From contig JAYWIR010000089.1 in the NCBI GenBank assembly GCA_036172245.1, positions 124,001 to 188,000 on the forward strand: a stretch of 64,000 nucleotides of DNA. The letters run 5' to 3'. Below the pieces are notes generated by a model. That model made no database searches. It was not told the DNA's origin and worked only from the letters and a program-made list of their open reading frames with translations. Source of the stretch: Raillietiella orientalis (Eukaryota). This document shows positions 1 through 64,000 of this stretch, in pieces (position 1 is the first letter of the stretch; the number at the start of each line of letters is the position of its first letter). The translations under genes and the position numbers were made by a program.

Positions 1-379
1 GCTTCGAAGTATGAAACGCGGATGCGCAGCGTCATTTATCATTCAAATCTTCAGGATACAAATTTTATAACATACCCTTCCAAGTATGTTCAGGCGCAAC
101 ACGTGGTTGCGGCTGTTTGGAAGCATTTTCCACTGCCGGCCCGCAGATCGGTGAAATCCCTGCTCTTGGCGATGAGGAAGGGTAAATCCTCTTCCCTACC
201 AAGAAGAAATTAAAGAAAGACAAGAAGGGAGGGAGACGTTTTTGTCGGAATGGACGGAAGGAAAGCGACCACCGTTCGCCTCGATTAGTTTTCTGCATGC
301 GATTCTGAATGCGCACAAGTGCTGATCAAAAGGTCCCTTAACGGCGCCATCGGAATGCGTTCCTCATGTTGATTGCAGA

Positions 380-2070
380 GCAGTGAATGAGGTTCCGGCT
401 GTTTTCCAGCCGGGTGTGCAGAAGCGTATATTCGAAAACTATCCCACAAAAGGAGCTCCCTGCGGAGGGTACCAAAGAACGAAAGAAGGGAGACTTAATA
501 TGAAGATCGAAAAAACTGAAAGTGCAAAACGGGCAGGAAGGGATAGCAAATGAGTATATGAAAAATAGAAATAAAAGAATTGGGGTGTTGCGAACAGGGA
601 ACCTTGCCATAGGACATTTCTTTGTTCTAAACGGACGTTGGAAGTCGGATATCTGCATGCAAACGTCCTCTCGAAGAAGAAGCCACCTGGCAGATATCGT
701 CATGTTCTCGTCGTCTGAGCTGTTGGCCTTTTGCTAAACTGCCTACGATTCCATCCGACAGCAGCAGGTGAGGATGGTGAGCATGCAAGAGATCGTTGCG
801 ATCACTGCACCTAACGATACGCCGCCTGACGCGAAAAAGAAGAGCATTAATATCCTTGCGGTGTTCCTTTGGTGAAAGAGCGTTGCATTCACCTTCCGCC
901 ACAGTCCTTGTAGGACACCGCAGTCCAAGATCGCTGCGGGTGGTTTTCAGCTTTTCCGTGCCGTCCACAATTCGCAGAAGGAATTTCGCCAGACAGGTTG
1001 TTTCGGCACTTGAGATGGAAGCTCCAGCACACTAGCAAGAGCAGGTCCTGTGTCCTATGCAAGATGGGCACTAAAGTGATCGCGAACGAAGTTGAGACCG
1101 CAAGTTCTTCCCCAGCAACACAAAGGAATTCCCCGAAGCGGACCTCTAGCAATATTGACAAGCGTGGCGCCGTCTGCAGGCTCCCTCGTCCCCCAGCAGC
1201 ATTTGAGTATGGTTGCGCCTGCAATCGCGCACGCAACCTTCCACCTTGCCGGTAGGCTACAATCCTTTCTTGCCCTTCGGAAAGACAACGCAGCGAAGAG
1301 GAACGTGGCCGCTCGATAGGTCGACTGGCTTCGCATCCAATCATCCAATGTAGGATCAAGGAGATGGTACATGTGACTCCTATCGATCAGAGACAGGATA
1401 TGAAGCGTTGTCCAGGAATATAAGGCTTCCTGCCGCCAGGCGTTGAAGTAGGTAGAGCAGCAGGAGATCCAAATGTGAGCTCACACGTGTCCGTAGAGTA
1501 GCCTCAAAGGAAATCAAAAATTACTCGTGGCGCTTTCGGCGTGTGGAAGTAATGAAAAAAGTCCGTCGGTTCCGGTGCTGCACCGCAGTACAAGGCGCAC
1601 GGGAGCACCAGGCTCTCGTCCAAAGTTCAGCACAAAGTGCAGAACGGAGCATGCACAAGGTCCCACTTGAATGTTGCGATCATGGAACTGGTATCCCAAC
1701 GCGAAGACCCGAATTTCTTGAGGTGGATTGTCGCTGATCCTCACGTAGCTTTACCCAACAGGAGAACTGCTTGGACTTTGACATAGTTTGAAGGCGAGCA
1801 AGCAAAACGAGCAGAGTGAAGAAAGGGCTATAAAGAAGTTCGAAACAGAGGCATGCTTGGACAGGGCAAACCGCCAGCTTGGACTGGGTCCGAGACACCT
1901 GCTGACTTTCGAAGGAAGTCTCATCACACTTGCATTGGAATAATGTCATCAGGCACAGCGTAAGTGTATTACAACCAACTGTGGACGAAATGCCCTGACG
2001 GAACCAGTGGGACTGCCCATCCTACTCCGCACCGTTAGAAACCACCGCACTCTTCCTCCTATTTACGCCC
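380..2070 (-). mobile_element. Decayed L1/Tx1-like LINE ORF2 3' part (post-RT, zf-RVT-like) with T-rich 3' UTR
   Basis: GQSHWFRQG (cf. GQSEWIRLG in sister copies), FNAWRQE, LPARWK, degenerate NCGRHGKAENH zinc motif; collinear with 15500-17224; many frameshifts. Confidence 0.75.
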
Positions 2071-3779
2071 ACGCTAGCCATTCGACGGTTCGGCTGCAAG
2101 GAATCCTCCAGACTGGAGGCAGGGTGGAAGGTGGTGTTGAAGAATAAGCAGTCCTTCGAAATGAACCGCTGTAGACAGAGTAATTGTACAAGAGCTGCGA
2201 AGGCTGGCCGGCGTCAGCCCATACATCAGGACGTGTTTGAGCGTATCTCCGGAGTGTACAATTCGAAATGGTATGGAAAAATTTTCTTTGACCACTTGTG
2301 ATTTTTTTGCCGGTTCCCAATGCTTTAGACGCCCTCTAGTTCCATGTGGAAAATTAGTGTGGCACGTTAGGTAATGTTGCCAATATACGGATTGTCCTCT
2401 GGTCGATAACAACTTCTATTATTTAACTCGAGAACTTTTGGTTGGCCACGGTCAGAGTTCCTGCCTGCTCCCATCAAGATCCTCCCCACATCCAATTGCC
2501 TTTGTTTTTTGCACATTTTTCAATGTCTGATGGTTGCCAAAACAAAAGATTCTGTGCCACACGAACAATTACCCACAATGGTTGCCATATCAGTGCATTT
2601 GTGCAAATTTTCCAAGTTCGTGGATCGTCGATGTGACATGTTCTTACGAGGTCTGCACAGCTCGCTAAGCACGTGAATCCGTGTCTGTAATGCGCTTATA
2701 CACTGTTAGTGTATACAGGAGAATTGATGCGCTCTCTCGTAATCGGAAAACTTTTTTAACCATGTCGAGAACGCCCTCGATCGCGTGTGTAATACTAAAA
2801 ATTTCGCAGTAATTATTAAGGTCCTCGAATTACTTGTTATCCGATATACGTTTGTGTGTCTGATGACACGTTCAGTATGGAAAGTTTGAAAGAGCATTCG
2901 AAGCATACTTTGCTAGACTCCGACTGATGTCTATACCAATGTGGTTTCCACCCACGAACATGCTCAAGTGCGATTGAAGGATGCACGTTTCCATCCTCAG
3001 CTGAAATAAGCTACAATCTCTTCAGAACCCTGAAGCGCCATAGCTCACTCAGCCATGTAGCAACCTTTGAAATTACTTTTCACTCTTGTAATGAATGCAA
3101 CTTGACTGCAGGCCTTCTGAAATATTCTCCTGCTTCCCATAAGGTCCCTCAATCCACTCCAACATTGAAACTTCCGCCCTCCTCTGAAAAAGTGAAAATT
3201 TCCCAGTAAGTGAGATTCCTCTAGATCTTACTTCCAACGTTTCCCCGTGAAGCATAATCAAGTCGTGCATGGCACTTCATAGTTTCAGAAACTATCCGAG
3301 TTTGTACTTCTTGAAGAGGAAGCAGGCTCAAGTCATTCAGCGTATTTTGAACATCCGAGGAACGATATCCCACTGAAATCCTTAGATAACGCAAACTTTC
3401 CCAATCTTCGCAAATAGCCTCATTCATCACCTCGAGCGACGTCCACTGACAGCCTCCTCTAACGCCTCCGCCATGCGATGTGAGAACATCTCCGGAGCAA
3501 TCTGTTAAAATATTTCTTTAAAACGAAGATACGTTTTTAGTTTTCACGTTGTGTGCACAACACAAACTCTCGATGCAACCTAATAGGAAGTGGCACACAC
3601 CCTATAGATACTACACACGCGTACACACTTCGTCCTTAGTTCTTACACTCCGATCATCACGGCTCTTCTTACACAATCGACATCGAATGACACTTGGTAA
3701 TGTGCACAGGACACCCTCTACGAAATTACGAATAACATAACTTCGGGATTCCACATGCGCGCGTCTAACCGTTCCGGTA

Positions 3780-5340
3780 GGTATACATCATCCAATGCGT
3801 TTCGCCTTACCAGTCCCAAAGTAATCTCATAACGTCTCTGTAGATACTGCAGACCGGCATCCGAAGGGTCGACGCAGAAACCTCCCACAAAGGCTGGAGT
3901 GCAGAGCAGTCCACTAGAAGGTGGAGCAGGGATTCCTTTTCCCCGCACACTGCACTGTTCGGTCTCACCGTCTCCTGCGTCCAGAGGAGGTGGCGTGCGT
4001 TGTAGGGAAAGCCCCAGTGAAACAACAACAGTACAGTTCGATGAGTGTCTCAACACCGGAGGCCACATCAGGTCATCCGCGAAGATGCCTAGCAGCTCGC
4101 CTTATTTCAGAAGTCTTTGCGGAAGGAAGGACAGGGTCCTGGCGTGTGCCAGCTGTCCCGTTGTATGACCGCTCACAATCTTATTTCTGCCTGCGACGAG
4201 AGAGGAGACTTGCGAACTTCCCCTGCGGCTGCAAATAAGTCCTCTATTATGAAAGGGCAGCGCCGCAGCTTGAGAGCTCTTCTCTGCCCTCGTGCTTCGG
4301 GCCGGACACTCTAGTATCTCCAGCAGAGGGAAGCGGGCGTGAGGTTCGAAAGGCAGGCGATTGCACGTCACGTGGTTCTTTTCATTTATGGTCACCCTCG
4401 TGGCAAAAGTTTCTTGCGGCCATGCGCTGGTGTCATCGAGGCTGCATACCATCCACCCTGTCTCCTTAGTCAAGGTGCCTATGCGTTCAAAGAGAAGGCG
4501 GCAACTTCTTATCTTCTTGTCGCGACATAAAAGATGAGATGCAAGACCTCGAGTGCGGGATAAACGGCTGGGGAGGTGTCCGTTTGGGGCGCACCAAGAG
4601 GTGCTCCAACACTTCGCTGCGATGGCCATGGTTCTCCATCGCAGGTAAATTTCCATCCACTGCAGCATTAGGAGGCTAAAACCGCCATCTTGGATCGGGG
4701 CACACAAGTACTTTAAGGAGACTCGAAGCCATCACTTTGCACAGAAGATGCAAATCGCCGGAGGTTCTTTTTCCTCTTTTTAATCTCTACCAGGACGAGA
4801 CAAACGAAAAGCATGGGATGAAGGAGGAGTGTCTCACACGCGTTCCACACCTCGGCCCGTTCCGGGAAGTGAAACAACCTTTCGAGGAACGAGCCGATAG
4901 TTAACACCACTTTCTGGGAACGACTGACCAGGCCTCCGACGAGAGGAAATCTCCGATAGGAACCCCAAGGTACTTCATGTACACCCCCGTGGGGATGTCC
5001 AGGCGGATCTAGCCAGGTCGACCTGGCGACGTTACTCCAACGGCTACCATTTGCGACATCACCTTCTTAACCCGCGATACTGTCGTGCCGTTCAGCAAGT
5101 CGAAACATTTCTCGACTGCGGAGCTTGGATCGGACATGGACAGCGGAAACAGTTGATGGTCAGGATGCGCAGACACATCCGTCGTACCGGGGCACGATCT
5201 CGGCCATGTAGCCAGAACCTCTCTGTACGCGCTCGACACCAGTTGAAAATGCTAAACAGCAGGGGACTTAGGCAATCGCCTGCCTGATTCCGCTCTGAGC
5301 GGCACGCCGTACACGCTTTTTCGTGTGGAAATAACGTGAA
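3780..5340 (-). mobile_element. Decayed L1/Tx1-like LINE ORF2 (RT C-half to zf-RVT)
   Basis: QAGDCLSPLLFS (RT QG-x-LSP motif), KYLGVP, FHWGFPYNAR...AVCGEKESLLHLLVDC. Confidence 0.85.
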
Positions 5341-5399
5341 TTTACGCATGGCAGGAGCAGCAGAGCTGGAAGGCCCTGAAGGCGGTCGAGAATCCCGAT

Positions 5400-6030
5400 T
5401 GAGTTTGGACGACCTGCTCGCCATAACTCCGAAAGATTGAAGCAGCTCTCAGGGCTATGGGCAGTTGGCACTCTCCTCTTGGTTTGTCAGAAGAAGGCTC
5501 TGCATATGTTGCAGTGGGCACTCCTTTGAGCAGCACGCCTCTCCCACTGGACACTGGGTGGCGTGCATGTTTATTGTGCGGGATGCAGGAAGAGCCAATC
5601 CTTCCCCCACCTAAGCAACGAGTTCGTCACCCTCCGCCTCATTTGGATTCGAAGATCGTTGATTTTAAACATTCAATTGGGCGACTAGAGAAACATTTTT
5701 CTATGCTCCCACATGGAGCACTCCCGTCCATCAGCCGCGTGTGCTGCAGTTGGTTGCCGAAAACAAGGAATTCTGGACAACGGGACTGTGTCCAGGAGGG
5801 GCCGCAGCAGCCGGAACACTATTCACTGGATAGCCATCTCGATGGGGAAGACTTTCCAATAACGGTGACTTCGAATCCTAAGACCTGCATTTGTCCGCAT
5901 TACAGCTGGTTGTAGAGGACCATGCGCGATTAGCAGTGATTGCTTCCCATCCCTCTCCTTCCCAGAAAACATTGCCTTTCCTTCTGTTTCTTATTTGTTT
6001 GCTTCTTTGTTTGTGGTTTTCCCATTTCAT
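5400..6030 (+). mobile_element. LINE ORF2 3'-end remnant (zf-RVT-like) with T-rich 3' UTR
   Basis: LHMLQWALL*AARLSHWT and ACLLCGMQEE parallel LLLLH*GLPCNARRHHWT...CAVCGEKE of the neighbouring copy; pyrimidine/T tract 5950-6030. Confidence 0.6.
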
Positions 6031-6399
6031 GCTCGTGGATAGAAAATCTCACCGGACTTTGGATCGGTAGAGAAAATTGCTCCAAGAAAGGCGGAACCGC
6101 GTGTTATGACACTAAATGTATACGGGGAGTTGATTTTAGAATTTCGACCTTTTCAAATTTTCCAGAGAAATATCCTAGTGGAAAACCAAGAACGATCGTC
6201 AGCGGTGGAGAGAGATACGGGGAATCTCAAAATGCTACTGTCGGTTTCGTTCAGCCCTGTGCTCACTGCCTCATCTCCAGACCAGTACCCAAGAGCGATC
6301 AGCTTTTAACGACGCAAGATAGCAATGTTAAGAAAAGCAGGAAACTGCTCCGCGAATGCGGGTGCGCCACTCCAACGAATGGGCGGAGACGACCCCAAT

Positions 6400-7295
6400 G
6401 GCCACGGCGCTACCCCTCCTACGGAGGGCGCTCCAAAATATTCGGAAGCCGAGATGGCAAGTCTCCTGCCGGATAGCGCGCAAAGAGAAGGATGGACCAT
6501 GGGTGGACCATGAGGGAACTGGCTGACGCCGCGACCCCAAGAGTTCACCCGCATGGACTACGGAGATGGGGCGAGCTGCTTGGCATCCCGACGGATGACC
6601 TAGAGTGGCCCCCGTCATTCATTGATTCATCAATCCTCCCCCTAAAGTGGCAGGAAACGGCGCTGTTGTTGTTGCACTGAGGTCTTCCCTGCAACGCGCG
6701 CCGCCACCACTGGACGTGGGGGAATGTTGAACAGAACTGTGCAGTGTGCGGGGAAAAGGAATCCCTCCCCCATCTGTTAGTGGACTGCACTTCCCTCCGG
6801 CCCTTGTGGGAACGTTTTGCTACGAACCTTTCAATGCCGGTAGGCAGCACCCCCAGAGACGTTATGCGACTCCTCTTCGTGCGACACGCCTTGACAGCAG
6901 CCTCAGCCCTGGCTGCACTTTGCTGCTTCCGAGGGATTGTGGCCGCGTGGAGCGCAGCCAACAGAGGAAGCAGCGACAGGGATCCCATCGTACACGCTGG
7001 TCGACACCTGCGAATCGCGATCGGCTGGTCCCATCTGGGAACAATGAAGAGGGACCTCGAGGGCATCCTCGAAAGGATGGTCTCTTCCTCCCTCGGGCTG
7101 GGATCCCTTCCCGGCCCTCCAAATAGTTTCTTTTCGTTTATTTCTTCTATTTTTCTTTTCGTTTTTACCCTGTACCCCCTCCGCTGCCGAGGAGAGTCAA
7201 GCCGGCCTGCCAGCCGGCTTCCCGGCAGGTCCAAAGAACTATTGGCCGCAGCGGGGCCTAGTACCGCGAAAGCAAAGTGTTTAGGAATAAACGCC
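6400..7295 (+). mobile_element. LINE ORF2 3'-end remnant (zf-RVT) with 3' UTR and AATAAA
   Basis: CAVCGEKESLPHLLVDC, T-rich tract ~7127-7167, hairpin 7199-7220, aataaa at 7286-7291. Confidence 0.85.
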
Positions 7296-7559
7296 CCGGC
7301 GTGACCGGGTGAGAACTCCAACGTATGTTACCCTGGAGGGCAGTTCTCGCAATTGCCCTGCGGGAGGGACAGTGGCATCTCTCCCTTCGAATGTCAGCTG
7401 CAGAAGTCGCAAGTGCTGCAGTGGCGAATTCCATGCAGGATACGGCTTCGCCGGACCACGCTGGGTTCTTCGGATGTCCATTCTGATAGGTAGAACAACA
7501 AAACGACTTTCTCGCACCTACCAAAGTGCTATTCCTTCTGCCTCCTTGCGAGTTGTCCC

Positions 7560-10500
7560 CTTGCCTTTCATGGAAACTCCACTTTGCTGTGCCAAATACA
7601 GTCGCTAACGCTACATTGCTCTTGATGCATTGGCCGTTGCGGTGCCATTTGCGGTGCTATGCAGGCATCTTGGAATCGTGGCAGCGTCGCTGCCCGGAGC
7701 AATCTGACTTCCAAGATCTTTACAGAAGCCATTCGCTAACCGACAATGTGTTTAAAGATTGCCTCTGGAAGATCTCGCCTGTGCGATACAGTCTTCTGCA
7801 ACGCAATTATTACCATTTTTTGATGTTTGCCAAAGTGGAGGTAGTTCATTCGTTCTTCTAAAACATATGCCGTGCAACACATATGCCGTGCTTTCCGTCG
7901 TTGCGAAGGAATTTGCAGAGGCATTTTAATGATTAACTCCGTTGATTGGTCGAAATTTGTATCCTGATTTCATAAGAGTTTAAGGTTTTAGAAAGTGGTC
8001 ACTGGTAACTACGAAAAAGACATCCTTGCTGAAGTGATTCGGGAGGTCTGTTCGTTTCTGGAATCATAACCCCATACACACGTTTTTGATACGTGAGTGC
8101 ACGGCATTCCTGTTGGAATCCATCAGTTTCCGGAATTTGCTTCTCTACTCATTGATCGTGTGCTTCAGGAAGTCTCAAGAACAGACCTGCTGTTCTATGA
8201 ACAAGAAAGTAAACCGATTAAAGAATTCGCGACCGCATGAAGGAGCTGCATCTCTGCTCAGCACCTGAAAAAATTGCCCCTCAATTGCTGAAAGAATTCA
8301 AAAAGATTATTCCGGCAAATTCAGCTGAGAGCATTCGCAGCAGCCATAGCTGATCAACTTTGATTTTTAGATCGGGAAAGCAATTATTATTATCTGTTCG
8401 GCTCTTGAAACAACAACAAGCTCCAATGGACCCCTTTTTCCAGCAAATTAGCACAGCATGTGCACAGTAGGGCGAAAAACCAACAGCGCCTTCCAACAAG
8501 TGAATATGTTAATGCAAATGAAAATCAATTTTGAAGCATTCCTTCGTGCTCAGCGCACGTGACAGGGAACATGTGCTTCGCATCTACGAAAATCACGCAT
8601 GTTGTGCTTTCGAAGACTCCCATACAAGTGACGCAAGCATCTCGTGGTATCTGCATTTATGGTCTGCTGCCTGCGCTTCTTGCAGCATTTGTAAAACCAG
8701 CAACTCTGGATAACTTTTGATGCAGGTACGTTCCGCTTTCGCAGTTGAGGTAACGTTTCCTGGTGTGGCGAAGACTCCAGTGAATAGCAAACAGGAATAA
8801 AGGAGAACCTGCAAGCGATGACAATTCCAAGGATGAGTATGGTGAGAATTTTTGCCGCCTCTCAAGCGTCAGCCAAGCAAGCTGTAAGAGAAAGCCCAAC
8901 GGTTGCTTTGGAGATGCACCCGAATGGTGTCGAGTGACGGCTTTGCTTAGTCGCAATCAACTCGAGGCGGAGAACGGTCAGCAAATTGAGTTTTAGAATA
9001 ACTCTGCAGTCAGCGGATCGTCGCTCCGATTTGCTCATTTCCTTGCAACTGGCCACTTCCGCTCATGGAAATACCGTTTTCCTTATCTGTACATTAGTCC
9101 GCGAAAAACGTACAGCGTAGAGTCCCCTATGCGGCGAGTTCTGTGCTAATTTCTGTTTACGTGCATAACTTGGAAGTGCAGTTTCATAAAGAAACGCTTC
9201 CTCGTTTTCTGATCATACGATGGCAAGTGTATTGAGATGGCGCTAGGATATACTTTCCCTGTAATACGAAGTGAGTGGCAGAGGGTTGAGGTACGAGACG
9301 TGTGGATCGGACATGTAATGGCATTGCTGAACAGAATAGCCTCCGGGAGAACGCAAGCATTCCGACAATATTGCGTAGGGAGTTTCGAATTCTGAAAGAA
9401 GGAACCAATCGTCTTATGTGGAATGGTTTTGTTCTTTTATCGCAGCACCATCGGCCAACTATTCCTCCGTCTGTGAGTCATAGGAAAGACTATGATTGAC
9501 ATTTGCAGTTTCCGTTGGTCATTCGTGCTAGGTTTCCACGCATCGTAAATGTTGTGCTGCTTTAAAAATTTCAAGTTTCAGAGGCTGCTGCTGGTGGTAG
9601 CTTTTTTCATCGAAAGCAACCTGGGAGCTCTGGAGTTCTTTTCACTCCGTTCTACGGAATTCGCCCTTGAGTTTCAAAATATCCTAGGAGAATGTTCGTT
9701 CGTTTTTGAGACTGCCAACGACGTGAGTCAAGACATACATCCAATCTGCAAGCAAGGATGGGGACCAAATGAATTGCCACCACCACATGAAACACCTTGT
9801 TCGGTACGCGTGGAAGTAAGTTCCTACTGCACTCTGGAAGTTTTAAAATGATTTTCTTAGTCTGCGGGAAACTCTGATGAATCTGTGCTTGTAGACATTT
9901 CAGGGGGTGAGAAGACTTGTGGCTGCGAATTCCACCCTGATCCCAGGTAAAGTAGCGTCTTGCTGCAGCATTCGAGCAGCTAGCGTCAAAGAAGCATTCA
10001 AGATGCACGAAAGTCTTTTCTCGTTGGAGACCGACGGCTGAGATTAGCACTCTAAAGCTGCGCTATCAAGCGTGCAGTGGAACGTATGAAAACGTTTCAA
10101 TAAGTAAATATCGAGTAACAGTTTTTTGAAAATTCAAATCTCTGAATCGGAGGAGCCGTTTTCTATGCCCAATAGGATCCACATAAGGAGATGCGTCTCC
10201 AATTCTGAATTGCATTGCCGCCGATTTTGACTGCAGCTATGTTTCAGACTCCCTGGCCAAGAAAATGAAAAACTGATACTGCAGACTCCATTCGTTGCAA
10301 ATTGCACGTTTCCAGAAAACACCGATTGCTGGCTGGAATTTCAAGAAGTTACCGAATCAAAATGATGGAAACAAAGTGCTCAATTTGTTTCACATGTTTG
10401 CTAAAATGAAGCTATTAACCTCTTGTTCTTTGGTTTTATTGAAAGGGTGGGCATTGGCACAAATGTCTGCTGACTTTATGGCATGACGGGCGTTTCATAT

Positions 10501-12650
10501 CGATCCAAATAACTGGACATAAGCTGAATTTCCTTTTTCTCATGTGTTTTCGCAAGAGGAAGGTCGGTTCATACTTTGAAAGAGAGGTCAGTACAGCTGA
10601 TCTCTCCAAGATGACATGAAGAACAGATTCGCGACTCCCGGTGTGACGCCAATGAAATGCTGTGATGAAGATCTCGAAGGAGTTGGGTGGATACTTCGGA
10701 CATGCGTTTGTAGGAGTGCCTTCATAGCATAAGGAAAATGGAATAATGGACGCGTAATCGGGAAGAAATACATTGATGGTTGGCAATTCACGAACAAAGA
10801 AATTGGGCGTTTTCTAATTTCATTGACTATAAGGACATTCGTACCTCTGCGCTAGAGCTGATAAGCACGCATCCTTACTGTGCCCCCAGAGGGATGTCGA
10901 CCACATTGAATGGTACCTTGACCGTATAGAAGAACTTGATTTTTCCCTTCCTGGTTTGTTAGATAGCAAAGGTAAGGAAAATTTTGATATCATCCAACAG
11001 CCTCCCAGGCCACAAGCAAGTTAACAAACGAGCAACTTTTTCCTCAGATCTCTGGGCTTTCGCTTCCTTTGCACAAACTGCAAGACCGCCTGCTCATGAT
11101 CTCAGAACGACGAAGCGCTCACTTCAAATTGAAAACCTCCCTGTAAATAACCAGACGGTTCAAAAATAGTCCGAGATGAGATTTCCCACTTCTCTGGCGT
11201 TTGTCACTTAATTTCATTGGAACCATCAACGTTGAATGTATTTAGTAAATAAAGTGTCGAGCCATTTCAAATGAAAATCGATCTTTCTCAGTTGAATGGA
11301 AGTGTAAGTCCGTAGAAGCTTGTTTGAAAAGGCATTTTCCGCAAGAAAATAATCCACAGAAATCTTCGCAAGGGAAAAAAAAAATAGAGTTTGCGAAAGA
11401 AGTCAAATGACCAACTTCTCGTTGTAACATTCTCGCAAATTACTCAGGATTCTACTTGCAAGCAGCGTATGCATTGGCATCATTCGTCTTCAGCATAATG
11501 AAGACATCAATGGATGTTTTTCTACTTGCAAACCCTCGATGTGTCCACTCAAACAGCGGATACTTTGGCTGAAGACCACTGCCGTTGTTACCGTGGCAAC
11601 CAATGCCGCTTCACGCAAGATGAGCCCTGACAGCTGGTGCCTCCGGATACCATGTTGGAATCGCAAAGGTTTCCGCACGTTCTTGAGAACGACATATTTT
11701 GATTAAATAAGAAAGGAAGATTTCATTTTGAAGTTGGAAGCACGGTGGGAAGCTGAACATTTCCGTACTAGAATTGGGTGTAGAGCGTCTCTTTCGAAGA
11801 TCGACAGCGCGAAAATGCACGTCCTCCTTTACATGGTTCCAGGCGGAACACTGATGCGTTCGAAAGATTAATTGACGACTTTCGATGTCAATTTCTGAAC
11901 AAGATTAGCGACAGTGTTCCACAAAGACTTGGAATCTGTGTACTCAAATCTGGTGTACAAAGCAAACCCATCCGAAAGGGCTTCCGGATCTTCGTTTCTT
12001 ACACCGTGTGTGAGACGTTCAATATTCGCTCGAATAGTGCCGTGCTTCCGTTATCTCAGGGTGCAATCGGTCTTTCTACGTTCGTCCATGTGCTGAAGAG
12101 GAACGATTTGGATACCATACTTCATGAACGAACAGCGCAGGACTGCGGACGTATCCCTGATGCTCCTCTTTTCGTCATCCAGTCAGTCGGCAGCCTGTCA
12201 ACGTACATGGCTTGCGCGGTTATCCGTAGCAATGAGCTTTCGTAGCCACATTGGAGTGAGAACTCCTTCTTTGGAAGGAATCTAACTTTGACTTGCCGGA
12301 AGAGGTAAAGTTCTTCTCACGCGCCAGGCTCCAGCGTTTTCCACGATTTTGGAAGGAACTCATCTCCGCAGTTATGCACCGTTGATCTCCGCAGGCAGCA
12401 TCCGGTTTCCTTAAGTTCTTTTCAAGAGTCGTTCCTTAGTTTTCCTTTCAGAACTATGTGCCAGTTTCAACTCATTAGTCGCGACTCTCCACTTCCATTT
12501 GAACAGTGTGAGAACTTCATCACTGCAAAGATATCAGCTTCCAACAAAACCATAAGGGAAAAAGCGATTCTTTTGCAAATACGAAGGCACGAATCCCATA
12601 CCGAATGCACTAAAAATGGAAGCAAATACAGTGAGGACAGCAAGGAGGTT
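7560..12650 (+). pseudogene. Possible heavily decayed large non-TE protein gene (unidentified)
   Basis: Protein-like segments between stops and frameshifts: NYEKDILAEVIREVCSFLES, FPEFASLLIDRVLQEVSRTDLLFYE, RLFRQIQLRAFAAAIADQL, HIEWYLDRIEELDFSLP, FDLPEEVKFFSRARLQRFPRFWKELI. No LINE motifs; strand and identity uncertain. Confidence 0.3.
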
Positions 12651-12659
12651 ATTTGCAGT

Positions 12660-14215
12660 TAGCGTACATTGGACTTTCTCGAGAGACTTTTAGCTGCGGC
12701 GTGCTGGATGGCACCCTTATCGCTAAGTCCTCCCATAGGCTTTCTCCAATCCGCGACGATCCCGCGAGGGCAGCACAGGGCTGCTATCGCGGCCGCAAGC
12801 CGAAGGGCATTGTTAACGAAGGGGCTTTTTAAAGCGTCCCTGGGGTTGCCGCAGAGGATACTGATGGCCGCGGCAAAGCGTAACCAGAGAATCCAAAGGA
12901 AAACACATTCCACTAGCGAGTGAGGAAGGGACTCCCGTTCCCCACAATGAACACAATCAGGGATCACCGCTCTCCAGACCCGTCTTCCACTCTCCTAGCT
13001 TCTTCTTCTTCCCGGAGATGGTTAATGAAAACACCCACTTCGCTGCAACATCGCTGTCCAGATCTTCCATTAGGGAGGCCATCGCATCAGCGAGGGGGGT
13101 CCTTCCTGACCACACTCTCTTCCACGGAGCCTCCAGGATCTCTCGAAGCGTGCAACTTCTGTAGCGCCCAAACAGGCACCGTCGTTCCTGAAGGGCGCCT
13201 TGCGTGCCGCTCTGTACACACGTGCGAACGATTTCCTGCAAACAAGCACTACCGTTCGCGGAGCGACAGTTGACCAATTTAGGGTTTCTCCGTGTCAAGG
13301 AGGCAACTATCCGTAGTTGGTATCCACATTGGCGATGGAGCACAACAAAGGGCGTGAGTTCCGTCTTCCGGGTGGCTCGCATGACGAGGAGACGAGCACG
13401 AACGCGTTAGCAGGTGCACCTCAACTCCGGCACAACGGCCATTATTCTAAACTGGAGCTGATGCAGCAGCTGCTGCAACGTCATTAGGCAGAGACTGCCG
13501 TCCCAACGCGCAGCGCACAAGTCATTCAGGCAGAGTGGGGCCATCCCGTTGCCCCAAAAGGCGATACGGAGGAGGTCGTTCGTACGCTTCTTCATTCTCT
13601 CTGTGGGGGGTGCGCAGGAGAGGAGCCGCGAACGTTTTCCAAACTGCGGTTTGTTCCGGCAGGAAACACGTGGTGCCTTGAAACGGGCGGATCTCCGACT
13701 GTGCTTTCTGGAGGCATGCGTCTCATTAAAGATAGTCCCATAACGGCACACCGAGGTACTTGAACTACCTCAGCGTGGGGATCCCCAAGCAGACCCAGTT
13801 CTGCTTCACTGTCCACGCCTCTTCAACCGGCATCACATACGACTTCGCCCTCTTCTCCGTTAGTCGTGTTTCCCGACTGAGCAGCCGAAGTTGACATAGG
13901 GAGCAGCAGCAGAAGGTCGTCCGCGTATGCTGAAACCGCAGGCGTACCGTCAGAAACGTGCGGCAGATGCGGCAGAGTTTAACTGTACGTTCTCAGTACC
14001 AACTGTAAGTAGGCACTGAAGAGGAAGGAACACAGACACTCTTTCTTCCGTATGCCATGTCGCACCGACACGCCGTGCACGGTGTGTCCACTGAGATAGA
14101 TCCGGATTAGCGCATCGCGTCAGAAGGAGCGCAGGTAGGTTACAAAGAGACCAGGAAGCCCGAGGATTTCAGTAACTCCAACAGAAGACACAGGTCTAGA
14201 AATTCGAATGCTTTA
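12660..14215 (-). mobile_element. Decayed L1/Tx1-like LINE ORF2 (RT motifs to zf-RVT)
   Basis: HKAFEFLD (cf. DLxKAFD), SAYADDLLLL near 13910-13935, KYLGVP, PDCVHCGERESLPHSLVEC. Confidence 0.85.
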
Positions 14216-15500
14216 TGCGCGCTGGACGGACGTGTTTTCTCGGTGCTCCTCGGTGCCAGCAACCCTTCTTAAATGTACGCGTCATGTGGTTCGGTGGCCA
14301 GTCAGACAGCAATACTTTTCACGGCGACCACCAGGAAGTTCCAGGAGGCGACGGAAAAGTAGCCCTTAGCGGCGAAGGAGCTGGGGCACTCGTCCCCACA
14401 GAATCAATGCCCGCTGTAGCGCGGGCGTGCAGCGTCTTCGTAGCGGCGCCAACGCCAGCAGCCGCCTCGGAATTGAACGCCTTCTTGGAGGAGAGTATAA
14501 TCCCTATCTTTTCTACGAGGTAGGCAATCTCCATTGTGTTGAGAGTGTGCGCGAGTTCCACAAGGCGGTGCGCGCTCTTAATGTACAGAAAGAAGAACTT
14601 CGCGCGATGACCCTCCGCATAGGGGGGCAGTACAGCAAGGTGATCAGCAAACAGGCAGATCTGGCTGCTCAAAATCTCCGTGGTGATGGGAAAACGCAGG
14701 CTTCTTCCCATTATGGAAGACAGCAGCACGGTGGTCCACCTATTAGTAGTTTACAGCGCGGATCAGTAGGGGAACCGTACGCGCCGTGCTGGAGTAATTC
14801 GAAACGATTCATGCCCATTGGTCCAAGCCTAGTCCATTTTTGGACTATACTGGACTGCAATATGGCCTCACGGCTGCGCGCATTACCGTCCGAGAAGACT
14901 GTGCTTTTCCTCACAAACTGGTGGTCGTCGGCGAAACGATCGACCTATAGTTGTGGGGAAACCCAAATACTGCGGCTTCCGCAATACATCGGGCCACCAC
15001 AAAAAGAAGTGCGTCAACGTCCAGTGCCAGGTATACAAGACGATGGGACACACACGGGAGGTGTGACCACATGCAGCCGTGCGCGTGGTGTCCATGAGAC
15101 ACGCGAAAAAACGCTCCAGGCTGCTACCAAAATAGCTTGCGTCGAAAGCTGCAGCGATAGCTGTGCCACTCGCGTCCCAAGTTAGGCCGCACCCAGGACT
15201 CCGGCGAACAGCGCCGAAACGGTTAAGGAAAACGAAAAATGCTCTGAATGGCAGGTGGCAACAGCCAAGAAGGCGAAGGAAAAACGACGGCTAGAGAAAC
15301 AAATCGGAACCGCGTAAAAAAACAGCTTGGTAGCGTTTCGATCAAAGATTGCAGCGTTGTCGTTTGTTACACGGTCCCGCCAGGACGTTTGTTGTTTGAA
15401 ATCATCTGGTACATGTGTTCCCAGGAAAGAGGACCAGATGAGCAGGAGGGTTCCCGGTACGCAAGTCGGGCACACTGAGAGTTCGGAACGGCAAAGAGGG
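14216..15500 (+). mobile_element. LINE 5' end and decayed ORF1 (two degenerate zinc knuckles)
   Basis: GEYNPYLFYEVGNL...REFHKAVRAL...IGGQYSKVI aligns with EGYKPAFLNNVGNL...RKFENAIRRM...SGGQFAKLI (22291+). Off-frame GKPKYCGFRNTSGHHKKKC; 5' motif ggacgtgtttt at 14228. Confidence 0.8.
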
Positions 15501-17224
15501 GAAATTGAATAAGTATAGTGAAAGGGTAGGGACAGGGGTCTGCAGCTTCATCCGTTTTCATTCCTCAGAACCGGCGGTCAATGCCGGCAATCTTCGCCCT
15601 CACTTCTTCATCAACGTATAACCACCCTGCAGCCAGTTGCAGATTGCAGGCTGCACTGTCAGGACCGATGTTAGGACTGCTCGCAGCTGCAATACGTGGC
15701 GGGCCCTGACAATGGCAAGGACGCAGCAGACGATTGCGACGACCGCTTATAGAGGTGGACAGCCACGCGTGAGGAAGCTGCGCACAGAATCCGTTACGAT
15801 GTGTCCGGGGTCCAGGAGCGCTGAAGACAGCTACCGCCACAGCTCCTGGAGGGCACCGCATCCAAATAGGAAATGCGGATGCGAATCCACCGCTCCGCAT
15901 GCTGCACAGTCAGAGGACGCGACTCCCCCGGAAACCAGGTGAGCGCGCTGCTTGCAGTACAGGCCCCAATGCACCAGCAGAAAAGCGTTCTGTTTTTACA
16001 GAAGGGGGAACACAGTGGTGTCCGTGTCCAAGCACGGGGAAGGGGCCAGAAGTTCATCGGACCGCACTCTGAGGAGCTCGCTCCACCGGAGAAGTCCGTT
16101 GGCACAAAGGCGAGGCGTGGCAGCGTCTGCCAGCACGCAGGTCCTCCAGCTGCCCAGAAGTCGGGTTTCACCTGCGATAGCGCAAGCGACGTTTCACCTC
16201 GCCGGTAAGTCACTATCGTGCCGGGCCATTAGGGCAGACAGCGCTTTGGCGAGGAGCGTAGCGGCCAGGCGAGACCTCTTGTCCTGGTATTGCCACACCT
16301 TCCCCACTGGACAACATGGGGCAAGATTCACGCAACGGATTTCCAATCGGAACACATCCTGTGCCCTGTTTAGGTCGATAAGACTTCCTGCCGCCAGGAG
16401 TTGAAGTTGGTCGGCCGGCAGGAAATCCACGAATGCGTTCCAAGAAGCGAGGCGAGCTGCCAAAGCGAGAAGTTGAATCCTCTCATGGCGCGCTCCGCAC
16501 GCAGGTGCAACGAACGCTGTCCGTCGTCCCCCATGCAGCGCCGCAGAAACAGGCACGCTGGAACACGCAACGAATTCGTCCAAAGCTGGACGCGCAGTGC
16601 CAGCATGCGGAACTGCACTAGCAGTCCGATCCGCTCCAGCGTCAGAATACCCAAGCCGGCATCCCGCCGAGGAGACGCCAAGTCTTTGAGGCGGATCCTG
16701 GGACTCGACGGTCCCCACAAGGCGTTCCGCAACAGACGCTTCGCCCGAAGCTTGGCCGAATAGGGAGGGGGGCAAACAAAAAAGAGGGGACGGTGGAAGG
16801 AGGCAACGAAAATGTTCTACACGAAGGTCCGCTCCGGCAGCAGGAACGTGAGGCCTTGTAACGATGCCAGGGCAGTCTCGGCCTTGTGAAGACAGTCCGA
16901 CCACGCTTGTGCTGCACAGGAGGCGGTCAAGGGAACGCCAAGGTACTCAAAGCACCTACTTGTGTGGATCCCCAGGCGAATCCATTCCGACTGCCCCTTC
17001 CACGTAGAGCCAACCGGCATAGCGCTGGATTTCGTACTGTTCACGCTCACGCCCGCTCCCGGACGAATAAGCTCGAAGTAATTCTGGAGAGTGGTCGCCG
17101 GGGTGGACATGGGTGAAAGGAGAAGCAGGTCATCGGCATACGCCGCCACGAACGGCGTACGTGGACAAGAGCTCGTCAGTTTGGCCAGCGTCAGCCTGTA
17201 TGTGCGGACGTGTCTTCGTGTCAC
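15500..17224 (-). mobile_element. Decayed L1/Tx1-like LINE ORF2 (YADD to zf-RVT)
   Basis: AAYADDLLLL, FEYLGVPL, LWG...PRRDAGLGIL, DCAACGAVDSHPHFLFGC. Confidence 0.9.
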
Positions 17225-17729
17225 TAAGTAGCTGACAGTCCAATTGTGAAGTTCGTGAAATTTTCTCTACGCACTTACATTTATATTGTTTGCAGTGCAT
17301 CTTACAAAGTTATTTTACTTGTTTACAAGGAATCGTAGTAATACAGTGATTATTGTGGTAAAAGAAAGGGCGCTCCTTTGGTCGTCCGTAGCTGTTATAG
17401 TTTAACTAGAAAGCTGTTGATTGGCCAAGGTAAGGCTTATTTCCATGTTCCTTTTGACCTCAAGATTTTGGAAGAACGTTTCAATCTTTTCCAAAAGGTT
17501 TTTTTTTTTTTTTTTGGCCACCGTGTTGGCAGAAAAATTATCAGTGCAACGCGTGAATTCATTCACAATAGTTACTGTCGCATAGCATCCCAGGATCTCA
17601 ACTCTTTGTTTCGAGCTTCAATTTTCAATGCAAGCAGCAACTAGCACCTTCTGTGGTTTCTTGAATATTGTGTAAACCGAAATTGTTGTTGAGTTAGTTA
17701 ATTTTTCTTTTTATTTGCAATCCTGAATT

Positions 17730-20700
17730 TTAAAGATGGCGGCGCGACCATGTGGCGCCGTATGGCAAACTCTTACCGCGCGTAATGAAGTTGGAGTTGC
17801 GGCTGTACCCCCAACGCCGTGCTCGCATGCACTCCTGTACCTTCGTTCGCGCTCGTTTGTGGAAAATTCCCCGTTACTCTGGTTACATGAGAGCAACCAC
17901 TCCTTGAAACCATAGAAGTTCAAAAACAAACTTTGGAACCCGCCTTTTTAGACGCCGACCGTGGTTTATTCGTTTGCATTTGGCTTCCACGTCCTTGCCC
18001 ATGCCCTATTCCTGACTGTAAATTCGCATCCTCAGCCGAAGAAAGGCACAATGGTTCCCGCAACCTGAAGCACCATCTGACACGTGAACATGGTGTAACT
18101 CCCCAAAGCTCCACTCGCTTTTGTAACCAATGCGATTTTACTGTGGACCTGTCCCACTGTTCCCCCGACTCTCATGAATGTACCCACTCAATTCGAAATG
18201 TGGGGCTTCCTCGTCCCCCCAAAAAGCTTAAATATCCGTGCTCCTCCTGTGGATCCAGCTTCGACCGTAGAAGCCATCTCTGGACGCACAAGCGGACAAC
18301 ACATGGCACATCAAGAACCAAGAAATGGTTACTACACGAAGTCTTCGACGAAGCACGTGGCACTAGTAACGTAACAACATAGGAACACCCGATCGAAAAC
18401 CAATCAGCGACTGTGTACCGAAACATCAACCACACACCAACTACGGATCAACGCGATTCCTGAACGTCAACCTGACAACAATGTGATTCCCGAACCACAA
18501 CTTGTAATAACTCCTGGACTGCAGGAAGCAATGGCTGTTTTCCTGCAACACAAAGACTTATTTCAACTTTTGCCTGCCGAAATTCTCTCATTGAATGATT
18601 CTTCCATCCCTGTGCAACTGGAAACCTCACAATGCCCCAGCACCACTGGATTCGCATCAAACGAAATCTACCCTGTTCTCTTCATCACCGACATTTGCTG
18701 ATGTGGACAATCAGCCTCTCGTGATGCTCACAAAAATATGCGATTCTAATGCGTCTTTTCAACGCTCCCCTCCCATCACCAAAGCCTCCCTCAGTGGCTG
18801 TACATCTCCAGTTAAAATGCGATGCCTTGGAAAGATTCCTGTGTGGCGGCTCACAGATCATGCCCTGTAGGGAATGCTCCACTCACCATGCATAACACCA
18901 CACAATCAATTTCTGTTCCAATACTTAACAGAAAAGACAGCCCTCCACCTCTCACCTCGCAGCCATTACATACTGCTGCTTCCTTGTCCCCTAAATCTAT
19001 GCAGCGCAACGGACCATCTCGAAAATACCACCACAATCCGAAACCACCCAGATTCCGTCGATGTCATCGTCAGTGTGTAAAAACCCCACCTCTCGATCGC
19101 GCCCTTGCTACCTCTATTGTGTCCTCACCCCCCACTTCCCGATCTACTACCCCCCCCCCCCCCCACTCACGGACATTCCATATCCGCCTATAGCCAACAA
19201 CGATGTTGCTCATACATCTAACAACGTCCTTTTATTGCGATTTCCCGTATTCCGTAGCCCAAGCTTCATAATATTTTTCTCTCCCTGGCGAACACGAACT
19301 CTTGATGCCTGCAACACGCTTCGGTCTCTCAAACGCCACTTAACCACTGCACACAAGCTACCTTTGCGCAAAAACAAGTTGCTCTGTAGGAAATGCGCCT
19401 CGGATGTCTCCCATCCTACACACCACCACCCATGCTTTAAACACATCTCTCCGGCTCAGCTTCCCGTGGCACTCCTTCCTTCACAATGTAGCATTCCCAA
19501 CTGTAAAACCACCTTTCCCTCAATGCGTGGATTACACAATCATAGTCGATGGCACATGCGACTGCAAAATCAACTCGAGAAACCACTTCCTACACTACGT
19601 GCTCCTCATTCGACACGCACATTCAACCGTATTGCCGCAAAAGCAACACACGGAACCGTTGCACCTACTTTCCTAGAAAAGAAGGATCCCTTACTCACAG
19701 CAAACTGTGTCTTGAAAGTCCCTGAACCTTCAAGAGTACCATCACGCTCCCCTGTTTCCCGAACCTCACAACAGAACGCGCCACTCGTACATCTAATTCA
19801 CCCGTATCCTTTGCGCTCATCGAACGAACCCGTACCGAGAAACCCTGAAGTACAACAGTTATTGGAAAACTTTCGGCATATACTACGCACAAACACATTC
19901 GGTGCTCACTGCTTACACCCCGAGTCTCACATCTCCCCCAACACAACCAAAGTCTAACGACAATTGGCAACGTACCATTGATATGCTAAACAGAGTCATG
20001 GATACGATGACTTCTACATTCAACATACGCCTCTTCAACCCTTCTAGAACACCCACTGCTTCCTGCAATGCTTTTCGCCTATCCTTACCAAAGCAACTAC
20101 GAACTTTGCATCGACGCAACAGAACGCGAGCCATTAGCAGTCTTCTGCACCCCAATCCCATTATATTCAACGGCTCTCTATCGACAGTTGAAACCATCTT
20201 TAGTGAGAGATTCTCAGCAAAGAATATTAATAACGAAATTCTTCAGAAAAGCTCTTCAACTCTAGCATCTTGGGAAGTTAATTGCACAAACATTACCCCT
20301 CCGGAAGTTGTGTTCACATTACCGAACGCTCAGGACACTTCCCCTGGAAATGATGGAATGCCCTACTCTTTCCTTTTGAAAGCTGATCCAGAAGGATCTT
20401 GTCTTGCTGTCCTTTACAATGTTTGTATTCACCAGTTGAGAATTTCTAATGAATGGAAGAGTTCACGTACAGATCTAATTCCCAGATCTGGAGCATATGA
20501 CTGCACTGACGTCACACAATTTGGTCCCATGGCCACCTCCTACACTATTGGCAAACTGTTCTGTAAAATTCTCGGGAAACTGCTGCGAACGTGGACCCTG
20601 AACAAAGGAATCCTTGGACATCATCAGAAGGGATTTCTTCCTTGTGATGGTGCTTTTGAACAGAACTTTGTCCTGACCACTCTAGTCGAGCGCTCCCGAA

Positions 20701-22290
20701 TCCATCACAATGACATTCCCATCGCTTGGGAAGATTTTAAAGGCGCGTTTTTCTCCATGCCCCACCAGCTCATCCTATACAAGTTGACCGTACTAGGGAA
20801 TGGTCATCAATTTCATGGTATCATATCCGAAATGTATTCGAAATTTACAACAATTTTAACCTCGGACAGACCTCCCTATCGAATTCCTATTCTCTCCTGA
20901 GTACTCCAAGTGTGCGCTTTGGGTGGTGTATTATTTAACATCGCGCTCGAACCCTTTATCAAAATTCTGAAGCACCACCATTCTTCTATCATTCCACTTG
21001 CGTATGCAGACGATATTGCGCTCATAGCAAGCTCCGTAGATGAGCAACATTTTGGCATCACCACACTTGCAAATGCAAGCCGTGCTGCAAACTCACAAAT
21101 CAACCCCAACCAATGCGGCTCGGAGCATTACGTACCCTCCTCACCGCATGTTTAAAATACATCGCTGTCTGTGAATGGTGCACCAATTCCGTCCCTTTCC
21201 CTCCATGAAACATATAACTATCTAGGAAAACCGGTTGGTTTTGACCCCCTCACGTATGACGGAAGCGTAGATACGTTCATTACGCTCTTCAAAATTATTG
21301 CAGACTCCTCGTTAGCTCCAGAGCAGAAACTAGAGGCAACTAAATCCTTCTTCCTGCCATCTTGAGTACACGACTTACGCCTCATAACCACATAACCTAT
21401 ACCGTGATTGGTCACGATCGACAAAATAATACGGAATGCGTTCAAGAAAGCTATCCTTCCCCTTACTCAAGGCTCATTTAACGAATACCTATACGAGAGT
21501 CTCCGTGATGGATGTCTTCGGGTAATGCTTCTTGTTGAAGAAGCACGAACCATGACAGCTGACTCTGTGTTTGAGCCGGTAACATGCACGGAAACGCATG
21601 TGACCGATCTTGCATTCTCTACCATTTCCGTTGCTGCACGTAGAAAGGCTCACGCCCCACCCGACCTAATCCTGTTAGCGCGATACCTCAATGGATGTTC
21701 CTCGTGCCATTTGGAGCTCCAAAGTGGTGATCCCCGCACGATGTGGTCCGCATTACGGGAAGCAACGAAGCATCTACCCATAACGTGGAACTTTGAAGAT
21801 AATAATCTGACGCTCTCCTTATGTTTTCCTGAGCAGGAAAGCCCCCAAATTCTATTGTTCTGGCAACGTAGACAAGTAAAACAAACAATATGTGCTCACT
21901 TCAAAGCGCAAAAGCGATTATTACTTCAAGCAAAGCCAAACCAAGGTAAGAAAATGGAATGCGTAGCCCTTCACAAAGCCTCCATGTCATTCCTACCCTC
22001 ATGTGATGTATGCATATTTGCAGACTGGCGTTTCATACATCACAGCCGCCCAAACCAATTATTTCTTAACGGAAATCGAAAAACACGTGGGGACTTCGCG
22101 CCATGCCGAAAATGTGGCCACGTGAAGGAAACATTGGCCCGTCTTCTGTGTCATTGTCCAATCCAACTTATGACGACGACCATTCGAAGACATGACTTTG
22201 TTGTCGACACACTGTACATAATTCTCTCCCCTCGATGGCCCGTTGCTCGCCGTGCAGATATGCTGAACTCCACCCTCCGCCTCGACATTA
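17730..22290 (+). mobile_element. Decayed RLE-type non-LTR retrotransposon (R2/NeSL/Utopia-like), 3' truncated
   Basis: N-terminal C2H2/CCHC zinc fingers (CPIPDC..HLTREH; CSSC..HKRTTH; CSIPNC..GLHNHSRWH). RT motifs TSPGNDG, HQKGFLPCDG, WEDFKGAF, LFNIALEP, LAYADD, YNYLG. Then WRFIHHSR, CRKCG..ETL..LCHC, RRHD, LRLDII (cf. RPD). No APE domain. Confidence 0.88.
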
Positions 22291-22883
22291 TCTCGTCGTC
22301 ACTGCCCGATGTGGCCACGGAAGTTGACGCCTACATAAAGGAGGGCTACAAACCTGCCTTTCTCAACAATGTAGGCAATTTGTATTCACCGCTTACAACG
22401 AGGAAATTTGAAAACGCCATCCGTAGGATGGGTATCACAGGTGAGAAGATTTTGTGCTTCTCAGTTCGGAGTGGCGGGCAGTTCGCGAAGCTCATCTGCA
22501 GAGATTCAGCGCTCACGCACAAACTGCTCTGGACGCCCGTTCCTTCCGAAGGAAGCAATCTTCAACCGCACACGGTGGATCACTCGATAGCAATCCTCCT
22601 TACAGATACAGCGGTGCGCATAAGCAGGGAAGCCCTCGGCACCGAAATTAACAAATTCGCCGGGATATACACGATGTGGAACAAGCCTAACGCCTTTTCA
22701 TATCCAGGCGCATTTAGTGGGCGAGTTGCCGCTCGCGTAACTCTCCGTGGAGACGTACAAATTCCCCACAAGCTGGAGATCAACGACGAGCTCCTTGATC
22801 TCTGGTACGTTGGGAAGGGGAACTACTGCGGGCTATGCAACACGTTTGGGCATCTCAAGAATACATGCCCGGAGGCGACATGA
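21408..22883 (+). CDS. Chimeric 491-aa ORF: RLE-element C-terminus fused in frame to LINE ORF1 core and zinc knuckle
   Basis: Single open frame switching at ~22290 from ...RRHD...LRLDII to EVDAYIKEGYKP...LWYVGKGNYCGLCNTFGHLKNTC. Non-ATG start; expression unknown. Confidence 0.45.
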   Translation: MVTIDKIIRNAFKKAILPLTQGSFNEYLYESLRDGCLRVMLLVEEARTMTADSVFEPVTCTETHVTDLAFSTISVAARRKAHAPPDLILLARYLNGCSSCHLELQSGDPRTMWSALREATKHLPITWNFEDNNLTLSLCFPEQESPQILLFWQRRQVKQTICAHFKAQKRLLLQAKPNQGKKMECVALHKASMSFLPSCDVCIFADWRFIHHSRPNQLFLNGNRKTRGDFAPCRKCGHVKETLARLLCHCPIQLMTTTIRRHDFVVDTLYIILSPRWPVARRADMLNSTLRLDIISSSLPDVATEVDAYIKEGYKPAFLNNVGNLYSPLTTRKFENAIRRMGITGEKILCFSVRSGGQFAKLICRDSALTHKLLWTPVPSEGSNLQPHTVDHSIAILLTDTAVRISREALGTEINKFAGIYTMWNKPNAFSYPGAFSGRVAARVTLRGDVQIPHKLEINDELLDLWYVGKGNYCGLCNTFGHLKNTCPEAT

Positions 22884-23509
22884 CCAACGTGCGGTGGGAA
22901 ACACCACACGAGCGTCCTGTGCCCGATGAACGCCGTTCCAACGCCGGAAATTCCGAAAATACAGGAAGAGGGAAAGTAGGCGGAAAACAAAATACAAGGC
23001 GATCTTTAGCTAACTTAAGAACAAGTCGTGCAGATGGACCGCAATTCCCAAAATGAGACCGCTGAGCCGACTGCCGGCGAGGAAGGCTGGAAAACGGTCG
23101 TGAATAAACAATCAAAAGAAATTCAAAACAAAACCAAAAAAACCCCTACAAATAAAATCAAATCAGAACGCAAGCGTTCCGAAAAAACCAGCGAAAGGCA
23201 AAAATAAAATTTCGCTGCGCGAGGTCATAAGGGAATGCCGCATTACAATCGAGCGCGTTCCGTCGATCGAGCGTCGATCGTCGAACGCGACTCCCGCAAC
23301 CGTCGCGAACGCCTCGGAACCGCCGCAGGAAATAAGCAGCAACCAGGCGAGTAGCAGCGACGAAAAGAATTTCGCGAAGGCGGCGGAGGAACTCGCGGCC
23401 ACCTTAATGCAGCCGCCTAAGGCTGCAAAGAAGGCCGTGAGGCGCCCGGCGGAAGCCAAAGGACCGGAAACTTCCGAGTCCGAGGCGGAAGCCGGAAACG
23501 CTCCCACCG
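22291..23509 (+). mobile_element. LINE ORF1 fragment (5' and 3' truncated)
   Basis: CGLCNTFGHLKNTC knuckle, lysine-rich linker, IRECRITIERVP and AAEELAATL..KAVRRPA shared with the ORF1 at 36677-38421. Confidence 0.85.
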
Positions 23510-23702
23510 GTTTATGGGTACTTTGGCTGTTGGGTTGTTTCGAGTTCTTGATGTCCTCAGGATGAAGAATGAGGATTTTGGCAATGGTAAGGGAACAGTG
23601 GCTGATGCGCTTTGTTTATGGGTACTTTGGCTGTTGGGTTGTTTCGAGTTCTTGATGTCCTCAGGATGAAGAATGAGGATTTTGGCAATGGTAAGCGAAC
23701 AG
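23510..23702. repeat. Direct repeat: two 89-bp copies (23510-23598, 23614-23702), one mismatch, period 104
   Basis: gtttatgggtactttggctg...gcaatggtaag(g/c)gaacag occurs twice. Confidence 0.95.
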
Positions 23703-24410
23703 AATCGCCCTCCCGAAGAGGAAGGCAGGCCGGAAGTCCCGCAACCCCATGTGCGTCGCTCTTCCTCATGCTGAGGAGGAGGAAATGCGCTCGGTTAGCG
23801 AGAAGAACAGGTTAACCTCCATGCTTCGCCAGGAAACAGCGTGAGTCTGCTCCGGGCTAATTACGGATTCGGCTACCTGTACGAGCCGCGCAGCCCACAG
23901 TTTCGCGACCGATTTGACGTCCGTATTCACGACAGTGATCGGACGCCAGTTGGTTAGCTTACGGAGGTCTCCTCCCTTAGGAAGGAGCCTCATCCTAGCT
24001 GACCGGAACGAGGCGGGAACATCGCCTTCTTCCCGGATCAGCTGTGTCAATCTGTGCACCAAAGGGGTCAACTCTGCCGCGAAGCTTTGAAAAAACTCCG
24101 CGGGCAGGCCGTCCTCCCCTGGTGCCTTCCGCCTCTTGAGCGCTTTAATCGCGGTGAAAATTTTAACGGTCGTAAAAGGCTCGTCGAGGCTTTCTTTCTC
24201 TTCTACCCCTATGGCCGGGGCTCCTTTCGGGAGCAACAGTCGCGAGACGTCCCGCTGGGAAGGCGCCCTGACGTACAGGAAGCAATAAAATTTTCTCAGC
24301 ATGTGTCGAATCGCTGACGGGGCCGTGTTCGTGGTCCTGGTCGTCCAGCAGGGTGGGCGGCCCGGGCTGCCAAGCTCGACGCTCAGCCCCGGCTCAATAG
24401 TCAACCAGGC
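23703..24410 (-). mobile_element. L1/Tx1-like ORF2 fragment (N-terminal RT region)
   Basis: KRRKAPGEDGLPAEFFQSF, LLPKGGD..NWRPITVVNTD; close paralogue of 27291-27860. Confidence 0.9.
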
Positions 24411-24439
24411 GACGGACGTTGGGAGTCCACGCGTAACGA

Positions 24440-27400
24440 TGGGAGTATAAATACGCCCTTTCGTTACGGAAGGACGTGTTTTTCCGGCGCTCCGTCAACG
24501 AGTACCGGAAAGCGGTTTTTTCTCGAGTGAAGTGTGTGCTTTTTCACATCGTTGGTGTCCGATGGCATCGCTGCCAGGGGACACCACGATGGAGGTAGCA
24601 GTGAGTAAGGCTAGTCCCACCCACACCCTACAGAACAAGGGGCATCCTCCCCGGAATAATCTCCGGCGACGCCGAGGACCTGGAGCGCCATGGTGGGCGC
24701 GCAGAGCGCGGAAACCTTGGCGGAGGAAGCGGCTTACAGGGCCGCTGGATATAAACCATCTCTGGTTTATAAGGAAGGACCCCTGTTTGATGGTCGCACC
24801 GCCCGAGCCTTTAGTAAGGCAATGCAGGACTTTCCTGTACGAGAAGTGGATCTCTACGGCCTCTCCGTACTCAGCGGGAGGCAGCGCGTGGAGGTCGTCT
24901 GCAAAGACGTAGCCTTAGCACAGCGCCTGATAAACACTCCGCTGAATGTGGATGGCCGGAAGATCGTATCGGTTAGCATGGACCGCTCCGTAGTGGTCCA
25001 TCTAACCGAGATTCCGAACCGCATGACGCGCTCTGCGGTCAATAATGAATTACAGAAGTACGGTGAGGTACACGCGTTGTGGCCAAAGCCAACCATCTTT
25101 GATGGCTTTAATAGCCATTTCGGAGGCCAGGCTGCAGCGTGTCACTGTCAATGAGGTTCTGGGTTGCCCCACAAACCAAGGAGGTCGCGAAGGAATCTGT
25201 CGACCTCTGGTACATGGGGAAACCCCGCACTTGTGGCTACTGCGACGCAGTTAGGCACTTGCGCAAGCGGTTCACGAACATTGAGTGCTACTTGTGCGGG
25301 GTTAAGGGACAGGTGCATCGTGTGTGCCCTAAACGCCCCATCCCGGTGCCTCCTGCTGCCAAAAGGGCACAGGGCAAGCGCGTAAAGCTGGTAGAAAGAC
25401 CAGCGCGCGATAATGGCCGGACCCAGCCGCCATCTACTCCTACTCCCACCCAGGCGTCGGAGGATAAAACCGCGGAAGGCGCGCGAGTGGAAGAGGGATG
25501 GCAACTGGTAAAGGCCAGGAAAGAGAAAAAAGAGGTCAAAGGACCAGTGGAGAAAACGGAGAAAAAGAACACGGCCGGCAAAAAGAATAAAGCCACGTTG
25601 CTGTCAAAAAATCTCCGCGAGTACTCGGTAGCATTGGAACGCGTCAGCGTTCCCTAGGCTGCCACCCGGGCCGACGAGCCTCCCCTCGCCGTTTCCGTCG
25701 CGCCCGAGGTTCGCGACGGCGAACCCTCTGTGCAAACAGAGGGTGAGCCGTGTGACTCGGGAAGCGACAGCGAGGACGCCGCGTTGGCGCAGGCGGCGGA
25801 GGAGCTCGCGGCCACGCTGGCCGAGCGTGAGAACCCCTCACGCAAGGCCGTCGAAGGCCGGCTCCGGTCCAGAAGGCTCCTGCAGGTAAGTGCGACCTGG
25901 GGACCGGAAGTTCGTCCTACTTCCGCGGAGTCACCCTCCTGGAAGTCGGGACGCAACTCCCAGAGAGCCCAGAGGCGCCTCTGCTCCACCAGCGAGGAGG
26001 AGAAGCAGGAAGGTAGCCGAAGCGTGGGAATCCCGGGGAGGGAACTCCCACGCCCAGAAGCCGTCGAGGCGGCCACCTCCATGGAGGAGGGTGAAGTCCA
26101 CCCTGCAGTCGCCCACCCTGAACAGCCCGCTCCCCATGGAGGAGGGCCAACATGTAGGCGCGACCCCACCTGCGGGTGACCTGCTCGACGCGCCGTTACC
26201 CATGGAGGAGGAGGGCCAGGTGCCTTCAACATTTGACCCTCCTCCTCCACCTTGCGTCCCACCCCAGCAGGTAGCGCACGCCGCATCGCCATCTTCCCAG
26301 GATTAACACCTGGGCTCGCCAGTCGCCGTCGGATTCGCGCGGCTTGTTAGTATGTCAACCGGCTGCGCGACGACGGCAACAGGCGAGATACAGCCGACAC
26401 CCTGCGTGAGCTCGACCTGGCCCTGTTGCAGGAGATCCACGTGATCACCATGGCAGACGTATAGGAGATCGAGACGATCGCGGGAAGTACTGGCTATGCG
26501 GCGCTCACAAAACCTGCGGGGTCGCGTTCTTCGTGAAGCCGGCCATCGACGCTGCCGTGACGAGCGTGCGCTTCGATGACGACGGTCGGGTCGGTCAGCT
26601 GACTCTCGGCTGGTCCGACTCGATCGATCTGATCGTCACGAATGTGTACGCCCCAACCGGTCAAAAGGGATACAGCAACCGTACCAGGCTGCTTGAATCC
26701 CTGAAGCGCGACTGGCTGGCGGACACGAACGTGCGGAAGGCTCACCTGATATCTGGAGATTTCAATTTCCGCCTGCTAAGAGGTGAGGCTGAAACACAGG
26801 AGAACGCGATGAACAAGTTGTGCGCCGCCATGCGTGCGCGCAACTTGTTCGCGGGTGAGAGGGGAATGGTCTTCAGCATCGACCACGTCTTCCTCGACGC
26901 TGACGTGTCATCACGCGTCGGCAAACGGGGGAAGATTGCGTCAACGCTGTCGGACCATTCCCGGCTTATTTTCGAGATGCGGTCTCGCGACAAGGGACCG
27001 CCATCTAGGGAGTTGCGTCTGCCTGGGAACTGGACGCTACTCTCAGGTGCGAAGGAACACCTTCTCGAATTCCTGAGAGGTGTCACGCTCCAGAATCTTC
27101 AGGACTGGGACCTATTTAAGGAATCCGTCCATGAGTTCTGCGAGCAGTTTCCCTTGGACCCCCTGCCCCACGGATTTGCTGAGGGCCCTCGCAACCATCG
27201 GTCTTATTTACAGGCCCGTCGGTACGAGAGAACCCTTAATGTCCGTCGCCTTGCCGAGTACCGCGCCTGGGTTAAACGTCAAGCCTGGTAATGCGGATCG
27301 GCCAGCTTGCTGAACGACCAGGGCCTGGAATGTACGTCCCCCCGTCGGTACGGCATCTCTTGCGGAGTTATTACTCCTACCTTTACGCCAGGGCGCCCCC

Positions 27401-28740
27401 GGATCAAGATGCTACTCGGCGGTCGCTTCCGGATGGCGCCTTGGTAATAGGAAAGGAGTCGTTAAGCCTCGACGAGCCTCTTTCCACCGGTGAAATTCTC
27501 GCCAGCATCAAAAGGCTCAAAAGGCGGAAAGCTCCAGGGGAAGACGGCTTGCCCGCGGAGTTTTTTCAAAGCTTCGCGGAAGAGCTGGCACCCCTGCTGC
27601 TTCAGCTGACAAGGCTGATCCGAGACGAAGGCGATGTTCCCGCCTCGTTTTGGTCAGCCTGAGTGAGGCTCCTTCCGAGAGGATGAGATCTCAGAAATCT
27701 GAACTACTGGCGTCCGATCACGATCGTGAACACGGACGCCAAGTTGCTTGCCGGGCTTTGGGCTTCGCGTTTGGGGCAGGTAGCAGAATCCATAATTAGC
27801 GCGGAGCAGAACTATGCTGTTCCCGGGCGAAGTATGGATGCCAACCTCTTCTTCGCGAGCACATGGATGCACGCGCAGAGGTGTCAGAAGGAAGAGAAAG
27901 GACAAATCGGCAACCCCACTTTGGGGCCGCAAGCAAGGCAGGGAAGGGACTTCCGGGCGGGGAAGGGAGCCCTAGCGCTCTCAGTCGATCTCCTTAAGGC
28001 GTTTGACTGTGTTGACCAGGAACTCCTTTTGGAGCTCCTGGGTCGCATGGGCTTTTAACCCTGCTTGATGACCTACTTGCGCTCTTGCTGGCGGAGTGCG
28101 ATTATCTGCATCTCTTTCAGCAGTCAGAAGGTGTACGGCGTGCTGGTGCAGTGGGACATAAGGCAGGGAGATAGCCTGAGTCCCCTGCTCTTCAGCACCT
28201 ACTTTGATTTGGTGCTGAGAGCGTATTGGGTGACTTTGGCCTCCTTGCCGAGCTCGTGACCCGGCACGCCCGCTGTAGCAGCCTATGCCGACGATCTTCT
28301 GCTCCTCTCACCTATGTCGACCCCGGCGTAGGCGTTCGGAGATTTCTTCGATCCGCTCAGCCGTGGGACCGGACTGAAGGTTAACAGGGCGAAGTCGTCG
28401 GTGGTGCCAGTAGGTGCGGCGTGGGCAGGGCAGCAGGACTGGGTCCGTCTGGGGATCCCCACGGCGAGGTCCCTCAAGCACCTTGGTGTGCCGTTGGGTG
28501 ACTACTCCCCTGCGGAAGCGTGGTCCAGCTGTCTTCAACAAGTTGAGACGGCAATCGGCCCGTTCCTGGAAGGCAAGTTTAACTCGCCGAAACGGACCGC
28601 GGTTTGGAACGCTTTTGTGGCCCCCATCCTCCCACCTTGCTTTTTGTTTGCCCCGCCTCCGGAGAATGTAAAAAGAGGACAAAGGACCTCCTCCGCATAG
28701 CCCTTTGGGGCAAGGACGGCTTTCCGACGAGTTCAAATAG
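24440..28740 (+). mobile_element. Near full-length decayed L1/Tx1-like LINE (5' UTR, ORF1, APE endonuclease, RT), 3' truncated; crosses the arm/spacer boundary
   Basis: ORF1 from ATG 24562 to ~26306 with two knuckles. ORF2 APE motifs LLQE, NVYAP, GDFN, IDHVF, SDH. RT motifs KAPGEDG, WRPI, DLLKAFD, RQGDSLSPLLF, AYADD, HLGVP. Several stops and frameshifts. Confidence 0.93.
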
Positions 28741-28779
28741 CTGTGGCGAACAGCAAGACACAGGCCGATAGACCACGTC

Positions 28780-31700
28780 CTTTACAGTACCGAATTAGAG
28801 AACCGCATTCAAGGTTTTCGTGACATCCGCAACGCGCTGTCCTATCACCCGTTGGTGCGATTTCTCCTAAGGACGGAAAATCCTCGCCGAAGGCAAGGCA
28901 CCAGGGCGGCACTCATCAGCATGCCCACCTGGTACGAGAACCATTTCTGTCATGAGGAAGTTCTGGAGACGTTTCTGAAGACCACCACGGTCCGAAGAGT
29001 CGCCGACTGGGACAGCCTGAAGCACAGGATCCATCTCTTTGCAAATATGCAATTCGGAGATAGGAGATTGAGGCAGAAGGCGTATTGGGAGCTTCACATC
29101 TAAAATCGCTCCCTCTCAAAGTACTTTGATCAGTACGAGAGTCGGTACGTCCTTCATAGCACAAAAGGAAAGATCGGCGAACTGGAGAAGAAGAATCTGA
29201 CCACAGATATCTTTCGGATTCAGTACGGCGACCATAGCCGACACACGTCGGAGGACATAGTGGATGCCGTCGAAAGGTATTACACGAAACACTTTCGGCG
29301 CGATCATCTGTGTCAGGCGATACAGAATACCTTCTTGAGTCATCTGAAAAGAAAGATTGGCGAGCTCCAGAGTAAGAGTCTGGAGGAGGATTTTTCCGAG
29401 GAAGAGGTGAAGACTGCGTTTAAGGAATTACGCAAGGATGTAGCGGCAGGACCTGAAAGTGTTCCCATCAGTCACTATCAACAATACCTGCCCGCCTACT
29501 TGCGGTTATTCCACCAGTTGACCCTCTGCATCCGCCAAGAAGGACGATTGCCGGAGTCCTTCTACGAGAGTAGGACAAGATTGTTGCTGAAAGGTGGTGA
29601 TCTAACGCAGATCACCCAATGGAGGCCAATCTCAGTGCTCAACTCGGATGCCAAGTGGTTGGCAAAGATCTGGGCCAACCGCTTAGGCAAGGTTATGGCG
29701 AGGCTGATTTCTCCCGTCCAGACATGTGCAATACCCGGAGGTTACATGTCGGACAATGTTAAGTGCGCGCAGGCCACCGTGGGACATAGCCGATACGTCG
29801 GCGAGAATCTGGTGCTGACGTTCACCGACATGGAGAAAACCTTCGACACCATCGACCAGGGGATGTTGCGGAAGATTGTGGAAAAACTGGGACTTCCCGA
29901 ATACTTCAGCACCTTTGTAGAAATGAGACTCCGGAATCAACGTCTTTGGATAAAGATCAACGGTTTACAAACAGCAGCTATTCGGATGGAGCGAGGAGTC
30001 CAGCAAGGCGACTCGTTCAGCCCAATGCTTTTTGTGATCTATATGGAGGCGCTCTCTCCATTCATCGAGAACACTGGGAGATTGCAAGGAATAAAAATTG
30101 ACAACCAGAAGCTCATCCATCCCGCCTAAGCGGATAATCTTCTCTTCTTCATCAGGGGAAAGAGGGAACAGCAAGCGTTTTTGGATGTGGTGATGCTCAT
30201 GAAACAGGGACTGGGCCTGAAGATCAACGCCCAAAAGAGCCAGCTTTTGCCCGTCGGAATACTGGATCTCTCCGCCCTCACGGGTAGTGGATCCCGTACG
30301 GTACTGGGAGTCCACATTGGCGACGACTTCGCTTCGAAGCTACTGTGGACGGAAAATCAAGGGAGAACGGCCAAGGAAGCAGCAAAATACACTCGAGTGA
30401 ACCTCGGGATGAAGCCAAGGGTCGACCTATGGAACGGAGTACTCCTTCCAAAGGTACTCTTTGTGGCGGCCTTCGCTAGAATGAACAAACAAACCACGAG
30501 AGAAGTAGAGAAGCTGCAGCGAAAAACACTGTGAGGCCACTATCGCCCGAGAGTTCGTTTGAAACGCCTGTCTTCTCAGGGAAGAATGCGGTTCCGGGAT
30601 GAATTCGCCTGCACATTCCATGGAAATCATGGATACCGACATATCCTGGACATAGCCAGCAACTGGGATGACTGGCCATATGCGGCGCATAGGGCCTACC
30701 CGTTGTTGCTGAACAACTCGAAAGGCCTGATGACTGGGCTGCTAGTCCGAGCAGGAGAGTGGATATCCATCAACCCAACCTGGAGGAGGAAGCGACGGCT
30801 GGTGCGTAAGCACAAAATTAAGATCGCGCCGCGAAACAGGGAACTCTGGCAGGAGGAGTTCATCCTGGTGATCCCTTGGATTCTTCCGGTCACTTCGGAC
30901 ACGAAAAGCTGGATCTACAGCGGTCCAGAGTTACCCTGCAAGGAATCCAGGGATGGAGAAGAGGAGGCTACCTACACCACACTCGTATACTTCGGTATAT
31001 AGAGATGATGTTAGGAAGGTTGACCCACACGACCTCCGAGGTGTGGATCAACCACAACGACCTCGCGTGGTCTAGGGTGACCAAATTAAACCTCTGAAGA
31101 CTCATAAAAGAAGAGGACCGAGACATCAGTGCCCTCCAAGAAGCCGCCGATCGCTACGGGAGTGACCGGATCAACCGGTTAGCGATCTGAACGACGCTCT
31201 GGAAGAGTGATCTTCCCCCGGACACGCACGACAACCTACTAATGTTTTATCATGGAGGAATTCAAAGCGAGTAAAGACTTCAGTACTTCACAGGAAGACG
31301 GGAAGAACAAGACGGCGCAGCATGTGGCGACACCGACACGAGACTTCACGTCTTGACGTGTCCCACATTGCTACACGACTGGCTGATCCTGAAAAGGATC
31401 ATTGGACTTGTCAACAGCTCCACAATGGAGATCCTCGCCGCGATGTTTCAGGGAGATGGTAATGTTCCCTGTTACATTCCCATGGTGAGGACGACCATTG
31501 CCCTATTCATCAACGCCATACTTGTGCGGTGGTAGAAGATGAGGAAGGCCAGGAGGGGCGCACCTCCGATGGATATCTTTCAAGGACTCATCAAGAAGGA
31601 GATCGGGATCAGGAATTGTGGAAGAATCCTTGCCTGGACGTACCGATTCATCCTGAAGTGGATTGAAGACGACGCCCGGAATCAAGCATCTGGAAACCCA

Positions 31701-31810
31701 CCCTGAAAGCAGAACTTGTGATATCCCCAAGGACTTCAAAGTGATGAAAAGTTGGTATGTTGTATGAATGTGATTGTAGAATGAATGTGTTTTATAAATT
31801 GAAAATAAAC
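28780..31810 (+). mobile_element. Decayed ORF2 of a second, more distant L1/Tx1-like family with 3' end
   Basis: WRPISVLNSD, DMEKTFD, GVQQGDSFSPMLF, A*ADNL (mutated YADD, ~30124), ACGDTDTRLHVLTC, aataaa at 31804-31809. Confidence 0.88.
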
Positions 31811-31839
31811 TTACCCCACCCTATGTGGGACTTGAGGAA

Positions 31840-33221
31840 AATTGCCGAGTCGGTCATGGGGCGGCTGCCTGAAGCGTGTATTTGCGCGGCACGCCGCTGC
31901 TTGTTACGGGTTTCGTGGCCGCCGCAGAGGCCCCTGCGTTGGATTGGGACTTTGCGGATTAGGGAAGGGACAGCGGGTTGGAGCTGGATGTCTTCGCCCT
32001 GTGGCGATATCCCTGCTTTCCTACCTTTCCTACCGAGGGTCTTCGGAAATTTCCCGGTTCCTGACTTGGAGAGGTTCTTCCGAGTACGGCAGCAAGGGCG
32101 GGCACGGCACGCGTCGAGCCCTCGTGCCCCTTTTTAATTGACTTCCCCGCCGTGAATTCTCCCTTTCGGGACATTGCGGGCGGGGACGCCTGTTGTTTAG
32201 CCGCGTATTGCTTGGCTCGTTTGCCAAGACTTCGCGGACACTGTTTTTTCTTGAGCGCAGCGGGCTTTCGTGCATTCGTCTGTTGGACTCTACGAAGTTC
32301 CGCTGCTGCCCTTTTGTTTGCAAGTACCGAACACCTTTTGATTTCGTGCCCGGTTTCTTTGCATTAACGGCATTTCGGGGTGAGACATTTCTTCATTCGG
32401 TGGCCCTCCTTGCCGCACTGCTCGCACGCGCGAGTCTGCCCTCTAAACCACAGATGAACGACCGTGCCGTTCACCTGCACCTGCTCGGGCACAACACACC
32501 TGTGCGCGACGGTGATCCGCGCGGAGGTTTGTCCAATGTGGACAGAGGGGAAATCCTTTAGAGGATTTTCTCTCCTCCACAGAGCGTGCACGGTGGCGAG
32601 TTTCGCCAGCTCGCTTACGACATCGGGGTCGGAGATTTCCGGCTCGATGTCGCACAACTGGACGACGAAAGACACGTCCATCACGGAAGGCAGGACTCCC
32701 TTCCCACCGATGGTCAGCGGATTACGGAGAAGGCGTTGCACAAGTGCCGCGTTCTTGCACCGTATCTTCGTGTATTCCATCCTGCCTGCAGGCATGATGG
32801 CAAGGAGTTCCTCCTTCCGAACGCCGATCCGGACGAGCTCATCGTTGAGCTCATGCCTGGTCCTCCCGTTAAGGGGCCCACTGACCTTATAACGGAGTGC
32901 GGACATGTATCCGGATGCCACATAAGCCTGCAACTCCGCATCGCAGGGTCCTGCTCCCTGGAGGTGACGGCGGCGTAGCTCCTCACCGAAGGCGAGGAAA
33001 CCGTCACGGAGGATGCGGCCGCCTGCATTCCAATTGAATTGGATTCAACGGCTGTCTCCTCCATACAATTCACAGAAGTGGCCATGCTGCATTACGCTGC
33101 TTCGTCCACTTCCAAGAAGCACACAAGTGCGAGCGAAAACGCACTCACAAAGATGCTCGATCGCGGACGCGGAGAGACGCGAAAACACGTCTGTACTGGG
33201 CGAGCGCAGGAGATCGAGTGG
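31840..33221 (-). mobile_element. LINE 5' end and ORF1 (one frameshift), 3' truncated
   Basis: ATG 33085 MATSV..RSYAAVT, then SGYMSALRYKVSGPL...HLWFRGQTRACEQCGKEGHRMKKC (CCHC knuckle); homologous to the other ORF1s. Confidence 0.88.
33186..33221 (-). promoter_or_regulatory. Putative internal Pol II promoter: Inr (CCACTC, A+1=33219) and DPE-like AGACGTG at +28
   Basis: Exact +28 spacing counted from the sequence. RGACGTGTTTT recurs upstream of two other ORF1 copies (14228, 24472). Confidence 0.6.
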
Positions 33222-33639
33222 CTCCCTGGGAGAGGTTACTATAGCAAACAGGTGGAGACCACTCCCGCGGAGTTACCTTTCTGCTGAAGTCAACCATTGC
33301 TAATGCGATGCGCACTGTACAGTTCGACGTTTTCACCCGATCAAGCCAAGGCGTTTATTGAAACACTTTCAGTCAGTTTTCGTGGAACAAGCCCCGTTGC
33401 GTCCAATAAATCTATGGCGCTGTCGGGTAGTCGATGATCAGTCAAACTTGACACTCCACGTTAGCGTCTGGGATTGGTTAAAAAAGAAAATGATAATAAT
33501 GACAAATTAAAGCGAAAAACCATTGTTCCTTGCAGGGCCGGGAAGGGATCACTGTCCGCTGCGTGAAGCTTCCATCCTTTTCAGGATGCCGACAAGGTCC
33601 CTGTGCAGATTTTTTAGGTGGGGCCATTGGGTTGCTATT

Positions 33640-34290
33640 CGCAGAAAGCGAGATGCATACTCCATGACATCCCTTCCGTTATCATCTTCTGTTTCGCCGG
33701 ATCCACGTTAAGCTGCCGCAATAGCAGCCGAGAGCTGTTTGGACAGCGGCTGGCTGCAGGGCGTCTTGTACAAAGAGGAGCCGAAAAACGTCTCTGGGAG
33801 GGCTACCTTCCACGATCCCTAAGGTGGTACTGGAGGGTTCCCAAAAGGGCAGGAGGGATACACAGTCAAATCAAACGTGGGAGGGATTCCCGCTACCAAC
33901 ACCAGGCATAATTGGGATTCATACTTCCCCATTTCCTTCTAGGGAGCGGACGTGGTTTGGCATCGCTCCGCGATCTATTTAGTAAGTAGCTTTTTGGTGC
34001 TTTTGTCTGGTGTGTGAGAGCGCCGGTGTCCCATGGCTTAAATGCCTGAGGATAACGCGAGGAAAATTGGGGGAGAAAAGGCGACTTGCTCTCCTCCACC
34101 CATGAGCGTGGAAGCATCCGCGCCAACGGAATATGAGGCACTTGCGCCATCGGAATCGGGGCAACCGCTCCTTCGATACCCTTTTCGCCAGTGGCGAGCA
34201 GTTAGAGTGCCTTCCTTGCTGCACCATTCCTGGCTGCAGCTGCGGAGCAGAGTGCCTACAAGGACAGCGGCTACAAATCGTCACTGATCC
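33640..34290 (+). mobile_element. Probable LINE ORF2 post-RT remnant
   Basis: RLWEG...VPKRAGGI (cf. FLW...PKxxGGL) and WRAVRVPSLLHHSWLQLRSRVPT (zf-RVT-like lead-in). Confidence 0.5.
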
Positions 34291-36391
34291 ATAAGGTAGA
34301 CAGTGTATTTGACGAAAAACTTGCAGGCTCTTTTGAAATGGAGCTGCAGAGGTTCTTAAAAGTCTGTAAACCGGCTATGGATGCCGGCGATGTCCTCTTT
34401 GACATCGACACGAAGATGATGCCACCTAGCAAACCTTTCCATGGATTCTGCTGCATACCGGTGAGCCTCCCTTTGCTGCAATGACAACTCCAGGGCGTAG
34501 CGGGCATTCACGATGGCGCCAATGCAACACATGGTTGCGACAATCGCGACTACCGAAAATCCATTCCTCCTGAAGAAGCGTCGCAGCACATCAATGACAG
34601 TGCCTTCCTGTGGCAGGATGGCTGCAATCAGCCTTCGCCACAGTTCACGGAGGTCACCGCAATCCAGCAAGAGGTGCGGAGAAGATTCGATCCCTCCGCA
34701 CCTCAAACAGTTTGCAAAGCAGCTCCCCCGGAAACCATGTTTCGCTGCCGATTACAGTGGAAGCCTCAGTGTAAAAAGAGCAGCACATCTTGTTTCCACT
34801 TTAAGGGGAACACGGAGCTTTCCGAACAAACGGGGAGAACCACTATTTCTTCGGAGGGTACACTTAAATGCTCACTCCACCGAAGCCAGCCCTTCTCTCG
34901 ATTACTAGGAGTGGCAGTTTCCACCAGCTGCTTTGTCCTGCAGCCACGGAGGACCTTACTGACTCCCGCTATTCCGCAGGAGAACTCCCATTTCGCCGGT
35001 AGCCAACTGTCGTTACGTGCCCTTAGGGCTAACAGTTCTGCGGCGAGTGGTGTAACGGCCAGACGATTTGACATCTTTTTGTCCTGCATGAATTCGTTCA
35101 TTGGATGAATGAGGAGAAGTCGCAGGCTTCGAAGATCTTACGGGCGCGTTCCTTCGGAAGCTGCCCACAATGAAAAATATACCTGCCGCCATGCGTTAAT
35201 GTTCATGGGGCGGCAGGAGATCCAACATTGGGCTTCCTGACAGCGTGAAACCAAACCCTATTCTGGTGTGCCGGAAGCGGGGTAGCAGCCGAAGCAGTCC
35301 CTCGCTTCTTGTGCAGCGCCTCAGAATAAGGCGTGCGTGTAAGCACCACGGCGTACACCACAGCTTGGCACAGAGCCGCAGCATACGAAACTGCATTTAC
35401 AGCTCGGTTCCGTTTCAGTCGAGGATGTCAAAGCCTGCATCCTGACGCGGCGCCATGGAGTCTTTAAGTCTTACGCGGGATCTAGCAGCGCTCCATAACA
35501 CTTTGCGTAGAAGGCGCTGCGCCAAGACTTTGACTTCCTGGGGGGGTGAACAAACAAAAAACATGGGCGAAGGAGGAGGACAACGAAGGTGTTCCAGATG
35601 CTGGCCCGTTCCGACAAGACGAACTCGCCTCCTGACAACGGCTTAAGTGCACGCTTTGCCTTCCGAAGGCAGTCCGACCACGCTTCTGAGATGCAGAAGT
35701 CGCCCAACGGCACGCCAAGGTAGCTCAGGTACCTGCCCGTGGGGATCCCCAGGCCGATCCAGTCGGACTGCCCCTCCCACGTCGCTCCAACCGGAACAGC
35801 CATGCTCTTGCTCCTGTTGACCCTCACGCCCGCACCGCGACGGATCAATTCAAAGAAATCTTCATGTGACACCGCCGGGATGGACATGGGCAACAGGAGA
35901 AGCAGGTCGTCGGCATAGGCTGCCACGGACGGCGTACCTGGACAGAAATTCCGCAGGTTGACTAGCGTCATTCTGTAAGCCTCCAGCACCAATCAAAATA
36001 GATTCTAAAGAACAGCGAGCTTAAGCTATCGCCCTGCCTGATTCCTCGCCGTACAGGCACGCCGTACACGCGACAGTCACTGAAAAACAATGGATGTAAT
36101 CGCGTGGTGCCAGCAGGAGCGCAAGTACGCCAATAGGGATGTTGGGAGACCCAGACGTTCCAAGAGCTCAAGAAGAAGCTTTTGGTTCGCGCAATCGAAA
36201 GCTTTGTGCAAATTGACCGCAACCGCCAAACTTCTTAAGCTTTCCCTTTGCGACCCGCGCCTCCGTCGGTGCGAGATCGAAGGCGTTGCTTCCGCACGAC
36301 GATCCATCGCCACGCGATGCTCCAATTGCAGCCATGTGCGGATGAATAGAAGGTTCGCGTGCATGGACCGCCCAGGACCAGCGTGCGTGTC
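34290..36391 (-). mobile_element. Decayed L1/Tx1-like ORF2 (RT to zf-RVT)
   Basis: THAGPGRSM, VNLHKAFD, GIRQGDSLSSLFF, AAYADD, YLGVP, NCLRCGGIESSPHLLLDC. Confidence 0.9.
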
Positions 36392-36676
36392 GAAGATTCC
36401 ACCCTCTTCGTCTCGTTTGTATCCTTTGTCCGGAAACTCTGTTCCTGTATATTTTGTAGTAAACGTCCTGGCGCAACCAGGTGATAAACAACCGACCCCT
36501 CACGATCGTCTCGATCTCCTATACGTCTGCCATGGTGATCACATGGATCTCCTGCAACAGGGCCAGGTCGAGCTCACGCAGGGTGTCGGCTGTATCTCGC
36601 CTGTTGCCGTCGTCGCGCAGCCGGTTGACATACTAACAAGCCGCGCGAATCCGACGGCGACTGGCGAGCCCAGGTG

Positions 36677-38421
36677 TTAATCCTGGGAAGATGGCGATGC
36701 GGCGTGCGCTACCTGCTGGGGTGGGACGCAAGGTGGAGGAGGAGGGTCAAATGTTGAAGGCACCTGGCCCTCCTCCTCCATGGGTAACGGCGCGTCGAGC
36801 AGGTCACCCGCAGGTGGGGTCGCGCCTACATGTTGGCCCTCCTCCATGGGAGCGGGCTGTTCAGGGTGGGCGACTGCAGGGTGGACTTCACCCTCCTCCA
36901 TGGAGGTGGCCGCCTCGACGGCTTCTGGGCGTGGGAGTTCCCCTCCCGGGATTCCCACGCTTCGGCTACCTTCCTGCTTCTCCTCCTCGCTGGTGGAGTA
37001 GAGGCGCCTCTTGGGTTTCTGGGAGTTGCGTCCCGACTTCCAGGAGGGTGACTCCGCGGAGTAGGACGAACTTCCGGTCCCCAGGTCGCACTTACCTGCA
37101 GGAGCCTTCTTGACCGGAGCCGGCCTTCGCACGGCCTTGCGTGAGGGGTTCTCACGCTCGGCCAGCGTGGCCGCGAGCTCCTCCGCCGCCTGCGCCAACG
37201 CGGCGTCCTCGCTGTCGCTTCCCGAGTCACACGGCTCACCCTCTGTTTGCACAGAGGGTTCGCCGTCGCGAACCTCGGGCGCGACGGAAACGGCGAGGGG
37301 AGGCTCGTCGGCCCGGGTGGCAGCCTAGGGAACGCTGACGCGTTCCAATGCTACCGAGTACTCGCGGAGATTTTTTGACAGCAACGTGGCTTTATTCTTT
37401 TTGCCGGCCGTGTTCTTTTTCTCCGTTTTCTCCACTGGTCCTTTGACCTCTTTTTTCTCTTTCCTGGCCTTTACCAGTTGCCATCCCTCTTCCACTCGCG
37501 CGCCTTCCGCGGTTTTATCCTCCGACGCCTGGGTGGGAGTAGGAGTAGATGGCGGCTGGGTCCGGCCATTATCGCGCGCTGGTCTTTCTACCAGCTTTAC
37601 GCGCTTGCCCTGTGCCCTTTTGGCAGCAGGAGGCACCGGGATGGGGCGTTTAGGGCACACACGATGCACCTGTCCCTTAACCCCGCACAAGTAGCACTCA
37701 ATGTTCGTGAACCGCTTGCGCAAGTGCCTAACTGCGTCGCAGTAGCCACAAGTGCGGGGTTTCCCCATGTACCAGAGGTCGACAGATTCCTTCGCGACCT
37801 CCAGTTTGTGGGGCAACCCAGAACCCTCATTGACAGTGACACGCGCTGCAGCCTGGCCTCCGAAATGGCTATTAAAGCCATCAAAGATGGTTGGCTTTGG
37901 CCACAACGCGTGTACCTCACCGTACTTCTGTAATTCATTATTGACCGCAGAGCGCGTCATGCGGTTCGGAATCTCGGTTAGATGGACCACTACGGAGCGG
38001 TCCATGCTAACCGATACGATCTTCCGGCCATCCACATTCAGCGGAGTGTTTATCAGGCGCTGTGCTAAGGCTACGTCTTTGCAGACGACCTCCACGCGCT
38101 GCCTCCCGCTGAGTACGGAGAGGCCGTAGAGATCCACTTCTCGTACAGGAAAGTCCTGCATTGCCTTACTAAAGGCTCGGGCGGTGCGACCATCAAACAG
38201 GGGTCCTTCCTTATAAACCAGAGATGGTTTATATCCAGCGGCCCTGTAAGCCGCTTCCTCCGCCAAGGTTTCCGCGCTCTGCGCGCCCACCATGGCGCTC
38301 CAGGTCCTCGGCGTCGCCGGAGATTATTCCGGGGAGGATGCCCCTTGTTCTGTAGGGTGTGGGTGGGACTAGCCTTACTCACTGCTACCTCCATCGTGGT
38401 GTCCCCTGGCAGCGATGCCAT
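36677..38421 (-). pseudogene. LINE ORF1, best-preserved copy (322-aa frame plus in-frame 3' continuation across one TAG)
   Basis: ORFs 38293-37325 and 37252-36677 are in the same frame; knuckles CGYCDAVRHLRKRF (degenerate) and CYLCGVKGQVHRVC; N-terminus from ATG 38421 is frameshifted. Confidence 0.85.
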
Positions 38422-38572
38422 CGGACACCAACGATGTGAAAAAGCACACACTTCACTCGAGAAAAAACCGCTTTCCGGTACTCGTTGACGGAGCGCCGGA
38501 AAAACACGTCCTTCCGTAACGAAAGGGCGTATTTATACTCCCATCGTTACGCGTGGACTCCCAACGTCCGTC

Positions 38573-39280
38573 GCCTGGTTGACTATTGAGCCGGGGCTGA
38601 GCGTCGAGCTTGGCAGCCCGGGCCGCCCACCCTGCTGGACGACCAGGACCACGAACACGGCCCCGTCAGCGATTCGACACATGCTGAGAAAATTTTATTG
38701 CTTCCTGTACGTCAGGGCGCCTTCCCAGCGGGACGTCTCGCGACTGTTGCTCCCGAAAGGAGCCCCGGCCATAGGGGTAGAAGAGAAAGAAAGCCTCGAC
38801 GAGCCTTTTACGACCGTTAAAATTTTCACCGCGATTAAAGCGCTCAAGAGGCGGAAGGCACCAGGGGAGGACGGCCTGCCCGCGGAGTTTTTTCAAAGCT
38901 TCGCGGCAGAGTTGACCCCTTTGGTGCACAGATTGACACAGCTGATCCGGGAAGAAGGCGATGTTCCCGCCTCGTTCCGGTCAGCTAGGATGAGGCTCCT
39001 TCCTAAGGGAGGAGACCTCCGTAAGCTAACCAACTGGCGTCCGATCACTGTCGTGAATACGGACGTCAAATCGGTCGCGAAACTGTGGGCTGCGCGGCTC
39101 GTACAGGTAGCCGAATCCGTAATTAGCCCGGAGCAGACTCACGCTGTTTCCTGGCGAAGCATGGAGGTTAACCTGTTCTTCTCGCTAACCGAGCGCATTT
39201 CCTCCTCCTCAGCATGAGGAAGAGCGACGCACATGGGGTTGCGGGACTTCCGGCCTGCCTTCCTCTTCGGGAGGGCGATT
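38573..39280 (+). mobile_element. Mirror copy of ORF2 fragment 23703-24410
   Basis: Identical 212-aa ORF 38579-39217. Confidence 0.9.
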
Positions 39281-39473
39281 CTGTTCGCTTACCATTGCCA
39301 AAATCCTCATTCTTCATCCTGAGGACATCAAGAACTCGAAACAACCCAACAGCCAAAGTACCCATAAACAAAGCGCATCAGCCACTGTTCCCTTACCATT
39401 GCCAAAATCCTCATTCTTCATCCTGAGGACATCAAGAACTCGAAACAACCCAACAGCCAAAGTACCCATAAAC
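39281..39473. repeat. Mirror copy of the 89-bp direct repeat pair
   Basis: cttaccattgccaaaatcctc...gtacccataaac occurs twice. Confidence 0.95.
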
Positions 39474-40692
39474 CGGTGGGAGCGTTTCCGGCTTCCGCCT
39501 CGGACTCGGAAGTTTCCGGTCCTTTGGCTTCCGCCGGGCGCCTCACGGCCTTCTTTGCAGCCTTAGGCGGCTGCATTAAGGTGGCCGCGAGTTCCTCCGC
39601 CGCCTTCGCGAAATTCTTTTCGTCGCTGCTACTCGCCTGGTTGCTGCTTATTTCCTGCGGCGGTTCCGAGGCGTTCGCGACGGTTGCGGGAGTCGCGTTC
39701 GACGATCGACGCTCGATCGACGGAACGCGCTCGATTGTAATGCGGCATTCCCTTATTACCTCGCGCAGCGAAATTTTATTTTTGCCTTTCGCTGGTTTTT
39801 TCGGAACGCTTGCGTTCTGATTTGATTTTATTTGTAGGGGTTTTTTTGGTTTTGTTTTGAATTTCTTTTGATTGTTTATTCACGACCGTTTTCCAGCCTT
39901 CCTCGCCGGCAGTCGGCTCAGCGGTCTCATTTTGGGAATTGCGGTCCATCTGCACGACTTGTTCTTAAGTTAGCTAAAGATCGCCTTGTATTTTGTTTTC
40001 CGCCTACTTTCCCTCTTCCTGTATTTTCGGAATTTCCGGCGTTGGAACGGCGTTCATCGGGCACAGGACGCTCGTGTGGTGTTTCCCACCGCACGTTGGT
40101 CATGTCGCCTCCGGGCATGTATTCTTGAGATGCCCAAACGTGTTGCATAGCCCGCAGTAGTTCCCCTTCCCAACGTACCAGAGATCAAGGAGCTCGTCGT
40201 TGATCTCCAGCTTGTGGGGAATTTGTACGTCTCCACGGAGAGTTACGCGAGCGGCAACTCGCCCACTAAATGCGCCTGGATATGAAAAGGCGTTAGGCTT
40301 GTTCCACATCGTGTATATCCCGGCGAATTTGTTAATTTCGGTGCCGAGGGCTTCCCTGCTTATGCGCACCGCTGTATCTGTAAGGAGGATTGCTATCGAG
40401 TGATCCACCGTGTGCGGTTGAAGATTGCTTCCTTCGGAAGGAACGGGCGTCCAGAGCAGTTTGTGCGTGAGCGCTGAATCTCTGCAGATGAGCTTCGCGA
40501 ACTGCCCGCCACTCCGAACTGAGAAGCACAAAATCTTCTCACCTGTGATACCCATCCTACGGATGGCGTTTTCAAATTTCCTCGTTGTAAGCGGTGAATA
40601 CAAATTGCCTACATTGTTGAGAAAGGCAGGTTTGTAGCCCTCCTTTATGTAGGCGTCAACTTCCGTGGCCACATCGGGCAGTGACGACGAGA
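39474..40692 (-). mobile_element. Mirror copy of ORF1 fragment 22291-23509
   Basis: Mirror ORFs, one substitution seen. Confidence 0.85.
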
Positions 40693-43600
40693 TAATGTCG
40701 AGGCGGAGGGTGGAGTTCAGCATATCTGCACGGCGAGCAACGGGCCATCGAGGGGAGAGAATTATGTACAGTGTGTCGACAACAAAGTCATGTCTTCGAA
40801 TGGTCGTCGTCATAAGTTGGATTGGACAATGACACAGAAGACGGGCCAATGTTTCCTTCACGTGGCCACATTTTCGGCATGGCGCGAAGTCCCCACGTGT
40901 TTTTCGATTTCCGTTAAGAAATAATTGGTTTGGGCGGCTGTGATGTATGAAACGCCAGTCTGCAAATATGCATACATCACATGAGGGTAGGAATGACATG
41001 GAGGCTTTGTGAAGGGCTACGCATTCCATTTTCTTACCTTGGTTTGGCTTTGCTTGAAGTAATAATCGCTTTTGCGCTTTGAAGTGAGCACATATTGTTT
41101 GTTTTACTTGTCTACGTTGCCAGAACAATAGAATTTGGGGGCTTTCCTGCTCAGGAAAACATAAGGAGAGCGTCAGATTATTATCTTCAAAGTTCCACGT
41201 TATGGGTAGATGCTTCGTTGCTTCCCGTAATGCGGACCACATCGTGCGGGGATCACCACTTTGGAGCTCCAAATGGCACGAGGAACATCCATTGAGGTAT
41301 CGCGCTAACAGGATTAGGTCGGGTGGGGCGTGAGCCTTTCTACGTGCAGCAACGGAAATGGTAGAGAATGCAAGATCGGTCACATGCGTTTCCGTGCATG
41401 TTACCGGCTCAAACACAGAGTCAGCTGTCATGGTTCGTGCTTCTTCAACAAGAAGCATTACCCGAAGACATCCATCACGGAGACTCTCGTATAGGTATTC
41501 GTTAAATGAGCCTTGAGTAAGGGGAAGGATAGCTTTCTTGAACGCATTCCGTATTATTTTGTCGATCGTGACCAATCACGGTATAGGTTATGTGGTTATG
41601 AGGCGTAAGTCGTGTACTCAAGATGGCAGGAAGAAGGATTTAGTTGCCTCTAGTTTCTGCTCTGGAGCTAACGAGGAGTCTGCAATAATTTTGAAGAGCG
41701 TAATGAACGTATCTACGCTTCCGTCATACGTGAGGGGGTCAAAACCAACCGGTTTTCCTAGATAGTTATATGTTTCATGGAGGGAAAGGGACGGAATTGG
41801 TGCACCATTCACAGACAGCGATGTATTTTAAACATGCGGTGAGGAGGGTACGTAATGCTCCGAGCCGCATTGGTTGGGGTTGATTTGTGAGTTTGCAGCA
41901 CGGCTTGCATTTGCAAGTGTGGTGATGCCAAAATGTTGCTCATCTACGGAGCTTGCTATGAGCGCAATATCGTCTGCATACGCAAGTGGAATGATAGAAG
42001 AATGGTGGTGCTTCAGAATTTTGATAAAGGGTTCGAGCGCGATGTTAAATAATACACCACCCAAAGCGCACACTTGGAGTACTCAGGAGAGAATAGGAAT
42101 TCGATAGGGAGGTCTGTCCGAGGTTAAAATTGTTGTAAATTTCGAATACATTTCGGATATGATACCATGAAATTGATGACCATTCCCTAGTACGGTCAAC
42201 TTGTATAGGATGAGCTGGTGGGGCATGGAGAAAAACGCGCCTTTAAAATCTTCCCAAGCGATGGGAATGTCATTGTGATGGATTCGGGAGCGCTCGACTA
42301 GAGTGGTCAGGACAAAGTTCTGTTCAAAAGCACCATCACAAGGAAGAAATCCCTTCTGATGATGTCCAAGGATTCCTTTGTTCAGGGTCCACGTTCGCAG
42401 CAGTTTCCCGAGAATTTTACAGAACAGTTTGCCAATAGTGTAGGAGGTGGCCATGGGACCAAATTGTGTGACGTCAGTGCAGTCATATGCTCCAGATCTG
42501 GGAATTAGATCTGTACGTGAACTCTTCCATTCATTAGAAATTCTCAACTGGTGAATACAAACATTGTAAAGGACAGCAAGACAAGATCCTTCTGGATCAG
42601 CTTTCAAAAGGAAAGAGTAGGGCATTCCATCATTTCCAGGGGAAGTGTCCTGAGCGTTCGGTAATGTGAACACAACTTCCGGAGGGGTAATGTTTGTGCA
42701 ATTAACTTCCCAAGATGCTAGAGTTGAAGAGCTTTTCTGAAGAATTTCGTTATTAATATTCTTTGCTGAGAATCTCTCACTAAAGATGGTTTCAACTGTC
42801 GATAGAGAGCCGTTGAATATAATGGGATTGGGGTGCAGAAGACTGCTAATGGCTCGCGTTCTGTTGCGTCGATGCAAAGTTCGTAGTTGCTTTGGTAAGG
42901 ATAGGCGAAAAGCATTGCAGGAAGCAGTGGGTGTTCTAGAAGGGTTGAAGAGGCGTATGTTGAATGTAGAAGTCATCGTATCCATGACTCTGTTTAGCAT
43001 ATCAATGGTACGTTGCCAATTGTCGTTAGACTTTGGTTGTGTTGGGGGAGATGTGAGACTCGGGGTGTAAGCAGTGAGCACCGAATGTGTTTGTGCGTAG
43101 TATATGCCGAAAGTTTTCCAATAACTGTTGTACTTCAGGGTTTCTCGGTACGGGTTCGTTCGATGAGCGCAAAGGATACGGGTGAATTAGATGTACGAGT
43201 GGCGCGTTCTGTTGTGAGGTTCGGGAAACAGGGGAGCGTGATGGTACTCTTGAAGGTTCAGGGACTTTCAAGACACAGTTTGCTGTGAGTAAGGGATCCT
43301 TCTTTTCTAGGAAAGTAGGTGCAACGGTTCCGTGTGTTGCTTTTGCGGCAATACGGTTGAATGTGCGTGTCGAATGAGGAGCACGTAGTGTAGGAAGTGG
43401 TTTCTCGAGTTGATTTTGCAGTCGCATGTGCCATCGACTATGATTGTGTAATCCACGCATTGAGGGAAAGGTGGTTTTACAGTTGGGAATGCTACATTGT
43501 GAAGGAAGGAGTGCCACGGGAAGCTGAGCCGGAGAGATGTGTTTAAAGCATGGGTGGTGGTGTGTAGGATGGGAGACATCCGAGGCGCATTTCCTACAGA

Positions 43601-45252
43601 GCAACTTGTTTTTGCGCAAAGGTAGCTTGTGTGCAGTGGTTAAGTGGCGTTTGAGAGACCGAAGCGTGTTGCAGGCATCAAGAGTTCGTGTTCGCCAGGG
43701 AGAGAAAAATATTATGAAGCTTGGGCTACGGAATACGGGAAATCGCAATAAAAGGACGTTGTTAGATGTATGAGCAACATCGTTGTTGGCTATAGGCGGA
43801 TATGGAATGTCCGTGAGTGGGGGGGGGGGGGGTAGTAGATCGGGAAGTGGGGGGTGAGGACACAATAGAGGTAGCAAGGGCGCGATCGAGAGGTGGGGTT
43901 TTTACACACTGACGATGACATCGACGGAATCTGGGTGGTTTCGGATTGTGGTGGTATTTTCGAGATGGTCCGTTGCGCTGCATAGATTTAGGGGACAAGG
44001 AAGCAGCAGTATGTAATGGCTGCGAGGTGAGAGGTGGAGGGCTGTCTTTTCTGTTAAGTATTGGAACAGAAATTGATTGTGTGGTGTTATGCATGGTGAG
44101 TGGAGCATTCCCTACAGGGCATGATCTGTGAGCCGCCACACAGGAATCTTTCCAAGGCATCGCATTTTAACTGGAGATGTACAGCCACTGAGGGAGGCTT
44201 TGGTGATGGGAGGGGAGCGTTGAAAAGACGCATTAGAATCGCATATTTTTGTGAGCATCACGAGAGGCTGATTGTCCACATCAGCAAATGTCGGTGATGA
44301 AGAGAACAGGGTAGATTTCGTTTGATGCGAATCCAGTGGTGCTGGGGCATTGTGAGGTTTCCAGTTGCACAGGGATGGAAGAATCATTCAATGAGAGAAT
44401 TTCGGCAGGCAAAAGTTGAAATAAGTCTTTGTGTTGCAGGAAAACAGCCATTGCTTCCTGCAGTCCAGGAGTTATTACAAGTTGTGGTTCGGGAATCACA
44501 TTGTTGTCAGGTTGACGTTCAGGAATCGCGTTGATCCGTAGTTGGTGTGTGGTTGATGTTTCGGTACACAGTCGCTGATTGGTTTTCGATCGGGTGTTCC
44601 TATGTTGTTACGTTACTAGTGCCACGTGCTTCGTCGAAGACTTCGTGTAGTAACCATTTCTTGGTTCTTGATGTGCCATGTGTTGTCCGCTTGTGCGTCC
44701 AGAGATGGCTTCTACGGTCGAAGCTGGATCCACAGGAGGAGCACGGATATTTAAGCTTTTTGGGGGGACGAGGAAGCCACACATTTCGAATTGAGTGGGT
44801 ACATTCATGAGAGTCGGGGGAACAGTGGGACAGGTCCACAGTAAAATCGCATTGGTTACAAAAGCGAGTGGAGCTTTGGGGAGTTACACCATGTTCACGT
44901 GTCAGATGGTGCTTCAGGTTGCGGGAACCATTGTGCCTTTCTTCGGCTGAGGATGCGAATTTACAGTCAGGAATAGGGCATGGGCAAGGACGTGGAAGCC
45001 AAATGCAAACGAATAAACCACGGTCGGCGTCTAAAAAGGCGGGTTCCAAAGTTTGTTTTTGAACTTCTATGGTTTCAAGGAGTGGTTGCTCTCATGTAAC
45101 CAGAGTAACGGGGAATTTTCCACAAACGAGCGCGAACGAAGGTACAGGAGTGCATGCGAGCACGGCGTTGGGGGTACAGCCGCAACTCCAACTTCATTAC
45201 GCGCGGTAAGAGTTTGCCATACGGCGCCACATGGTCGCGCCGCCATCTTTAA
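40693..45252 (-). mobile_element. Mirror copy of the RLE-type element (includes most of chimeric ORF 40100-41575)
   Basis: Identical 491- and 332-aa ORFs; zinc-finger ORFs differ by one substitution and one poly-G indel. Confidence 0.88.
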
Positions 45253-45757
45253 AATTCAGGATTGCAAATAAAAAGAAAAATTAACTAACTCAACAACAAT
45301 TTCGGTTTACACAATATTCAAGAAACCACAGAAGGTGCTAGTTGCTGCTTGCATTGAAAATTGAAGCTCGAAACAAAGAGTTGAGATCCTGGGATGCTAT
45401 GCGACAGTAACTATTGTGAATGAATTCACGCGTTGCACTGATAATTTTTCTGCCAACACGGTGGCCAAAAAAAAAAAAAAAAACCTTTTGGAAAAGATTG
45501 AAACGTTCTTCCAAAATCTTGAGGTCAAAAGGAACATGGAAATAAGCCTTACCTTGGCCAATCAACAGCTTTCTAGTTAAACTATAACAGCTACGGACGA
45601 CCAAAGGAGCGCCCTTTCTTTTACCACAATAATCACTGTATTACTACGATTCCTTGTAAACAAGTAAAATAACTTTGTAAGATGCACTGCAAACAATATA
45701 AATGTAAGTGCGTAGAGAAAATTTCACGAACTTCACAATTGGACTGTCAGCTACTTA

Positions 45758-48700
45758 GTGACACGAAGACACGTCCGCACATACAGGCTGACGCTGGCCA
45801 AACTGACGAGCTCTTGTCCACGTACGCCGTTCGTGGCGGCGTATGCCGATGACCTGCTTCTCCTTTCACCCATGTCCACCCCGGCGACCACTCTCCAGAA
45901 TTACTTCGAGCTTATTCGTCCGGGAGCGGGCGTGAGCGTGAACAGTACGAAATCCAGCGCTATGCCGGTTGGCTCTACGTGGAAGGGGCAGTCGGAATGG
46001 ATTCGCCTGGGGATCCACACAAGTAGGTGCTTTGAGTACCTTGGCGTTCCCTTGACCGCCTCCTGTGCAGCACAAGCGTGGTCGGACTGTCTTCACAAGG
46101 CCGAGACTGCCCTGGCATCGTTACAAGGCCTCACGTTCCTGCTGCCGGAGCGGACCTTCGTGTAGAACATTTTCGTTGCCTCCTTCCACCGTCCCCTCTT
46201 TTTTGTTTGCCCCCCTCCCTATTCGGCCAAGCTTCGGGCGAAGCGTCTGTTGCGGAACGCCTTGTGGGGACCGTCGAGTCCCAGGATCCGCCTCAAAGAC
46301 TTGGCGTCTCCTCGGCGGGATGCCGGCTTGGGTATTCTGACGCTGGAGCGGATCGGACTGCTAGTGCAGTTCCGCATGCTGGCACTGCGCGTCCAGCTTT
46401 GGACGAATTCGTTGCGTGTTCCAGCGTGCCTGTTTCTGCGGCGCTGCATGGGGGACGACGGACAGCGTTCGTTGCACCTGCGTGCGGAGCGCGCCATGAG
46501 AGGATTCAACTTCTCGCTTTGGCAGCTCGCCTCGCTTCTTGGAACGCATTCGTGGATTTCCTGCCGGCCGACCAACTTCAACTCCTGGCGGCAGGAAGTC
46601 TTATCGACCTAAACAGGGCACAGGATGTGTTCCGATTGGAAATCCGTTGCGTGAATCTTGCCCCATGTTGTCCAGTGGGGAAGGTGTGGCAATACCAGGA
46701 CAAGAGGTCTCGCCTGGCCGCTACGCTCCTCGCCAAAGCGCTGTCTGCCCTAATGGCCCGGCACGATAGTGACTTACCGGCGAGGTGAAACGTCGCTTGC
46801 GCTATCGCAGGTGAAACCCGACTTCTGGGCAGCTGGAGGACCTGCGTGCTGGCAGACGCTGCCACGCCTCGCCTTTGTGCCAACGGACTTCTCCGGTGGA
46901 GCGAGCTCCTCAGAGTGCGGTCCGATGAACTTCTGGCCCCTTCCCCGTGCTTGGACACGGACACCACTGTGTTCCCCCTTCTGTAAAAACAGAACGCTTT
47001 TCTGCTGGTGCATTGGGGCCTGTACTGCAAGCAGCGCGCTCACCTGGTTTCCGGGGGAGTCGCGTCCTCTGACTGTGCAGCATGCGGAGCGGTGGATTCG
47101 CATCCGCATTTCCTATTTGGATGCGGTGCCCTCCAGGAGCTGTGGCGGTAGCTGTCTTCAGCGCTCCTGGACCCCGGACACATCGTAACGGATTCTGTGC
47201 GCAGCTTCCTCACGCGTGGCTGTCCACCTCTATAAGCGGTCGTCGCAATCGTCTGCTGCGTCCTTGCCATTGTCAGGGCCCGCCACGTATTGCAGCTGCG
47301 AGCAGTCCTAACATCGGTCCTGACAGTGCAGCCTGCAATCTGCAACTGGCTGCAGGGTGGTTATACGTTGATGAAGAAGTGAGGGCGAAGATTGCCGGCA
47401 TTGACCGCCGGTTCTGAGGAATGAAAACGGATGAAGCTGCAGACCCCTGTCCCTACCCTTTCACTATACTTATTCAATTTCCCCTCTTTGCCGTTCCGAA
47501 CTCTCAGTGTGCCCGACTTGCGTACCGGGAACCCTCCTGCTCATCTGGTCCTCTTTCCTGGGAACACATGTACCAGATGATTTCAAACAACAAACGTCCT
47601 GGCGGGACCGTGTAACAAACGACAACGCTGCAATCTTTGATCGAAACGCTACCAAGCTGTTTTTTTACGCGGTTCCGATTTGTTTCTCTAGCCGTCGTTT
47701 TTCCTTCGCCTTCTTGGCTGTTGCCACCTGCCATTCAGAGCATTTTTCGTTTTCCTTAACCGTTTCGGCGCTGTTCGCCGGAGTCCTGGGTGCGGCCTAA
47801 CTTGGGACGCGAGTGGCACAGCTATCGCTGCAGCTTTCGACGCAAGCTATTTTGGTAGCAGCCTGGAGCGTTTTTTCGCGTGTCTCATGGACACCACGCG
47901 CACGGCTGCATGTGGTCACACCTCCCGTGTGTGTCCCATCGTCTTGTATACCTGGCACTGGACGTTGACGCACTTCTTTTTGTGGTGGCCCGATGTATTG
48001 CGGAAGCCGCAGTATTTGGGTTTCCCCACAACTATAGGTCGATCGTTTCGCCGACGACCACCAGTTTGTGAGGAAAAGCACAGTCTTCTCGGACGGTAAT
48101 GCGCGCAGCCGTGAGGCCATATTGCAGTCCAGTATAGTCCAAAAATGGACTAGGCTTGGACCAATGGGCATGAATCGTTTCGAATTACTCCAGCACGGCG
48201 CGTACGGTTCCCCTACTGATCCGCGCTGTAAACTACTAATAGGTGGACCACCGTGCTGCTGTCTTCCATAATGGGAAGAAGCCTGCGTTTTCCCATCACC
48301 ACGGAGATTTTGAGCAGCCAGATCTGCCTGTTTGCTGATCACCTTGCTGTACTGCCCCCCTATGCGGAGGGTCATCGCGCGAAGTTCTTCTTTCTGTACA
48401 TTAAGAGCGCGCACCGCCTTGTGGAACTCGCGCACACTCTCAACACAATGGAGATTGCCTACCTCGTAGAAAAGATAGGGATTATACTCTCCTCCAAGAA
48501 GGCGTTCAATTCCGAGGCGGCTGCTGGCGTTGGCGCCGCTACGAAGACGCTGCACGCCCGCGCTACAGCGGGCATTGATTCTGTGGGGACGAGTGCCCCA
48601 GCTCCTTCGCCGCTAAGGGCTACTTTTCCGTCGCCTCCTGGAACTTCCTGGTGGTCGCCGTGAAAAGTATTGCTGTCTGACTGGCCACCGAACCACATGA

Positions 48701-50322
48701 CGCGTACATTTAAGAAGGGTTGCTGGCACCGAGGAGCACCGAGAAAACACGTCCGTCCAGCGCGCATAAAGCATTCGAATTTCTAGACCTGTGTCTTCTG
48801 TTGGAGTTACTGAAATCCTCGGGCTTCCTGGTCTCTTTGTAACCTACCTGCGCTCCTTCTGACGCGATGCGCTAATCCGGATCTATCTCAGTGGACACAC
48901 CGTGCACGGCGTGTCGGTGCGACATGGCATACGGAAGAAAGAGTGTCTGTGTTCCTTCCTCTTCAGTGCCTACTTACAGTTGGTACTGAGAACGTACAGT
49001 TAAACTCTGCCGCATCTGCCGCACGTTTCTGACGGTACGCCTGCGGTTTCAGCATACGCGGACGACCTTCTGCTGCTGCTCCCTATGTCAACTTCGGCTG
49101 CTCAGTCGGGAAACACGACTAACGGAGAAGAGGGCGAAGTCGTATGTGATGCCGGTTGAAGAGGCGTGGACAGTGAAGCAGAACTGGGTCTGCTTGGGGA
49201 TCCCCACGCTGAGGTAGTTCAAGTACCTCGGTGTGCCGTTATGGGACTATCTTTAATGAGACGCATGCCTCCAGAAAGCACAGTCGGAGATCCGCCCGTT
49301 TCAAGGCACCACGTGTTTCCTGCCGGAACAAACCGCAGTTTGGAAAACGTTCGCGGCTCCTCTCCTGCGCACCCCCCACAGAGAGAATGAAGAAGCGTAC
49401 GAACGACCTCCTCCGTATCGCCTTTTGGGGCAACGGGATGGCCCCACTCTGCCTGAATGACTTGTGCGCTGCGCGTTGGGACGGCAGTCTCTGCCTAATG
49501 ACGTTGCAGCAGCTGCTGCATCAGCTCCAGTTTAGAATAATGGCCGTTGTGCCGGAGTTGAGGTGCACCTGCTAACGCGTTCGTGCTCGTCTCCTCGTCA
49601 TGCGAGCCACCCGGAAGACGGAACTCACGCCCTTTGTTGTGCTCCATCGCCAATGTGGATACCAACTACGGATAGTTGCCTCCTTGACACGGAGAAACCC
49701 TAAATTGGTCAACTGTCGCTCCGCGAACGGTAGTGCTTGTTTGCAGGAAATCGTTCGCACGTGTGTACAGAGCGGCACGCAAGGCGCCCTTCAGGAACGA
49801 CGGTGCCTGTTTGGGCGCTACAGAAGTTGCACGCTTCGAGAGATCCTGGAGGCTCCGAGGAAGAGAGTGTGGTCAGGAAGGACCCCCCTCGCTGATGCGA
49901 TGGCCTCCCTAATGGAAGATCTGGACAGCGATGTTGCAGCGAAGTGGGTGTTTTCATTAACCATCTCCGGGAAGAAGAAGAAGCTAGGAGAGTGGAAGAC
50001 GGGTCTGGAGAGCGGTGATCCCTGATTGTGTTCATTGTGGGGAACGGGAGTCCCTTCCTCACTCGCTAGTGGAATGTGTTTTCCTTTGGATTCTCTGGTT
50101 ACGCTTTGCCGCGGCCATCAGTATCCTCTGCGGCAACCCCAGGGACGCTTTAAAAAGCCCCTTCGTTAACAATGCCCTTCGGCTTGCGGCCGCGATAGCA
50201 GCCCTGTGCTGCCCTCGCGGGATCGTCGCGGATTGGAGAAAGCCTATGGGAGGACTTAGCGATAAGGGTGCCATCCAGCACGCCGCAGCTAAAAGTCTCT
50301 CGAGAAAGTCCAATGTACGCTA
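45758..50322. mobile_element. Mirror copies of LINE remnants 12660-17224 (ORF2 +, ORF1 -, ORF2 +)
   Basis: Mirror ORFs with coordinate sum 62982. Confidence 0.85.
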
Positions 50323-50331
50323 ACTGCAAAT

Positions 50332-53300
50332 AACCTCCTTGCTGTCCTCACTGTATTTGCTTCCATTTTTAGTGCATTCGGTATGGGATTCGTGCCTTCG
50401 TATTTGCAAAAGAATCGCTTTTTCCCTTATGGTTTTGTTGGAAGCTGATATCTTTGCAGTGATGAAGTTCTCACACTGTTCAAATGGAAGTGGAGAGTCG
50501 CGACTAATGAGTTGAAACTGGCACATAGTTCTGAAAGGAAAACTAAGGAACGACTCTTGAAAAGAACTTAAGGAAACCGGATGCTGCCTGCGGAGATCAA
50601 CGGTGCATAACTGCGGAGATGAGTTCCTTCCAAAATCGTGGAAAACGCTGGAGCCTGGCGCGTGAGAAGAACTTTACCTCTTCCGGCAAGTCAAAGTTAG
50701 ATTCCTTCCAAAGAAGGAGTTCTCACTCCAATGTGGCTACGAAAGCTCATTGCTACGGATAACCGCGCAAGCCATGTACGTTGACAGGCTGCCGACTGAC
50801 TGGATGACGAAAAGAGGAGCATCAGGGATACGTCCGCAGTCCTGCGCTGTTCGTTCATGAAGTATGGTATCCAAATCGTTCCTCTTCAGCACATGGACGA
50901 ACGTAGAAAGACCGATTGCACCCTGAGATAACGGAAGCACGGCACTATTCGAGCGAATATTGAACGTCTCACACACGGTGTAAGAAACGAAGATCCGGAA
51001 GCCCTTTCGGATGGGTTTGCTTTGTACACCAGATTTGAGTACACAGATTCCAAGTCTTTGTGGAACACTGTCGCTAATCTTGTTCAGAAATTGACATCGA
51101 AAGTCGTCAATTAATCTTTCGAACGCATCAGTGTTCCGCCTGGAACCATGTAAAGGAGGACGTGCATTTTCGCGCTGTCGATCTTCGAAAGAGACGCTCT
51201 ACACCCAATTCTAGTACGGAAATGTTCAGCTTCCCACCGTGCTTCCAACTTCAAAATGAAATCTTCCTTTCTTATTTAATCAAAATATGTCGTTCTCAAG
51301 AACGTGCGGAAACCTTTGCGATTCCAACATGGTATCCGGAGGCACCAGCTGTCAGGGCTCATCTTGCGTGAAGCGGCATTGGTTGCCACGGTAACAACGG
51401 CAGTGGTCTTCAGCCAAAGTATCCGCTGTTTGAGTGGACACATCGAGGGTTTGCAAGTAGAAAAACATCCATTGATGTCTTCATTATGCTGAAGACGAAT
51501 GATGCCAATGCATACGCTGCTTGCAAGTAGAATCCTGAGTAATTTGCGAGAATGTTACAACGAGAAGTTGGTCATTTGACTTCTTTCGCAAACTCTATTT
51601 TTTTTTTCCCTTGCGAAGATTTCTGTGGATTATTTTCTTGCGGAAAATGCCTTTTCAAACAAGCTTCTACGGACTTACACTTCCATTCAACTGAGAAAGA
51701 TCGATTTTCATTTGAAATGGCTCGACACTTTATTTACTAAATACATTCAACGTTGATGGTTCCAATGAAATTAAGTGACAAACGCCAGAGAAGTGGGAAA
51801 TCTCATCTCGGACTATTTTTGAACCGTCTGGTTATTTACAGGGAGGTTTTCAATTTGAAGTGAGCGCTTCGTCGTTCTGAGATCATGAGCAGGCGGTCTT
51901 GCAGTTTGTGCAAAGGAAGCGAAAGCCCAGAGATCTGAGGAAAAAGTTGCTCGTTTGTTAACTTGCTTGTGGCCTGGGAGGCTGTTGGATGATATCAAAA
52001 TTTTCCTTACCTTTGCTATCTAACAAACCAGGAAGGGAAAAATCAAGTTCTTCTATACGGTCAAGGTACCATTCAATGTGGTCGACATCCCTCTGGGGGC
52101 ACAGTAAGGATGCGTGCTTATCAGCTCTAGCGCAGAGGTACGAATGTCCTTATAGTCAATGAAATTAGAAAACGCCCAATTTCTTTGTTCGTGAATTGCC
52201 AACCATCAATGTATTTCTTCCCGATTACGCGTCCATTATTCCATTTTCCTTATGCTATGAAGGCACTCCTACAAACGCATGTCCGAAGTATCCACCCAAC
52301 TCCTTCGAGATCTTCATCACAGCATTTCATTGGCGTCACACCGGGAGTCGCGAATCTGTTCTTCATGTCATCTTGGAGAGATCAGCTGTACTGACCTCTC
52401 TTTCAAAGTATGAACCGACCTTCCTCTTGCGAAAACACATGAGAAAAAGGAAATTCAGCTTATGTCCAGTTATTTGGATCGATATGAAACGCCCGTCATG
52501 CCATAAAGTCAGCAGACATTTGTGCCAATGCCCACCCTTTCAATAAAACCAAAGAACAAGAGGTTAATAGCTTCATTTTAGCAAACATGTGAAACAAATT
52601 GAGCACTTTGTTTCCATCATTTTGATTCGGTAACTTCTTGAAATTCCAGCCAGCAATCGGTGTTTTCTGGAAACGTGCAATTTGCAACGAATGGAGTCTG
52701 CAGTATCAGTTTTTCATTTTCTTGGCCAGGGAGTCTGAAACATAGCTGCAGTCAAAATCGGCGGCAATGCAATTCAGAATTGGAGACGCATCTCCTTATG
52801 TGGATCCTATTGGGCATAGAAAACGGCTCCTCCGATTCAGAGATTTGAATTTTCAAAAAACTGTTACTCGATATTTACTTATTGAAACGTTTTCATACGT
52901 TCCACTGCACGCTTGATAGCGCAGCTTTAGAGTGCTAATCTCAGCCGTCGGTCTCAAACGAGAAAAGACTTTCGTGCATCTTGAATGCTTCTTTGACGCT
53001 AGCTGCTCGAATGCTGCAGCAAGACGCTACTTTACCTGGGATCAGGGTGGAATTCGCAGCCACAAGTCTTCTCACCCCCTGAAATGTCTACAAGCACAGA
53101 TTCATCAGAGTTTCCCGCAGACTAAGAAAATCATTTTAAAACTTCCAGAGTGCAGTAGGAACTTACTTCCACGCGTACCGAACAAGGTGTTTCATGTGGT
53201 GGTGGCAATTCATTTGGTCCCCATCCTTGCTTGCAGATTGGATGTATGTCTTGACTCACGTCGTTGGCAGTCTCAAAAACGAACGAACATTCTCCTAGGA

Positions 53301-55422
53301 TATTTTGAAACTCAAGGGCGAATTCCGTAGAACGGAGTGAAAAGAACTCCAGAGCTCCCAGGTTGCTTTCGATGAAAAAAGCTACCACCAGCAGCAGCCT
53401 CTGAAACTTGAAATTTTTAAAGCAGCACAACATTTACGATGCGTGGAAACCTAGCACGAATGACCAACGGAAACTGCAAATGTCAATCATAGTCTTTCCT
53501 ATGACTCACAGACGGAGGAATAGTTGGCCGATGGTGCTGCGATAAAAGAACAAAACCATTCCACATAAGACGATTGGTTCCTTCTTTCAGAATTCGAAAC
53601 TCCCTACGCAATATTGTCGGAATGCTTGCGTTCTCCCGGAGGCTATTCTGTTCAGCAATGCCATTACATGTCCGATCCACACGTCTCGTACCTCAACCCT
53701 CTGCCACTCACTTCGTATTACAGGGAAAGTATATCCTAGCGCCATCTCAATACACTTGCCATCGTATGATCAGAAAACGAGGAAGCGTTTCTTTATGAAA
53801 CTGCACTTCCAAGTTATGCACGTAAACAGAAATTAGCACAGAACTCGCCGCATAGGGGACTCTACGCTGTACGTTTTTCGCGGACTAATGTACAGATAAG
53901 GAAAACGGTATTTCCATGAGCGGAAGTGGCCAGTTGCAAGGAAATGAGCAAATCGGAGCGACGATCCGCTGACTGCAGAGTTATTCTAAAACTCAATTTG
54001 CTGACCGTTCTCCGCCTCGAGTTGATTGCGACTAAGCAAAGCCGTCACTCGACACCATTCGGGTGCATCTCCAAAGCAACCGTTGGGCTTTCTCTTACAG
54101 CTTGCTTGGCTGACGCTTGAGAGGCGGCAAAAATTCTCACCATACTCATCCTTGGAATTGTCATCGCTTGCAGGTTCTCCTTTATTCCTGTTTGCTATTC
54201 ACTGGAGTCTTCGCCACACCAGGAAACGTTACCTCAACTGCGAAAGCGGAACGTACCTGCATCAAAAGTTATCCAGAGTTGCTGGTTTTACAAATGCTGC
54301 AAGAAGCGCAGGCAGCAGACCATAAATGCAGATACCACGAGATGCTTGCGTCACTTGTATGGGAGTCTTCGAAAGCACAACATGCGTGATTTTCGTAGAT
54401 GCGAAGCACATGTTCCCTGTCACGTGCGCTGAGCACGAAGGAATGCTTCAAAATTGATTTTCATTTGCATTAACATATTCACTTGTTGGAAGGCGCTGTT
54501 GGTTTTTCGCCCTACTGTGCACATGCTGTGCTAATTTGCTGGAAAAAGGGGTCCATTGGAGCTTGTTGTTGTTTCAAGAGCCGAACAGATAATAATAATT
54601 GCTTTCCCGATCTAAAAATCAAAGTTGATCAGCTATGGCTGCTGCGAATGCTCTCAGCTGAATTTGCCGGAATAATCTTTTTGAATTCTTTCAGCAATTG
54701 AGGGGCAATTTTTTCAGGTGCTGAGCAGAGATGCAGCTCCTTCATGCGGTCGCGAATTCTTTAATCGGTTTACTTTCTTGTTCATAGAACAGCAGGTCTG
54801 TTCTTGAGACTTCCTGAAGCACACGATCAATGAGTAGAGAAGCAAATTCCGGAAACTGATGGATTCCAACAGGAATGCCGTGCACTCACGTATCAAAAAC
54901 GTGTGTATGGGGTTATGATTCCAGAAACGAACAGACCTCCCGAATCACTTCAGCAAGGATGTCTTTTTCGTAGTTACCAGTGACCACTTTCTAAAACCTT
55001 AAACTCTTATGAAATCAGGATACAAATTTCGACCAATCAACGGAGTTAATCATTAAAATGCCTCTGCAAATTCCTTCGCAACGACGGAAAGCACGGCATA
55101 TGTGTTGCACGGCATATGTTTTAGAAGAACGAATGAACTACCTCCACTTTGGCAAACATCAAAAAATGGTAATAATTGCGTTGCAGAAGACTGTATCGCA
55201 CAGGCGAGATCTTCCAGAGGCAATCTTTAAACACATTGTCGGTTAGCGAATGGCTTCTGTAAAGATCTTGGAAGTCAGATTGCTCCGGGCAGCGACGCTG
55301 CCACGATTCCAAGATGCCTGCATAGCACCGCAAATGGCACCGCAACGGCCAATGCATCAAGAGCAATGTAGCGTTAGCGACTGTATTTGGCACAGCAAAG
55401 TGGAGTTTCCATGAAAGGCAAG
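50332..55422 (-). pseudogene. Mirror copy of the possible decayed large gene
   Basis: Mirror of 7560-12650. Confidence 0.3.
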
Positions 55423-55685
55423 GGGACAACTCGCAAGGAGGCAGAAGGAATAGCACTTTGGTAGGTGCGAGAAAGTCGTTTTGTTGTTCTACCTATCAGA
55501 ATGGACATCCGAAGAACCCAGCGTGGTCCGGCGAAGCCGTATCCTGCATGGAATTCGCCACTGCAGCACTTGCGACTTCTGCAGCTGACATTCGAAGGGA
55601 GAGATGCCACTGTCCCTCCCGCAGGGCAATTGCGAGAACTGCCCTCCAGGGTAACTACGTTGGAGTTCTCACCCGGTCACGCCGG

Positions 55686-58600
55686 GGCGTTTATTCCTAA
55701 ACACTTTGCTTTCGCGGTACTAGGCCCCGCTGCGGCCAATAGTTCTTTGGACCTGCCGGGAAGCCGGCTGGCAGGCCGGCTTGACTCTCCTCGGCAGCGG
55801 AGGGGGTACAGGGTAAAAACGAAAAGAAAAATAGAAGAAATAAACGAAAAGAAACTATTTGGAGGGCCGGGAAGGGATCCCAGCCCGAGGGAGGAAGAGA
55901 CCATCCTTTCGAGGATGCCCTCGAGGTCCCTCTTCATTGTTCCCAGATGGGACCAGCCGATCGCGATTCGCAGGTGTCGACCAGCGTGTACGATGGGATC
56001 CCTGTCGCTGCTTCCTCTGTTGGCTGCGCTCCACGCGGCCACAATCCCTCGGAAGCAGCAAAGTGCAGCCAGGGCTGAGGCTGCTGTCAAGGCGTGTCGC
56101 ACGAAGAGGAGTCGCATAACGTCTCTGGGGGTGCTGCCTACCGGCATTGAAAGGTTCGTAGCAAAACGTTCCCACAAGGGCCGGAGGGAAGTGCAGTCCA
56201 CTAACAGATGGGGGAGGGATTCCTTTTCCCCGCACACTGCACAGTTCTGTTCAACATTCCCCCACGTCCAGTGGTGGCGGCGCGCGTTGCAGGGAAGACC
56301 TCAGTGCAACAACAACAGCGCCGTTTCCTGCCACTTTAGGGGGAGGATTGATGAATCAATGAATGACGGGGGCCACTCTAGGTCATCCGTCGGGATGCCA
56401 AGCAGCTCGCCCCATCTCCGTAGTCCATGCGGGTGAACTCTTGGGGTCGCGGCGTCAGCCAGTTCCCTCATGGTCCACCCATGGTCCATCCTTCTCTTTG
56501 CGCGCTATCCGGCAGGAGACTTGCCATCTCGGCTTCCGAATATTTTGGAGCGCCCTCCGTAGGAGGGGTAGCGCCGTGGCCATTGGGGTCGTCTCCGCCC
56601 ATTCGTTGGAGTGGCGCACCCGCATTCGCGGAGCAGTTTCCTGCTTTTCTTAACATTGCTATCTTGCGTCGTTAAAAGCTGATCGCTCTTGGGTACTGGT
56701 CTGGAGATGAGGCAGTGAGCACAGGGCTGAACGAAACCGACAGTAGCATTTTGAGATTCCCCGTATCTCTCTCCACCGCTGACGATCGTTCTTGGTTTTC
56801 CACTAGGATATTTCTCTGGAAAATTTGAAAAGGTCGAAATTCTAAAATCAACTCCCCGTATACATTTAGTGTCATAACACGCGGTTCCGCCTTTCTTGGA
56901 GCAATTTTCTCTACCGATCCAAAGTCCGGTGAGATTTTCTATCCACGAGCATGAAATGGGAAAACCACAAACAAAGAAGCAAACAAATAAGAAACAGAAG
57001 GAAAGGCAATGTTTTCTGGGAAGGAGAGGGATGGGAAGCAATCACTGCTAATCGCGCATGGTCCTCTACAACCAGCTGTAATGCGGACAAATGCAGGTCT
57101 TAGGATTCGAAGTCACCGTTATTGGAAAGTCTTCCCCATCGAGATGGCTATCCAGTGAATAGTGTTCCGGCTGCTGCGGCCCCTCCTGGACACAGTCCCG
57201 TTGTCCAGAATTCCTTGTTTTCGGCAACCAACTGCAGCACACGCGGCTGATGGACGGGAGTGCTCCATGTGGGAGCATAGAAAAATGTTTCTCTAGTCGC
57301 CCAATTGAATGTTTAAAATCAACGATCTTCGAATCCAAATGAGGCGGAGGGTGACGAACTCGTTGCTTAGGTGGGGGAAGGATTGGCTCTTCCTGCATCC
57401 CGCACAATAAACATGCACGCCACCCAGTGTCCAGTGGGAGAGGCGTGCTGCTCAAAGGAGTGCCCACTGCAACATATGCAGAGCCTTCTTCTGACAAACC
57501 AAGAGGAGAGTGCCAACTGCCCATAGCCCTGAGAGCTGCTTCAATCTTTCGGAGTTATGGCGAGCAGGTCGTCCAAACTCAATCGGGATTCTCGACCGCC
57601 TTCAGGGCCTTCCAGCTCTGCTGCTCCTGCCATGCGTAAATTCACGTTATTTCCACACGAAAAAGCGTGTACGGCGTGCCGCTCAGAGCGGAATCAGGCA
57701 GGCGATTGCCTAAGTCCCCTGCTGTTTAGCATTTTCAACTGGTGTCGAGCGCGTACAGAGAGGTTCTGGCTACATGGCCGAGATCGTGCCCCGGTACGAC
57801 GGATGTGTCTGCGCATCCTGACCATCAACTGTTTCCGCTGTCCATGTCCGATCCAAGCTCCGCAGTCGAGAAATGTTTCGACTTGCTGAACGGCACGACA
57901 GTATCGCGGGTTAAGAAGGTGATGTCGCAAATGGTAGCCGTTGGAGTAACGTCGCCAGGTCGACCTGGCTAGATCCGCCTGGACATCCCCACGGGGGTGT
58001 ACATGAAGTACCTTGGGGTTCCTATCGGAGATTTCCTCTCGTCGGAGGCCTGGTCAGTCGTTCCCAGAAAGTGGTGTTAACTATCGGCTCGTTCCTCGAA
58101 AGGTTGTTTCACTTCCCGGAACGGGCCGAGGTGTGGAACGCGTGTGAGACACTCCTCCTTCATCCCATGCTTTTCGTTTGTCTCGTCCTGGTAGAGATTA
58201 AAAAGAGGAAAAAGAACCTCCGGCGATTTGCATCTTCTGTGCAAAGTGATGGCTTCGAGTCTCCTTAAAGTACTTGTGTGCCCCGATCCAAGATGGCGGT
58301 TTTAGCCTCCTAATGCTGCAGTGGATGGAAATTTACCTGCGATGGAGAACCATGGCCATCGCAGCGAAGTGTTGGAGCACCTCTTGGTGCGCCCCAAACG
58401 GACACCTCCCCAGCCGTTTATCCCGCACTCGAGGTCTTGCATCTCATCTTTTATGTCGCGACAAGAAGATAAGAAGTTGCCGCCTTCTCTTTGAACGCAT
58501 AGGCACCTTGACTAAGGAGACAGGGTGGATGGTATGCAGCCTCGATGACACCAGCGCATGGCCGCAAGAAACTTTTGCCACGAGGGTGACCATAAATGAA

Positions 58601-59201
58601 AAGAACCACGTGACGTGCAATCGCCTGCCTTTCGAACCTCACGCCCGCTTCCCTCTGCTGGAGATACTAGAGTGTCCGGCCCGAAGCACGAGGGCAGAGA
58701 AGAGCTCTCAAGCTGCGGCGCTGCCCTTTCATAATAGAGGACTTATTTGCAGCCGCAGGGGAAGTTCGCAAGTCTCCTCTCTCGTCGCAGGCAGAAATAA
58801 GATTGTGAGCGGTCATACAACGGGACAGCTGGCACACGCCAGGACCCTGTCCTTCCTTCCGCAAAGACTTCTGAAATAAGGCGAGCTGCTAGGCATCTTC
58901 GCGGATGACCTGATGTGGCCTCCGGTGTTGAGACACTCATCGAACTGTACTGTTGTTGTTTCACTGGGGCTTTCCCTACAACGCACGCCACCTCCTCTGG
59001 ACGCAGGAGACGGTGAGACCGAACAGTGCAGTGTGCGGGGAAAAGGAATCCCTGCTCCACCTTCTAGTGGACTGCTCTGCACTCCAGCCTTTGTGGGAGG
59101 TTTCTGCGTCGACCCTTCGGATGCCGGTCTGCAGTATCTACAGAGACGTTATGAGATTACTTTGGGACTGGTAAGGCGAAACGCATTGGATGATGTATAC
59201 C
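55686..59201. mobile_element. Mirror copies of LINE remnants 3780-7295
   Basis: Mirror ORFs with coordinate sum 62981. Confidence 0.8.
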
Positions 59202-60910
59202 TACCGGAACGGTTAGACGCGCGCATGTGGAATCCCGAAGTTATGTTATTCGTAATTTCGTAGAGGGTGTCCTGTGCACATTACCAAGTGTCATTCGATG
59301 TCGATTGTGTAAGAAGAGCCGTGATGATCGGAGTGTAAGAACTAAGGACGAAGTGTGTACGCGTGTGTAGTATCTATAGGGTGTGTGCCACTTCCTATTA
59401 GGTTGCATCGAGAGTTTGTGTTGTGCACACAACGTGAAAACTAAAAACGTATCTTCGTTTTAAAGAAATATTTTAACAGATTGCTCCGGAGATGTTCTCA
59501 CATCGCATGGCGGAGGCGTTAGAGGAGGCTGTCAGTGGACGTCGCTCGAGGTGATGAATGAGGCTATTTGCGAAGATTGGGAAAGTTTGCGTTATCTAAG
59601 GATTTCAGTGGGATATCGTTCCTCGGATGTTCAAAATACGCTGAATGACTTGAGCCTGCTTCCTCTTCAAGAAGTACAAACTCGGATAGTTTCTGAAACT
59701 ATGAAGTGCCATGCACGACTTGATTATGCTTCACGGGGAAACGTTGGAAGTAAGATCTAGAGGAATCTCACTTACTGGGAAATTTTCACTTTTTCAGAGG
59801 AGGGCGGAAGTTTCAATGTTGGAGTGGATTGAGGGACCTTATGGGAAGCAGGAGAATATTTCAGAAGGCCTGCAGTCAAGTTGCATTCATTACAAGAGTG
59901 AAAAGTAATTTCAAAGGTTGCTACATGGCTGAGTGAGCTATGGCGCTTCAGGGTTCTGAAGAGATTGTAGCTTATTTCAGCTGAGGATGGAAACGTGCAT
60001 CCTTCAATCGCACTTGAGCATGTTCGTGGGTGGAAACCACATTGGTATAGACATCAGTCGGAGTCTAGCAAAGTATGCTTCGAATGCTCTTTCAAACTTT
60101 CCATACTGAACGTGTCATCAGACACACAAACGTATATCGGATAACAAGTAATTCGAGGACCTTAATAATTACTGCGAAATTTTTAGTATTACACACGCGA
60201 TCGAGGGCGTTCTCGACATGGTTAAAAAAGTTTTCCGATTACGAGAGAGCGCATCAATTCTCCTGTATACACTAACAGTGTATAAGCGCATTACAGACAC
60301 GGATTCACGTGCTTAGCGAGCTGTGCAGACCTCGTAAGAACATGTCACATCGACGATCCACGAACTTGGAAAATTTGCACAAATGCACTGATATGGCAAC
60401 CATTGTGGGTAATTGTTCGTGTGGCACAGAATCTTTTGTTTTGGCAACCATCAGACATTGAAAAATGTGCAAAAAACAAAGGCAATTGGATGTGGGGAGG
60501 ATCTTGATGGGAGCAGGCAGGAACTCTGACCGTGGCCAACCAAAAGTTCTCGAGTTAAATAATAGAAGTTGTTATCGACCAGAGGACAATCCGTATATTG
60601 GCAACATTACCTAACGTGCCACACTAATTTTCCACATGGAACTAGAGGGCGTCTAAAGCATTGGGAACCGGCAAAAAAATCACAAGTGGTCAAAGAAAAT
60701 TTTTCCATACCATTTCGAATTGTACACTCCGGAGATACGCTCAAACACGTCCTGATGTATGGGCTGACGCCGGCCAGCCTTCGCAGCTCTTGTACAATTA
60801 CTCTGTCTACAGCGGTTCATTTCGAAGGACTGCTTATTCTTCAACACCACCTTCCACCCTGCCTCCAGTCTGGAGGATTCCTTGCAGCCGAACCGTCGAA
60901 TGGCTAGCGT

Positions 60911-62601
60911 GGGCGTAAATAGGAGGAAGAGTGCGGTGGTTTCTAACGGTGCGGAGTAGGATGGGCAGTCCCACTGGTTCCGTCAGGGCATTTCGTCCAC
61001 AGTTGGTTGTAATACACTTACGCTGTGCCTGATGACATTATTCCAATGCAAGTGTGATGAGACTTCCTTCGAAAGTCAGCAGGTGTCTCGGACCCAGTCC
61101 AAGCTGGCGGTTTGCCCTGTCCAAGCATGCCTCTGTTTCGAACTTCTTTATAGCCCTTTCTTCACTCTGCTCGTTTTGCTTGCTCGCCTTCAAACTATGT
61201 CAAAGTCCAAGCAGTTCTCCTGTTGGGTAAAGCTACGTGAGGATCAGCGACAATCCACCTCAAGAAATTCGGGTCTTCGCGTTGGGATACCAGTTCCATG
61301 ATCGCAACATTCAAGTGGGACCTTGTGCATGCTCCGTTCTGCACTTTGTGCTGAACTTTGGACGAGAGCCTGGTGCTCCCGTGCGCCTTGTACTGCGGTG
61401 CAGCACCGGAACCGACGGACTTTTTTCATTACTTCCACACGCCGAAAGCGCCACGAGTAATTTTTGATTTCCTTTGAGGCTACTCTACGGACACGTGTGA
61501 GCTCACATTTGGATCTCCTGCTGCTCTACCTACTTCAACGCCTGGCGGCAGGAAGCCTTATATTCCTGGACAACGCTTCATATCCTGTCTCTGATCGATA
61601 GGAGTCACATGTACCATCTCCTTGATCCTACATTGGATGATTGGATGCGAAGCCAGTCGACCTATCGAGCGGCCACGTTCCTCTTCGCTGCGTTGTCTTT
61701 CCGAAGGGCAAGAAAGGATTGTAGCCTACCGGCAAGGTGGAAGGTTGCGTGCGCGATTGCAGGCGCAACCATACTCAAATGCTGCTGGGGGACGAGGGAG
61801 CCTGCAGACGGCGCCACGCTTGTCAATATTGCTAGAGGTCCGCTTCGGGGAATTCCTTTGTGTTGCTGGGGAAGAACTTGCGGTCTCAACTTCGTTCGCG
61901 ATCACTTTAGTGCCCATCTTGCATAGGACACAGGACCTGCTCTTGCTAGTGTGCTGGAGCTTCCATCTCAAGTGCCGAAACAACCTGTCTGGCGAAATTC
62001 CTTCTGCGAATTGTGGACGGCACGGAAAAGCTGAAAACCACCCGCAGCGATCTTGGACTGCGGTGTCCTACAAGGACTGTGGCGGAAGGTGAATGCAACG
62101 CTCTTTCACCAAAGGAACACCGCAAGGATATTAATGCTCTTCTTTTTCGCGTCAGGCGGCGTATCGTTAGGTGCAGTGATCGCAACGATCTCTTGCATGC
62201 TCACCATCCTCACCTGCTGCTGTCGGATGGAATCGTAGGCAGTTTAGCAAAAGGCCAACAGCTCAGACGACGAGAACATGACGATATCTGCCAGGTGGCT
62301 TCTTCTTCGAGAGGACGTTTGCATGCAGATATCCGACTTCCAACGTCCGTTTAGAACAAAGAAATGTCCTATGGCAAGGTTCCCTGTTCGCAACACCCCA
62401 ATTCTTTTATTTCTATTTTTCATATACTCATTTGCTATCCCTTCCTGCCCGTTTTGCACTTTCAGTTTTTTCGATCTTCATATTAAGTCTCCCTTCTTTC
62501 GTTCTTTGGTACCCTCCGCAGGGAGCTCCTTTTGTGGGATAGTTTTCGAATATACGCTTCTGCACACCCGGCTGGAAAACAGCCGGAACCTCATTCACTG
62601 C
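60911..62601 (+). mobile_element. Mirror copy of LINE remnant 380-2070
   Basis: Mirror ORFs with coordinate sum 62981. Confidence 0.75.
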
Positions 62602-64000
62602 TCTGCAATCAACATGAGGAACGCATTCCGATGGCGCCGTTAAGGGACCTTTTGATCAGCACTTGTGCGCATTCAGAATCGCATGCAGAAAACTAATCGA
62701 GGCGAACGGTGGTCGCTTTCCTTCCGTCCATTCCGACAAAAACGTCTCCCTCCCTTCTTGTCTTTCTTTAATTTCTTCTTGGTAGGGAAGAGGATTTACC
62801 CTTCCTCATCGCCAAGAGCAGGGATTTCACCGATCTGCGGGCCGGCAGTGGAAAATGCTTCCAAACAGCCGCAACCACGTGTTGCGCCTGAACATACTTG
62901 GAAGGGTATGTTATAAAATTTGTATCCTGAAGATTTGAATGATAAATGACGCTGCGCATCCGCGTTTCATACTTCGAAGCGCAAATTTTTAATTTCCAGA
63001 TTCATCGGACAGGAAAATCAATTAGGTGATGTTGGTTTGCGGCAATCTTCTTCTGCAGCAGAGTTTTTTGAGTAATGGTAATCGTTGTCATGAAGCTCTT
63101 TTCAAGCAGCAACGGAGGAATCTGCGCTAATTTTGCGTTTCTGCACCGCTACTAACATGTGGAAACCAAGGGAATGTTTCCCAGGACTACGTGCCGGTGT
63201 TCATTTATATACTTCCGATAAGCGCGGTCTGCAGAATACTTGGTGAAGCAACACTTGGAAGCTGCGTGGGTTGCGATCGTGGAGCACGTCAACCTTTTCT
63301 TAGAATTGGACTTTATACGCCACAATAGCACGATGTTCTGAAATCTTGGCACCCCTGGCTTCTTCGATTATGCCATTCCTGAATTAGAAGTACGCAATAA
63401 TGACTTTCCAGATGATCTCAATTGATGAGCTGTATGGATCCCAAGTCCTCAATCACTCTTACATTGGTTCTCGTTGTCTTCCCCTCAGTCGTTTATCTTA
63501 CTTGGTTTTCCCATAAACAGTAACTAATGTAGAAGTTTGGAAATAAGGAGGCATTGCGGATGTGGGCGCAACATTAGGACTTACTCGAAACTTTCCTTTC
63601 CGCATTCATGTTCTTCCTTTTTTGCCTGATTTCCAAATGCTGTTTCGCTTATATCTGATTGAGATTTCAGAATATCTCTCTCTCATTTGTAAAGTCGGAA
63701 GAGCTCACGCTGCTTGCCAGGCAGGAACGTAACTCCAAAAGTGCAAGGCGTACGATGTTACAAGCGCCAAATTAAACAGATGCCGAGTTCTCGCGAATGT
63801 GGTTAACTCCCGTTTCTTCGTAACAGATGGAAAGAGAATGTTTTCGGGGAGTTCTCTGAGAATAAATCTTCCACACTAAGCAACTACACAATCAAAAATG
63901 TGGTTGGCATCTGCCGAAATCACGCATGTTTTGATTTTGGAATCTCCAATGGAAGTAAATCAACCATTTCGAGATGCATGCATCTGTGGTTAGTTGCTTG

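Follow-up and report, generated by a model that had tools for sequence, protein, structure and literature searches.

The DNA analysed here (the window, 64,000 nucleotides) belongs to contig JAYWIR010000089.1 of Raillietiella orientalis, called C89 below; position 1 of the window is C89:124001. A first-pass annotation had described near-identical arms of at least 26.5 kb around a 10-kb spacer. The alignment bears this out: positions 1-26480 and the reverse complement of 36503-62980 are 99.913% identical over 26,484 columns. The arms are longer than the window. Positions 62981-64000 find their mirror image upstream of base 1, and the outer boundary is reached at C89:121002/189979. Aligned beyond the window, each arm measures 29.5 kb (C89:121002-150480 and C89:160503-189979; 99.88% over 29,483 columns), and with the spacer of 10,022 bp the palindrome totals ~69 kb in the assembly. 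The spacer is not duplicated within itself, except for one RT-RT match of 68% between its halves, and two queries spanning its junctions retrieved nothing above 88% elsewhere in the genome. The features are compiled in Table 1.

Table 1. Features of the window (positions in window coordinates unless marked C89)
Feature	Position	Strand	Remarks
Left arm	1-26480	+	extends a further 2,999 bp upstream, to C89:121002; core of near-identity from C89:121124
LINE copy A	24660-28676	+	ORF1 and start of ORF2 in arm, with endonuclease and RT running on into spacer; presumably L1/Tx1-like
Error-like difference cluster	25136-26132	+	compared with 15 paralogues, the left arm is the odd one at all 6 inner indels and at 6 of the 9 inner substitutions
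Spacer	26481-36502	.	10,022 bp; ~78% LINE-protein-derived
Second decayed LINE ORF2, in spacer	28717-31472	+	RVT_1, E 5e-16
LINE copy B	34760-38323	-	open ORF1 (37328-38323) and ORF2 start in arm; RT remnant in spacer
Right arm	36503-64000	-	continues to C89:189979; near-identical core up to C89:189857; 62981-64000 is arm too
104-bp unit	39281-39473	.	1.9 copies, 98% identical; mirrored at 23510-23702
Decayed non-LTR element	40103-45091	-	C2H2 fingers and RT piece; probably R2-like; mirrored in left arm
Nested LINE ORF1/ORF2 fragments	45716-50236	.	both strands; mirrored in left arm
Low-GC non-coding backbone	50300-54750	.	query 51000-54000 finds only C89 (three copies) and the paralogous locus C92 (73-78%)
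More LINE and zinc-finger element remnants	55680-61818	.	mirrored in left arm

Retroelement-type ORF matches (tblastn with 11 baits, five of them the window's own ORFs) account for no less than 48% (right arm) and 78% (spacer) of the sequence. The earlier description as largely dead retrotransposons thus stands for the content, not for every element: ORF1 of the right-arm LINE is open over 332 aa. The DNA had also been called non-genic, which holds as far as Pfam, Rfam and a comparison of reading frames with C92 reach. None of the 95 stop-to-stop ORFs of at least 75 aa in 39300-46000 and 49900-64000 attained the Pfam cut-off; the sub-threshold matches were to RT and zinc-finger domains, plus three weak unrelated ones. 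Rfam gave no match in 26000-64000. Compared with C92, the backbone displays no long conserved host-type frame, a result that applies to long frames and that short exons could escape. Neither a host gene nor a giant mobile element was found in the backbone by the Pfam scan and the C92 comparison. A RIP-type or CpG-decay signature is absent as well, the observed/expected ratio of CpG being 0.84-1.19. Elsewhere, contig C89 carries a PMCA fragment, of which the best matches are animal (78-83%).

The inner ends of the arms lie in an inverted pair of LINEs. Among 22 paralogues two types can be distinguished, a full-length one (16/22), to which copy A belongs, and an endonuclease-deleted one (6/22), represented in copy B by the segment 36385-36502. 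Arm identity ends ~15 bp before the two types diverge, and past the inner ends each side continues as one of them. In consequence, the step 36502/36503 is common to 6 of the 22 paralogues. The first-pass annotation had proposed it for checks by reads and junction PCR; it is neither unique nor a fold-back junction specific to this locus, and any junction PCR or junction read has to be anchored in locus-specific variants. The copies of the family are 75-86% alike over the inner 828 bp. Upstream of the inner junction there is only one diagnostic site, which is B-like; mean identity to A-type copies is equal or slightly higher. Either type may have donated the inner arm.

These junctions bear on the idea that a break was followed by fold-back priming at a microhomology of a few bases, which would give an inverted duplication de novo. 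Two arms with a single-copy spacer are indeed a fold-back repair product, as described in PMC9199198. The new junction that such an event predicts is, however, missing, both inner junctions matching existing LINE subfamilies, and so is the terminal deletion of an inv dup del: another 91 kb of contig sequence follow the right arm, beginning within an old paralogue. A fold-back of this kind is largely refuted already and must be rated as very improbable indeed.

The outer ends look similar. The core runs in register into the outermost 122 bp of the arms, where 12 substitutions reduce identity to ~89%, and from there into 2.7 kb at 89.8%, which match C89:107742-110405. The outer flank is an older inverted copy, 89-90% identical. 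Since both tract ends sit in older inverted homology, the tract is no fresh duplication into unrelated DNA. A right-flank deletion fixed the edge at C89:121002; the older homology extends as far as 107742. A third copy nearby, 89-98% identical and 0.9-3.3% diverged on the backbone, shows that the left flank is natural; it has no counterpart for window positions 38400-45000. At 462 informative sites the left, right and third flanks form 177 runs, against 270 when shuffled (p 1e-4), one run of 96 sites being shared by left and right. Left and right have thus exchanged sequence in the flank, separately from the core and earlier; in the core, exchange of this kind would look the same as one long copy. 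Substitutions AT>GC versus GC>AT number 24:16 on the arm lineage and 21:27 on the third copy, which is not significant (p 0.14). That the flanks might be two alleles joined via a heterozygous inversion found no support; flank-to-flank homology consists only of repeats and amplicon copies.

What distinguishes the two arms had been listed over the first 25 kb: an indel at 7326, substitutions at 10026 (G/T), 13124 (A/T), 18203 (G/T) and 23226 (C/A), and a poly-C of 15 versus 14 at 19150. All six are present, and the count was complete, no additional difference appearing up to 25135. The stretch from C89:121124 to 124100 shows none at all. Fifteen further events, 6 indels and 9 substitutions, follow between 25136 and 26440; 15 of 21 events hence fall into the inner 1,345 bp (p 3e-16 for clustering). 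The core without this inner cluster has 4 substitutions, all of them transversions, and 2 indels in 28,012 bp, which corresponds to 99.979% identity. Judged against paralogues, the odd allele resides in the right arm at 7326, 10026 and 18203 and in the left arm at 13124; position 23226 has no paralogue. The arm differences are far richer in indels than those of older copies, the ratio of indels to substitutions being 8:13 versus 46:1721 (p 6e-8).

The inner cluster resembles the noise with which one contig of this assembly ends, and its events have the appearance of consensus errors in the left arm. Assembly support beside the left junction accordingly appears weak; the doubtful spot is the left inner edge rather than 36502/36503. 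On the spacer side of this junction, 172 private substitutions are accompanied by only 3 private indels in 2.2 kb. A clean spacer next to a noisy arm fits uncorrected noise in one repeat copy. That the inner 1.35 kb are an older conversion stratum is unlikely, because the odd alleles are one-sided and indel-rich. Error-prone repair synthesis can produce clustered mutation, and the cluster may also have arisen this way. The true arms may even be fully identical; of the core differences, at most the four substitutions at 10026, 13124, 18203 and 23226 could be real.

Of course, full identity is also what an artefact would predict. The assembly could have written the core twice, via a chimeric or fold-back read, by a mis-join through the LINE pair or by collapse of less similar arms. 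We consider this rather unlikely. It would leave arms that differ only by sequencing-type errors, and such are the differences here: error-like, clustered beside the left junction, and transversions throughout among the four substitutions outside the cluster. Contig ends overlap or are duplicated nearby and neighbouring contigs end inside repeats, which tells that the assembler struggled in such regions. A fold-back artefact creates one new junction and is usually mirrored to the contig end. Neither was found. All four junctions continue into older homologues, and the arms are followed by different sequence, 121 kb on one side and 91 kb on the other; the first 107 kb of the contig have no match above 74% on the right-hand side. 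A fold-back of the whole contig is excluded, the mirror ending inside an unplaced contig of 280,930 bp. An artefact would need two false joins, each in register. The clean spacer side of the left junction speaks against it too, and the mutation-type inverted copies at 89-99% cannot be chimeras. An allelic duplicate was sought for the arm backbone and for C89:101400-103400, and none was found. On the other side stands the frequency of palindromic long reads in amplified DNA: they made up 40-50% of Arabidopsis reads in one report (10.1101/173872), and in another (PMC13265396) roughly every third mitochondrial read was of this type.

A related structure is found at C92, a paralogous locus 21-29% diverged from C89 on the shared backbone. 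It contains an inverted pair of ~24 kb (98.96% over 24,018 columns) with a more diverged outer rim. Its arm differences are of the mutation type (129 transitions, 106 transversions, 9 indels) and patchy, with 0-49 substitutions per kb. A large palindrome suspected on contig C32 was not confirmed: only inverted pairs of 777 bp and 852 bp were seen in 100 kb.

On the shared backbone the arms are 0-0.04% apart in C89 and 0.5-1.7% in C92, the loci 21-29%. This is the topology of concerted evolution. It would be expected if an ancient, gene-free palindrome predated the split of C89 and C92 and if frequent short conversions between its arms, as on primate Y chromosomes, had kept these identical. Projected onto C89, the C92 pair has its outer edge at C89:120566, only 436 bp from the C89 rim; both loci have diverged outer rims, and a separate conversion patch lies outside the core of C89. 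The 99.98% identity of the core is close to the 99.97% given for human P6 (PMC3723533), and Caenorhabditis inverted repeats are described as retaining their structure despite sequence turnover (PMC1803023). Yet independent young duplications at two paralogous loci yield the same topology. The edge match may be due to chance, since 121002 was set by the right-flank deletion and the old homology reaches further. The inner edges differ, as do the spacers (10 kb versus 133 kb), pieces of the backbone have opposite orientations at the two loci, the core is not patchy in the manner of C92, and the GC bias is not significant. An ancient palindrome of this sort appears distinctly improbable.

The first-pass annotation had left the choice between a recent inverted duplication, ongoing conversion and an artefact. 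The set was right, with two changes: 36502/36503 is no fold-back junction specific to this locus, and the tract was not duplicated afresh into unrelated DNA. The likeliest history is that a recent copy of one side, be it left or right, overwrote an older mirror-image relative; structures of this kind are known. We consider it probable, going by the assembly, that the palindrome is real and came about very recently, when a long tract was copied by homology-directed synthesis between inverted repeats that were already there. The 29.4-kb core would be a single copy, made by long-tract gene conversion or by break-induced replication with a return switch. The facing homologies pre-existed: the related LINE pair that bounds the 10-kb spacer, and the old 89-90% inverted duplicate outside. 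Synthesis would have entered one of them, run through ~29 kb of dead, nested retroelements and returned within the other. With entry and exit both inside older homology, the copy left no new junction. What we infer is a single event, its repair pathway and the existence of the molecule in the animal; the architecture, with both ends in older homology, and the earlier, separate left-right exchange are shown by the alignments. In favour of a single sweep over an equilibrium, the core has only 4 substitutions and 2 indels while C92 is patchy. The C92 pair also shows that long inverted arms are made in this genome. Several observations fit this explanation less well. The arm differences are indel-rich and cluster at the inner end, a 7-bp deletion in copy A lies 8 bp past the left junction, and neighbouring contigs end in repeats. 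In human P6 the longest minimum conversion tract inferred is 9,023 bp (PMC3723533), a third of the 29 kb required here, and the seeding LINE family, 75-86% alike, stays well under the 98-99.9% identity given for the inverted repeats in PMC11293582. The palindrome would be a side product of an amplicon region that is prone to duplication and conversion; no function is implied.

Large palindromes maintained by conversion occur on the primate Y and X chromosomes. With these, as exemplified by human P6 (PMC3723533), C89 shares inverted arms of more than 10 kb at more than 99% identity (99.98% in the core), a non-duplicated spacer and signs of left-right exchange, seen in the flank patch. Unlike them, it has no detected gene in its arms, as searched, and no significant GC bias, and its ends fall into a LINE pair and into a diverged, older duplicate. 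From DUP-TRP/INV-DUP rearrangements, products of template switching in break-induced replication, one knows the switch inside a pre-existing inverted repeat pair that leaves no new sequence junction (PMC11293582); LINE A and LINE B, inverted around the spacer, provide such a pair. A triplicated segment is not seen here, only two young copies and a single spacer. Moreover, both ends of C89, not one, lie in homology, and the seeds are diverged LINEs instead of low-copy repeats at 98-99.9% (PMC11293582).

The palindromes of the parthenogenetic invertebrates Folsomia candida and Adineta vaga are likewise large inverted duplicates in invertebrate assemblies and share the caveat of misassembly (PMC5490193, PMC7953838). 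Their detection relied on collinear genes, and the wide spread of Ks in F. candida spoke against concerted evolution, according to the same sources; C89 is gene-free and near-identical. Chimeras from amplification or long reads also have arms that are identical save error-like differences (10.1101/173872; PMC13265396); they differ from C89 in its junctions within older homology, the different sequence past its arms and the surrounding mutation-type inverted copies of several ages. As in C89 and C92, the arm pairs of the Caenorhabditis repeats are far closer than related loci (PMC1803023), but those repeats are ~2 kb long, lie between paralogous genes and were compared across species, whereas here 24-29 kb of gene-free DNA at paralogous loci of one genome are concerned. 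A literature search, incomplete in coverage, found no arthropod for which a gene-free palindrome of retrotransposons under conversion had been reported.

Taken as one locus, C89 is ordinary, a large palindrome with a spacer, made of dead retroelements. It is of use as a neutral record, there being no gene for selection to act on. It shows that long copy tracts begin and end at the borders of older homology, diverged LINE pairs included, and that the same segment was exchanged several times. If it were an artefact, similar palindromes in the assembly would be suspect, and so would gene duplicates called from them. It is clearly unlikely that the C89 and C92 palindromes descend from one ancestor, gene-free and in long-lasting concerted evolution, each pair being overwritten arm to arm while the loci drifted 21-29% apart; if this were true, inverted duplication and intrachromosomal conversion would form a regime that needs no selection on genes. 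If C89 and other palindromes of this genome are real, they would make it possible to test directly whether mutation pressure suffices for large palindromes to persist or whether selection on the genes in them is needed.

The first-pass annotation had described a giant palindrome, and this is what self-BLAST returns: window 1-26480 aligns with 36503-62980 in reverse complement over 26,484 columns, 99.913% of them identical. The window corresponds to C89:124001-188000. On the complete contig C89 (280,930 bp, in an assembly of 210 Mb and 491 contigs) the arms reach beyond the window and the structure covers 69 kb in all. A simple mirror of the contig is ruled out by 121 kb and 91 kb of different sequence outside the arms. 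The near-identical core starts at C89:121124; at its outer end it gives way, in register, to 122 bp at about 89% with 12 substitutions.

Features on C89 and related contigs of Raillietiella orientalis
Feature	Location	Observation
Left arm	C89:121002-150480
Right arm	C89:160503-189979
Spacer	window 26481-36502	10,022 bp
Replacement segment	window 36385-36502	~118 bp, common to the endonuclease-deleted LINEs
Open frame	window 40103-41575 (-), mirrored in left arm	491 aa, directly after RT piece of C2H2 element; C-terminal part 25-33% to LINE ORF1 baits; probably two nested elements in one reading frame
Short motif	window ~62680-62720 (+)	presumably C-terminus of Tc1/mariner transposases; no Pfam match
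Right flank	C89:189983-192645	inverted copy of C89:107742-110405, 89.8%
Third copy	C89:226695-258472	vs C89:107003-141788, blocks at 89-98%
C92 inverted pair	C92:51659-75674 / 208403-232406	98.96% over 24,018 columns; 133-kb spacer
C92/C63	C92:223959-240000	16 kb at 99.99% to end of C63, which terminates within the C92 palindrome arm; probably contig overlap
C73 segment	C73:347135-404357	shares 97-99% segments with C89:1-47205; last 6.5 kb a noisy direct copy of C73:379619-386103
Open frame	C89:45983-46969	329 aa, signal-like hydrophobic stretch; near-identical C73 copy, 71% relative on C6
PMCA fragment	C89:96322-98520	plasma-membrane Ca-ATPase, frameshifted, apparently intronless; best animal matches 78-83%; probably processed pseudogene
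Open frame	C89:101638-102741	368 aa; 65-69% relatives on C10, C63, C21
Another element	C89:115772-119994	open frames 623 aa and 808 aa long
LINE ORF2	C89:203073-206690	open over 1,206 aa; endonuclease, RT, zf-RVT
Inverted pair	C32:1951514-1981085	777 bp, 99.5%, 29 kb apart
Inverted pair	C32:1958337-2023257	852 bp, 98.5%, 63 kb apart

Six arm differences had been named before. They are precisely those present in the first 25.1 kb, the poly-C of 15 versus 14 included; 15 further events at window 25136-26440 had been missed. The inner 1,345 bp thus hold 15 of 21 events (p 3e-16). Indels and substitutions number 8 and 13, as against 46 and 1,721 in seven alignments of older copies (p 6e-8). Compared with 15 paralogues, the left arm has the odd state at all six inner indels and at six of the nine inner substitutions, a pattern resembling that of the C73 contig end versus its internal copy. 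We read the inner cluster as consensus noise. It ends at window 26132, and the adjoining spacer is free of it (172 private substitutions and 3 private indels in 2.2 kb). This fits uncorrected errors in one repeat copy; thin support close to the left junction would fit as well. True arm divergence does not exceed 4 substitutions over 28,012 bp (1.4e-4) and may be zero.

Clustered, indel-rich differences count against a clean biological reading, and thin support at the left junction would also suit an assembly artefact. Amplified libraries are known for palindromic long reads (accessible parts of 10.1101/173872 and PMC13265396), and assembly-derived palindrome lists contain misassemblies (PMC7953838, in the portion available). 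An artefact, however, requires two false joins, both in register; we consider it unlikely, yet the most serious competitor.

The spacer is edged by two related LINE copies, inverted relative to each other. Past the arm end, 16 of 22 aligned paralogues follow the left-side type with full endonuclease and six the endonuclease-deleted right-side type; arm identity breaks off ~15 bp short of the point where these types diverge. On the left, a deletion of 7 bp follows 8 bp after the junction. The endonuclease-deleted copies, one of them at C92:135560, are possibly a non-autonomous lineage. Since both continuations occur among the paralogues, 36502/36503 is no new junction. The earlier interpretation, a choice between recent duplication, ongoing conversion and artefact with this junction as touchstone, therefore stands only in part. 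The identical tract stops where older homology stops. Microhomology fold-back, as far as outlined in PMC9199198, does not fit such junctions and is hardly credible.

Both ends of the palindrome lie in older homology. The third copy is older; it runs continuously over the left edge, its identity to left arm and flank changing patchily from 77% to 100% between 500-bp bins. A three-way alignment of the old flank yields 462 informative sites in 177 runs, versus 270 in shuffles (p 1e-4), and one run of 96 sites has left equal to right (about C89:108750-109350). Left and right copies thus exchanged sequence earlier, separately from the core.

By genome search, the arm backbone is present only on C89 and C92. 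In the C92 portion considered (15001-264330), a second palindrome stands on the same decayed backbone. Its arms differ by 129 transitions, 106 transversions and 9 indels; the density of substitutions is 47-49 per kb at the outer rim but 0-4 per kb in much of the inner half. Such differences are mutations rather than the product of chimeric reads, and the region therefore does generate long inverted duplicates. Old duplicates on both contigs have about equal transitions and transversions (e.g., 214:209, 173:189, 621:559), and CpG is not depleted. On the common backbone, differences amount to 0-0.04% between C89 arms, 0.5-1.7% between C92 arms, 0.9-3.3% for the third copy and 21-29% between the loci.

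An ancient palindrome under continuous conversion would explain why arm pairs are close and loci distant (0-1.7% vs 21-29%), and the outer edges of the two pairs are 436 bp apart. Yet the C89 outer edge is set by deletion, the two pairs do not share their inner edges, and GC bias falls short of significance (p 0.14); we regard this reading as rather improbable. The core is uniform and the C92 pair patchy, which favours one recent sweep over equilibrium.

The arms consist of nested non-LTR retroelement remnants with RT, endonuclease and C2H2 matches. With 11 baits, five of them ORFs of the window itself, tblastn matches account for no less than 48% of the right arm and 78% of the spacer. None of 95 ORFs from less annotated parts of the window reached the Pfam cut-off, and Rfam gave no match in window 26000-64000. 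Against the C92 paralogue, the arm backbone has no long conserved host-type frame; short exons could escape.

In appearance the structure resembles primate sex-chromosome palindromes such as human P6 (arms 99.97%, minimum conversion tracts up to 9,023 bp; available part of PMC3723533). Unlike these, the C89 arms have no gene that we found, and we do not file the palindrome, known here from one assembly's sequence, among them. Invertebrate precedents are gene-based lists (PMC5490193; PMC7953838) and, in nematodes, 2-kb repeats (PMC1803023), so far as these sources are accessible; a literature search of incomplete coverage found no gene-free arthropod case. In its way of working the palindrome resembles template switching at inverted repeats, but it lacks the triplication of the products described in the accessible text of PMC11293582.

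We lean towards repair off an inverted partner. After a break or collapsed fork, the end would have invaded in one of the two homologies, LINE pair or old duplicate, some 29 kb would have been synthesized, and return would have occurred in the other. A single event of this kind, if the animal carries the palindrome, is somewhat the better bet. That long-lived gene-free palindromes might evolve in concert across the genome is doubtful.
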